The translations under genes were made by a program, and so were the position numbers. The notes under the pieces are model-generated. The model ran no database searches, was not told the DNA's origin, and saw only the letters and a program-made list of their open reading frames with translations. A DNA stretch of 52,353 bases, filler included, from a bacterium (GTDB lineage: Bacteria > UBA9089 > CG2-30-40-21 > SBAY01): the NCBI GenBank assembly GCA_040757115.1. It is 3 parts of 3 records of this genome, joined end to end, with 100 filler letters (N's around TTAATTAATTAA, not from the genome) between each part and the next. Parts side by side here need not be neighbours in the genome. Positions count along the whole stretch, not along the records: positions 1 to 17,529 come from JBFLYA010000072.1; positions 17,630 to 35,114 come from JBFLYA010000073.1; positions 35,215 to 52,353 come from JBFLYA010000074.1. One strand, written 5' to 3'. Position 1 is the first letter of the stretch. Each line of letters opens with the position of its first letter. Below are positions 1 through 52,353 of the stretch, piece after piece.

Positions 1-68
1 TATAGCATAGAAGGAGGCCAATCTCAATCATTTCTGTTAAAAAATCTACAGATTTTTTAACAGATTAA

Positions 69-368
69 CTACTGATATATCAAAGGGTTAACGCTATTCT
101 GGTTAGCCTACTTGCCGATTTCAGGATTAAAGCATGGCTTAAGGTTGTAAATAGCAACAATCAAGAAGTGATAATGCTGACGTCATTACTAAATCTCTCT
201 AATATTATACTACCACCTAATTTTGATTCAGGGATTGTAAATTTATTCAACTATACCTTTCCAGCAAATTTACCTCTAATGAATATTGAAATAGGCGGAA
301 GGATATTAGACTCAATTACTGGTGACCATTTAGATTCTGACATTGAAACATGCACCTATACACCTTAG
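69..368 (+). pseudogene. possible C-terminal fragment of a disrupted hypothetical protein
   Basis: Frame is open from 69 to the stop at 368 (..FNYTFPANLPLMNIEIGGRILDSITGD..). There are stops in all frames upstream and no clear RBS. Confidence 0.3.
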
Positions 369-378
369 TTCAACTCCC

Positions 379-423
379 AAAAAAAACAGGCAGGTATGTA
401 GTGTTTTTCTGCATACCTGCCTG
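379..423 (-). terminator. intrinsic terminator downstream of mutS
   Basis: 15-bp stem CAGGCAGGTATGTAG/CTGCATACCTGCCTG with an adjacent A-run that reads as a U-tract on the minus strand. Confidence 0.75.
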
Positions 424-472
424 ATGAGATTATTGATGTATTAAATCTGAAGTTGTTTTTATCTTGCCTTTA

Positions 473-3052
473 TCATTCCACCATTTTCTTAAGTTCATTC
501 AACTTATTCATCGCTTCAAGGGGAGTTAACCTGTCTAAATCAATCTCCTTCAATTCCTCAACCACCCTATGGGATTGAGGCTCAAAAAGGGTTAATTGCA
601 CAGGTTGGTGTTTAATTGATGATACCGCTGTTTCCTCACCAATATTACTCATCTCAAGACTACTCAATATCGCGGTGGCCCTTTTTATGACTTCTGGAGG
701 TAAGCCTGCCAGTTGGGCAACATGGATACCATAACTTCTGTCTGTTCCGCCTTTAATTATCTTTCGTAAAAATATTATTTTGTCATTCCATTCTTTAACC
801 GCGATATTGTAATTTTTTATCCTTTCCAACGAAAATTCTAACTCAGTCAATTCATGGTAATGGGTAGCAAATAGTGTTCGTGCCTGAAGGCGAGGGTTAT
901 TATGAAGATACTCAGCCACTGCCCAGGCAATACTGACTCCGTCAAAAGTGCTTGTTCCCCGACCTACCTCGTCTAAAATAAGCAGGCTTTTAGGTGTAGA
1001 ATTATTCAAGATATTGGCCGTTTCAATCATCTCCACCATAAATGTGCTTTGTCCTTTAACCAATTCATCCGAGGCGCCAACTCGAGTAAAGATACGGTCA
1101 ACAATACCAATGGTAGCCGAAGAGGCAGGAATAAAACTACCCATTTGTGCTATTAAAACAATCAATGCTACCTGACGAATATAGGTTGATTTTCCAGCCA
1201 TATTTGGTCCGGTAATAATTAAAATTTGTTCTGTATTGGCGTCAATAAAGGTATCATTTGGCACAAACCGTTCACCAACCAATACCTTTTCTACAACTGG
1301 ATGTCTGCCATCTTTAATTGAAATGATATTTTCATTATTAACCTCTGGCTGGATATAATCATTCTCAACGGCTACCTGTGAAAGGGATAAAATAACATCT
1401 AACAAGGCAATGGCATTGGCTACCTTTTGAATGCGTTTTACCTCAGTGATTATTTGTGTCCGAACCTTTAAAAATATTTCATACTCAATTTCGACAATTT
1501 TATCTTGAGCATTCAGGATTTTCACCTCCCATTCCTTTAATTGTGGAGTAATGAACCTTTCGGCATTAGTTAGAGTCTGTTTGCGGATATAATCTTGAGG
1601 CACAAGAGCTAAATTAGGTTTAGTTACCTCAATGTAATAGCCAAAAACCTTATTATACCCTACCTTCAAGGAATTAATCTTCGTGCGTTTAATCTCTTCT
1701 TGCTGAAGTCTAACCAGCCAGTTTTTTGCATCTTTACTGATATTTCGTAACTCATCCAATTCTTGAAAATACCCTTCTTTGATTAAGCCACCATCTCGTA
1801 AAGAAAGTGGTGGTGAGTCAACTATCACCTTTTCAATTAATTCGGTTACATCACTTAAATCCTCTAAATTTTCTTCTATCTCCTTTATAATTCTGGAATT
1901 AAATGGCTTTAATATATCTCTTATCTTCGGGGTTATTTTCAGTGATTCTTTTAAAGCGACCAGGTCGCGGGCATTGGCTAAATTGGTATCTAATCTGCTA
2001 ATGAGTCGTTCGATGTCGTGGATATTTTTCAGGAGAGAAAATAATTCATCTCGAAGGGTAGGAGAGGCGACAAATTCACCAATACCCTGTTGGCGATATG
2101 TTATTTTTTCTACACTTATCAAGGGTTGCTGTATCCATTCTCGAAGTAATCTGCCGCCCATGGCGGTAATAGTCTTATCTAAAACCCAGATAAGCGAACC
2201 TGTCTTTTCACCACTACGGATGGTTCTGGTTAATTCTAAATTTCTTAATGTAGCGGCATCTAATATCATAAAATCAGAGGTAGTGTAAGGTGTAAGTTTA
2301 TTGACATAGGTTAGTCCAGAGCGTTGAGTTTCCTTAAGATAATGAATAATAGCACCAGAAGCCCCAATTCCTATATGAAGGTTTTCACAACCAAATCCAT
2401 CAAGGGATGAGGTGCCAAAAAGCTCACATAAGGTATTAAATCCGGTTGAATGACTAAATATCCAATCATCCTGAAAGGTAATAGTAGTGGCTAATTGGGT
2501 TACCAATTCATCTTCCTGTAATGAAAGTGGAATAAGGCATTCTTGAGGGTTAATTCGGGTTAATTCAATGAATAATTCTGTTGGGTTGGATAACTCTGTT
2601 ACTTTGAATTCGCCAGTAGAAGGGTCGATAAACGAAAAACCAATTTTATTATTATTTTTATTGATAGCGGCTAAGTAGTTATGAACTTTATCTTCAAGTA
2701 ATGATGGATTAAGCACTGTTCCTGGAGTAATAGTTCGGATTATTTCCCGTTTAACTATGCCTTTAGCTAATTTAGGGTCTTCTACTTGTTCACAGATAGC
2801 TACTTTTTTGCCTGCCTTTATTAGCCTTGAAATATAGCCATCGGCAGAATGATAAGGCACACCGGCTAAAGGTACTTTATCACCTTTTATCGTCCCTCTT
2901 GATGTTAGTGTAATCCCCAATATTTTAGAGGCAATCTTTGCATCATCAAAAAACATCTCATAAAAATCACCCAGTCGAAAGAATAAAATAGTATCCTTCA
3001 TTTGCTGTTTAATTTGCAAATATTGCCGCATCATAGGTGTTAACTGGTCCAT
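473..3052 (-). CDS. mutS: DNA mismatch repair protein MutS
   Basis: TPMMRQY, FFRLGDFYE, GPNMAGKSTY, DEVGRGTS and SYGIHVA motifs. Confidence 0.98.
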   Translation of the reverse strand: MDQLTPMMRQYLQIKQQMKDTILFFRLGDFYEMFFDDAKIASKILGITLTSRGTIKGDKVPLAGVPYHSADGYISRLIKAGKKVAICEQVEDPKLAKGIVKREIIRTITPGTVLNPSLLEDKVHNYLAAINKNNNKIGFSFIDPSTGEFKVTELSNPTELFIELTRINPQECLIPLSLQEDELVTQLATTITFQDDWIFSHSTGFNTLCELFGTSSLDGFGCENLHIGIGASGAIIHYLKETQRSGLTYVNKLTPYTTSDFMILDAATLRNLELTRTIRSGEKTGSLIWVLDKTITAMGGRLLREWIQQPLISVEKITYRQQGIGEFVASPTLRDELFSLLKNIHDIERLISRLDTNLANARDLVALKESLKITPKIRDILKPFNSRIIKEIEENLEDLSDVTELIEKVIVDSPPLSLRDGGLIKEGYFQELDELRNISKDAKNWLVRLQQEEIKRTKINSLKVGYNKVFGYYIEVTKPNLALVPQDYIRKQTLTNAERFITPQLKEWEVKILNAQDKIVEIEYEIFLKVRTQIITEVKRIQKVANAIALLDVILSLSQVAVENDYIQPEVNNENIISIKDGRHPVVEKVLVGERFVPNDTFIDANTEQILIITGPNMAGKSTYIRQVALIVLIAQMGSFIPASSATIGIVDRIFTRVGASDELVKGQSTFMVEMIETANILNNSTPKSLLILDEVGRGTSTFDGVSIAWAVAEYLHNNPRLQARTLFATHYHELTELEFSLERIKNYNIAVKEWNDKIIFLRKIIKGGTDRSYGIHVAQLAGLPPEVIKRATAILSSLEMSNIGEETAVSSIKHQPVQLTLFEPQSHRVVEELKEIDLDRLTPLEAMNKLNELKKMVE

Positions 3053-3110
3053 ATTGTTCTCCTGAAAATAGGAAGTAGAGAGTAGAAAGTAGAGAGTAGA
3101 GAGAAAATCT

Positions 3111-3355
3111 GTAACCGTTCACCGTAGAGACACAGAGACGCAGAGAAAAAATTAAAATCTATTCACCAGAGACAGAAATTTCCTTTTTTTGTGCATTTCG
3201 GGTCTTTCCCTGTTTATTAATCTTTTAATACTTACTTTTGACTAACTGTTTTTAAGCCTTTTTAAACACCGAAAAACGCGAAAAACACGAAAAAAAAGAT
3301 ATTTTCCTCTCTGTTTCTCTGCGTCTCTGCGGTAAAGGATTACCTAAACGGTTAC
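3111..3355. mobile_element. MITE, GTAAC-TIR family, type A (uninterrupted copy)
   Basis: GTAACCGTTCA..TAAACGGTTAC ends with inverted CAGAGACAC/GCGTCTCTG 9-mer arms. Near-identical to 4950-5633 and 22154-22274. No TSD seen. Confidence 0.85.
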
Positions 3356-4480
3356 CTTTTTCCTGATTCCTAAGATACTCAAAAAGAATGATGAAAATAT
3401 GACTTGAATGCCAATGACTATAAAAGTTAAAGCGACTAAGCCAGTTCGCACCTCACTTAACGGACCAAAATTGCCTGCTATCCATCGAATTAAGATATAA
3501 ACATTTATCCCTAATCCTAATAAGGTAACTAATGCACCAATAATTAACCCTCTTTCTAAATTGAAATAATGTGAAAACCATTCGATAAATCTATCGCTTT
3601 CTTCAAAATGTTCAGTTAGAGAGTAGCTTTTAGCATACAATCCAAGATTAACAATTTGAAAGCCCAGAATAGCCAACAGGCTACCTAACACCATATAATG
3701 AATATCAAAATGTAGATTTCCTATTTTGAGTGGTCCCGGGAGTAAGACAAGTAAAAAGACTAATCCAATAAAGAATAGGATTATACCTGGTATTAAAAAT
3801 AAATAGGTAGGGGAATACAACAGCATAAACCTGAGATGTCGCCAGCCATCTTTAAATGAGGCAAGTTTTGATTCTCCTTCTCGTGGATGATAGGTGATGG
3901 GTAGTTCTTTAATTTTAAGTTTAAGTTTCAATGCCTTAATGACCATTTCAGAGGCAAATTCCATACCGATAGTTTTAAGGTTCATTTTTTTATATGCCTC
4001 TTTAGTTACCGCTCGCATACCACAATGAGCATCCGATATTTTGCCATGAAAAAATAAGTTTAAAATCCCTGTAAGTATTGGATTACCGATATATCGATGT
4101 AACCAGGGCATAGCCCCGGTTAAGATTTTACCTTTAAATCGACTACCAATACAAAACTCATATCCTTCTCTGAGCGGGATTAAAAATTTACCTATTTCTT
4201 GCAAATCATAGGTATTATCGGCGTCAGCCATAATGATATATTTTCCATTAGCCTCTTCCAAACCCATCAGATAGGCACTACCATAACCTTTTATAGGTTG
4301 ATATACTACCTTAGCACCAAGTGATTTAGCGATATTATCTGAATTATCCGTAGAGCCGTTATCAACGACAATCACCTCTCCTTCTACACCTTCATCTTTA
4401 AAGGATTTTAGTGCCTTTTTAATACAAATTCCGATAGTATCTTTCTCATTCAAGCAGGGCATAATTACAGATACATCCAT
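3344..4480 (-). CDS. GT2 glycosyltransferase (polyprenol-phosphate glycosyltransferase-like) with C-terminal TM helices
   Basis: VIMPCLNE, VVDNGSTD, DAD and SDAHCGMR motifs; hydrophobic C-terminus. Confidence 0.9.
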   Translation of the reverse strand: MDVSVIMPCLNEKDTIGICIKKALKSFKDEGVEGEVIVVDNGSTDNSDNIAKSLGAKVVYQPIKGYGSAYLMGLEEANGKYIIMADADNTYDLQEIGKFLIPLREGYEFCIGSRFKGKILTGAMPWLHRYIGNPILTGILNLFFHGKISDAHCGMRAVTKEAYKKMNLKTIGMEFASEMVIKALKLKLKIKELPITYHPREGESKLASFKDGWRHLRFMLLYSPTYLFLIPGIILFFIGLVFLLVLLPGPLKIGNLHFDIHYMVLGSLLAILGFQIVNLGLYAKSYSLTEHFEESDRFIEWFSHYFNLERGLIIGALVTLLGLGINVYILIRWIAGNFGPLSEVRTGLVALTFIVIGIQVIFSSFFLSILGIRKKVTV

Positions 4481-4554
4481 TGTTCACTCCTTATCAGCAT
4501 ATAACCTGTAACTGTGATTCAGACACTGGACATCAGACACAAGACTATAGACTC

Positions 4555-4718
4555 TATACCCAAATAAATTGAGTTTGCAAATATTTTGCTCTAAAAAGGG
4601 ATCAAGGATTCAAGGGGTCAAGGATTCAAGGGAGGTGAAAAATAAGATGTTCACTCGACCCCTGGATCCCTTGAATCCTTTCAAGAAAGTTTTTGCAAAC
4701 CTGTTTTCTTTGAGTATA
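4555..4718. mobile_element. MITE with ~27-bp imperfect TIR (TATAC(C/T)CAAA..GTTTGCAAA)
   Basis: TIRs at 4555-4581 and 4692-4718; internal inverted 8-mer arms AAGGATTC/AAGGGGTC versus GACCCCTG/GAATCCTT. Confidence 0.7.
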
Positions 4719-4776
4719 AATCGTAACTCGTGTCCCGTAAACCCGTAGAATTATATGATGGTTAGCCAGTAAGTTA

Positions 4777-4805
4777 ATTATACAAAAATAGTTATTATTT
4801 GTCAA
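4777..4805 (-). promoter_or_regulatory. sigma70 promoter for the GT2 gene
   Basis: Perfect TTGACA-17-TATAAT on the minus strand. Confidence 0.75.
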
Positions 4806-5139
4806 TTTAAAAAATTTTCTGAAGTAAGAGGTTAGTAAAGTGAGAGGATTAATCTGATTTTCAAAAGAACCACGGAAATACAGAAATTATGAAGCACGGA
4901 AATTTGATAGAGTAATTCTATGAATAGAAAGGGATGTCCATCAATTTTTGTAACCGTTCACCGCAGAGATACAGAGACGCAGAGAAAAAATTAAAATTTA
5001 TTCACCAGAGACAGAAATTTCCTTTTTTTGTGTGCATTTCGGGTCTTTCGTTGTTTATTAATCTTTTAATACTTACTTTTGACTAACTGTTTTTAAGCCT
5101 TTTTAAACACCGAAAAACGCGAAAAACACGAAAAAAAAG

Positions 5140-5566
5140 GTAACCGTTCAGCCACAGAGGCACAGAGTTCACAGAGAATTAGAGAAATTAGCTATAAATG
5201 GACACGAATTAACCTGTGCCATTCGATAAATGTAGTGCGAACCTTTAGGTTCGTTTTCCTGCTTGCCAGAAGCGAGGCTAAAGTCTCGCACTACAAATCT
5301 TTTCCACCTGTGCGATTAGACTAATTCATCGCAGAGACACAAAGGAAAAATATAATGTCAAATGTAAAATAGGAAATGAAAAATGGGAAATTTTAGTACT
5401 TCGCAAGATTCATTACCTTTCAGTTATACACTTTCATTTTTCATTTTACATTATCCATTTTACATTTAACCGCACAGGTCGAATCTTTTTATTATTCGTG
5501 TTCATTCGTGGTTATATATTTCCTCTGTGTTCTCTGTGACTCTGTGGCTATATCCTGAACGGTTAC
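5140..5566. mobile_element. MITE, GTAAC-TIR family, type B (carries a REP doublet)
   Basis: GTAACCGTTCAG/CTGAACGGTTAC ends. 8-bp TSD AAAAAAAG at 5132-5139 and 5567-5574; empty site visible at ~3291-3298. Confidence 0.92.
5304..5481. mobile_element. MITE, C(G/C)ACCTGT-TIR family (type C)
   Basis: CCACCTGTGCG..CGCACAGGTCG ends. 8-bp TSD AATCTTTT at 5296-5303 and 5482-5489; empty site at ~17776-17783. Confidence 0.92.
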
Positions 5567-5629
5567 AAAAAAAGATATTTTCCTCTCTGCGAACTCTTGC
5601 GTCTCTGCGGTAAAGGATTACCTGAACTG

Positions 5630-7246
5630 TTACTCTTCCTTACTTTCCTTTAAACTTGCCCCAATAAAATCTCTAAATAATGGATGAGGATTGGTCGGTT
5701 TAGATTTGAATTCAGGATGAAATTGAGTGGCAACAAACCACGGGTGGTTTTTTAACTCAATTATCTCAACTAAATTATCATCTAACGATAGCCCACTAAA
5801 AATAACATTATGTTTTAATAGTATTTTTCGATATTTATTATTTACCTCATATCTATGTCTGTGTCGTTCGGAGATTATCTTTTCACCATAGGCTTTATGA
5901 GCAAAAGAACCGTGTCCAAGTTTAGCCGGATATCGTCCCAAACGCATTGTGCCACCCTTCTCTTTTGTGTTTTTTTGTATTTCCATTAAATCGATGACCG
6001 GATGCGGTGTATTGGGGTCAATCTCTGAGCTATTGGCATTTTTTAGTCCAGCAAGATTTCTTGCTAATTCTATCACCGCACATTGTAACCCTAAACATAT
6101 TCCCAAAAATGGTATTTTATTCTTTCTCGCATAAGAAACTGCTTCAATCTTTCCCTCAATCCCTCGATATCCAAAACCTCCAGGAACTAATATCCCATTG
6201 ACATCTTTAAATGCTTTATCTATCTTTTTTTGGGTGTTAAGTTCTTCTGAATCAACCCATTTAATATGAACCTTCACTTGATGAGGAACACCACCATGAA
6301 TTAGTGCCTCAACAATGCTTTTGTAGGCATCTTGAAGCTGGATATATTTTCCAACCACAGCGATATTAACCGACGAATCGGGACTTTTAATAATATTGAT
6401 TACCTTATTCCATTGTTCTTCTTGAGGGATGGATTCATAAGGCGGGGAAAGATTCAATAATTTTATAATAATCTTATCCAGCCCCTGTTTTTTAAATATT
6501 AATGGGACCTCATAAACACTACTGACATCATAGGCATCAATTATTGCCTCTTTATCCACATCGCAAAATAAGGCAATTTTATCCTTGAGTTCTGATAGTA
6601 GGGGTTTTTGCGTTCGACATAGAATAATATCCGGAGCAATACCAATCTCACGAAGTTTCATAACTGAATGTTGAGTAGGTTTGGTTTTAATTTCGTTTGA
6701 GACACTTATAAATGGGACTAAAGTAAGGTGGATATAAAGGACATTTTCTTTGCCAACATCTTTACGGAATTGTCTAATTGCCTCCAAAAAAGGTAATCCT
6801 TCAAAATCCCCAACTGTTCCACCAATTTCACCAATAACTACATCCACATCATCTTTGGATAGTTTTAATATTCCCGCTTTAATCTCGTCAGTGATATGTG
6901 GAATTACCTGGACAGTCTTGCCAAGATAATCGCCCTTTCTTTCTTTAGTTATGACTGAATAATAAACCATTCCGGCAGTGATATTGCTTTCTTTATTGAT
7001 AATTGAGTTAGTAAATCGCTCATAATGTCCTAAATCAAGGTCTGTTTCTGCTCCATCATCCGTAACATAGACCTCACCATGTTGATAAGGGCTCATTGTG
7101 CCGGGGTCAACATTTATGTATGGGTCAAGTTTTTGCATTCGGATTTTTAGTCCTTTGTTTTCTAATATATGTCCAATAGATGCGGCGGCAATGCCTTTAC
7201 CTAAAGATGAGACAACACCACCGGTGATAAAGATAAATTTTGTCAT
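5630..7246 (-). CDS. pyrG: CTP synthase
   Basis: [25 protein letters not shown] and QFHPEF motifs. Confidence 0.98.
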
Positions 7247-7262
7247 ATTACCTCTTCCCTGA

Positions 7263-7991
7263 TTACCAATTACTGATTACCTGTTTTCTTACCTTCTCTA
7301 AATCATCTTCAGTATCCACTCCTATTGATAAATATTCAGTTTCAACTACCTTAATTTTATATCCATTTTCTAATACCCGTAATTGTTCTAATCCTTCTGT
7401 TTGTTCAAGGGGAGTGGCTGGTAGTTGAACTAATTTTAATAAAAAATCCTTGCGATAAACATAAAGTCCAATATGTTTATAATTCTCATAATGAAATTGA
7501 TGTCTAAAAAAAGGTATTGGTGAGCGAGAGAAATAAAGGGCAAAATCATCTTTATCCGTAACTATTTTAACGACATTAGGATTAGATAATTCAGTTTGGT
7601 CTGTTACTTTGTGTTTAAGGGTAGTCATATAAATGGTTGGGTCGGTCAGGAGAGGTTTAACTGCCTCATCAATCGCAGAAGGTGAAATTAGAGGTTCATC
7701 ACCTTGAACATTAACTACAATTTCTACATCAAGTTGTTCTGCGACTTCCGCGACTCTTGAAGTTCCTGATTGATGTTCTCTTAAGGTCAAAAATACCTCT
7801 CCGCCAAAGTTTTTAACCCTGTCATAAATTTGTTGTGAGTCAGTGGCAACAATTAATGCCTCTAAAGTCTTAGATTTTTTCGCCCCTTCATACACCCATT
7901 GAATCATTGGTTTATCTAATATTTTAGCCAATGGTTTGCCGGGAAATCTTGTTGAAGAAAATCTTGCGGGAATTATCCCCACTATTTTCAT
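7263..7991 (-). CDS. kdsB: 3-deoxy-manno-octulosonate cytidylyltransferase
   Basis: [32 protein letters not shown] and LEQLRVLE motifs. Confidence 0.97.
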
Positions 7992-7994
7992 CTT

Positions 7995-8747
7995 TTATTT
8001 CTGTTCCTTCCAGATATTAAAATATCCTAAAGCAAATAGGGTTAAGACGAGCACTGGACACACGACTATTACCCATCCTCTCCACCAATTATAACCTTGT
8101 GGGAATATGGTGAAAAAGGTTATTATTCCTGTAATTATCCAGACTAAAAGTAATAATGTTACTCCCGCAACTACTCGTAATCTAAAATTACTTGCCTTTT
8201 TGTCAAGGTCTGTTGTTTCATACCAGAGTTGTAATTTAACCAGTTCTTCACCCAGTTCATCTAACGCGCCTTTCTGGAATTTCTCTTTTAATGATTTAAT
8301 CAATTCCGATAATTCTATAGGTACTGTTGTTGGTTTTTTCTGGTTCGCCATTTCCTCTAATATCTTTTCAATCTGTAAGATACATTCTTCTTTTTGTTGT
8401 AAATCTAATTTCGCATCCTCTTTAAGTGAAAGTTCAACATCTTCTAACGGGACTTCTGGAGGAATATACATCGTTAATTTTACCCCTTTTTGTCTGCCTA
8501 CGGAACGAATAAGTCGATATATTCTGGCGACAGAGATAGGTTGTTTGTTAATTAAATCCCTTTTTAATATCTCAATGAGTTTCTTCATCGCTTTTTTACT
8601 CTTAGTCAAAACATCCATTAATTTGCTACTTATAATCCAACTGACGAGAGCTGTTAAAAATATCCCCAGTAACATTCCCACGAGTAATGTTCCCAGAGTT
8701 GCTAATTGTTGTTGCACAACATTTATATTCATTTTTTTTACCTCCAT
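7995..8747 (-). CDS. hypothetical membrane protein (1 N-terminal and 2 C-terminal TM segments)
   Basis: 250-aa ORF co-directional in the rfaE-kdsB operon, with hydrophobic segments. Confidence 0.75.
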   Translation of the reverse strand: MEVKKMNINVVQQQLATLGTLLVGMLLGIFLTALVSWIISSKLMDVLTKSKKAMKKLIEILKRDLINKQPISVARIYRLIRSVGRQKGVKLTMYIPPEVPLEDVELSLKEDAKLDLQQKEECILQIEKILEEMANQKKPTTVPIELSELIKSLKEKFQKGALDELGEELVKLQLWYETTDLDKKASNFRLRVVAGVTLLLLVWIITGIITFFTIFPQGYNWWRGWVIVVCPVLVLTLFALGYFNIWKEQK

Positions 8748-8760
8748 TTGTTTGGTAATT

Positions 8761-9256
8761 TAGAGTTCTGCAAAACTAAGAAACTGTAGTTTTTAAGCGG
8801 GTATTTAAAACCTCTATTTTTATCAAATTCCTCCAAATATCAAAATGCAAAACTCGTTTATAGTTTATAGTGTATAGTTTATAGTTTAGGGTTTATAGTG
8901 TATAGTTTATAGTGTATAGTTTATAGTCCTTCAACTATCAACTATCAACTATAAACTATCAACTATCTTTGCCAAAGTTCAGTAAAATTATCTTTTTCCT
9001 TTCAGCGTTAAGATACTTGAAGCAAAGATATTACCAGATTCCTCCAACTCTTTGAGAAACCATGCTACTTCCTATTGCTCACCAATTCTTTGAGAAACAC
9101 TATCCTTTGGCAACTTATCGATGAATTCTATAAGTCGCAGAGTGAAGTTATACAATCTTTTCTTGAAGTCCTTTTTGAAATTTGATTTGTAATTTTGCAT
9201 TTTGATATTTAATATTTATTTGCTGTCTCCCCCAAATCCTATTTTGCAGAACCCTA
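8761..9256. mobile_element. MITE type F (TIR TAG(G/A)GTTCTGCAAAA) carrying a four-helix-bundle pseudogene
   Basis: 15-bp TIRs; internal TTTATAG/CTATCAA 7-mer arrays; homologous to 30567-30885. Confidence 0.88.
8988..9200 (-). pseudogene. four-helix-bundle protein (23S rRNA IVP/Avd-like family), internally deleted
   Basis: Translates MQNYKSNFKKDFKKRLYNFTLRLIEFIDKLPKDSVSQRIGEQ* then EVAWFLKELEESGNIFASSILTLKGKR*. The central helices are missing. Confidence 0.8.
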
Positions 9257-9274
9257 TCGGTAATTAGTTACCAG

Positions 9275-9754
9275 TTACTTATTATATCTCTCAATAATCG
9301 TTTGAATTAAATTAGTGGTTGATTTACCTTTAATTTCTGGAATGGTCAATACTTTTCCACCAGCAGAGGTGACAATTTCTCGACCTTTTATTTCATTTAA
9401 TTGATAATCACCTCCTTTAACTAATACATCGGGAATTAACTCCGAAATTATTCTGACCGGGTCAATCTCTTCAAATATAAGCACATAATCAACGCAAGAT
9501 AAAGCAGAGAGGATATAGGCTCTATCTTCTTGAGGCATCAGAGGTCTTGTATCCCCCTTAATCTTTTTGATAGATTCATCACTATTAATGGCAACAATTA
9601 AAATATCACCATAAGTTTTTGCCTCTTCAAGGTATTTTATATGACCATAATGCAAAATATCAAAACAGCCATTGGTAAAAACTATTTGTTTGTCCTGATT
9701 TTTTAGATCGGATATTATATTTTTTAATTCCTCAAGGGTTTTAATTTTAGTCAA
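9275..9754 (-). CDS. rfaE2: D-glycero-beta-D-manno-heptose 1-phosphate adenylyltransferase
   Basis: VFTNGCFDILHYGH and VLVKGGDY motifs. TTG start at 9754 preferred (the ORF extends to 9781). Confidence 0.95.
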   Translation of the reverse strand: MTKIKTLEELKNIISDLKNQDKQIVFTNGCFDILHYGHIKYLEEAKTYGDILIVAINSDESIKKIKGDTRPLMPQEDRAYILSALSCVDYVLIFEEIDPVRIISELIPDVLVKGGDYQLNEIKGREIVTSAGGKVLTIPEIKGKSTTNLIQTIIERYNK

Positions 9755-10724
9755 GTTTTTTAATTCTTTCCTGCAATTCATCTATTTTTAATGTTGCGGT
9801 GCCTACTTTTTCGACGACGATTCCCGCAGCACAATTAGATAATCTGGCACAGGTTTTCATATCCAACCCTGCACCTAAAGCCATTGCCATCACCGCTACA
9901 ACCGTATCTCCAGCTCCCGTAACATCATAAACCTCTTTAGCAATCGTTGGGATATGCGTCACATCGCCATTTTGCTCAAATAGAGTCATACCTTCTTCGC
10001 CTCTGGTGATAAGGACTCCTTTAGCTTCTAATTGGGCTAAAATACTTTTGCCAACATTAATCAAAGATTCATCATCAACTATTTTTTTACGGGTTAGAGT
10101 TTCTGCCTCTTTAAGATTAGGGGTGATTACTGTTATTCCTTTGTAACTCAGGAAATGACTTTCTTTGGGGTCAACTATTATTGGTAGATTATATTTTTTA
10201 GTTAGAGGGATAATTTCTTCTAACAATCTTGCATTAATGACCCCTTTACCATAATCAGAGATAACAATACTCTGAATATCTTCGATGACCATTCTACAAA
10301 AACTCAATATTTGTTTACAAACCCATTCATCGATATTAGAGCGTTGTTCGCGGTCAACCCTGACTATTTGTTGGGAATGACCAATAATTCTTGATTTTAA
10401 TGTTGTCGGTCGTTCGCTATCAATCACTACGCCATCAATTTCAATTCCTTTTGCTTTAAAATCTGTAAGTAATTTTTTCCCGGTTCCGTCATCTCCAATT
10501 ACACCAGTGGGATATATTTTCCCTCCTAATGAATAGATGTTATTAATTACATTTCCCGCTCCGCCTGGAGCATAGGTGATTGAAGTTACCTCAACCACAG
10601 GCACTGGCGCCTCAGGTGAAATACGCTCTACTTTACCGTAGATAAATTCATCTATCATCAAATCGCCAATAACTAATATTTTGACACCTTTAAATTTATC
10701 AATCGCCCTGGCTAATTTATCCAT
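9747..10724 (-). CDS. rfaE1: D-glycero-beta-D-manno-heptose-7-phosphate kinase
   Basis: RISPEAPVP, SDYGKG and DVTGAGDT motifs. Confidence 0.95.
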   Translation of the reverse strand: MDKLARAIDKFKGVKILVIGDLMIDEFIYGKVERISPEAPVPVVEVTSITYAPGGAGNVINNIYSLGGKIYPTGVIGDDGTGKKLLTDFKAKGIEIDGVVIDSERPTTLKSRIIGHSQQIVRVDREQRSNIDEWVCKQILSFCRMVIEDIQSIVISDYGKGVINARLLEEIIPLTKKYNLPIIVDPKESHFLSYKGITVITPNLKEAETLTRKKIVDDESLINVGKSILAQLEAKGVLITRGEEGMTLFEQNGDVTHIPTIAKEVYDVTGAGDTVVAVMAMALGAGLDMKTCARLSNCAAGIVVEKVGTATLKIDELQERIKKLD

Positions 10725-10777
10725 TATTCAAAAACCTCCATCTTTTGTAAGTGTTCAGGATGTAATAAAGGGAAAAG

Positions 10778-10968
10778 GTAACTGTTCACCGCAGAGACAC
10801 AGAGACGCAGAGAAAAAATTAAAAACTATGGACGATACTCATAAATCTGGTTACAATGTGCTATGTATTTCAATGTCTGCATCAATAATCTTTTATGTGC
10901 TCTAATTTATTTCTATGTCTTCTCTGTTCCTCTGCGTCTCTGCGGTAAATTACCCCCCTGAACGGTTA
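10778..10968. mobile_element. GTAAC-family MITE with a degraded GxxExxY gene (minus strand)
   Basis: GTAACTGTTCA..TGAACGGTTA ends. Minus strand reads IEIN*ST*KIIDADIEIHSTL*PDL..IVHSF*. Homologous to 27425-27678; an extra GTAAGTGTTCAG end lies at 10747. Confidence 0.8.
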
Positions 10969-10999
10969 AGTGAAACCCTATTCTGTCTATTGTCTTCTA

Positions 11000-11028
11000 A
11001 TTTTATCACAAAGGTTATATTCTGTCAA
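11000..11028 (-). promoter_or_regulatory. sigma70 promoter for the rfaE operon
   Basis: TTGACA-17-TAAAAT with TG extended -10. Confidence 0.65.
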
Positions 11029-11118
11029 CAAAATTTTACTTGACCGATTTTGACAACAGGCAGTCACTCTAAAGATTTCTTGTTTAAATGTCGATAAAAG
11101 AATAAGAGGGTTTTAACA

Positions 11119-12570
11119 ATGGCATATAAATCTTTTCAGGAATTTATACAAGAACTTGAAAGAATAGGAGAATTAAAACGGATAAAGAGTAAAGTTAGTC
11201 CTATATTAGAAATTACCGAGATTACAGATAGATTCTGTAAAAATCAGGGGCCGGCGTTACTATTTGAGCAAGTAGATGGGGCTTTAATTCCTGTTGTTAC
11301 AAATGCTTATGGCTCAATGGAAAGAATGGCATTGGCTTTAGGGGTAGAAAATCTCAATAAAATAGTTACTGAGATTGAAAATCTTATAAATACCGAAGTT
11401 CCAGATAATTTAATAGATAAACTTAAATTAATTCCTAAAGTATCTCAATTTGCCTCATTCATTCCTAAGAAAGTATCAGCAGGACTTTGCAAAGAAATAA
11501 TTATTGATAATCCTGATTTGAGCATTTTACCTATATTAAAATGCTGGCCTGAAGATGGAGGTAAGTTTATTACCCTGCCTATTGTTATTACTAAAAATCC
11601 CAGAACAGGTATCCGTAATCTGGGGATGTATAGAATGCAGGTGTATGATTCAAAGACTACAGGTATGCATTGGCATCCACATAAAGTTGGGGCAAAACAC
11701 TTTCAATTATATAAAGAAGTCGGAGAAAAGATGCCTGTTGCTGTTTGTTTAGGTGGTGACCCGGCAATTACTTATGCCGCCACTGCCCCTTTACCAGAAG
11801 AAATAGATGAATTGCTATTTGCTGGATTTTTACGAAAAAAACCTGTAGAAATTACCCAATGTCAAACAATTGATTTAGAAATTCCTGCTGACTCAGAGAT
11901 AGTCTTAGAAGGTTATGTTGACCCTACGGAAGAATTGCGACTTGAAGGACCTTTTGGTGACCATACAGGCTATTACTCACTTCCAGAAAAATATCCGGTA
12001 TTTCATCTGACCTGTATCACACATCGAAAAAATCCTATTTATCCAGCAACCATTGTTGGTAAACCACCTATGGAAGATTGTTTTATGGCTAAAGCCACAG
12101 AACGAATATTTTTACCTTTGATAAAACTCATATTCCCAGAAATAATAGACATAAATTTACCCATTGAAGGGGTATTTCATAATTTAGCCTTTGTCTCAAT
12201 TAAAAAAAGTTACCCTGGTCATGCCAAAAAGGTAATGCATGGTTTATGGGGATTAGGACAATTGATGTTCACGAAAATAATTGTTGTTTTGGATGAAGAT
12301 GTAGATGTCCAGAATTTGCAAGAGGTTATCTGGCGTATTGGAAATAATGTTGACCCCAAGCGTGATTTTATCTTTGTTGAGGGACCTGTTGATACCTTAA
12401 ATCATGCCGCTCCTTATCCAGGATTAGGCTCTAAAGTCGGCATTGATGCTACTAAAAAATCTAAAGAAGAAGGTTTTATGAGAGAATGGCCGCAAGATAT
12501 AAAGATGTCAAAGGAAGTAAAAAGAAAAATAGATAGTATCTGGGGAGAGATGGTAATCAGTAAGTGGTGA
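11119..12570 (+). CDS. ubiD: UbiD-family (menaquinone biosynthesis-type) decarboxylase
   Basis: NLGMYRMQ and EGPFGDHTGYY motifs; ubiX nearby. Confidence 0.93.
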   Translation: MAYKSFQEFIQELERIGELKRIKSKVSPILEITEITDRFCKNQGPALLFEQVDGALIPVVTNAYGSMERMALALGVENLNKIVTEIENLINTEVPDNLIDKLKLIPKVSQFASFIPKKVSAGLCKEIIIDNPDLSILPILKCWPEDGGKFITLPIVITKNPRTGIRNLGMYRMQVYDSKTTGMHWHPHKVGAKHFQLYKEVGEKMPVAVCLGGDPAITYAATAPLPEEIDELLFAGFLRKKPVEITQCQTIDLEIPADSEIVLEGYVDPTEELRLEGPFGDHTGYYSLPEKYPVFHLTCITHRKNPIYPATIVGKPPMEDCFMAKATERIFLPLIKLIFPEIIDINLPIEGVFHNLAFVSIKKSYPGHAKKVMHGLWGLGQLMFTKIIVVLDEDVDVQNLQEVIWRIGNNVDPKRDFIFVEGPVDTLNHAAPYPGLGSKVGIDATKKSKEEGFMREWPQDIKMSKEVKRKIDSIWGEMVISKW

Positions 12571-12603
12571 GGTGAACGGTTACCTGTTTTCATCATTTTT
12601 TAG

Positions 12604-12633
12604 TTGACAGAGCCTTTAATTCTGTGATAAAAT
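12604..12633 (+). promoter_or_regulatory. sigma70 promoter for the NTase-HEPN gene
   Basis: TTGACA-18-TAAAAT with TG. Confidence 0.55.
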
Positions 12634-12662
12634 AAATCAAGAATAAAAAGAGGAATCATAAC

Positions 12663-13349
12663 TTGAAATTAAATAAAGAATTTTCTAATCAAATAAAGTC
12701 TCTATTACTTAAATACGACCCTGATATAGTAGAAATCATACAATTTGGAAGTTCTGTCTATGGTCTTAAGTATGCAAGAGATTTAGACTTATTAATATTT
12801 ACTAAAAAAAAGAAGGGCTACGGAGGTTATTTAGATGCTCTTTCAAACTTAAATTTCCCATACTGGATTGATATTATAGTCAATAGAATTGATGAGTCAT
12901 TAGATGGATTAGCTAATGCAGTGTTAGTTTTTAATAAAATTTTATATGGGGATGGGAGGTATTTAATGGAAGCGACTAAGGATACCAATAAGCCAAACTA
13001 TAAAGAAGCAAAAGCAGAATTGAAAAATGCGAAAGATATCCTGAAATTAGGATTAGAGATTAAAGAAAAATTAAGGAAAGAGCACTTTTTCAGAAATGCT
13101 TTCAATAGTTTATTTCATGCTGTAAGATTTGCTTCAAGGGTATATTTATCTACTGATGAAAAGAGATGGGGTGAACTTAAAAAGAGACTCCCTAATCCAT
13201 ATCAAAAAGAATTTGAAAATTATATATCCACCTTACATATAAAATATTTCTATGATGGAAACTATCCAAAAGATAAAGTAAAAGAGGAGTTTGAAATCTG
13301 GTATAATAAAGTTAAAGACTATATTGAAAATCTACAGAAACAAAGCTAA
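12663..13349 (+). CDS. minimal nucleotidyltransferase fused to a HEPN-like helical domain
   Basis: FGSSVYG..DLDLLI (GS..DxD) motif followed by an all-helical C-terminal half. Confidence 0.7.
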   Translation: MKLNKEFSNQIKSLLLKYDPDIVEIIQFGSSVYGLKYARDLDLLIFTKKKKGYGGYLDALSNLNFPYWIDIIVNRIDESLDGLANAVLVFNKILYGDGRYLMEATKDTNKPNYKEAKAELKNAKDILKLGLEIKEKLRKEHFFRNAFNSLFHAVRFASRVYLSTDEKRWGELKKRLPNPYQKEFENYISTLHIKYFYDGNYPKDKVKEEFEIWYNKVKDYIENLQKQS

Positions 13350-13390
13350 AATGAGGATAGATAGGACTCACCTATGAAAAGGGTTTGTAA

Positions 13391-13996
13391 ATGAAGATAA
13401 TTGTTGCTATTACCGGAGCAAGTGGAATTATCTATGCGAAAAGATTACTTGAATTACTTGTTCAACAAAAGCAAATAGAGATTGTTCTTACTCTATCTAA
13501 AAATTCTATTCTTACTATTGAAGACGAGTTAAATTTAAAAGTAGATTTAAAAAATTTTAAACCTGAAGATTTGCTGGGGAAAGAAGGAAAATCTATAAGT
13601 TATTTTCATTATGAAGATTTAAGCCCTGATTTTATAAGTGGTTCAAATTATTTTGATGCATTTGTGATTATTCCTTGTAGTATGGGGACATTAAGCCGAA
13701 TTGCGGCTGGGTTATCAGATAATCTTATCGGACGCACCGCAGATGTTGCTTTAAAAGAACAACGCAAATTTATTCTTGTGCCACGAGAAACCCCTTTAAA
13801 TTACATCCACCTGCGAAATATGTTAGAACTCGTCCAGGCAGGTGCTGTAATCCTACCTGCCTGCCCGGGTTTTTACCATCACCCAAAAACAATAAATGAT
13901 TTAGTTGATTTTCTTGTTTCGAGGGTTTTAGACCATTTAGGAATAAAAACTAATGTCGTCATTAAGTGGAAAAATCCGCAAAATAATACAGAATGA
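13391..13996 (+). CDS. ubiX: flavin prenyltransferase
   Basis: AITGASG, PCSMGTL, LKEQRKFILVPRETP and PGFYHHP motifs. Confidence 0.96.
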   Translation: MKIIVAITGASGIIYAKRLLELLVQQKQIEIVLTLSKNSILTIEDELNLKVDLKNFKPEDLLGKEGKSISYFHYEDLSPDFISGSNYFDAFVIIPCSMGTLSRIAAGLSDNLIGRTADVALKEQRKFILVPRETPLNYIHLRNMLELVQAGAVILPACPGFYHHPKTINDLVDFLVSRVLDHLGIKTNVVIKWKNPQNNTE

Positions 13997-14008
13997 TTAA
14001 TTTTATTC

Positions 14009-14753
14009 GTAACTATTCAGCCACTGATTGACACGGATGAGCACGGATAAATAGCAGAAATCAGAGGGCAGAGGGCAGAAGGCAGAGGACAGATGAGAAA
14101 TGGGGAAACGGAGAAAGGGAGAAACGGAGAAGGAGAGGAGACACGAGGCACTATACCTGAATTTTCAGCCATCAGCCATCACCCTAATTACGGACACGGA
14201 AAACGGACACGGATTACGAATTTTGGTGGTGTCTTAATCTAGCATAAAGGTTAAAATAGTGTATAGGGTTCTGCAAAATAGGATTTGAGGGAGACAACAA
14301 ATAAATATCAAATATCAAATATTAAATATCAAATATAAATATCAAAATGCAAAATTACAAATCAAATTTCAAAGAGGAAGTAGCAGGGTTTCTCAAAGAG
14401 TTGGAGGAATTTGGTAATATCTTTGCTTCAAGTATTTTAACGCTGAAAGGAAAGAGATAATTTTACTGAACTTTGGCAAATTTGCAAATTCTCTGAAAAA
14501 CTTAAAACTAAAAGCGTAAAACCCAAAACCGTTGATAGTTTAGAGTTGATAGTTTAGAGTTGATAGTTGATAGTTGATAGTTGAAGGACTATAAACCATA
14601 AACCATAAACTATAAACGAGTTTTGCATTTTGCTCTTTGGAGAAAATCCCTTTTGGACACCAAATCTGCATAGATTTCACTATTAGAGTTATTTTCAGAC
14701 ACCACCCGAATTTTCAGTGTTTCATCTGTGTCCATCTGTGGCTGAATAGTTAT
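14009..14753. mobile_element. GTAAC-family MITE type D with a nested type G element
   Basis: GTAACTATTCAG..CTGAATAGTTAT ends; CACGGAT 9-mer arms. Left ends of the same type occur at 21546, 30526 and ~41515. Confidence 0.8.
14225..14706. mobile_element. MITE type G (TIR GGTGGTGTCT) containing the left part of type F and a four-helix-bundle remnant
   Basis: 8-bp TSD CGAATTTT at 14217-14224 and 14707-14714; second copy at 23036-23517. Confidence 0.9.
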
Positions 14754-14766
14754 GCAGACTTATTTA

Positions 14767-14912
14767 GAGCGGTTATTAACTGGAAGTTTACATAGGATAA
14801 TACCCATAAATAAGGCATGAGAATAATCGTTCCGTTAGGAACATAATATCGGTAGGAATAGATAGACAAATCAATCAGTTCCGTAGGAACGATATATTGG
14901 TAGAAAATTTAT
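14767..14912. mobile_element. partial type E element
   Basis: Matches 41557-41701; truncated by a type C element. Confidence 0.8.
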
Positions 14913-14972
14913 CCACCTGTGCGATTAGACTAATTCATCGCAGAGACGCAAAGGAAAAATAAATGTGAAATG

Positions 14973-15298
14973 GTAACTATTCACCCTGTAGGAAAGTAGG
15001 AGAGTAGGGAAGTAGGAAAGGGAAAGAAAATGAAAATGAATGAGAAGTTAGATGATTTAGACAACTTGTAGTATGGCAAAAAAACCATCATTTAGTGATA
15101 AGAACATACGAAATAACCAAAAACTTCCCCACTGAAGAAAAATATGGATTGGTGCAACAGATGTGCACAGCGGCTGTTTCTATTTCAGCAAATATTGCAG
15201 ATCAATTAAGAGTAAAATAGTATGAAGTATTTTCCCCCTTTCCTACTTCCTACTTCCTACTTCCTGCTTGCTTGGTATTTGGTATGCTGAATAGTTAC
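14973..15298. mobile_element. GTAAC-family MITE carrying a four-helix-bundle pseudogene
   Basis: GTAACTATTCA/TGAATAGTTAC ends. 8-bp TSD GTGAAATG at 14965-14972 and 15299-15306. AGTAGG(A/G)/CCTACTT 7-mer arms. Confidence 0.92.
15030..15220 (+). pseudogene. four-helix-bundle protein, N-terminal half (frameshifted, truncated)
   Basis: MKMNEKLDD / FRQLVVWQKNHHLVIRTYEITKNFPTEEKYGLVQQMCTAAVSISANIA, matching the family pattern F..L.VWQK..FP.EE.YGL..Q...AA.SI..NIAEG. Confidence 0.85.
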
Positions 15299-15430
15299 GT
15301 GAAATGTAAAATAGGAAATGAAAAATGGGAAATTTTAGTACTTCGCAAGACTCATTACCTTTCAGTTATACATTTTCATTGGACATTTCTCATTTTACAT
15401 TATCCATTTTACATTTAACCGCACAGGTCG

Positions 15431-15580
15431 AAAAGATTTGTAGTGCGAGACTTTAGCCTCGCTTCTGGCAAGCAATGGTTCGCACTACATTTATCGAATG
15501 TCACAGGTTAATTCGTGTCCATTTGTGGCTAATTTCTCTAATTCTCTGTGAACTATGTGCCTCTGTGGCTGAACGGTTAC
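15431..15580. mobile_element. left arm of a type B MITE (inverted)
   Basis: Reverse complement of 5140-5303 with a small internal deletion. Confidence 0.85.
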
Positions 15581-15907
15581 AATAGTTTAGATGAAAATCT
15601 GGTCAAGAACAAAGGGGCAATAGAAGAGTTAGTTGGGGACATTGAGAGGAATAAGAGAGATATTCCCTGTTATGCGTATGCGGTTAGGAAGAGACCTGGA
15701 TTTCGTAATTCGAGCAATATAGGTGAGAAAATGAATGACCTTATTGTGTCAGAGAGACAGAAACATAATGGGATGAGTTGGTCTAAGTCTGGTTCAATAG
15801 GTCTTGCTTCAATAACTGCGATGAAAAGAAACAATGAGGCTAAAAGATGGTTTGAACAAGGTGATATAGAGTTCAAACTGGCAGCTTAATCCTAACCATA
15901 CAGGTGG
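15581..15907 (+). pseudogene. C-terminal remnant and right end of a Mutator-like (ISLre2/ISKra4/UPF0236-type) DDE transposase
   Basis: NSSNIGEKMNDLIVSERQKHNGMSWSKSGS resembles the E..R.K..GM.W...G motif. The stop at 15889 is followed by TIR CTAACCATACAGGTGG (15892-15907). Confidence 0.7.
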
Positions 15908-15917
15908 AAAATTTTTG

Positions 15918-15946
15918 TTGACAATAGGGAAAGATTTTGGTAAAAT
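15918..15946 (+). promoter_or_regulatory. sigma70 promoter for the toxin-antitoxin operon
   Basis: TTGACA-17-TAAAAT with TG. Confidence 0.65.
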
Positions 15947-15950
15947 ATTC

Positions 15951-16187
15951 CGACCTGTGAAATAGGTCGACCTGGGAAAACAAAATTATACTCCACTGCT
16001 TGGTGTAAGAAAAGGAGATAGGGAGATTAAGGAGATAAGGGGATATTATTCTAATTCCACTCTTCTAAAATCTGCCTTTTCTTTAGCAAAGTGGACAAGA
16101 ATAGCACTGATATCTCCATATCTCCTTTATCCCCTTATCCCCCTTCTTATACTAACCATAATCAAAATATTCCTATTTCACAGGTCG
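15951..16187. mobile_element. type C MITE (GGAGATAAG-arm interior)
   Basis: Perfect 16-bp TIR CGACCTGTGAAATAGG. 8-bp TSD AAATATTC at 15943-15950 and 16188-16195. Confidence 0.92.
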
Positions 16188-16275
16188 AAATATTCCCATA
16201 ATGGGCAAAAGTGAAGGTAATATCCAAAATGCACCAAAAAGCAAATTCCTATCAGTTTATGGAGGTGAGTTTATA

Positions 16276-16542
16276 ATGGGAATTAGAAGTGTTGAAGCAA
16301 TAAATCCATTAGAAGGAGAATTTCCACTTATTTTGGAAAAGGGTTGCCCTAAGGCTTTTGTTGTAGAGGTAAAGGTCTTTCAAATGCTCAAGATACTCGT
16401 AGATAATCTTCTTGAAAAAGAGCAAGAACCAGAGGATGTTTTACTATCAACTTCTAAGGCATTCCAAAGGCTTTTAAATTCTGTTGAAAAAGAAGATAGT
16501 AAGCCATCTTCGGATTGGAGAAAAGAGCTTTATGAGATTTGA
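16276..16542 (+). CDS. putative antitoxin
   Basis: Small acidic ORF with GGAGGTG RBS, overlapping the start of a RelE-like toxin; ends in a W..EL motif. Confidence 0.65.
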   Translation: MGIRSVEAINPLEGEFPLILEKGCPKAFVVEVKVFQMLKILVDNLLEKEQEPEDVLLSTSKAFQRLLNSVEKEDSKPSSDWRKELYEI

Positions 16543-16870
16543 GATTCGGTTTTCAAAACCATTTAAGCGTAGTATTCACCATCTGGAAAAGAAATATCAG
16601 CACATTCGGTCTGATTTGGAGTCAGCAATTGAAGTGTTGTTAATTTACCCTGATTTAGGAAAAGTGATACCTAATACGCAGGGAGTGCGAAAACTTCGTG
16701 TTAAAAGCAGCGATATGGTTAAAGGTAAGCGTGGGGGCTTTCGCTTGTTGTATTTACTTGATAGGGAAAAAAGTTGTATTACTTTGTTATTTGTTTATGC
16801 TAAGCCAGAGAAAAAAGACATAAGCCCAAAAGAGATTGAGTCAGTTATAGAAGAAGCCTTAAGGGAATAA
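16532..16870 (+). CDS. RelE/ParE-family (HigB-like) toxin
   Basis: F.R..K.L.KKY and G..I....GVRKLRV..KGKRGGFRLLY..VYAK motifs. Confidence 0.85.
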   Translation: MRFEIRFSKPFKRSIHHLEKKYQHIRSDLESAIEVLLIYPDLGKVIPNTQGVRKLRVKSSDMVKGKRGGFRLLYLLDREKSCITLLFVYAKPEKKDISPKEIESVIEEALRE

Positions 16871-17197
16871 TGAAGAAGCTTTTGGGATTTTTGGTTTTGG
16901 GAATAGGGTTTATACCCAATACTGTTCGGAATGATTTTTGCTTAAACTATTTTTATTAAAGTGTTGTAACTCATTGATATTAAAGGAGAAAAAATTCTAG
17001 ACATTTTTCCTTTTTTATGTTATACTGGACTTTCGTAAATTTTATGCTACTTCTAAAGTTCTCTTTATCCTTATCAATCTGTTTATTTTGCTCAAAGATG
17101 GCAAAATTAGGCTCAAAAGCCTGATGATTTTTTGCAACTTATCCTTTGAAGTTGAGTTGATAAAAAATGCTTTACCTATTTTTTTCCCTTTGTGTCC

Positions 17198-17308
17198 TTT
17201 GCGTTACTACTTTGTGCCCTTTGTGATTTATCCTTTTTTAACCGCAAAGAACGCAAAGAAATCAACCGCAAAGAACGCAAAGAAATCAATCGCAAAGAAC
17301 GCAAAGAT
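17198..17308. repeat. 24-bp tandem repeat x3 (AACCGCAAAGAACGCAAAGAAATC) with inverted CTTTG(C/T)G units upstream
   Basis: Read directly from the sequence; built from the 9-mer CGCAAAGAA. Confidence 0.8.
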
Positions 17309-17679
17309 TAAAGGAGAAAGGAATCATAGAAAATTCACGGTAAGCGTTCAGGTGGTGTAACAAAAGGAGATGTGGAGATTAAGGAGATAGGGAGATATTA
17401 TTAAAAAAATTGAAATTAATAGAAACTAATACTCGATGTTCAAGTTTTTTAGTTTTAGGGGCATAAAGTCCTTATTTTTATTTTAGCTCAAGTGAGACAA
17501 TATGCTGTTCTCCATTTCAAGAAAGGGGTNNNNNNNNNNNNNNNNNNNNNNNNNNNNNNNNNNNNNNNNNNNNTTAATTAATTAANNNNNNNNNNNNNNN
17601 NNNNNNNNNNNNNNNNNNNNNNNNNNNNNCTATGGGACATTATTTGTATTTCTAAGTAAAGTTTTGAATAATAACTGCT

Positions 17680-17861
17680 ATAATTTTACATTTTGATGTT
17701 TGATTTTTAATTTATTTTATGGTATTCCAGAAAAGTGGAAGTTAATTTTGCAAAAATCATAAGCCTCGCGCTACAAATCTTTTTATTATTCGTGTTCATT
17801 CGTAGTTATATATTCCCTCTGTGTTCTCTGTGACTCTGTGGCTATATCCCTGAACGGTTAC
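17680..17861. mobile_element. right arm of type B interrupted by an element ending TTTTGCAAAAATCA
   Basis: 17761-17861 matches 5281-5566 without the type C insert; 17680-17759 is the reverse complement of ~52240-52318. Confidence 0.8.
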
Positions 17862-17961
17862 CATTTTTTGCTTCGCAACATTTTGCTTACGCAACATACT
17901 TTGTATTCTCGCTTTGCTCGAATTCGGATGTTACCTTCACTTTTGCCCATTATTACATTTA

Positions 17962-18119
17962 TGAGGCTTTTTAGTGAATTTAAAAGAGGGAAGGTTTATA
18001 CTAAAAAATGTACACAATGTGATTATCGAGTTGCCTATGCGGGGATATATACAGAATACCTGGTAAACTATGAAGATTATGAATTTCTTCCTGTAAAAAT
18101 AAAAAGTCAGGGACAATAA
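17962..18119 (+). pseudogene. possible C-terminal (SPASM-like) remnant of a radical SAM protein
   Basis: KKCTQCDYRVAYAGIYTEYLVNYEDYEFLPV resembles the C..C.....C.G....Y...YG..E..P tail of HxsC-like enzymes. Confidence 0.5.
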
Positions 18120-18150
18120 ATTGTTGACAATATTATTAAAAGGGGTTAAA

Positions 18151-18310
18151 ATGGGAGGAGTCTTAACATTATACTTTTCTTCTAAATGCAATAATAACTG
18201 TATCTCTTGTGTAAATGAAGATATACCCTTTGAAATATCTTTATCTAAAATCAAGAAATATATTATGGTATGGAGATAGCGAAATTGAACCTGTAAAGAT
18301 TAGGAGGTAA
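18151..18310 (+). pseudogene. internally deleted radical SAM gene
   Basis: MGGVLTLYFSSKCNNNCISC (CxxxCxxC), stop at 18279. An out-of-frame tail YGDSEIEPVKIRR* ends at 18310. Confidence 0.65.
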
Positions 18311-18317
18311 TGAATTA

Positions 18318-19340
18318 ATGATAGTAGCAAAGGATATTTCTAAGAGTTTTAAAATACCTTTGAAAAAGGAAGGATTATTTGGTGCTATTTTAGGCTTATT
18401 CTCCAGAAAATATATTCTTAAGGAAGCAATAAAATCAATCAGTTTTTCTATAGAGCAGGGTCAGATAGTAGGAATAATAGGACCAAATGGTGCTGGAAAA
18501 TCAACACTTATTAAAATGTTGTCGGGCATTTTAATTCCAGATAAAGGTGAGATTAAAAGCATGGGTTTTATTCCCTACAAGGAGAGAAGAAGATATACCC
18601 AAAATATTGGTGTAGTCTTTGGACAACGGAGTCAATTATGGTGGGACCTGCCTGTGTGTGAATCCTACACACTTCTACAGAAAATATACCGTATTGACAC
18701 TCATACTTTCAATACAAGATTAGAAGAACTTTCAGAATTGTTGGAAGTCAAGAAATTACTTTACCAACCGGTAAGAACTCTAAGCCTGGGAGAAAAGATG
18801 CGATGCGAAATAATAGCTTCACTCCTCCATAAACCCCGGGTGCTATTTTTAGATGAACCTACTATTGGACTGGATATAATAGCTAAAACAAAAATAAGGG
18901 ATTTTATAAAAGAATGGAATAGAAAAAGCGATTGTATAGTCATCTTGACTACTCATGACTTATCTGATGTCCAGGATATATGCAGGAGGATAATTATTAT
19001 TGATGAGGGTAATATTGTCTTTGATGGCAATCTGGATACAGTAGTTAAAAGATTTAGTAATTTTAGAAGATTAATTGTAAATTTTTCACAAGATAATGTG
19101 AGTATAGAGAAGATATATCAATCCTTTGGTGGTGATAAAAAAATCTCAATTAAAGAATTAGAAATAACCGAAGAAGATAATAATTTTCTAATTAAATTTT
19201 CTGATGCCAATAATTCAATAATCTCATTGATAGATAATCTCTTTAACAATTTCTCTGTCTGTGATGTAAAGATTCAACAACCTTCAATTGAAACAGTCAT
19301 AAGGCTAATATATGAGAAAAAGGTGGATCTAAATTCATGA
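18318..19340 (+). CDS. ABC transporter ATP-binding protein (ABC-2 exporter type)
   Basis: GPNGAGKST, LSLGE, LFLDEPTIGLD and LTTHD motifs. Confidence 0.95.
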   Translation: MIVAKDISKSFKIPLKKEGLFGAILGLFSRKYILKEAIKSISFSIEQGQIVGIIGPNGAGKSTLIKMLSGILIPDKGEIKSMGFIPYKERRRYTQNIGVVFGQRSQLWWDLPVCESYTLLQKIYRIDTHTFNTRLEELSELLEVKKLLYQPVRTLSLGEKMRCEIIASLLHKPRVLFLDEPTIGLDIIAKTKIRDFIKEWNRKSDCIVILTTHDLSDVQDICRRIIIIDEGNIVFDGNLDTVVKRFSNFRRLIVNFSQDNVSIEKIYQSFGGDKKISIKELEITEEDNNFLIKFSDANNSIISLIDNLFNNFSVCDVKIQQPSIETVIRLIYEKKVDLNS

Positions 19341-20131
19341 TGGATGTATATGTAGAATTTGCAAAAAAATCTTTTCAAAGACTATTGGCTTACCGGATGA
19401 GTATGGTCTTCAGGTTATGTGGTTTTTTGGTCTCGCTATTCGTAGTTTATTACCTTTGGAAAGCAATATTTACTACTTCTTCTGTTATTGAAGGATATTC
19501 ATTCAAAATGATGATCACATACTTGATTTTATCTTTTGCTATTAATGCACTTTATGACTTACCTGCTGAACATGAATTGGCAGATAAGATTATTCAAGGT
19601 GAAATAGCAATGGATTTAACTAAACCAATTGACCTACAAAGAATATTCTTTGCACAAAGTGTTGGTATAAGCATTAATCAACTAATTACCTATAATATTG
19701 CCTTCTTAATTGTTACTGCCTTTCTTTTTAAAATTGAACCTCCTTGTTCTATGATAGGATTTGTTTTCTTTATTATAAGCCTCCTGGTAGGATTTATAAT
19801 TATGACCGCCATAGGATTTATAACAGGAACTATATGTTTTTGGACAAGGGATGCCTGGGGCATATTTTTTGTAAAGACTGCCCTGCTAATATTCTTCTCT
19901 GGAGCTCTTATACCTTTACATTTCCTTCCCAAATGGTTGGAGAATATAGCTATGATTCTACCATTTCATGGAATTATATATACTCCTATCTCTATATATC
20001 TGGGAACAATATCTGATTACGGGGTTATAAATCTTTTATTAAATCAGACCATTGGTGCTATTTTATTAATTTCCCTTGGTAAAATGCTGTGGTATGTAGG
20101 AATAAAAAAGGTTGTTATTCAAGGAGGATAA
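19337..20131 (+). CDS. ABC-2 family permease
   Basis: About 6 TM segments; G.IA.DL.KP and FSGALIPL.FLP.W motifs. Confidence 0.9.
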   Translation: MMDVYVEFAKKSFQRLLAYRMSMVFRLCGFLVSLFVVYYLWKAIFTTSSVIEGYSFKMMITYLILSFAINALYDLPAEHELADKIIQGEIAMDLTKPIDLQRIFFAQSVGISINQLITYNIAFLIVTAFLFKIEPPCSMIGFVFFIISLLVGFIIMTAIGFITGTICFWTRDAWGIFFVKTALLIFFSGALIPLHFLPKWLENIAMILPFHGIIYTPISIYLGTISDYGVINLLLNQTIGAILLISLGKMLWYVGIKKVVIQGG

Positions 20132-20132
20132 G

Positions 20133-20930
20133 ATGGTTATTTCCCATTATCTAGAGCTATATCTTTGTTTCGTATCTCAACACTTAAAGAAAATATTAGA
20201 ATATAGGTTAAGCTTTTTTATTGGCATAATCCCTTTTATTCTCCTGCAGTTATTGCCAATAATTATTATCTGGGCTATCTTCAAAAAAGTGCCACATATA
20301 GCAGGATTTAATTTTAACGAGGTGCTATTCATTTATGGATTGGGAATTATCTGTTATGCCTTTGGAAGAATGTTATTTTCTAACTTAAACGACTTCGGAT
20401 ATCAATACATTATTAAAGGTGGATTGGATACCGTGTTAATCAAACCCATAAATCCTTTATTTTATATTGTTGCGAGTGATTTTTCAGAAAAAGAAATAGG
20501 GGAGTTATTAGTTGGGATAATTTTGATAATAAAGTCTATTATTGGTTTAGAGATACATCCTGGTATATTAGAATTTTTTGCCCTTCTTTATTTTCTCATA
20601 AATGGAATAATAATCTATGGGTCAATAAATTTAATTGCCGTTATTATATGTTTCTGGACAAAAGATCCAAGAGGATTAACCAGTCCAATAATGAGGATTC
20701 AAGAATTTTCCCAATATCCAGTAACCATCTATGGAAAAGCAGTAAGATTTATTATTACATGGATAATCCCTTTTGCATTTATAACCTTTTTCCCTGCAGT
20801 TTTTTTTATTCGGAGGGAAGAATTTGGTGGATACATCCTTTGTCTCCCTTTAATAGGAATAATCTTTCCCCTCATAGCTTATTTATTATGGTTAAAAGGA
20901 TTATCAAAATATGAAAGTAGCGGAACCTGA
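20133..20930 (+). CDS. ABC-2 family permease
   Basis: G.LD..L.KP and YP.TIY motifs; AGGAGG RBS before ATG 20133. Confidence 0.9.
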   Translation: MVISHYLELYLCFVSQHLKKILEYRLSFFIGIIPFILLQLLPIIIIWAIFKKVPHIAGFNFNEVLFIYGLGIICYAFGRMLFSNLNDFGYQYIIKGGLDTVLIKPINPLFYIVASDFSEKEIGELLVGIILIIKSIIGLEIHPGILEFFALLYFLINGIIIYGSINLIAVIICFWTKDPRGLTSPIMRIQEFSQYPVTIYGKAVRFIITWIIPFAFITFFPAVFFIRREEFGGYILCLPLIGIIFPLIAYLLWLKGLSKYESSGT

Positions 20931-21411
20931 AAAGACTGGTATTTTTAGAATGATAGTAAAAGGAAAAAGCATGGAACCTGCAATTATGGAAAATACTAAT
21001 GTCATAGTGGAGAAAGCTCATCCTTTTTCTATTAAAAGAGGCGATGTAGTGGTTTTTAAATGGGGCAAAAAGATAATCATTCATAGAATAATTGGGATTC
21101 ATAAGATCAACAAAGATTTATTCTTTGTGGAAAAAGGGGATAATTTACCATTTATAAGTATATTTCCTCAAGAAGCTCTTATTGGAAAAGTTTGTGGAGT
21201 AGAAAATAGAGAGGTAATAAATTTATATAGTAAAAATTTTGTCAATACTTACTTAGTGCTTACATATTTTTTATTTAAAAGTTTCCAAATTATGCAACGA
21301 TTATCAAATAAAGTAAATAAAAAATTAGGAGATATCGTTTTTAATGCTTATTTTATTCCGTTTCGCTTTTTTCTATATTTTATAAGTTACATTCAACAGA
21401 GGAATTCGTAA
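20911..21411 (+). CDS. S26/S24-family (SipW-like) peptidase
   Basis: GKSMEP, GDVVVF, IIHRII and EKGDN motifs. Confidence 0.8.
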   Translation: MKVAEPEKTGIFRMIVKGKSMEPAIMENTNVIVEKAHPFSIKRGDVVVFKWGKKIIIHRIIGIHKINKDLFFVEKGDNLPFISIFPQEALIGKVCGVENREVINLYSKNFVNTYLVLTYFLFKSFQIMQRLSNKVNKKLGDIVFNAYFIPFRFFLYFISYIQQRNS

Positions 21412-21604
21412 CCTCCTATTTCCCATTACACTAATATAGGAATTAACTTTTTCTAAGTGATAGGAATTTGATAATATGTAAAGACGGGCATCCTTTAATA
21501 GATTGACAGGTATGTTATACTGATATAACAAAATCTAAAATAAAAGTAACTATTCAGCCACTGATTAACACGGATTAGCACGGATAAATACAGAGGTCAG
21601 AAGA

Positions 21605-22059
21605 TATAGCAGTTATTAGTCAAAACTTTGCTTAGAATTAAATACTCGTAACTACTCGTAGTGAATTAACAAGTTATGCACAAACCATTACTACACTATG
21701 TCAAATTAGTGCTATAACTCTCTATATTTTTAGACAATTATGTCCATTTGGCTTGCCTTCTCCCATTTCTTATGATAAAAATGGAAAAAAATAGAATGTG
21801 AAAATTCTACCTCATCCTTCATTTAATGTCCCATCGGGACAACATATCGGTAGAAATAAATATCATCCAAATAATGTCCCATAGGGACAATATATCGGTA
21901 AATGGCTTTCCACAAATTTTCTACCAATATATCGTTCCTACGGAACTGATTGATTTGTCTATCTATTCCTACCGATATTATGTTCCTAACGGAACGATTA
22001 TTCTCATGCCTTATTTATGGGTATTATCCTATGTAAACTTCCAGTTAATAACCGCTATA
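21605..22059. mobile_element. MITE type E (TIR TATAGC(A/G)GTTATT) with a REP-like hairpin array
   Basis: TIRs at both ends; inverted copy at 41554-41958. Confidence 0.88.
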
Positions 22060-22153
22060 TCAACCATCAACTATCAACAATACTAATGTGAACTTTTGGT
22101 TAATACTTACTATAATATTGTTATATCTACTTAGAGAACGCTCTAATAGTTAC

Positions 22154-22274
22154 CTTTCGACTAACTGTTTTTAAGCCTTTTTAAACACCGAAAAACGCGA
22201 AAAACACGAAAAAAAATATTTTTCTCTCTGCGAACTCTTGCGTCTCTGCGGTAAATTACCACTTGAACGGTTGC
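22154..22274. mobile_element. right half of a type A MITE
   Basis: Matches ~3236-3355. Confidence 0.8.
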
Positions 22275-22293
22275 CCGATTGACAGGGGAATAC

Positions 22294-23010
22294 TCATAAG
22301 CATTTCCCCAATTCTCTCTTAACTATCTCTGGATTCAAATATACATAGTCTCCTTTTTTTAATTTATCTAATTTAAAAGGGCCAAATTGAATTCTTTTCA
22401 GGTTTAAAACACTATGGTTAATCATTTCTCCCATTCTGCGAATCTGTCGTTTTTTACCTTCTCTAATAGTTATTTTTAGAATAGTATTTTCCTTTAATTT
22501 TTTTTCTACAACTACTTGCGCCGGAAGTGTTTTTTCCACTGAACTCAGCCTGATTCCTTTTCTTAATCGAATTATATCACTTTCTTCAACTCTCCCTTTA
22601 AATTTAACTAAATAAGTTTTTGGGATTTTATACCTGGGATGAATAAGTTTATTGGCTAACTCACCATCATTAGTTAAAAATAATAATCCTTCAGAATTAT
22701 AATCAAGTCTGCCAACTGGATAAACTCTTTCTTTTACTCCTTTTAAAAGCAAAGAGATAGTAGGTCTTCCTTGCGGGTCAAAAAGTGTGGTTACATATCC
22801 TTTGGGTTTATTTAAGAGAAGACAAACCTTTGTCTCTAATTTAATTGGTTTCCCATCAAATTCTACTTTATCGATTTTGGGGTTAATTTTTACCCCCAGT
22901 TTTTTGATTAATTGACCATTAACACGGATGCGTCCTGATAGGATTAGTTCTTCACAACTTCTTCGAGAACCAAGCCCGGCTCTGGCTAAAATCTTTTGTA
23001 GTCTTTCCAT
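22294..23010 (-). CDS. rluB: RsuA/RluB-family rRNA pseudouridine synthase
   Basis: S4 domain ERLQKILARAG; VGRLDYNSEGLL and EGKKRQIRRM motifs. Confidence 0.9.
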   Translation of the reverse strand: MERLQKILARAGLGSRRSCEELILSGRIRVNGQLIKKLGVKINPKIDKVEFDGKPIKLETKVCLLLNKPKGYVTTLFDPQGRPTISLLLKGVKERVYPVGRLDYNSEGLLFLTNDGELANKLIHPRYKIPKTYLVKFKGRVEESDIIRLRKGIRLSSVEKTLPAQVVVEKKLKENTILKITIREGKKRQIRRMGEMINHSVLNLKRIQFGPFKLDKLKKGDYVYLNPEIVKRELGKCL

Positions 23011-23035
23011 AATTAATAGGTAATCAGTAAAATCG

Positions 23036-23517
23036 GGTGGTGTCTGAAAATAACTCTAATAGTGAAATCTATGCAGATTTGGTGTAAAAAAGGATTTCAT
23101 CCAAAGATCAAAATGCAAAAAGCAAATATAAAAATTACATATCAAAATGTAAAATTATCTCTTTCCTTTCAGCGTTAAAATAGAAGTCCTTTTGGGTTGG
23201 GACGGTTCACTTTTGTTTGAAAGATTGCAGTTAGAAAATGAAGTTAAAATTGGAAATTCGAAATTAGAAATTAGGGAAGGAAGTAAAAGCCCAATTTCTA
23301 ATTTCCAATTTCAACTTTCTGTGAACGCTTACAAGTGACATTCGAAAGAAATCATAGGAAAAACGATAAAAGGAACCGTCCCGTCCTTTTTGAAATTTGA
23401 TTTGTAATTTTGCATTTTGCTATTTGCTATTTGATATTTATTTGTTGTCTCTCCCAAATCCTATTTTGCAGAACCCTATACACTATTTTAACCTTTATGC
23501 TAGATTAAGACACCATC
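23036..23517. mobile_element. type G MITE (inverted) with further nested fragments
   Basis: GGTGGTGTCT..AGACACCATC ends; near-TSD (G)TAAAATCG/GTAAATCG. Contains a GGGACGGTTC/GAACCGTCCC inverted pair and a TGAACGCTTAC end. Confidence 0.85.
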
Positions 23518-23581
23518 GTAAATCGTGGTTCGGGGAATCTTTTATTCCCGAACCCCGAACCCCCAATCCCGAATCCCTTTC

Positions 23582-25189
23582 TTATATCTCTTCTAACTCC
23601 TCTAATAACAACTTATTAGAGACATTTAATCTTTTTATTCGCTTCATATATTTTTGCCAGGTATGTTCCTGATTTAACTCTTGATATATTTTTTTCACCT
23701 GCTGACAATATTCCTTCGCTATCTTATAATCATCTTTTCGTCTTAAACCTATGTAGTAACTAATGAGTCTTTTAAATAATCTAATTGCCTGTGTTGGTTT
23801 TTTAGTCATTGCTTGTTGGGCAACATTTTTTATATCGGTTACACGTTGATTGGGCAGCAACGCAATTTTAATCGCTGAATCAATCTCATTCTCATAAAGA
23901 AGTATTTCTATAAGAAGTGGATATTTTTTTGCCTTTCCTAAAAATAATAAAAGGTTATTTCTAATCTCCTGCCATTGCTTCAATTCACCAAACAAAGCCT
24001 TCATTTTCTTGTAGGATTCTAAGTCATCTTGCTCTTTGAAAATATCAAAATGAAGATTTAACGCCTCATCACGCATATTTGCCTTTTCATACAGGCTAAC
24101 TAACTTCTTTTTTAAAATTATCCGTGGGTATTTTTCATATTTATCAATTGCCTTTTGATACCATTGAATTGCCTCATTTATCTTTCCTGATTGTTGTAAT
24201 TTATCACATAATCGAATACAGTTTTTCCAATTATCAAGGTTATTCATACAAACTTCAAGGTATCTATCATTATCACCCTTCTTATTATAAAGTTCTAACA
24301 AAAATTCTATTATATCTTCTTTCAGGTTATCTTGTTTTAATTCAGAAAGTTTTGTTAATAATATTCGCTCTAAAGTAACATAATCATCTTGCGTCTGGCA
24401 TTGCTTTATAACCAATTCTAAAATAGATGTGGCAAATCCACCTTTATCGCTGAGATAAAGTTCAATAAAATCATTAAAAAATAGTTGTTTTTGGGGGATG
24501 GTGAATTTTAAACAATCATCAAGGCATTCCTCAATGAATTCAGCAAACAAACCGTCTATATCATAAGTTTTTTTATAATTATGGATAGATTGGTAGATAA
24601 TAGATTGTAATATTTTCAATCTCATTTGAGGCTCATAATTCTTTGTCGTATTCCTAATTTCTTTCAATTTAGTTAAAAGGTTACAAAGTTGTTGATAACT
24701 TTGTATTTCAAATTCCAACGGCAGAATTGCCTGTTCACCATATCTCCTATTCTCACTTACCTTTTCAGGAATATCAAGATTTAAGGTAGAAATTAAAGAG
24801 GGTTCTTTTTTAATCATTTTTAACAACAAATCTATCAATTCTTCTTTTTTCTTCCTGCCAAGTGATGCTTCAATCTTTGTAATTTCTTTAAATTTTTCTT
24901 TTGATTTTAGCCAGGCATACAAAAGTGCGGCGCTATGTCTACAGAGTGGTTCTTTAGATGGGCAATTACAGGAGGCATTCAATCTCTTATTTTTTATCTC
25001 AACCGACGCAATGTAATTTGACAAGCCACTTCCGATTACTTCACCTCGAAGGGTTTGGCCAAAAACAATACTATTAATAACCTTTCCTTCGGTGAAGAAA
25101 GCTAATCCTCTGGCTAAAGTAGCAGAAGTTGCAAGTTTTTTCATTATTCGCTCATTTATATCTAATAAACTTGTTACTTCCATATTCAA
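23582..25189 (-). CDS. SWIM zinc-finger / TPR-like protein
   Basis: CNCPSKEPLCRH SWIM motif; helical C-terminus. Confidence 0.85.
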   Translation of the reverse strand: MNMEVTSLLDINERIMKKLATSATLARGLAFFTEGKVINSIVFGQTLRGEVIGSGLSNYIASVEIKNKRLNASCNCPSKEPLCRHSAALLYAWLKSKEKFKEITKIEASLGRKKKEELIDLLLKMIKKEPSLISTLNLDIPEKVSENRRYGEQAILPLEFEIQSYQQLCNLLTKLKEIRNTTKNYEPQMRLKILQSIIYQSIHNYKKTYDIDGLFAEFIEECLDDCLKFTIPQKQLFFNDFIELYLSDKGGFATSILELVIKQCQTQDDYVTLERILLTKLSELKQDNLKEDIIEFLLELYNKKGDNDRYLEVCMNNLDNWKNCIRLCDKLQQSGKINEAIQWYQKAIDKYEKYPRIILKKKLVSLYEKANMRDEALNLHFDIFKEQDDLESYKKMKALFGELKQWQEIRNNLLLFLGKAKKYPLLIEILLYENEIDSAIKIALLPNQRVTDIKNVAQQAMTKKPTQAIRLFKRLISYYIGLRRKDDYKIAKEYCQQVKKIYQELNQEHTWQKYMKRIKRLNVSNKLLLEELEEI

Positions 25190-25203
25190 TCCTTTACCAA
25201 TGA

Positions 25204-26268
25204 CTAATGACTGCTCTCTCTCGACACCTGTGCTTGTTCAAATGTTGCCATTTGGGTAAGTATCTTAACGCCTGCTTCGACTAAACTTATGGCTAATGCG
25301 GCGCCTGTTCCTTCTCCTAATCTTAACTCCAGGTTTAAGAGGGGTTTCAGTCCTATAAATTCTAAAATTACCTGGTGTCCTTTTTCTACTGAGGTATGCC
25401 CGGCAATCATATAATCTTTAATTTCTGGTTTCAGGGTATAGGCAATGAGAGCGGCGGCACCTGAAATAAATCCATCAATGACGATTGGAATTCTATTCCC
25501 CGCGGCGGCTAAAAGAACACCAACCAACCCGCCAATTTCAAATCCACCTAATTTTGATAAAACATCCAATCCGTTCTTTGGATTTGGATTATTAAATTCA
25601 ATGGCTTTTTTAATCGTTTCTATTTTCCTTTTTAACATCTCATCATCAATGCCAGTTCCTTTACCAGTAACATTTTTTACTGGCTGTTTAGTAATCGCGG
25701 CGACAATAGCCGAAGAAGGGGTAGTATTTCCTATCCCCATATCTCCGGTGCCAACAATGTCTATACCTGAATTAGTCAATTCTGATTCAAAAACCTCTAC
25801 TCCAGCCATAATTGAGTTAATAGTTTGGCGGTAGCTCATCGCCGGATGTTTGGTTATATTTTTAGTTCCATACCCAATCTTTTTAATGACAAGTTCTGGC
25901 ACTGGTTCTAAATCTGCGGCAACACCCATATCCACAACGATTACCTTTGCCCCAACATGTTTAGCCAGAACATTTATTCCTGCTCCACCACGAATGAAAT
26001 TATAAACCATTTGAGGAGTTACTTCCTGGGGAAACAAACTAACCCCCTCTTCACAAACTCCATGGTCTCCAGCCATAGTAAAAATAACCTTTTTGGAAAG
26101 GTCAGGATTCCTTTTGCCAGTAATAGCCACCACAACTCTTGCTAATTCCTCCAATCTACCAAGACTATCCTTAGGCTTTGTTAAATTATCCAATCTACTT
26201 TGTGTCTCTTTAAAAGAATTTTTATCAATAGGTTTAATATTTTCCAATAATTTTTCTATTTTTTGCAT
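25204..26268 (-). CDS. cobT: nicotinate-nucleotide--dimethylbenzimidazole phosphoribosyltransferase
   Basis: LTKPKDSLGRLE, MGIGNTT and LRLGEGTGA motifs. Confidence 0.97.
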   Translation of the reverse strand: MQKIEKLLENIKPIDKNSFKETQSRLDNLTKPKDSLGRLEELARVVVAITGKRNPDLSKKVIFTMAGDHGVCEEGVSLFPQEVTPQMVYNFIRGGAGINVLAKHVGAKVIVVDMGVAADLEPVPELVIKKIGYGTKNITKHPAMSYRQTINSIMAGVEVFESELTNSGIDIVGTGDMGIGNTTPSSAIVAAITKQPVKNVTGKGTGIDDEMLKRKIETIKKAIEFNNPNPKNGLDVLSKLGGFEIGGLVGVLLAAAGNRIPIVIDGFISGAAALIAYTLKPEIKDYMIAGHTSVEKGHQVILEFIGLKPLLNLELRLGEGTGAALAISLVEAGVKILTQMATFEQAQVSRESSH

Positions 26269-26316
26269 TTTTCCTTCACTCCCATATTAAAAATTTAATA
26301 TGTGAATTTCGTTAAT

Positions 26317-27276
26317 TTAACGAAAATAATTTTTGTAACTATTCACCGCCAGGATACAGAAGACACCAATAATTAACATCAAAAATGAAGTAATATACAT
26401 CAATTTAATACTCTGGCGGATATGTTCAGGTTCAATTATCTGATTTGGGTTACCTAAAAATGGTTTTAAAGACATTTGCCCTTGATAATAATTTAATCCG
26501 CCAAGTTGAATATTCAAAGCTCCAGCAAATCCTGCCTCTGGAATGCCGCTATTTGGGCTTGGGTTTTTATGCCCATCTCTAAGAATAGTTTTCCATGATA
26601 AAATTCCATTTTTACCGCATAGCCAGCTGGCAACAGGGATAAGGAAGGCAGAAATTCTTGCCGGGATAAAATTTGCCACATCATCAGCCCTTGCCGAAAA
26701 GCAACCTATCTCTTTATAAATTGTGGTTTTATATCCTAACATAGAATCAAGGGTGCTTACTGCCTTAAATGCCATTGACAGAGCAGGTCCTCCTAAAAAG
26801 GCATAAAATAAGGGTGAAATTATTCCATCTACGGTATTCTCTGCCACGGTTTCCACAGTTGCTCTTGAAATCTCTGTTTTATTTAAATTATGTGTATCTC
26901 TTCCAACAATTTTAGAGAGTTGAATTCTGGCTAAGTTAATATCTTCAATTTTTAACGCCTGATAAACAGAGTTTGCCTCTTTATGTAGGCTTCTAATTGA
27001 AAGTGTTGTCCATATAATCACTCCAGAGAGTATAAATTTCAGGTAATTATTAATCTCTCCGCTAAACCAGATGATACCAAAAGTAAAAACATAAATGCTG
27101 ATAATAACTATACTGGCAAGTAAGACTCCACCTATTTTAAGATTACGAAAGGTTTTACGGACTATCTTTTCTAAAAAATTTATAAGTTTTCCCATCCCTT
27201 TAACCGGATGGGGAAATTTAACCGGGTCACCAAAAATCAAATCCAGACCAAAACCTAATATAACCTCGTAACTCAC
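26317..27276 (-). CDS. cbiB: adenosylcobinamide-phosphate synthase CbiB/CobD
   Basis: GDP...PHPV, IVGRDT, AENTVDG, TLDSMLGY and SPNSG.PE motifs. Confidence 0.95.
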   Translation of the reverse strand: MSYEVILGFGLDLIFGDPVKFPHPVKGMGKLINFLEKIVRKTFRNLKIGGVLLASIVIISIYVFTFGIIWFSGEINNYLKFILSGVIIWTTLSIRSLHKEANSVYQALKIEDINLARIQLSKIVGRDTHNLNKTEISRATVETVAENTVDGIISPLFYAFLGGPALSMAFKAVSTLDSMLGYKTTIYKEIGCFSARADDVANFIPARISAFLIPVASWLCGKNGILSWKTILRDGHKNPSPNSGIPEAGFAGALNIQLGGLNYYQGQMSLKPFLGNPNQIIEPEHIRQSIKLMYITSFLMLIIGVFCILAVNSYKNYFR

Positions 27277-27283
27277 TGGTTAT

Positions 27284-27312
27284 ATTATAATTTTAAATTC
27301 TGAATCTGTCAA
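27284..27312 (-). promoter_or_regulatory. sigma70 promoter for cbiB, likely leaderless
   Basis: TTGACA-17-TATAAT, 7 nt from the GTG start. Confidence 0.7.
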
Positions 27313-27345
27313 GAAAAATCTTATCCTTCAGGATTGATATTGTTA

Positions 27346-27398
27346 TTGACAAATCACTAAATATCTGGTAACATATTTGGTAGTAACAAATTTGTTAC
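27346..27398 (+). promoter_or_regulatory. sigma70 promoter with a downstream 16-bp palindrome
   Basis: TTGACA-17-TAACAT; palindrome GTAACAAATTTGTTAC at 27383-27398. Confidence 0.5.
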
Positions 27399-27424
27399 CA
27401 AAAGGAGTATTTTAATCTAATTTA

Positions 27425-27678
27425 GTAACCGTTCAGATAGTAATTCACCGCAGAGACGCAGAGGAACAGAGAAGAAATTGAAATAAATCAGACAACAGAA
27501 AAGATTATTGAGGCAATCATTGTCCTACATAGGACCTCAAAACCAAATTTGTTAATCAATTATGATATGTCGGTTTTCAAAAGCTTGCTCTGATGAAAAT
27601 CCGTGATGGAATGAAGCATGTGGTAAATAGTTTTTAATTTTTTCTCTGCGTCTCTGTGTCTCTGCGGTGAACGGTTAC
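27425..27678. mobile_element. GTAAC-family MITE carrying an internally deleted GxxExxY gene
   Basis: GTAACCGTTCA/TGAACGGTTAC ends. 8-bp TSD CTAATTTA at 27417-27424 and 27679-27686. Reads EINQTTEKIIEAIIVLHRTSKPNLL/INYDMSVFK..DGMKHVVNSF*. Confidence 0.92.
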
Positions 27679-27746
27679 CTAATTTAGCCAGATTTTACTG
27701 ACCCTGTATTTGAAAAAGTGGTTATGTCGAGGTTTGGAGTAAAAAG

Positions 27747-28871
27747 ATGAAGAAAAATATGGGACTGATAATTGTTTTTATCATAATTTGCCTGATTTCA
27801 GGTTGTGCACCACCTAAAGGAAAAGACCTGACTACCCTTCCAGAGCCAAAGTATATCTTGAAGGAATTCAATGTTGATTGGGTTTATTCTTTAGCCATTG
27901 CCGGTTCATCTACAATTTATGCCGCTACGGAACAAGGAATTTACAAATCTGAGGATAAGGCTAATACCTGGAAACCGACAAATCACAGACTTTATAATCT
28001 TAATGTCTTAACCGTCGTTGTTGACCCTAAAAACCCAGAAGTCATATTTGTTGGTGGTGATGGTGGGATATTTAAAAGCACAAATGGAGCAGATGAGTGG
28101 GTAGAAAAAAATATTGGCTTAATCAATCCTCTGGTTCAAACATTAGCCATTGACCCGGAAAATCCCAATCGACTTTATGCCGGATGCACAGGCAAAGGTG
28201 GATTATTTATCAGTAATGATAGTGGAGATAACTGGGAAATGGCAAAAGATAATCTTCAAATTACTACTATTGCTATCCCTAACACCCATACCAATAAAAT
28301 TTACCTCGGCACCTGGGGAAATGGTGTCTATAAAAGTGAGGATAGGGGTTTGAGTTTTCAACCGATAAATACAGGATTGACTAATCTTAATATTCGGGCA
28401 ATTGCGATTGACTCAACAGATACCCAAACCCTTTATGCCGGGACACAAGATGGTGTTTTTTTCAGTAACAATGGTGGCGAAACATGGAACCCCCGAAATA
28501 AAGGCATTCTTAATACTTACATCTGGACATTACTTGTTCACCCCAAACAACCAGATATAGTTTATGCCGGCACCTGGATTGGTGGGGTCTATAAAAGTGA
28601 AAATAAGGGAAAAAAATGGCAAAGAATGAATGTTGGTTTGGTCAATACCTGCGTTCATAAATTAATTGCTGACTCCAAAGAACCAGATATTATTTATGCC
28701 GCTACCGAAGGAGGGATATTTCAAAGCATAGATGGGAGGATATTCTGGGATGCAAAGAATAAAGGTTTGGTCTATATGGTTAAAGAAAGAATTCCACCTC
28801 CTGTTCCTGTAGAAAAAAAGAAAAAACCTAAACCAAAACCTAAAGCTCCAGCACATGGCGGTGGACATTAA
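27747..28871 (+). CDS. lipoprotein with BNR/Asp-box (YCF48/VPS10-like) beta-propeller repeats
   Basis: Lipobox ISGC; repeated S.D.G.TW motifs; Pro/Lys-rich tail. Confidence 0.85.
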   Translation: MKKNMGLIIVFIIICLISGCAPPKGKDLTTLPEPKYILKEFNVDWVYSLAIAGSSTIYAATEQGIYKSEDKANTWKPTNHRLYNLNVLTVVVDPKNPEVIFVGGDGGIFKSTNGADEWVEKNIGLINPLVQTLAIDPENPNRLYAGCTGKGGLFISNDSGDNWEMAKDNLQITTIAIPNTHTNKIYLGTWGNGVYKSEDRGLSFQPINTGLTNLNIRAIAIDSTDTQTLYAGTQDGVFFSNNGGETWNPRNKGILNTYIWTLLVHPKQPDIVYAGTWIGGVYKSENKGKKWQRMNVGLVNTCVHKLIADSKEPDIIYAATEGGIFQSIDGRIFWDAKNKGLVYMVKERIPPPVPVEKKKKPKPKPKAPAHGGGH

Positions 28872-28904
28872 CCTTTATTTTACCAAAAAAGGAGTGAGGT
28901 AAAA

Positions 28905-30014
28905 ATGAGTAAAGATATTAGAACCATAGTTAATCTCGATAAGGATGGCAAATTGACCATCAATGAGGATGCCCGACTTGTTTGTGGGTTAAAGGGAAAG
29001 ATATATCTTCAGGCAGAGCAAGGTAAAATCATCCTTACCCCTTTTGAGCCTGAAAATACAAGGTATTGCCTTCGACTTACAATTGATTCAGACAATCTGA
29101 CTCCAGTCATCCAAAAACTATCTGAGGAAAAAGTCAAGATAATTCGGTCTGAATCAATATTGATAAACCAGACAACCTTGTATTTGGCTAATGTTGAAAC
29201 AATGAAATCCATAGAGGAAATCTGTCAAGAACTAAAGAAACTGAATTTAGTCAAATCAGTTGAGATTTTTCCCAAATGGCAATTTATCACGGGACTTGTG
29301 AACAAGGAACTTGGACTCTGGCAACGCTCTCACTTTGGCACTTATCAGAGTAAAAGAAAAACACTTGAGACAAATATCGAGTATCGCTTATCTTTAGATG
29401 GCACAGGTGAGGCACAAATTCAGACTAATATTGGTTTTTTAGACCATCTGTTATCCTCAATGACCAGACATGGGTTGTTTGACCTCGAATTAAAGGTAAT
29501 AGCCAGTGATAAACAAAAACTTGTGGATATTCATCACACGATTGAAGATGTGGCGATTGTTCTTGGCACAGCATTTAAAAAGGCACTGGGTGAAAAAGAA
29601 AAGATTGTCCGCATTGGTCAGGCAAAGGTGCCTTTTGATGATGCGGTGGTTGATGTTGTCGTAGATTTAAGTGGACGGGCATTTCTAACCGACCATTCTA
29701 CAGTTGAACTTTATACTGCGGAAATTCAATCTCTTCATAAAGCAATATACGACCATCCTCCAAAAGTAAAAGGCTTTTTTGAGTCATTTAAAGAAAGTGT
29801 TGGAGAAATAAAACCAACCGAGATTAAACATTTTATAGAAACCTTTGTTAATAACTTTGGGATAAATATGAGTATTGGGTTATTAGTCGATGGAGATGGA
29901 CACCATAAATTAGAGGCACTATTTAAGGCAATGGGATTAGCTATCTCACAAGCAAAAAAGATGGCAGATGAACTAACTCAAATGATGATGAGCACAAAAG
30001 GAATGCTGGAGTAA
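28905..30014 (+). CDS. hisB: imidazoleglycerol-phosphate dehydratase with an N-terminal AbrB-like + ACT-like extension
   Basis: TNIGFLDHLL, DIHHTIED and DGHHKLEALFKA motifs; about 145 extra N-terminal aa. Confidence 0.88.
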   Translation: MSKDIRTIVNLDKDGKLTINEDARLVCGLKGKIYLQAEQGKIILTPFEPENTRYCLRLTIDSDNLTPVIQKLSEEKVKIIRSESILINQTTLYLANVETMKSIEEICQELKKLNLVKSVEIFPKWQFITGLVNKELGLWQRSHFGTYQSKRKTLETNIEYRLSLDGTGEAQIQTNIGFLDHLLSSMTRHGLFDLELKVIASDKQKLVDIHHTIEDVAIVLGTAFKKALGEKEKIVRIGQAKVPFDDAVVDVVVDLSGRAFLTDHSTVELYTAEIQSLHKAIYDHPPKVKGFFESFKESVGEIKPTEIKHFIETFVNNFGINMSIGLLVDGDGHHKLEALFKAMGLAISQAKKMADELTQMMMSTKGMLE

Positions 30015-30023
30015 GAGTAAAAG

Positions 30024-30548
30024 ATGGAATATTTTGAAATTGTTGATAAAAATGGAAATATTATTGGTAAAGCATCACGCCAGGAATGTCATAGTAATCC
30101 AGAGTTACTTCATCGGGTATCGCATATCCTTGTATTTAATTCAAAAAAGGAACTTTACCTTCAAAAACGCTCAATTCATAAAGATATTCAGCCAGGCAAA
30201 TGGGATACCTCAGTTGGCGGACATCTAAATCCTGGCGAGATTCACGAACATGCCGCTTATCGGGAATTAGCTGAAGAACTTGGGATTACAGGTGTAACTC
30301 TTATTTATCTCTATGATTACATCTGGCGTAGTGAGCGTGAAACTGAATTGGTGCGAACTTTTAAAGTTGTCTATGATGGTAAGATTGTATTTCAAAGAGA
30401 AGAAATTGAGGAAGGCAGATTTTTTAGCCTTGAAGAGATTCAATCTGCCATACAGAGTAATACCTTTACACCAAATTTTATTGAAGAATTTAATCGGTTC
30501 CAGAAGTGGGAAAAGTCAAATAATAGTAATTGTTCAGCCACTGATTAA
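30024..30548 (+). CDS. Nudix hydrolase (IDI/YfcD-like)
   Basis: WDTSVGGH..GE....AAYRELAEELG Nudix box. Confidence 0.9.
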   Translation: MEYFEIVDKNGNIIGKASRQECHSNPELLHRVSHILVFNSKKELYLQKRSIHKDIQPGKWDTSVGGHLNPGEIHEHAAYRELAEELGITGVTLIYLYDYIWRSERETELVRTFKVVYDGKIVFQREEIEEGRFFSLEEIQSAIQSNTFTPNFIEEFNRFQKWEKSNNSNCSATD

Positions 30549-30566
30549 CACGGATGAGCACAGATA

Positions 30567-30885
30567 TAGGGTTCTGCAAAATAGGATTTGGGGGGAGACA
30601 ACAAATAAATATCAAATATCAAATATTAAATATCAAAATGCAAAATTACAAATCAAATTTCAAATTGGTAATATCTTTGCTTCAAGTATTTTAACGCTGA
30701 AAGGAAAGAGATAATTTTACTGAACTGTGGCAGAGATAGTTTATAGTTTATAGTTGATAGTTGAAGGACTATAAACTATAAACTATAAACGAGTTTTGCA
30801 TTTTGCTCTTTGGAGGAAATTGATAAAAATAGAGGTCTTAAATACCCGTTTAAAAACTACAGTTTCCTGGTTTTGCAGAACTCTA
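30567..30885. mobile_element. type F MITE with a four-helix-bundle remnant
   Basis: TAGGGTTCTGCAAAA/TTTTGCAGAACTCTA ends; homologous to 8761-9256. Confidence 0.88.
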
Positions 30886-30900
30886 AATTATTGTAATGCA

Positions 30901-31356
30901 ATGAATAACAAAGGATTTACCTTAATAGAATCAATTATCGTTGTTATTATCATCAGTTTAATTTGTGCCTTAGTTTTGCCAAATAGCAGTAAGATATTGT
31001 CAAATATAAAGATTCGCTCAACTATCCGCCAGATAGGGGCAGTGCATAACTACGCCCGGCAACAAGCAGTCATCCGCGGCACAGACTACAAGGTAAATTA
31101 TAATCTTGCGGAAAAATCATGCTGGATAACGAAAAGAGAAGATGATACCTTTACACGGCTATCAGGTCGTGAAGGGAAAACCCTTTTCATCCCGCAAGAA
31201 ATACCTTTTGAAACAGAAATAGACTCTGTAACTTTCTTCCCTAAAGGGATATCAACTGGTAGTGTGATAACCATTGGAGATTTTCAGATAGTAGTAGATG
31301 AAGTTACAGCAACAGTAGAAGTAGTGAGGGGGGAGAAAGAAAACACCTCCAGATAA
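30901..31356 (+). CDS. prepilin-type (GspH/FimT-like) pseudopilin
   Basis: MNNKGFTLIE N-methylation motif; VTFFPKG near the C-terminus. The upstream ORF extension lies in a MITE. Confidence 0.88.
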   Translation: MNNKGFTLIESIIVVIIISLICALVLPNSSKILSNIKIRSTIRQIGAVHNYARQQAVIRGTDYKVNYNLAEKSCWITKREDDTFTRLSGREGKTLFIPQEIPFETEIDSVTFFPKGISTGSVITIGDFQIVVDEVTATVEVVRGEKENTSR

Positions 31357-31363
31357 ATTTCTC

Positions 31364-31392
31364 TTGACTTTTATCCCTCTTTAATCTATAAT
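31364..31392 (+). promoter_or_regulatory. sigma70 promoter for the LysR gene, likely leaderless
   Basis: TTGACT-17-TATAAT, 8 nt before ATG, no SD. Confidence 0.65.
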
Positions 31393-31400
31393 ATTTTAAA

Positions 31401-32303
31401 ATGTTAGACAGATTTTCTTTAAGGACATTTTATACTCTGGCTAATGAAAAAAACTTCTCGAATACCGCCAAACTTTTATATTTGACACAACCAGCCATAA
31501 CTCATCAAATTCGGTTATTAGAGGAATATTTAGAAACAAGATTATTTGACCGAATAAAGGGTGAAGTCAGTTTAACTCCAGCTGGCGGAATCCTTTTTAA
31601 ATATGCAGAGAAAATCTTGAGTTTATACCAAGAAGCAGAGAAAGAAATAGCTGATTTAACTGCAACAACACATGGTCGCCTGGTTATTGGAGCAAGCACA
31701 ACTATTGGACAGTATTTTATACCTGCAATTCTGGGTAAATTTAAAGACCTGCATCCGAAAATTGAAATCCTCCTGACCAATGCTAATACAAAAGAAATTA
31801 CCGCTCAATTACTTAATAACTTAATTGATTTAGGGATAGTTGAAGGACCTGTTTCGCATAAAGAGATTTTGGTTGAGAAATTTATTGAGGATGAATTAGT
31901 CGTGATTGCCTCGCCAAAGCATCGCTGGGAGGAAGGCAAAGAGATACCTCAAGAAGAATTTAAGAAAGAACCAATTATATTGCGGGAAAAAGGCTCCGGA
32001 ACAAGGGATGTCATAGAAAATATATTGAATAACTATGGCATAAAGTTATCTGATTTGAATATCAAGATGGAATTAGGGAGTTCTGAATCCATTAAAGCCG
32101 CTGTTGAGTCAGCCCTCGGAATAGGCCTTGTTTCACAATGGACAGTTCTAAAAGAAAAAAAACTATGTTCGCTCAAAATCCTTTATGTCGCAGGGATTAA
32201 ATTCAAAAGAGATATTACCGTTATTTTAAGACAGCATCAATTCAGAACAAAAGCGGTTGAGCAATTCTTAAGTTTTTTGAAGGAAGCCAAAATAAGTTAT
32301 TAA
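31401..32303 (+). CDS. LysR-family transcriptional regulator (CysL/YeiE-like)
   Basis: NFSNTAKLLYLTQPAITHQI HTH; REKGSGTR motif. Confidence 0.95.
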   Translation: MLDRFSLRTFYTLANEKNFSNTAKLLYLTQPAITHQIRLLEEYLETRLFDRIKGEVSLTPAGGILFKYAEKILSLYQEAEKEIADLTATTHGRLVIGASTTIGQYFIPAILGKFKDLHPKIEILLTNANTKEITAQLLNNLIDLGIVEGPVSHKEILVEKFIEDELVVIASPKHRWEEGKEIPQEEFKKEPIILREKGSGTRDVIENILNNYGIKLSDLNIKMELGSSESIKAAVESALGIGLVSQWTVLKEKKLCSLKILYVAGIKFKRDITVILRQHQFRTKAVEQFLSFLKEAKISY

Positions 32304-32322
32304 TAATTGTTACTTGAAATAT

Positions 32323-34029
32323 ATGAATGTGAAATTATACATTTTATTCCTCAATTTAATCTTTTTTAGTTCTGGTCTTGGGGCACAGGAAATTTCCTTT
32401 GAGGCATCGGTAGATAAAAATATCTTAGGGATTGATGAACAACTTACCTTATCGATAACTATCTCCGGTGGTAACTTAAGTGGTCTCCCGACACCTCAAC
32501 TGCCACCATTAAAAGACTTTGATATTGTTAATTCTTATCGGTCTCAAAGTATATCTATCGTTAATGTTCAGGTATCTACTTCTTTAGAAATCAAATATGT
32601 GCTTGTTCCAAAAGGTGTAGGTCACTTCACTCTCCCTACCATTACCTTGAATCATAAGGGGAAAACATATCAAACCACACCTATTGAGATTGAAGTCACT
32701 GGTCAAGGGAAAGCTACTCCTCCACCTTCTCAATCGCCTTCCTCAATAAAAAAATTAGAAAAGGTGCCGGGTAATTTATTTTTAGATGCCCGGGTCAATA
32801 AACAAACAGTTTTTGTTAATGAACAGGTAACCTTAAATATTAAATTTTACCAGCGAATTAATCTGTGGGAAAATTCTGGTTATACGCCTCCATCTTTTAC
32901 TGGCTTTTGGGTAGAAGACCTACCTGTGTCAAAACAACCAACAAAACAAAACATAGATGGTTTAACCTACTTAGTCCATGAGGTAGTCAATAAGGCATTA
33001 TTCCCAACCACAGAAGGCGAATATACCATTGGTGAGACAAGTATGTCCTGCGTTGTAAGTCCATTTCAGGAACCTATCCTTTTGAAAACAAATCTAATCA
33101 AAATAAAGGTTTTGCCACTTCCTCAAAATAAACCTAAAAATTTCTCAGGCGCTATTGGAAATTTCTCGATTTCGAGTGAAGTAGATAAAAAAATAGTTGA
33201 AGAAAATCAGCCGATTAACCTTAAGGTAAAAATAAAAGGAGAGGGAAATATCAAAACCATTCCCCAGCCTTCTTTACCCAGATTGGTAGATTTTAAGGTG
33301 TATTCCTCCGGGGAGGTATCTTCTGTGTCTAATTCAGAGTTTAAAATTTGCGGGGAGAAAGAATATAAGTATATTTTAATCCCCACTTCCCCTGGCAAAC
33401 ATATCCTCGAACCGATAATTTCATCATATTTTAATCCAGAGACAAAAAGGTATGAAATGAATAAAACCCCGCGAATTACCATTACCGCTAAGCCCACTTC
33501 ATCTTTTGAAAAGAAGATGGCACAAAAACAAGAGGTGCGAATACTTAAAAAGGATATTCGGTATATCAAAGAACCATTAAATTTAACCAATCAAAGTAGT
33601 TATTTATATCAAAACAAACTATTTTTATTACTCCAGGTTTTGCCTGTATTGAGTATCGTGGTAACTATTTTTTATAAACGGCATTTAATCAGAGCATATC
33701 AAAGATATTCAAGATTAAAAAGGATAAAGAAAAAGGCATTAAAAGGTTTATCGCGGGCAAAAGGACAACTCGGTGAAAAAACTAAAGATGAATTTTATGG
33801 CACCATCTCAAAAACAATCCTTGAATATCTTGGTGATAAACTCAATCTTTTACCAAATGAGATAACGATTGAAGTCCTTGAAACAAAAGAACTAAACGAA
33901 GAAATCCTTAATGAAGTCCAAAATATTCTCAAGTCCTGTGATTATGCCCGATATGCACCTTCTACCTATACATTGGAAAATATGGAGGAGATTTTAATTA
34001 AGGCTAAGGAGTGCATTGCAAAAATATGA
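32323..34029 (+). CDS. batD: BatD-family protein
   Basis: Signal peptide, repeated Ig-like units, FSGAIG.F motif, C-terminal TM and CDYARYAP. Confidence 0.85.
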   Translation: MNVKLYILFLNLIFFSSGLGAQEISFEASVDKNILGIDEQLTLSITISGGNLSGLPTPQLPPLKDFDIVNSYRSQSISIVNVQVSTSLEIKYVLVPKGVGHFTLPTITLNHKGKTYQTTPIEIEVTGQGKATPPPSQSPSSIKKLEKVPGNLFLDARVNKQTVFVNEQVTLNIKFYQRINLWENSGYTPPSFTGFWVEDLPVSKQPTKQNIDGLTYLVHEVVNKALFPTTEGEYTIGETSMSCVVSPFQEPILLKTNLIKIKVLPLPQNKPKNFSGAIGNFSISSEVDKKIVEENQPINLKVKIKGEGNIKTIPQPSLPRLVDFKVYSSGEVSSVSNSEFKICGEKEYKYILIPTSPGKHILEPIISSYFNPETKRYEMNKTPRITITAKPTSSFEKKMAQKQEVRILKKDIRYIKEPLNLTNQSSYLYQNKLFLLLQVLPVLSIVVTIFYKRHLIRAYQRYSRLKRIKKKALKGLSRAKGQLGEKTKDEFYGTISKTILEYLGDKLNLLPNEITIEVLETKELNEEILNEVQNILKSCDYARYAPSTYTLENMEEILIKAKECIAKI

Positions 34030-34772
34030 TGAAACAAATTTTATTAGCATTAATAATTAATGGCGTAGGGATAGCTTATGGTGAGAATACCAAATTTCAT
34101 CAGGCTAATCAATACTACAAAGAAGGAAAATATGAACAGGCTATTTCCCTTTACCAGCAAATTATTGATTCAGGGATTAAAAATGGGGTGATTTTTTATA
34201 ATCTGGGCAATGCTTACCTGAAAAATGGTCAGTTGGGTAAAAGCATACTTTCTTATGAACGGGCAAAAAGATTCCTGCCGCGAGATGAAGATATAAATTC
34301 AAATCTTGCTTATGCTAATCTATTGACAATTGATAAAATATCCAAAAAGCGTCATTGGCTAAAAGCAGGGATTATAAAAGCACATCAGTTATTAAATATT
34401 AATGAGCAAACTTTGGTCATTTTCATTATCTATTTAATCATAACTCTCCTGATTATTCTCTATATCTTCATTAATAAAAGGTTATTTATTATCACGGGAA
34501 TAATTCTCGTCAGTGTTTTTTTAATCTTATTAATTTCATTATCTCTCAAAATTCACTCTACTTTGCAACAAAAGGAAGTAATTATGATTGTTCCCAGGGT
34601 AGAGGTAAAAAGTGGTGCAGAGGATAAGATTGAGACTATCTTTTTTATTCACGAAGGAACGAAGGTAAAGATAAACGAGGTCCGAGATAATTGGTATTGC
34701 ATTGAATTGTTAGATGGTAAGATAGGTTGGATTAAGAACGACACGGTAGAGCGCATATATAGCACTTATTAA
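34026..34772 (+). CDS. batE: BatE-like TPR + SH3 protein
   Basis: TPR YNLGNAY..YERA, two TM segments, IHEGTKV..DGKIGWI SH3 domain. Confidence 0.85.
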   Translation: MMKQILLALIINGVGIAYGENTKFHQANQYYKEGKYEQAISLYQQIIDSGIKNGVIFYNLGNAYLKNGQLGKSILSYERAKRFLPRDEDINSNLAYANLLTIDKISKKRHWLKAGIIKAHQLLNINEQTLVIFIIYLIITLLIILYIFINKRLFIITGIILVSVFLILLISLSLKIHSTLQQKEVIMIVPRVEVKSGAEDKIETIFFIHEGTKVKINEVRDNWYCIELLDGKIGWIKNDTVERIYSTY

Positions 34773-34796
34773 TCGAAATTTGACCCAGATATGGCT

Positions 34797-34905
34797 ATGA
34801 AATTCCAAATCACAAATTCCAAATTCCATTTAGTGAATTAGTGAATTAAGCGAATTAGCGAATTAGTAAAATCTAATCTCTAATTCACTAATCTCTAATT
34901 CGCTT
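34797..34905. repeat. inverted arms of 7-8-nt tandem repeats
   Basis: AAATTCC-type repeats x4; TTAG(T/C)GAA array facing a CTAAT(T/C)C array. Confidence 0.7.
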
Positions 34906-34922
34906 TTTGGTATGTGGAATTT

Positions 34923-35349
34923 GTAAGCGTTCAGGTGGTGTAACAAAAGGAGATATGGAGATTAAGGGGATAAGGGGATATTATTTAAAAAAATTGAAAT
35001 TAGTAGAAACTGATAGAAATTTATGGAAATTTGTTGTTTTCCACAATCAATTTCTACCTATTTCTATAAATTTCAATCTATTTCTATTATCTTATCTCCA
35101 TATCACTCTTATCTNNNNNNNNNNNNNNNNNNNNNNNNNNNNNNNNNNNNNNNNNNNNTTAATTAATTAANNNNNNNNNNNNNNNNNNNNNNNNNNNNNN
35201 NNNNNNNNNNNNNNGAAATTTGTTGTTTTCCACAATCAATTTCTACCTATTTCTATAAATTTCAATCTATTTCTATTATCTTATCTCCATATCACCCTTA
35301 TCTCCTTATCCCCTTTCTTACACTTTTGATATATAGCCTGAACGGTTAC
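34923..35349. mobile_element. GTAAC-family MITE type H (spans an assembly gap)
   Basis: GTAAGCGTTCAG..CTGAACGGTTAC ends; GGAGATAAG arms; left end repeated at 17340. Confidence 0.7.
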
Positions 35350-35387
35350 TAATCCGTGTCCATCAGTGGCTGAATAATTACCTATAA

Positions 35388-38300
35388 CTAAAACTTAAAG
35401 TCCACCCTGAATCGTCCCTCGTAACCGTAGAAATTTTTATCCTTTTCTAATTTATTTTGAGTATAACCTATCTTCCCACCTAATGTGCCAGTAACATTCT
35501 TTTGTAATTCATAAGTTCCACTCATATCAACTGAATATTCATTTGTATGGACGGTGAGTCTATTGTTTTCTTTTTTCTTTTCTAACTTAATTTTTAGAGT
35601 GGTATCGGTTGTAAGTCTTTTCTTCAGACTAAGTTTACGGCCAAATGGGAGTTTAACTGGTTGTGGTCTTGTAATATCATGCTTTATTAGAAAACTGGGT
35701 GTAATATTAAATAGCGAGTCGTTAAGCCCCCCTTGTTTTTTGGTTTTAGAGTTTTGATGGTCTAATTTAAACTCTGTATCTAATCCTTGTTTCCATTTTC
35801 GTTTCCAGATTAGAGATGGTTGAAGTTGAGTTTTAATCGTTGTTTCATTGGATTGTGTTTTACTCCAGGTATATTTATTGGTAAAATATGTTCTATCTGA
35901 GGAAGATGTGCCTAACAATTTGTTATATTTTGGGAATGCCGTCAATAAATTAATTCCCATATCTAACTCATAGGAATCGGTTAATGACCAGGTTAAGGAA
36001 CTCTGGTTTTGACCTTTTTCATCCGTTTTAGTATAATTCAAAGATGTTTTTTCCAGAGGTTTCCATGGCGTATACCAATTACTTCTTAACTCATATCCCC
36101 GTTTATTGCTGGCTGACCTTCGCTCACCGCCAAATGACGGATATTGACCTGTTTTTGGCCCCTCTCCTTTTAATAACTGACCTTTATAATAATCATTATA
36201 AATATTTTTTATGCAGTCCAACAAACCTAATTCGGCTAAAAGATTATTATAATTAGCCGAGACATCAAGGGTAAATTTAGGGGTAAAGGTAAAAATCTTA
36301 TATCTTGGCCAACCTTTTAATTTCGGAAACCACTCAAAAGGATTCAGTTCTTTTTCCGAAGTCAGTCCAAAATGAGCGCTGGTATTAATATCCTTTCTCC
36401 GATTGGTAGATGTTCCTGCATAAGATTCCTGGTATATCATCCCGCTGTCAACTCGAGGATTGATAAAGGGAATACCACTATAAACTATTCGGTCAAACTT
36501 TTGTTCAAGTTTCCTTGAACTAAGGTAATATTTTGTATCATCCTGAGCCAAATTTTGTGTTTTTTTCAAGGTTTGAGTAAAATTAGACATAGATTTACCT
36601 GTTAATGTTTTTATTGGCGTCCATTCTAAATCCACTCGTTCATCCTGGGCTCTAGTTAGTATCCGTTCATTTTTTGTTGTTTCTACCTGATATTCCTTTT
36701 TTGACCAATCTTCGTTATGTTTATAAGTTGAGGTAAGACCAAGTTTTTCACCCGTTGGTATCCACCTGAATATCTTCTTTGGAAATGTGTAATTATAGAC
36801 ATAAGTCGTATCGCCGTGTAGATTTTCATAAGTTTCATCCTCTTTTTTACTTCGGCGGTCGGTATTGATTATCTTACGGTCGCCCCAGGCGTTAAGAGTA
36901 ATATCCGGAAACTTTGGTATTTTTTTAGCGAGTTCCTTAATCTTAAAATTTGTTGATAATTTTTGGTATTTTGCCGTAGTTTGCCCACAATTGTTATTAA
37001 GCATATTTTGACCAACAAGTGGGTCAAGTTTGCTGATGTCATGAAACCATTCATATTTAAGCGGTAAAAATTTTATTCTGGTGAAATTTAAAGTTAAATC
37101 TTGTCTTGTCGTATCATCATTTTGAGGTGCTCGACCAATACATTCAAATTCACCATCTATGACCTTTTCACTCCAATCAAGGCTAAGATAATCTTTAAAT
37201 TTAGTATTAATTGCAACTTTTCTTGCCATACCATTTGATTCTTTCGCCTCAGATAAATGAATTTCATTAACATAAATTTCGCCGCTAATTGATTGGGTGG
37301 TGGATGTATTTTCAACCCCCACGCTGAGCCATTTGACATCATCAAAGGTAGGGTTATTTTTAGCCTCATAGCCATAGGGTAGTTCGGTATAATTATAAGG
37401 TGGTGTGTTTGAACCTTTTCTTTTTTCTTCCTCAATCACACTAATTAGTTTATTTTTAAAATCATCCAGATTAATACTTATCAATCGCCACCCTGTGAAG
37501 TCAACCGGAAGTGTGTATCCAAAGTAATTATTTTCATTTAACCCAAATCTTATGAAGAATTTTTCAGATTGACTATCGCCATAGAGCCAGAATTTAAGAT
37601 ATTTATAATCATTATAACCTTGTTGAGTCTGAAATGTGCAGTAGGAATAACCTTTTGTTATAGTAGTAGGAGTTTGAGACCCAGCGGTTGTTGGTTCTAA
37701 GTCATATTTTAATACCAGCGCCTCTTCTCTTTTCATATCTTCATCCGGGTATAGTTCTTTATACTCAGCGAAAGTTCTAATGGAGCTATAAACATCATCT
37801 TCTGCATTCTTTGAGCTAACCGTAAATGTGCCTTTTCCATAAGGAGTAACCGTGCCCATACTCCATCTGCCGCTACCAATAAGTCCAAGACCACCAACAC
37901 AGATTTCACCTTCCGTAGCAGTCTCTGTGCCTTTAAATCGTAATCGGATATGTTTAATAGCACTCAAGCGTGGTGTTCCGGTGCCTATTTGTGCCTTTGA
38001 TAATGGAATAGACCATAACTGCCAATCTCCTATTTGATATTTAATACTAACCGTTCCCCCAAACTCTTTAAAATTCAAGACAAAATAGTTCTCGTTGACA
38101 CTTAAGATACCATCTCCGTTTAAATCTTCTGTATCAAGTTGATTATTATCGGCGCCTATTTGAGTAGTTATACCATCAAGATATTGAAATTGCCAGCCCG
38201 TATCTTCATTCTGATTAAGCACATAATCATTATTTACATCTTCTTTTTTCGGCAACCTTCCTTCTCCTCCTATACCATCGGCGTTTTCTGAAACCTCACC

Positions 38301-41300
38301 TAAATCAATATACAATTCATCTATCTTATTCAGGTCACTGTTTCTAAGCCAGATTTCTAAATGTGTATAATCAGTAAAATCAATGGGCGTATTAGATAGC
38401 GGGGAAACAATAGAAATCCAGGAATCTGTTCCAAAATCCGTATAATGAAGTCGCAGGACATTTTCTTCTACCGTATCATCATCTTCCCATTTGACATTCT
38501 CTTCATAATCATAAGGACCTGATATTTCGCTTATTGGTCGATAAGCAGGTGCGGTCATAAGATTTCCATAGCTATCTTTGCAATATAATAATTTAGCCCT
38601 TTTATTTGTTTGCGGCAGACTACCGAGTTGCCAGGCGTTTTCATCCATAGAAATTGTCCTTGCATCCTCCACGCCTTCCATAGAATCTATAATTGCCGAG
38701 CCAAAGGTATTTTTATCCTTGAAGGATTTAGCCACTTCCCCACCAATGGTTATATCAAGGGGTAATTTATTATCCATCTTAAACAGATTTTTCAACAGAG
38801 GGAGAACTTTAATCGAGGCATTGACATCTACTACCTGTAAATTTCCAAGTGTTGGGTCAGAAACCTTAGGTATTTTTTTCAACTTTTGTGCACCTTCATA
38901 AAGATAAGTAGAACCTATGGAAAAGTTGTCATTTAGTTTAAACTCACCACGCAAACCGGCTATTGTTTTCTGGTATTTTGTCCCGATAAAAGGTGTGTAT
39001 TCATAATCTATTTTAATCGTTGTATTTTCAGTGATATTTATATGCGGCATAAATGTTAAAAAACCGGTATCATAGTCAATAAAATAATCTGTATTAGGCG
39101 TTAATAATTTCCCATCAACATAAATCTGTTCACTGCCTTCAACAATGTTCAAATAACCTAACATATAAGTCTTTATTTTAGTAGTATAACTTCCTATAAT
39201 CGTATATTTATGCTGTTTGGAATAATCATCATTTGGATTATATGAAACAGATAGGAGTTCAAGATAATCTTTCAACTCGTTAATATGGGCATTTAAGAAA
39301 GGATTCGTTTCTGTGCCTCTCAGGTCAAAACAGGTCATATCTGGAAATTCTATAATTCCGGTCTCATGGTCGATATAATCCTGATTAATTGTCGGGTTAT
39401 CATCAATCTTACCATCACCATTATTATCCAATCCAAAGATTTGTAAATAATAGTATTCGCCTGTATCTTTGGTATTATTATTATTTTTATCAAAAAAATT
39501 CTTACTGGCGTTATCTATAATCTCTAATTTAAGGTCTGTATCTGTTGGGATACCTTTTTCACCTATGGTGTAGCGGTTTTTCATTTCAAAAATATCATCT
39601 TCTACATAAGCTACGCCTGGTTCAATCATAAGTATAGTGCCCGGGTTATTTATATCTCCAGAGTATTGTTGTGGAAAATATTTACCGGTGTTATCTCTAA
39701 AAACTACACCCACGATGTAATCTCGACCAACATTTTGTTTAAAGGTAATGATGCTATCCCCATTATTATAGGTATAATCCTCCCCGTTGTATTGGATATC
39801 AAAACGGCCGGTATAAGTTTTACTTCCAATTATCGCCGTTGCCTGACCAATATGTTTAGGTGGGTTATTATTATTACCATTTTTATCATCAATATATACT
39901 GCCTCTAAAGTAATGGGAGTAGCAATCGTCCCCAGTTCCTGCGAGAATAAATAGTAATATTTTTGGGCAAGATAACTTGTATCCGCTCGATTGATATTTA
40001 CTATTCTTCTATCTCCTTTGAATTCTTTGGTTACTCTAATTCCTTTAGTTCTACTGGCAATACCCCAGAGGTTAGTTTTCTTACCTAATTTTGCCTCAGC
40101 ACTCACACCAAATACCTGCTGATTATAGTTTACAAATTCAGTGTTAGGGGCACTGAATTTAACATCACCAAATTCTACCTTTTGAACAACCTCTTTATTA
40201 TCACCTTGATAATTTATATAGAATTTTTGTTTTTTATTCTGGTCAATATCACTATAGTCAACTTTAATATTGATTTTATTTTTTATAGTGCCTTGAAGTA
40301 AGACCGTTAGCTCCTGGTGGATATTAATTCCCGAGGTAAATCCACCGCCAGGCTTTTCCTTATTTTTACGCCGTTTAGAATCAAGAAATTCAGAATTTCC
40401 TGCTTTTATATCAATTACCTTTGTCCCGTCAATCTGTAATTTTGAATCTATGGGTAATTCGCGGTCAAGGAAAGCATTCAAATCAAACTCTTTCTGTCCT
40501 GCTAATTCTTCTTCTCTCTTTTTTCTTCTTTCCTCTTTTCTTTTTTCCTTTTCAGATTTTTTAGCCAGTTTTTCTGGCTTTTTTTCTTTTTCAGCCGGTT
40601 CTTTAGTCACTTTTTCTGGTTCTTTTTTCTCTAATTCAGATTTTTTCTTTTCTTCAATCGCCTTTCTTTGAGCCTCTTCCTTTTCCCCCTTTTCTCTTTC
40701 AGCCTTTTCTTTAGCCAATTTTTCTGCTTCTTTTTGTGCTAATTCGAGTTTTTCCTTTTCTTCAATAATTTCCCTTTTTAGTTTTGCTTCCTCTTCTACT
40801 TTTTTAGCGGCTAATTCTTTAATCCTTTTTTCTTCTTGTTGTTTTGCCTTTTTCCGAGCAAGTTCCTGTTCAATATCTTCTTCTATTAATTGTAATTTTT
40901 CTTCAAATTTTTGTTTTTCTTCCCGGGCTATTTTTATCTCTAATTCTTTCATTTTTTGTTCTTCTTCTTCAATAAGTTTTTGTTTCTCCTCGAGGATTTT
41001 TTCCCTTCTTTGTGCCAACTCCTTTCTTTCTATTCGGGCTATTTTTTCTGCGGCTCTTTTAATCTTGTTGTAGTGATCTCTATCAAATTTTAGTTTAATT
41101 TGATATGGTATAATTACCTCAAACTCTACCTCAGGTTCAAGTTCTCCTATCTTTTCTTCTATTTTAGAGATAGGTTTAAGTAAGCTAATCTCTCCCTGGG
41201 CTAATGATTGATATGGGGAGGTAAATGCTTGTTTTCTGGTGGTAGTTTCAACTTTTGAGGCAGTGGATTTTTTAGCAGAAGGGGTAAGCAATTCTTTGTC

Positions 41301-41384
41301 TATCACTAATTTTTCAGTTAATAAGGTTTGAGCCCAGACATTAAGCGGTATAAATAATATTAGAAAAACACACCTTTTAATCAT
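35388..41384 (-). CDS. sprA: SprA-like large outer-membrane beta-barrel (T9SS translocon homologue) with an N-terminal Lys/Glu-rich coiled coil
   Basis: Q.L.V.L.G.I...I...VDY, V.FGDV, GSE.IYVDG..L....DY.IDY.TG, IDLGEVSE and LDTEDLNGDG motifs; terminal Phe. ATG 41384 preferred (ORF extends to 41423). Confidence 0.75.
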   Translation of the reverse strand: MIKRCVFLILFIPLNVWAQTLLTEKLVIDKELLTPSAKKSTASKVETTTRKQAFTSPYQSLAQGEISLLKPISKIEEKIGELEPEVEFEVIIPYQIKLKFDRDHYNKIKRAAEKIARIERKELAQRREKILEEKQKLIEEEEQKMKELEIKIAREEKQKFEEKLQLIEEDIEQELARKKAKQQEEKRIKELAAKKVEEEAKLKREIIEEKEKLELAQKEAEKLAKEKAEREKGEKEEAQRKAIEEKKKSELEKKEPEKVTKEPAEKEKKPEKLAKKSEKEKRKEERRKKREEELAGQKEFDLNAFLDRELPIDSKLQIDGTKVIDIKAGNSEFLDSKRRKNKEKPGGGFTSGINIHQELTVLLQGTIKNKINIKVDYSDIDQNKKQKFYINYQGDNKEVVQKVEFGDVKFSAPNTEFVNYNQQVFGVSAEAKLGKKTNLWGIASRTKGIRVTKEFKGDRRIVNINRADTSYLAQKYYYLFSQELGTIATPITLEAVYIDDKNGNNNNPPKHIGQATAIIGSKTYTGRFDIQYNGEDYTYNNGDSIITFKQNVGRDYIVGVVFRDNTGKYFPQQYSGDINNPGTILMIEPGVAYVEDDIFEMKNRYTIGEKGIPTDTDLKLEIIDNASKNFFDKNNNNTKDTGEYYYLQIFGLDNNGDGKIDDNPTINQDYIDHETGIIEFPDMTCFDLRGTETNPFLNAHINELKDYLELLSVSYNPNDDYSKQHKYTIIGSYTTKIKTYMLGYLNIVEGSEQIYVDGKLLTPNTDYFIDYDTGFLTFMPHINITENTTIKIDYEYTPFIGTKYQKTIAGLRGEFKLNDNFSIGSTYLYEGAQKLKKIPKVSDPTLGNLQVVDVNASIKVLPLLKNLFKMDNKLPLDITIGGEVAKSFKDKNTFGSAIIDSMEGVEDARTISMDENAWQLGSLPQTNKRAKLLYCKDSYGNLMTAPAYRPISEISGPYDYEENVKWEDDDTVEENVLRLHYTDFGTDSWISIVSPLSNTPIDFTDYTHLEIWLRNSDLNKIDELYIDLGEVSENADGIGGEGRLPKKEDVNNDYVLNQNEDTGWQFQYLDGITTQIGADNNQLDTEDLNGDGILSVNENYFVLNFKEFGGTVSIKYQIGDWQLWSIPLSKAQIGTGTPRLSAIKHIRLRFKGTETATEGEICVGGLGLIGSGRWSMGTVTPYGKGTFTVSSKNAEDDVYSSIRTFAEYKELYPDEDMKREEALVLKYDLEPTTAGSQTPTTITKGYSYCTFQTQQGYNDYKYLKFWLYGDSQSEKFFIRFGLNENNYFGYTLPVDFTGWRLISINLDDFKNKLISVIEEEKRKGSNTPPYNYTELPYGYEAKNNPTFDDVKWLSVGVENTSTTQSISGEIYVNEIHLSEAKESNGMARKVAINTKFKDYLSLDWSEKVIDGEFECIGRAPQNDDTTRQDLTLNFTRIKFLPLKYEWFHDISKLDPLVGQNMLNNNCGQTTAKYQKLSTNFKIKELAKKIPKFPDITLNAWGDRKIINTDRRSKKEDETYENLHGDTTYVYNYTFPKKIFRWIPTGEKLGLTSTYKHNEDWSKKEYQVETTKNERILTRAQDERVDLEWTPIKTLTGKSMSNFTQTLKKTQNLAQDDTKYYLSSRKLEQKFDRIVYSGIPFINPRVDSGMIYQESYAGTSTNRRKDINTSAHFGLTSEKELNPFEWFPKLKGWPRYKIFTFTPKFTLDVSANYNNLLAELGLLDCIKNIYNDYYKGQLLKGEGPKTGQYPSFGGERRSASNKRGYELRSNWYTPWKPLEKTSLNYTKTDEKGQNQSSLTWSLTDSYELDMGINLLTAFPKYNKLLGTSSSDRTYFTNKYTWSKTQSNETTIKTQLQPSLIWKRKWKQGLDTEFKLDHQNSKTKKQGGLNDSLFNITPSFLIKHDITRPQPVKLPFGRKLSLKKRLTTDTTLKIKLEKKKENNRLTVHTNEYSVDMSGTYELQKNVTGTLGGKIGYTQNKLEKDKNFYGYEGRFRVDFKF

Positions 41385-41444
41385 CACTATTTCCCTATTG
41401 TATAATGATACCATATAATTCAATTAAATGCAAGTAAAATTTTG

Positions 41445-41553
41445 CGACCTGTGCGATTAAGATAAACCACGAAGGGCACGAAGACCACGAAGAAAAAATA
41501 TTGTAACTATTCAGTAATTATTCAGCCACAGATTAACACGGATAAATAGCAGA
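41445..41553. mobile_element. left ends of type C and type D elements
   Basis: CGACCTGTGCGATTA plus CACGAAG 9-mers, then GTAACTATTCAG / GTAATTATTCAGCCACAG. Confidence 0.7.
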
Positions 41554-41958
41554 TATAGCGGTTATTAACTGGAAGTTTACATAGGATAATACCCATAAAT
41601 AAGGCATGAGAATAATCGTTCCGTTAGGAACATAATATCGGTAGGAATAGATAGACAAATCAATCAGTTCCGTAGGAACGATATATTGGTAGAAAATTTA
41701 TGGAAAGCCATTTACCGATATATTGTCCCTATGGGACATTAAATGAAGGATGAGGTAGAATTTTCATATTCTATTTTTCCCATTTTATCATAAGAAATGG
41801 GGGAAAGCAAGCCAAATGGACATAATTGTCTAAAAATATAGAGAGTTATAGCACTAATTTGACATAGTGTAGCAATGGTTTGCGCATAACTTGTTAATTC
41901 ACTACGAGTAGTTACGAGTATTTAATTCTAAGTAAAGTTTTGAATAATAACTGCTATA
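41554..41958. mobile_element. type E MITE (inverted)
   Basis: Reverse complement of 21605-22059, lacking one 48-bp unit. Confidence 0.88.
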
Positions 41959-42195
41959 TAGTTGATAGTCCTTCAACTATCAACTATCAACGATTTTTAG
42001 TTTTACGCTTTTAGTTTTAAGTTTTTCAGAGAATTTTGCAAATTTGCCAAAGTTCAGTAAAATTATCTCTTTCCTTTCAGCGTTATTCTTTGGCAACTTA
42101 TCAATTTTGAAATTTGATTTGTAATTTTGCATTTTGATATTTGATATTTAATATTTATTTGTTGTCTCCCCCAAATCCTATTTTGCAGAACCCTA
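41959..42195. mobile_element. partial type F element with a four-helix-bundle remnant
   Basis: Ends TTTTGCAGAACCCTA; shares sequence with 8930-9256 and 14264-14590. Confidence 0.8.
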
Positions 42196-42212
42196 AATTC
42201 AATATAATAATC

Positions 42213-43433
42213 TCACCCCTTCTGGGTTAATGAATTATAGACTTTAATTGTTCCCTCTGCCATACTTTCTAAACTAAACTGCCTTATTATTTTTTCCCGT
42301 GCTTTTTTGGCTATCTTTTCAGCCAATGCTTTCTCTTGCAATATCCTGATAATTTCTTGCGTTAAAATCTGGATATTACCAGGCGGGACTAAAATCCCAT
42401 CTTCATTATGGGTAATAACTGTAGGCACACTGCCAAGATTAGAAACTATCACCGGTTTCTCACAAGCCATTGCCTGAATTATGGTTAAATCATAACCATT
42501 GATACGGATAGTTGCATTGACAAAGACATCGGCTAAATTATAAAACAGGGGTAACTCCTCATAAGGCACAAGTCCTGTGGTAATAATATTTTCCCTTAGT
42601 CCTGCTCTATCAATCAGTGTCTCTAAATCCTCTCGATAATCTCCATCACCTACGATGATTAATTTAGTCCCTGGAATACTCTTAAGGATAGCAGGCATAG
42701 TTAGGATAATGTTTTGGATTCCTTTTTCTTTAGTCAATCTGGCCACACCTAAAATAACTTTACCTGCTTGATTTATTTTGTATTTTTCTCTTAATTCGGT
42801 GCTATTTTTAGGAGCAAATAAATGCGTATCAACTCCATTATAAACCACAAATATATCGCTATCCCTGGTTTGATAAAGGAACTTTATGCGTTTTATTTGT
42901 TCATTACTTGTAGCAATGATAGCATCGGCTCTCATAAGAGCTTTACGAGATACAAAGAAATAATTATAAATATGATATAAAATCCTGCGTATAGATAAAA
43001 AGGCATTTCGTATATCTTTGTAAGAGGAAAGTAATACACCCCACGCAGACTTTAGCTCATCAAGGTTTGTGCCATGTAAAGAAATTACCGTCGGGATATT
43101 GTATTTTTTATTTAATCCCTCTAAAAGAAAAGGTATTCCTCCACCACTTTGACCATGAACAACATCAAATTTTTCCAGGGTATGTAACCTGATAAATTCC
43201 TGGACACTTTTTCTACACCATGCCCACGAATATTTACCAGGTCTTGTTCCCTTTGTATAATATATTTCTATGCCATCGATAACCTCGTATTCTTTACCTT
43301 GTGGATGTTGGGTGGTAATCAAAATTACCTTATGACCTTTCTGGGCAATCCCTTTACAAATCATCATCGTATGGTCTTCCAATCCACCTTTGGCATGTAC
43401 CGGTATAGAGCGGGCTAACATACAAATTCTCAT
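42213..43433 (-). CDS. GT4 glycosyltransferase
   Basis: GGLE, VYNGVD, VARLTKEKG and QAMACEKPVI motifs; AAGGAG RBS before ATG 43433. Confidence 0.92.
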   Translation of the reverse strand: MRICMLARSIPVHAKGGLEDHTMMICKGIAQKGHKVILITTQHPQGKEYEVIDGIEIYYTKGTRPGKYSWAWCRKSVQEFIRLHTLEKFDVVHGQSGGGIPFLLEGLNKKYNIPTVISLHGTNLDELKSAWGVLLSSYKDIRNAFLSIRRILYHIYNYFFVSRKALMRADAIIATSNEQIKRIKFLYQTRDSDIFVVYNGVDTHLFAPKNSTELREKYKINQAGKVILGVARLTKEKGIQNIILTMPAILKSIPGTKLIIVGDGDYREDLETLIDRAGLRENIITTGLVPYEELPLFYNLADVFVNATIRINGYDLTIIQAMACEKPVIVSNLGSVPTVITHNEDGILVPPGNIQILTQEIIRILQEKALAEKIAKKAREKIIRQFSLESMAEGTIKVYNSLTQKG

Positions 43434-43484
43434 TCTTGATGCTCCTTTCAAGTAACTCTTTCACTTTTGCTCATTTTTGGGAGA

Positions 43485-43513
43485 ATTTTAGCACAAATTT
43501 TATCCTCTGTCAA
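43485..43513 (-). promoter_or_regulatory. sigma70 promoter for the GT4 gene
   Basis: TTGACA-17-TAAAAT with TG. Confidence 0.65.
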
Positions 43514-43713
43514 TAAAAATTTACACCCCCGCGTAATGGGTCACTGAAATGGGAAATTACCTGCAAGAAGGCACGTGGTGAGTAGTTTCTCCTCTTCATC
43601 CTTTTTTGTATCAACAAGGGGCTACAAAGAAAATGGGGAAAGAAAAGTTATTTTCTCTTTCCCCACTCTCTTTCCTTAAGAGACAAACCTTTATACTTAT
43701 CAACATCCATTCG

Positions 43714-44169
43714 TTACTTAACACCAGGTGGAGTAATAGTCTCTTTTATCTCTGGTGCCTCTCCAAAACTGAGACTAGCCGACATATCGCCCACATAGTC
43801 GTTCCAATGTGGACAGGCGTAATCTGCTAGTCCTTGCCAGGTTACAGGATCAAGTCTTGCCCTTATGGTATAATCAGCTCTTGTAATGTTTCCCTGTGCG
43901 TTAATGTCATAAGCGTTGCCAAAGATCCCTATTTCTAATACATTGTCTCCCTCTACAGATACAAACGCTGCTGCTCCATGAACAGTGTTCTCTGCCCCGA
44001 CACCAGCGTAGATACCTGCTATGTCAAAATAAGGAGCAGGATCTCCATCATATCCCAATTCAAATTCCCAATTCCCAACTGTTAAAGTTACTACGGCGGC
44101 GGAACTTGCCGTTATCAGAGAGAACACTAAACTCATCGCTAATATGGTTACCCTCATTACCTTCTTCAT
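43714..44169 (-). CDS. secreted hypothetical protein
   Basis: Sec signal peptide (..TASSA|A); strong AAGGAGGTGA RBS. Confidence 0.8.
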   Translation of the reverse strand: MKKVMRVTILAMSLVFSLITASSAAVVTLTVGNWEFELGYDGDPAPYFDIAGIYAGVGAENTVHGAAAFVSVEGDNVLEIGIFGNAYDINAQGNITRADYTIRARLDPVTWQGLADYACPHWNDYVGDMSASLSFGEAPEIKETITPPGVK

Positions 44170-44189
44170 CTTTTTTCACCTCCTTTCTT

Positions 44190-44700
44190 TTTAAAGATTG
44201 CGGAAATACAAAATGCGAGCTAAAAAACAGAGGTTAAATCTCCATCAGCCAGAGAGATTCACCTGTGAAAAAGCTTATTTGTTGCATCAGTCATAGAAAT
44301 CTCACAAACGCATAGTTACATCCTTTTTGCTTTTAGCCACAGATGTTACCACACCTTCCGGCTGATAATTTTAGCTCACTTTAGCCTTACCTGAGTTTTT
44401 TTTCAGGCTTTCCGCGGCTATCTTATCCTTCCCACTTGATTTATAAATCGCACCCTTGTCTTTCAGTGCTCAAAATATATCTCAAGTGAAAGGTTGACCC
44501 TCTTATTGTGCAGAATGCAGTTACCCTCCTACTATCCTTGAAATAGTCGAGTTTTTTATCATCGACTTTCAACGGAACTTCCCCTCTATTTAAAGACAAA
44601 AATTTAGCACAACCATTTGATTTTCAATAAGATATAGTGATATCTCTTTTTTTCTAATTCCTATCTACAATTGAAAGAAGGATTTAATTCCTCATCCCTT
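44190..44700 (-). ncRNA. candidate structured 5' leader RNA
   Basis: Five complementary helices identified by eye between the promoter and the RBS; not assigned to a known family. Confidence 0.4.
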
Positions 44701-44708
44701 AGGATTGT

Positions 44709-44737
44709 ATAATAGCATATTAATTAAATTTTGTCAA
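44709..44737 (-). promoter_or_regulatory. sigma70 promoter about 530 nt upstream of the secreted protein gene
   Basis: TTGACA-17-TATTAT with TG. Confidence 0.65.
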
Positions 44738-44767
44738 GCATTTTTTAAAAAAAATAATAAAAAATTT

Positions 44768-45403
44768 CGACCTGTATGGTTAGAAATTATAAACAATGAT
44801 AAGACTATGGAGTTAGATAATTTGAAAGCAATTTTTGTATGTGTATAGCGTGCTACAGTATGAGGGTATAAATAATTCCGTAAGATTTAATGTATCCCGC
44901 AGATTTCGCAGATGAAACGCAGAAATAAAGGGATTCGAGATTCGGGAATAAAAGAATCCCCTAACCACGAAATCCGAACCCCGAACCCAGTTTTCAGAGG
45001 AAACGGACATGAGCCAAGGCTCACAAAGGGCAATGAAAATGGGAGAAGGACAACCCCCTAACCCCCTTTATTAAGGGGGAATATGTGTTCTAAACCAGAG
45101 GATACGAGTCTGTGGATACTATACTAATTCGCTAATCTCTAATTCACTAATTCGCTATTTTCAGGGGAAACACTCATGAACCTGCGGCTCACAAAGGGGG
45201 ATGAAAATAATGGAAGAACAACCCCCTAACCCCCTTTATTAAGGGGGAATATCTGTTCTACACCATAGGATACGAGTCTGTGGATACTATACTAATTCGC
45301 TAATCTCTAATTCACTAATTCGCTATTTTCAGGGGAAACATCAACGATAATCTGCGAAATCTGCGGGAGATAGTCCATATTCAAAACCTAACCATACAGG
45401 TCG
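44768..45403. mobile_element. type C MITE with a composite interior
   Basis: Perfect 16-bp TIR CGACCTGTATGGTTAG; inverted CGCAGATTT arms; internal 168-bp tandem duplication. Flanks AAAAATTT/AAATTTTT are not an exact TSD. Confidence 0.88.
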
Positions 45404-45426
45404 AAATTTTTTTGTCCTATCTGTAA

Positions 45427-46593
45427 CTATTGATATTTATTAATGTTATAGAACTTTCGATTTATCAGTACCCCCACGCAATCAAGCATAGTTTTTGCTG
45501 CCCGAATCGTTGCTCCAGAACCACCCAGTTTTTCCTTTACTTGTTTCAACTCGGTTATCATTTTTCCCCTTTTGTCTTCATTTTCCAATAACTCTATGGC
45601 ATATTGGGAAATAAGTTCAGGCTCAGCCTTATTTTGGAGTAATTCTGGAACAATCTCTTTTCCGGCAACGATATTTGGCAAGCCAATAAAACCACCCGTA
45701 GAAACTAATATCTTACCCAATTGCCAGGTGAGCCAGTTGAGTTTATAAACGATAATCATCGGCACGCCTATTAAGGCGGCTTCTAATGTCGCTGTTCCGG
45801 AGGCAACGATGAGTAAATCACTTATGTTCATTACCTCATAGGTATTGTTTGATACTATTTTCGTATTTTGAAGTTTGAATTTCAAAATATCCTCTTTTGA
45901 TAAAGTCGGGGCTAAAGGCAGGATAAATTGGGCATCCGGAAAATGTCTCTGAATTTTTTCAACCCCGGATAACATAATTGGCAATAAAACCTTAATCTCA
46001 CTTTTTCTACTGCCAGGCAACACGCCAATAATTTTCTTTTTCTGGTCCAGATTAAACTCTTTGCAAGCCTCTTCTTTACTCATTTGAGGGCTGACGATGT
46101 CTAATAAGGGATGACCGATAAATTCTACCTTATTGCCTGCCTCTTGATAAATCCTTGCCTCAAAATCAAATATACAAATAACCTTATCAACTAATTTCGT
46201 CATTGTTTTTGCCCGGCCTTTTCGCCATGCCCAGGCAGTTGGAGGAATATAATATACGGTTGGGATGTTTAATCTTCTGGCTGTTTTTGCCAATCGCATA
46301 TTAAACTCAGGGAAGTCAATTAAGACTAACAGATGAGGTTTTTCTTTCTCTAAATAATTGCCAACCTCTTTCAGTCGGTAGATAAATTCAGGGATTTTAG
46401 TGATAATCTCTACAGCACCAATTGCACAGAGGTCAGATATATCAAAATCTATCTTTACCCCTGCAAGTGCCATATTAGAACCACCCATTCCTTGAAGATG
46501 GACATCTGGCGATAATTCTTTTATGGCTTGAGCTAATTTGCCACCATACAAATCTCCGGATGCCTCGCCGGTGATAATGACTATTTTTTTCAT
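45427..46593 (-). CDS. lpxB: lipid-A-disaccharide synthase
   Basis: GEASGD, IDFPEFN, GHPL, LPGSR.SE and SGTATLE motifs. Confidence 0.96.
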   Translation of the reverse strand: MKKIVIITGEASGDLYGGKLAQAIKELSPDVHLQGMGGSNMALAGVKIDFDISDLCAIGAVEIITKIPEFIYRLKEVGNYLEKEKPHLLVLIDFPEFNMRLAKTARRLNIPTVYYIPPTAWAWRKGRAKTMTKLVDKVICIFDFEARIYQEAGNKVEFIGHPLLDIVSPQMSKEEACKEFNLDQKKKIIGVLPGSRKSEIKVLLPIMLSGVEKIQRHFPDAQFILPLAPTLSKEDILKFKLQNTKIVSNNTYEVMNISDLLIVASGTATLEAALIGVPMIIVYKLNWLTWQLGKILVSTGGFIGLPNIVAGKEIVPELLQNKAEPELISQYAIELLENEDKRGKMITELKQVKEKLGGSGATIRAAKTMLDCVGVLINRKFYNINKYQ

Positions 46594-46653
46594 TTCTTTT
46601 AACCTCTTACCAATTACTTTCCCCATTTCTCCGTTTCTCCCTTTCTCCGTCTC

Positions 46654-49600
46654 TTATCTGATAATCACTAATTTCCCTGATTTTTTCTCAACACCATAGG
46701 TAACGATATAAATATATACTCCACTGGCAACATCCTTTGAATGACTGTCTTTGACATCCCATTCGTATATCGAACTGACATCCTCAATCATTCTTATCAA
46801 ATCTCCTGATATATCATAAATTCTAATCGTGGAATTAGCAGGTAACCCCTCAAATATGATTTTATCATCCCCTCTGCTGGGTTTAAAAGGAACAGGATAG
46901 ACGATGAATTTAGAGAGGTCTTGAGCCTCAAGATAAACAATTAAGGTGTAAATCCCAAGTCGGGAAATAGGGGCAGTGACTTTATTTTCAAATGTATTCA
47001 CCACGCCATCCTCAATTTTCACCCATCTATTGTTTTTTAATTCATAAATCGCTAAATTTAACTCTTTACCGCCAACCATAGATACATCCGCTTCACTATA
47101 GGTAATCGTAATAAAGGCTGATGTTGTGCCAAATCCCTCAGTTAAAATCTCTCTTTGTTCATTTCGTCCCTCGATTTTATAAACTGTATCTGGAATCCTT
47201 TTTACCAGAGTGTCTTTGTCGGTATAGTAATTAGCCGTAGTAACCTCTGGGTCGGGTGGGTCTTTGATAAAAACCGGGTAATAGTCTTCTGGTAGAAAAT
47301 ATCGCGCCACATCTATCGCTATATTTCCTTCTTGTATCTTTTCATCTTTACTATCGTCTATTAAAACAAAGAATGGATTACTCTTTATGGTTCTGACTCC
47401 ATCTGTGGCTGTTATTTCTACATCGGGCGTTGCTTTATTTATACTCACCGTGCCTGTCCATATCCCTGCGGTAAAATTACGGGTGATATTGATGGAATTG
47501 GTCGTGTCAGTTAAATTAAAAGCACCATTATAATCTGCGATATTCTCATAAATATCATAAGCGGTTACGGTTGCGGGGAAAGATGTCCGCCAGATTTGAG
47601 TTGAAATGTGGTCAATCTTAAAATGGTTCACAATTGCGGGCAAAACCGTAAATGGTGGGGAAATACCAGTTTTGCCTTGTGAAAATATATTAATGGTTAC
47701 ATTATCCATTGCCGTAGTAATAACAACCTCTTGTGAGCAAGTGCCTGATTTAAAATTAGAGGTAGTTTTGGGTAAAATAGTTGTGGTTGTATCCTTCAAT
47801 TCGCCAGAATTATTAAAACTTTCCACGATATTGCCATATTTATCGTAGGCAGTTATTTGAATCTCGAATTTTTGACCTGCAATTTGAACTTCAATAGGTT
47901 TAAACCCAAAATGGTCTAAGACATCCGAAATTAATGTAATTGTAGCAATTCCCGTTATCTCCTCGACTTTATATGTTAATATCTCAAGACCGGTTTTTGT
48001 TCCGGCAACAAAGGTCGTAGAGGTTGCCTCAAGATGAGTTAGAGTTCCAAGTCCATTTTCCATTTGCCATTGACCATTTATCACCCTTTCATTCGCATAC
48101 TTATCAAATCCTTTGGCTTTAAAAGGTTGTGAATTTGTAACCACAGTAATCGTTGCCTGTGGCAGGATAATAATATAAGATAAGGAGCCAGGGAGAATGG
48201 TAATTCCCGCGGTAGCAAAGATATTGCCGACAAAAGCCTTTATTATTCCTTTTCTAACTAATATCCCGGCGGTAAAGATGGTTTGTGAGCCAACATTTGC
48301 ATTAAAATATCCGATATTTTCAGTGACCTCCCAATTACATTCAAAATTCGCTAACTCATTATCATGGTCATCATATCCTTTAGCAATTAGTGGTGCGGCG
48401 GCATCTACAATTAACTCTAATGTGTTTGGTGAGATAGAGATGTAAGATAAATCAGAGGGGAAGACAGAAAATACATTGCTCATTCCTGTTTTAGTGCCAG
48501 ACCAGACCGTGATTACCGTAGTTCCTACCTGATTAATTGAAACTGTGCCTGTCCAGATGCCAGAGGTAAATTTTGTGGTAGTTTGTGGGGCAATCGTATG
48601 AGATGTATCCTGAAGATAGGCAGTATTATTATAATCCGCAATGTTATCATAGGCATCATAAGCGGTGATGGTAATTGGAAAACCTACCCCAGCAATTTGT
48701 GTGGTGATTGTTGCAAAGATAAAGAACTCAAAGTTATTGGGTTTAACTAAGAAGGTATTGCTTGTGCCAGATTTATCATTATCCATAGCGGTAATATTTG
48801 TTGTGCCCGCTTTTTTAATAACTACCATCCCGGACCATTGTCCATCTTTAAAATTACCACTTTGATAAGGCTGGACACTTAAATTAACACTATTAGAAAA
48901 TGTTGTTGCGGTATTTCCCCAATTATCATAAGCCGTAATTTTGATTAAGAAATCAATTCCCGCAATCTGTGTTCCAATTTCATCAAACAAAAAGTATGAG
49001 ACTTCACCTGGTTGAACAAGGAATGGGGGACTCACCCCTTTTTTACCTTTGCAATCAGCGATGAGTAGTGCCGTTCCTGCCTTAAAAACACTCACCGTGC
49101 CAATGTATTTACCATCTTTAAAATCAGTAATGGTCTTTGGAGTAATTTCACCATTAAGGTTAGTTAAGGTTACGGTATCTTTAAAGTCAAGGACAGGATT
49201 ATTCCAGAAATCTACTGCGGTAAGGGTGATAGTAAAAGGTGTTCCTGCGGTTTGAGTGCCAATATGGTCAAAATTAAAGTGATGATGCAGTCCAGAGGTT
49301 ACCGTGACCATAATAGAGTCAGATGGATTTTTTCCCCCAATGACTTTTGCGGTGATGGTGCCTGTGCCGACTTTGGTGGGTGCAGAGTAAGTTGCTATGG
49401 CTATGCCATTAATAGTCGGTGAAGATAAAGTTATAGAACCAATGATTGTGGACCAATCGACGATAGTTCCATCATCAGCGAGGTTACCAAATTCATCCTT
49501 AACCAGTGCAGTAATGGTCATAGTTTTTGTCACCGGGATAGTTACTGAGCCTGGTGAGATAGTTATGGTTGCGGGCGCGACTAATGCCCGAATTTGAATT

Positions 49601-51282
49601 ATATCTTCACCAGTTAAAGGTGTAGAATTATCATCAGTCACTTTTAAGAGTATGGAATATACGCCTGGTTGGAAGAATGTATGAGTAGTAATCGAGCCTG
49701 GTGCATTAAAGCCATCTCCAAAATCCCATTCAAATTTGACAATGTGTCGTTTTGGGTCAAGGTGGTAGGAGTTAGTGCCAATAAACTGGATTGATTTTCC
49801 TACCTGGATTATTTGTGGGTTAATCCGGGCTATGGCAACAGGTGGAGCACTGAATAAGGATTTCATTAAAATAAGTATTCCCCAGGCAGTAGAAAGTGAA
49901 GGGGTTAGATATATTGCCCAGTCTTTTTTATCCTCCCAATGACCATCAGGAAACTGATTTTTTAAAAGGTAATCTACATACTCATTATACCACTCAATAT
50001 CACCCAGCATATCTGGCGAGGGTAATTTTATAAGCCTTAGCCCTTTCATAATGGCATACATACCATAAAAATTACCAAAATTGGCACCGCCATTTTTCCA
50101 ATTGTTATACAAGTAATTAATTGCCTTGTTGGGTTTTTCTTCAGTAGCGGTATATCCGAGATAGGCAAAATCAGCTATTCCCGCACCAGTCCTCACCGCA
50201 GAAGGGTCAGATGGAGATGTATATCCAAAACCCCCATTATTGGTATTTTGACTATACTCTAACCAATATTTTAACTCATCTTTAAGAAATTGAGGTGCGG
50301 ATATATTCCAGGGGTCAGTTGCTGAGGCGGTTAATCCTATTACTGGCCATTGAGTTGCAGAATTATCACTGGACCCATTCTGATTATTATAAGGAGAATA
50401 TTGCCAACCACCCCTTCCATGGGGGGTGTGAGTACCTTCATCACTTTGTGACCAGGCACAATAATCAACCATATCTTGAAGAATCTCTCGATATGTTCGA
50501 TTTATAACCGGCCCGGTCCTGGCTACTCGCTCTGGTTGACGACTGCCGACTATCGCCATCATCATTGGCCCTATTTCATATATAGGTTGACCTTGGTATA
50601 TTCCTATTCCTATACCATTGTCATTTGTATCCGGGTCTCCAGCGGTTTGTGTGCCAATTGTAACTATTTCACATCGGGTAAAAAGATAATTAAATCCTCT
50701 TTCTATTGTTTCTACATACGGGTCTTCATCTCTATCCCCACCTGGTAACCGTCCTTGATTTTCAAATGCCTCAATTGCCGCCGCAGTAGGCGAAACATAA
50801 AAACCAGACGCCTTCCAATATCCGCATTCTGTCCCACTTTGTATTGTTCGTGTTTGGGTGCTATGTAGAAACCAGAGGGCATTATCAATAGCAATATCCA
50901 TCGCCACAGTAGTGGTCGCTTCTCTTATCCTGACTCGATAACTATCTGTGCCTGTATTATTCATTCCATCAGTTACTTTCAAGGTGGCAATGAATAGAGT
51001 ATTTTCACTTCCTTTATAAGTATGTGTAGCAGATATGCTGTAAGGATTAGTCACTATCTTAGTTATAGTCGAATTACCATCCCCAAAATCCCACTGGTAT
51101 TTTAAAGTTCCAGTGCCCCGTTTAACGGTACCTTTAAGGATAATTTCTTTTCCACTCCAGGTTTGATGTGCGTTATATGAGTTATACCAGGGAACACAGA
51201 TTACCTTTAGAGATTCCTCTGCCGATACATAAGCAGGTAAAAATAAAATTAGAAGGATTAAAGACTTTTTAAAATCCATCAT
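46654..51282 (-). CDS. large secreted protein: PKD domains, prenyltransferase/squalene-cyclase-like alpha/alpha barrel, Ig-like repeats and a T9SS-type C-terminal sorting domain
   Basis: Signal peptide; WDFGDG x2; GGWQY/GGFGY/Q..DG.W; repeated F..I.TQ.AG..F.I.ITAYD..N; tail YPVPF..IYDISG.LI..WD....ASGVYIY..GKLVIIR. Confidence 0.8.
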   Translation of the reverse strand: MMDFKKSLILLILFLPAYVSAEESLKVICVPWYNSYNAHQTWSGKEIILKGTVKRGTGTLKYQWDFGDGNSTITKIVTNPYSISATHTYKGSENTLFIATLKVTDGMNNTGTDSYRVRIREATTTVAMDIAIDNALWFLHSTQTRTIQSGTECGYWKASGFYVSPTAAAIEAFENQGRLPGGDRDEDPYVETIERGFNYLFTRCEIVTIGTQTAGDPDTNDNGIGIGIYQGQPIYEIGPMMMAIVGSRQPERVARTGPVINRTYREILQDMVDYCAWSQSDEGTHTPHGRGGWQYSPYNNQNGSSDNSATQWPVIGLTASATDPWNISAPQFLKDELKYWLEYSQNTNNGGFGYTSPSDPSAVRTGAGIADFAYLGYTATEEKPNKAINYLYNNWKNGGANFGNFYGMYAIMKGLRLIKLPSPDMLGDIEWYNEYVDYLLKNQFPDGHWEDKKDWAIYLTPSLSTAWGILILMKSLFSAPPVAIARINPQIIQVGKSIQFIGTNSYHLDPKRHIVKFEWDFGDGFNAPGSITTHTFFQPGVYSILLKVTDDNSTPLTGEDIIQIRALVAPATITISPGSVTIPVTKTMTITALVKDEFGNLADDGTIVDWSTIIGSITLSSPTINGIAIATYSAPTKVGTGTITAKVIGGKNPSDSIMVTVTSGLHHHFNFDHIGTQTAGTPFTITLTAVDFWNNPVLDFKDTVTLTNLNGEITPKTITDFKDGKYIGTVSVFKAGTALLIADCKGKKGVSPPFLVQPGEVSYFLFDEIGTQIAGIDFLIKITAYDNWGNTATTFSNSVNLSVQPYQSGNFKDGQWSGMVVIKKAGTTNITAMDNDKSGTSNTFLVKPNNFEFFIFATITTQIAGVGFPITITAYDAYDNIADYNNTAYLQDTSHTIAPQTTTKFTSGIWTGTVSINQVGTTVITVWSGTKTGMSNVFSVFPSDLSYISISPNTLELIVDAAAPLIAKGYDDHDNELANFECNWEVTENIGYFNANVGSQTIFTAGILVRKGIIKAFVGNIFATAGITILPGSLSYIIILPQATITVVTNSQPFKAKGFDKYANERVINGQWQMENGLGTLTHLEATSTTFVAGTKTGLEILTYKVEEITGIATITLISDVLDHFGFKPIEVQIAGQKFEIQITAYDKYGNIVESFNNSGELKDTTTTILPKTTSNFKSGTCSQEVVITTAMDNVTINIFSQGKTGISPPFTVLPAIVNHFKIDHISTQIWRTSFPATVTAYDIYENIADYNGAFNLTDTTNSINITRNFTAGIWTGTVSINKATPDVEITATDGVRTIKSNPFFVLIDDSKDEKIQEGNIAIDVARYFLPEDYYPVFIKDPPDPEVTTANYYTDKDTLVKRIPDTVYKIEGRNEQREILTEGFGTTSAFITITYSEADVSMVGGKELNLAIYELKNNRWVKIEDGVVNTFENKVTAPISRLGIYTLIVYLEAQDLSKFIVYPVPFKPSRGDDKIIFEGLPANSTIRIYDISGDLIRMIEDVSSIYEWDVKDSHSKDVASGVYIYIVTYGVEKKSGKLVIIR

Positions 51283-51367
51283 TTATATTTATACCATACA
51301 AACTAAAATTTGGCAAGAAAAAATAGATTGACAAAGATGATATTTTATGATACCTTATAATCTGTGA

Positions 51368-51859
51368 ATGGGAAAAAGGTTTTATTCAATTTTTAAAACT
51401 AAATTCGGTTGGATGGGGTTAATGGCGAGTAATATTGGTTTAACTCGTGTTATTTTACCTCAACCTGATAAGAAAAATATCCTTAAAATGGTGCAGGGTT
51501 TAGTTCGAGATGATAAATGTTTTGAGAAGACAAAAAACTCACTAATGAACTACTTTGAAGGTAAAAAAGTAGAGTTTGACTATCCGATAGATGTCCGGTC
51601 AGCGACTGAGTTTGAAAATAAAGTTTGGGAGGTTACCTGTTCAATTCCTTATGGTGAGGTAAGGAGTTATCAATTTATCGCAGAAAAGATAGGTAGGCCA
51701 AAGGCATTTCGGGCGGTAGGACAGGCATTAAAGAAAAATCCTCTTCCGATTATTATTCCCTGCCACCGCGTTATCCGAAGTGATGGGAAATCAGGTGGTT
51801 TTTTAGGGGGAATAGAGATGAAGAAAAACTTGCTCAGATTAGAACATAATCGGTCTTAA
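51368..51859 (+). CDS. ogt: methylated-DNA--protein-cysteine methyltransferase
   Basis: IPYGE, RAVGQA and NPLPIIIPCHRV motifs. Confidence 0.95.
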   Translation: MGKRFYSIFKTKFGWMGLMASNIGLTRVILPQPDKKNILKMVQGLVRDDKCFEKTKNSLMNYFEGKKVEFDYPIDVRSATEFENKVWEVTCSIPYGEVRSYQFIAEKIGRPKAFRAVGQALKKNPLPIIIPCHRVIRSDGKSGGFLGGIEMKKNLLRLEHNRS

Positions 51860-51953
51860 AAATGGTGGTAACCGTTCAGGATATAGCCACAGAGTCACAG
51901 AGAACACAGAGGGAATATATAACTACGAATGAACACAAATACAAAAAAATTTG

Positions 51954-52182
51954 GTAACTATTCACCACGAAGGGTACGGAGAGCACGAAGTGAAATTTGA
52001 TGAATTATCGAATAGAGTCATTGGATGCGCTATAGCGGTGCATCGAACTCTTGGGCCAGGTTTGCTTGACACCGTGAAGAGTGATAATTCACAATTCACA
52101 ATTGACAATTCACCATTCACCATTATTAAGGAAATTTAGGGAAGAAATTGTGAATGGTGAATTGTGAATGGTGAATAGTTAC
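51954..52182. mobile_element. GTAAC-family MITE with a 5'-half GxxExxY gene
   Basis: GTAACTATTCAC/GTGAATAGTTAC ends. 8-bp TSD AAAATTTG at 51946-51953 and 52183-52190. Confidence 0.92.
51990..52067 (+). pseudogene. GxxExxY protein, N-terminal fragment
   Basis: VKFDELSNRVIGCAIAVHRTLGPGLL, truncated just before the ExxY. Confidence 0.85.
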
Positions 52183-52353
52183 AAAATTTGTAGTATGAGG
52201 CTTTAGCCTCGCTTCTGGCAAGCCAAAAGGCGAACCTAATGGTTTTTGCAAAATTAACTTCCACTTTTCTGGAATACCATAAAATAAATTAAAAATCAAA
52301 CATCAAAATGTAAAATTACAAATCAAAAATCAAAATATTCTCCAGCTACTTTG

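Follow-up and report, generated by a model that had tools for sequence, protein, structure and literature searches.

Elements in the window

The window, by which we mean the whole stretch of DNA analysed (52,353 nucleotides, filler included), carries many small elements bounded by short terminal inverted repeats and in places inserted into one another. They were assigned by their ends to family A (GTAAC(C/T)(G/A)TTCA), family B (C(G/C)ACCTGT) and a third family (GGTGGTGTC...GACACCACC). The features are as follows, with strand where assigned.

3111-3355: family A element with CGCAGAG/CACAGAG arms; right end AAACGGTTAC is degenerate and accompanied by a decayed end further in; flanks without duplication
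4950-5633: second copy of the 3111-type element; host of two nested levels
5140-5566: family A element with CACAGAG arms, inside the 4950 element; exact 8-bp duplication AAAAAAAG
5304-5481: family B element (ends CCACCTGTGCG / CGACCTGTGCG) inside the 5140 element; exact 8-bp duplication AATCTTTT
10778-10969: family A deletion derivative of a GxxExxY cassette; right end degenerate (GGTTAA)
14009-14753: CACGGAT-armed family A element ending ..TAGTTAT on the right; hosts a third-family element
14225-14706: third-family element inside the 14009 element; exact 8-bp duplication CGAATTTT
14913-15430: family B element, 92% identical to 5304-5481; hosts the 14973 element
14973-15298, plus strand: family A element with GTAGGAA arms, inside the 14913 family B element; exact 8-bp duplication GTGAAATG
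15431-15580: right-end half of a family A element, recognised by similarity to the 5140 type
15581-15919, plus strand: 3' fragment of a predicted ISKra4/ISLre2-like transposase gene, with a family B-type end ..CATACAGGTGG
15951-16187: family B element with GGAGATA-type arms; exact 8-bp duplication AAATATTC
17340-17861: composite, 34923-type at its left end and 5140-type at its right; flanks without duplication
21546-22009: family A left end of the 14009 type with CACGGAT arms; right limit undefined; also present in G001 (contig C211)
27425-27678: family A deletion derivative of a GxxExxY cassette; exact 8-bp duplication CTAATTTA
34923-35349: family A element with GGAGATA/GGGGATA arms; assembly gap of N inside
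41445-41502: family B left end with a CACGAAG arm, truncated by the family A left end at 41503
44768-45403: family B element of 636 bases; ends (CGACCTGTATGGTTAG) equal to the ISKra4-like insertion sequence end
51868-51953: family A element of the 5140 type (one end), split by the 51954 element and resuming past 52182
51954-52182, plus strand: family A chimera; exact 8-bp duplication AAAATTTG

The right ends of three elements named in an earlier note on this DNA were corrected, to 3355 for the element at 3111, 15430 for that at 14913 and 45403 for that at 44768. A solo left end (10747-10777) adjoins the 10778 element, and a solo right end of the 14009 type (35350-35381) lies just after the 34923 element. 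One further family A match, at 26335, lies inside an ORF without a right end and may be a chance match.

Many of these elements recur in G001, a conspecific genome that was assembled independently into 770 contigs breaking at repeats of these elements. Among the matches listed in G001, the 3111-type element has at least 10 copies at 91-94% identity, and the 51954 element occupies at least 15 places at 94-100% identity. At 4950-5633 the nesting reaches three levels. The ortholog of this locus on G001 contig C69 is without the 5140 insertion and carries a different one, of the 34923 type. At the 10778 site, G001 has a different, 29-base heptamer remnant.

BLAST comparison yielded six to seven unrelated groups of family A interiors in the window (3111/10778/27425, with common arms; 5140; 14009/21546; 14973; 34923/17340-left; 51954; and 26335), in agreement with the six or more distinct interiors claimed by the earlier note. 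Family B interiors form four groups, as also claimed, with 5304 and 14913 in the same group. The description of this cargo as interchangeable is apt insofar as constant ends enclose differing interiors, but much of the variety is nesting: the composite of the 5140 element and its enclosed family B element was found again, as one combination, in G001.

Target-site duplications and empty sites

Comparison of flanks in the window identified exact 8-bp target-site duplications at all seven elements for which they had been reported. No duplication was found in the flanks of 3111-3355, 4950-5633, 10778-10969, 14009-14753, 34923-35349 or 17340-17861. Empty sites within the window, also reported previously, were seen for two insertions: the target of the 5140 element is empty in the 3111 copy (and in G001 C69), and that of the 14973 element is empty in the 5304 copy. 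The comparison with a related genome that had been suggested revealed presence and absence between strains, with an exact empty site for 27425-27678 on G001 C73 containing a single CTAATTTA. There are also 5140-type copies without the 5304 insertion in G001 (L113 and L117). Three contig joints, which are not assignable to a locus, lend weak support: 14967>15302 skips 334 bases (326 + 8; the 14973 element), 15944>16190 skips 245 (237 + 8; the 15951 element), and 5303>5493 falls at the 5304 element.

The frequency of ends and duplications was compared with chance in 296,738 bases, comprising the window and G001 contigs C1-C20. The family A motif GTAA[CG][CT][GA]TT[CT]A occurs there as 60 left and 52 right ends, versus 0-4 occurrences for each of five permuted control motifs. 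An exact 8-bp repeat stands directly outside the ends in 9 of the 57 left/right pairs spaced 60-2500 bases apart, and in none of the 57 at nine other offsets. For family B, 13 + 13 ends were counted versus 0-4 for three control motifs, and exact duplications flank 4 of 10 pairs at offset 0 and none at eight other offsets. Duplication frequency is thus above chance in both families, the opposite of what the earlier note had named as grounds for doubting its reading. Across G001, the 13-base pattern GTAACYRTTCASC occurs 357 + 351 times (0 + 0 for the reversed control), or approximately 700 ends of one type per 4.7 Mb, with nesting up to three deep. In the well-assembled relative G012 the number of ends is 520.

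The 29 duplication-bounded family A elements range in size from 158 to 802 bp. Family A shares several features with MITEs: small size, absence of a transposase gene, terminal inverted repeats, and a fixed-length duplication above chance. In 28 of 33 folded elements, 20 or more of the opening 40 bases are paired with the far end; in the remaining five, both 51954-type copies among them, the number is 9-16. Values of z versus mononucleotide shuffles range from -3.1 to -16.5.

Chimeric short-read metagenome assembly at repeats, or chance motif matches, could create an appearance of mobile elements, and there are N gaps inside one window element (34923-35349), G001 breaks at these very repeats, and public runs were compared with the window at the level of assembled contigs. 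The depths of those contigs are sums over copies and organisms and give no copy number. An artefact of this kind is nevertheless extremely improbable, given control motif counts of 0-4 versus 52-60, duplications at offset 0 only, and an independent assembly that shares the elements, the nested composite and the exact empty site. These results support the elements as real, transposase-less and recently mobile.

Relationship of the ends to insertion sequences

The 12-14 terminal bases of the GTAAC(C/T)(G/A)TTCA ends are the same as those on full IS66-family transposase elements of related genomes. L121, a 1505-bp element in a relative of the same order (G007), encodes one 468-aa ORF matching PF03050 (E 4.5e-39) and zf-IS66, and has GTAACCGTTCACA at both ends; L122 and L138 terminate in GTAACTATTCAGC(A/C). 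IS66-family elements with family A ends were identified in G007, G008 and G018, and a 97-98% identical piece with the same end occurs in G002, which belongs to the same family as G001. In G001 the 3' end of an IS66-family transposase gene, finishing GTAACTGCTCATC, lies at three contig edges. Intact transposases bounded by the same inverted repeats, which the earlier note had proposed seeking, are therefore present in relatives, but G001 yielded no complete element that combines a transposase gene with matching ends. The flanking 8 bp were not identical at the five copies of full-length IS66-family elements examined in relatives.

Published IS66 members have comparable ends: ISDge4, of the ISBst12 group, ends in GTAACTGCTCAGCA and has an 8-bp repeat (passages of PMC12898284), and ISPa75 has the end GTAACCGTCCGGGCA (passages of PMC12888890). 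Based on sequence, the family A ends are IS66-family inverted repeats. Because they match these repeats and are accompanied by an 8-bp duplication, the family A elements can be classed as putative non-autonomous IS66-type elements (MITEs and mobile insertion cassettes). The ends of both families can thus be assigned to IS families, IS66 for family A and an ISKra4/ISLre2-like group for family B.

The only long IS66-type gene piece in G001, on C698, was considered as the driver of family A and rejected, as its end (GTAATTGTTTACC) occurs once in G001. The closest relatives of this gene are on two contigs labelled Nanoarchaeota, and its presence may reflect either contamination during binning or a transfer. 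With it was dropped the notion that the inner decayed ends, present in about 45 copies (GTAATCCTTTACC), form a second working end set for the C698 transposase. No family A ends lie close to the gene for a 526-aa DDE protein on G001 C212.

For family B, the transposase gene fragment at 15581-15919 matches G001 C437 at 92% identity over 340 bases, and 359-aa open frames for this transposase occur in G001. The protein is predicted to be only a distant relative of ISKra4/ISLre2: it matches NCBIfam ISKra4 with E 9.6e-13 (48 bits versus a cut-off of 205) and ISLre2 with 44.9 bits (cut-off 200), and had no Pfam hit. On C437, CGACCTGTATGGTTAGG directly follows the transposase gene, and the same 16 bases occur in the window element 44768, whose flanks (AAAAATTT / AAATTTTT) agree in 6 of their 8 bases. 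The interiors of the mini-elements examined gave no transposase match, consistent with the earlier statement that none is a transposase derivative. However, 15581-15919 is a transposase gene fragment with a family B end, and the statement is therefore untrue of the entire span.

Cassettes between the ends

The interiors are cassettes of the 23S rRNA intervening-sequence type, in which a GxxExxY or four-helix-bundle gene lies between inverted tandem arms of 7-8-base repeats; the remaining interiors derive from such cassettes by deletion, chimera formation or nested insertion. Both gene families were first known from rRNA intervening sequences and are very common. Profile matches in G001 number 39 to PF05635 and 71 to PF13366.

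Window elements carry gene stubs only. Positions 15056-15217, in the 14973 element, match positions 1-47 of PF05635 (E 5.7e-16) and represent the N-terminal part of a four-helix-bundle gene. Element 51954-52182 combines a GxxExxY gene start and CACGAAG arm with the arm region from a four-helix-bundle cassette; 51954-52136 matches PF13366 positions 2-26 with E 7e-4 and 20.3 bits, under the 22-bit cut-off. Thus, gene fragments of the two families, reported earlier in the interiors, are present in some of them. Their interpretation as captured fragments, similar to those of Pack-MULEs, gives way to one in which they are leftovers of whole selfish cassettes. Parent-derivative relations are visible in the alignments of two elements to the ends of such cassettes: the first 86 bases of 27425-27678 are 96.5% identical to the intact-gene cassette L070, and 10778-10969 matches L070/L071 over 115 bases at 87-89%, spanning the end, the arm and the gene start.

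An intact capped gene is known from G001. L077, 563 bp long, contains an intact 132-aa PF13366-family ORF, is flanked by an exact duplication (AAATGGGA) and fits the definition of a mobile insertion cassette. Other duplication-bounded elements contain gene fragments (L064-L069 and L092-L096). We sampled 20 distinct GxxExxY ORFs (91-196 aa, three incomplete) and 18 distinct four-helix-bundle ORFs from recovered loci. Family A ends lie on both sides of five of the former and one of the latter, and the longest flanking inverted repeat is at least 20 bases in 22 of the 38, being shorter or absent in most others. Four of the five intact GxxExxY cassettes capped at both ends (L070, L085, L086 and L089) have no matching 8-bp flanks, and the sole capped four-helix-bundle cassette (L061) has a flanking repeat of 15 bp, not 8. 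Most intact cassettes in G001 lack family A ends, so the ends fail to account for cassette spread generally.

Most of the end-less cassettes are placed exactly between a stop codon and the start of the following gene. This placement could indicate reversed roles, with armed cassettes invading palindromic mini-elements made of two back-to-back IS66-type ends that serve as a passive shell, just as they would invade other hairpins between genes. In every capped cassette the arms begin approximately 0-25 bases from the ends, insertions concentrate at the centre of the 5140-type hairpin, and elements of 68-81 bases, barely more than two ends, occur in G019, all of which would fit such invasion. We nevertheless consider it very unlikely: the 68-base elements belong to another genus, no pair of identical mini-element copies with and without a cassette was seen, and this analysis found no enzyme or mechanism for cassette insertion. 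To our knowledge, none has been described.

Capped cassettes are scattered over three or more parts of the GxxExxY tree. Its well-supported branches require a minimum of three changes, and a single origin was recovered in 0 of 200 bootstrap trees. The tree could be explained if the short ends actively and repeatedly captured new hairpin-forming DNA, for example by template switching in gap repair, making cargo turnover intrinsic to transposition; a process of this type has reportedly been proposed for Pack-MULEs. Active capture could also explain why the same ends enclose two unrelated gene families, and why 51954-52182 and 17340-17861 are chimeras. Yet all of the cargo is other selfish DNA (intervening-sequence-type cassettes and mini-elements). 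No ordinary host gene fragment was seen in the 29 duplication-bounded elements, where coding fragments derive only from the two cassette families. Chimeras are explicable by routine processes (insertion of one element into another, deletion, and recombination where arms are alike), and the three tree changes may represent one gain and two losses of ends. Overall, active capture appears unlikely.

Proposed mechanism and significance

It is likely that the window contains a dense, nested population of non-autonomous DNA transposons, in which IS66-type (A) and ISKra4/ISLre2-like (B) ends surround cassettes. Family A would derive, in miniature and cassette-type forms, from single-gene (ISBst12-like) members of the IS66 family. 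We infer that short ends suffice for mobilisation in trans: an IS66-family DDE transposase would recognise the outer 11-14 or so bases, GTAAC(C/T)(G/A)TTCA(C/G)C, and insert anything between two such ends, creating the 8-bp target duplication. The cargo would be a second selfish class, not arbitrary DNA, consisting of a small GxxExxY (PD-(D/E)XK-like) or four-helix-bundle cassette. Once capped, a cassette could decay by internal deletion, leaving gene stubs or only arms, by recombination between cassettes, or by insertion of other small elements near its AT-rich centre, and the composite could then move on as one unit. In combination, these four routes would generate many interiors behind constant ends. 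Family B would follow the same scheme, using ISKra4/ISLre2-like insertion sequence ends.

The origin of the association between ends and cassettes can be addressed only tentatively. Heptamer-armed cassettes of both gene families are widespread, and in this lineage they may have joined IS66-type ends repeatedly. The result would be a two-layer parasitism, with one selfish element carried within another or invading it, and the PD-(D/E)XK-like product might take part in the reaction. This suggestion, which we regard as possible but doubtful, rests on the three or more gene-tree changes and the two gene families. If true, it would provide the first concrete, testable transposition route for these cassettes.

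Transposase-less bacterial elements with IS ends are already known, and those described here are an unusually rich and instructive form. New here is the link of intervening-sequence-type cassettes to transposon ends. Some cassettes are bounded by transposon ends and exact duplications and can be tied to a named transposase family, making cassette spread experimentally addressable. Bacterial genomes are usually MITE-poor, and a groundwater organism with approximately 700 ends of one type, nested up to three deep, provides a natural record of non-autonomous element diversification. For annotation, these ends account for the assembly of such genomes into hundreds of contigs.

Comparison with known systems

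The earlier note knew of no description of such elements in bacteria, but precedents exist in MIC231 (passages of PMC3913671), TIMEs (abstract of PMC4133298) and passenger-carrying IS66 elements (passages of PMC12888890). Mobile insertion cassettes are described in the first of these sources as inverted repeats around passenger DNA, without a transposase and with a target duplication, and MIC231 as moved in trans by the IS231A transposase. L077 resembles such cassettes (MIC231 of Bacillus cereus and the qnrD and qnrS2 cassettes) in having a transposase-less passenger between IS repeats. The ends here are of IS66 type, whereas those of MIC231 are of IS231 (IS4 family); the cargo here is a selfish, hairpin-armed small-gene cassette, whereas theirs is a metabolic or resistance gene; and here each genome has hundreds of ends, and deleted derivatives are numerous. 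IS231-MIC231 elements are reportedly modular.

Bacterial MITEs such as MITEPsy1 are also small, transposase-less and present in many copies, with IS-matching inverted-repeat ends and target duplication, and their likeness to the parent IS can be confined to the ends (passages of PMC3189936). Here, in contrast, one kind of end encloses several unrelated interiors, many with stubs of two small-gene families, and nesting reaches three levels. The main text of a prokaryote-wide MITE survey (PMC11602168) makes no mention of IS66, passenger or cargo.

Family A ends share with the IS66/ISBst12 group an initial GTAA(C/G)C and the 8-bp duplication; in that group each element has one transposase gene (passages of PMC12898284 and PMC12888890), and IS66 members with passenger genes are on record (the latter source). 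Such tIS66 elements retain their transposase gene beside the passenger, whereas the window elements have none. Tn3-derived TIMEs are likewise constant-ended mini-elements with mosaic interiors, and are described as experimentally mobilising other DNA and building mosaic non-autonomous elements with different core modules (the source cited above). TIMEs differ in being Tn3-family elements whose ends measure 38 bp and whose duplications measure 5-6 bp; plasmids were the setting in which they were studied, and their mosaics arise from two flanking copies.

A main-text search of the literature on GxxExxY or four-helix-bundle genes gave no mention of GxxExxY, and nothing relevant was found joining intervening sequence protein, S23p, PDDEXK_3, heptanucleotide repeats or MITE topics.

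Plant Pack-MULEs also lack a transposase, and their constant ends surround internal DNA that varies and takes in pieces of genes. Mutator elements have long ends and a duplication of about 9 bp. The ends here are of IS66 type with a duplication of 8 bp, and so are not of Mutator type; moreover, Pack-MULE fragments come from ordinary host genes, whereas those here are remains of whole selfish cassettes. The closest likeness in cargo is to ORF-bearing 23S rRNA intervening sequences, in which PF05635/PF13366 genes lie between inverted arms of tandem 7-8-base units, often precisely between operon genes. To this arrangement, a subset of the cassettes described here adds transposon ends and 8-bp duplications.

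The window and the comparator genome

The 52-kb window has a G+C content of ~35% and its sequence is present in public groundwater metagenome runs. It encodes ordinary bacterial genes: mutS, a family-2 glycosyltransferase, CTP synthase, ubiD, O6-methylguanine methyltransferase, and two very large PKD/CBM-type surface-protein genes. The comparator was a conspecific assembly (G001; 4.7 Mb in 770 contigs) with genes 97-99% identical to those of the window.

35115-35215: N gaps
35388-41423 (-): very large ORF, 2011 aa
46654-51282 (-): very large ORF, 1542 aa, with PKD domains and a CHU_C type IX secretion signal

Ends and target duplications

Small elements of two families are considered, named by their start in the window. 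Family A has IS66-type ends, GTAAC(C/T)(G/A)TTCA, and family B ends in C(G/C)ACCTGT. By pattern scan and reading of named stretches, the left-end form GTAA(C/G)(C/T)(G/A)TT(C/A)A was identified at 15 places in the window; a loose right-end form gave 18 matches by pattern scan. Exact 8-bp repeats flank all seven elements for which the earlier note had claimed them.

In 296,738 bases sampled without bias, comprising the window and contigs C1-C20 of G001, both ends and duplications exceed chance. Matches to the family A motif number 60 + 52, versus 0-4 for five permuted control motifs; of the 57 left/right pairs spaced 60-2500 bases, 9 are immediately flanked by an exact 8-bp repeat, versus none at nine shifted offsets. 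For family B there are 13 + 13 ends, versus 0-4 for three controls, and exact repeats at 4 of 10 pairs at offset 0 and at none at eight other offsets. Across the whole of G001, a stricter 13-base family A pattern was found 357 + 351 times (reversed control, 0 + 0). Other genomes of the phylum also have many copies of this pattern (520 in G012, 171 in G019, 62 in G018), and small duplication-bounded elements also occur in G012 and G019. The 171 ends of G019 lie in a 1.8-Mb genome; its minimal elements (L143, L165, L169) are 68-81 bases long, barely more than two IS66-type ends and a short spacer, with flanking repeats matching at 7 of 8 positions.

Over window positions 3000-17000, summed contig depth in the likely source run is ~300 over unique genes versus 5,000-48,000 over repeat stretches, an excess compatible with very many copies, although not itself a copy number.

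Evidence of movement

Empty sites are seen both in G001 and within the window. The site of 27425-27678 is exactly empty in contig C73 of G001, where CTAATTTA is present once. G001 has the host element 4950-5633 at the corresponding place but lacks the 5140-5566 insertion within it and has a different family A insertion elsewhere in the element. Within the window, the empty target of the 5140 insertion is visible in sister copy 3111, and that of the 14973 insertion in sister copy 5304. Copies of the 5140 type without the family B insertion exist in G001. At 10750-10970, G001 has a different 29-base heptamer remnant, and this is therefore not a clean empty site. Two contig joints in the source runs skip exactly the element plus 8 (14967>15302 and 15944>16190), though they are not assignable to this locus.

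Copies of the 51954 type were found in at least 15 places in G001 (94-100% identity) and of the 27425 type in at least 20 (85-96%), both lower bounds from scoring 40 of ~980 candidates.

Interiors and cassette genes

As the earlier note had observed, the same ends enclose differing interiors: window family A interiors form six or seven groups with no detectable similarity between groups, and family B interiors form four. The 29 duplication-bounded family A elements in all DNA examined group by interior into 7 clusters under loose criteria or 15 under strict ones. Folding was computed for 33 elements: in 28, at least 20 of the outermost 40 bases at the start pair with the opposite end (9-16 in the other five), with z from -3.1 to -16.5 versus mononucleotide shuffles. 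In the 51954 type, pairing is confined to the ends.

Searches of G001 gave 39 matches to PF05635 (four-helix-bundle family) and 71 to PF13366 (GxxExxY family), many of them fragments. In the loci examined, these genes lie between inverted arms of tandem 7-8-base units, which vary by cassette (GTAAGTC, GGCAGAG, CACAGAT, CACGGAT, CGCAGAG, CACAAAG, and others). The right arm begins just past the stop codon, and many cassettes sit exactly between two host genes. Family A ends bound 5 of 20 distinct GxxExxY ORFs on both sides and 2 of 20 on one; the 18 four-helix-bundle ORFs include one bounded on both sides by degenerate ends and one with an end on a single side. All other ORFs have arms only. The sole four-helix-bundle cassette with family A-like ends on both sides (GTAAGCGTTCC / ATAAGCGTTCA) is L061 (G001 contig C751; 145-aa ORF), flanked by a 15-base direct repeat, GGAGGTTGAACGCTG, rather than 8 bases, that includes a partial right end.

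An intact 132-aa gene occupies L077 (G001), a 563-bp unit with exact duplication AAATGGGA that fits the published definition of a mobile insertion cassette. Four 292-bp duplication-bounded copies (L092, L094, L095, L096) hold the C-terminal half of a GxxExxY gene, and L064-L069, also duplication-bounded, hold pieces of a four-helix-bundle gene. Of the window elements, 27425 and 10778 match the end, arm, and gene start of intact cassette L070/L071, and 51954 combines the start of a GxxExxY gene with sequence from the arm region belonging to a four-helix-bundle cassette. The gene pieces are therefore leftovers of whole cassettes rather than gene fragments captured as in Pack-MULEs.

At L087 (G001 contig C514), a family A insertion truncates a GxxExxY gene, whose stop codon is contributed by the start of the inserted end (GTAAC).

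Identity of the family A ends

Excerpts of published accounts give IS66-family ends in Pseudomonas elements as GTAAGCGTCC... and GTAACCGTCC... (PMC12888890), and the end of ISDge4, of the single-gene ISBst12 group, as GTAACTGCTCAGCA with an 8-bp repeat (PMC12898284). The NCBIfam IS66 model matched in 18 of 40 related genomes, over cut-off in 3, and flanks of these matches have the same ends as the window elements.

IS66-family loci in related genomes and their ends
L121 (G007, same order): 1505-bp element, one 468-aa ORF (PF03050 E 4.5e-39, zf-IS66); both ends GTAACCGTTCACA
L139 (G002, same family as G001): piece 97-98% identical to L121; ends as L121
L122 (G018): element with shortened transposase gene; ends GTAACTATTCAGCA
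L138 (G008): transposase 3' end and right end; GTAACTATTCAGCC
L137 (G007): IS66-family element; ends GTAATAGTTCAGCCCCTT
L120 (G008): IS66-family element; ends GTAACTACTCAGG

Among the relatives, G007 has the full element L121. In G001, IS66-family genes with a matching end were found only as fragments, with a 3' end terminating GTAACTGCTCATC at three contig edges. The genome also carries, on contig C698, an IS66-type gene that is unrelated and has an end present just once in G001. The L121 and L139 transposases, with GTAACCGTTCACA ends, are 97-98% identical in protein across genomes from two different families, which suggests recent horizontal spread.

The IS66-type element of G001 contig C698 (L011) has a small AbrB-like ORF upstream. 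By eye, its DNA is nearly identical over the first ~300 bases to L018, on a contig labelled Nanoarchaeota, a likeness reflecting either cross-domain transfer or a binning error. The 24-base ends of this type are complete in L017. A 526-aa ORF in G001 contig C212 (L012), possibly an unclassified DDE transposase, weakly matches models for IS6, IS256, and IS66 transposases.

Family B and a further repeat family

In G001 the family B end CGACCTGTATGGTTAG lies immediately after a 359-aa open frame weakly resembling ISKra4 and ISLre2 transposases; window positions 15581-15919 are a 3' fragment of this gene. Another repeat family is bounded by (T)AGGGTTCTGCAAAA...TTTTGCAGAACCCTA and has long tandem arms built of TATAGTT and CAACTAT units:

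8758-9268: copy inside a GGTAACT-heptamer hairpin, which G001 has without the copy
14260-14690: copy
41980-42200: copy

Origin of the variety

Three processes are visible behind the variety: deletion within elements, recombination between cassettes, and nesting with later movement of the composite. The 5140 element and its family B insert recur together in G001. In two different 5140-type copies, the family B and 51954 insertions lie a few bases apart at the AT-rich hairpin centre:

5296-5303: family B insertion, duplication AATCTTTT
51946-51953: 51954 element, duplication AAAATTTG

Two different elements near one point suggest an insertion preference for the AT-rich apex of this hairpin. On a tree of 20 GxxExxY proteins, cassettes bounded by family A ends require no fewer than three state changes; ends and cassettes have therefore become associated, or lost their association, several times. 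These data are compatible with ends capturing cassettes or with cassettes invading mini-elements.

Comparison with known systems

Overall, the observation in the earlier note is confirmed and its interpretation partly supported. The likeness to Pack-MULEs was rejected: end family, duplication length, and nature of cargo all differ. In the main texts of the literature searched, we found no intervening-sequence-type cassette as cargo, no abundance of ~700 ends per genome, and no case of a single kind of end enclosing several unrelated interiors. The earlier note knew of no bacterial description, but the kind of element is already known in bacteria. Precedents include mobile insertion cassettes such as MIC231 (PMC3913671), TIMEs, which build mosaic elements (PMC4133298), IS66 members with passenger genes (PMC12888890), and MITEs that share just their ends with an insertion sequence (PMC3189936).
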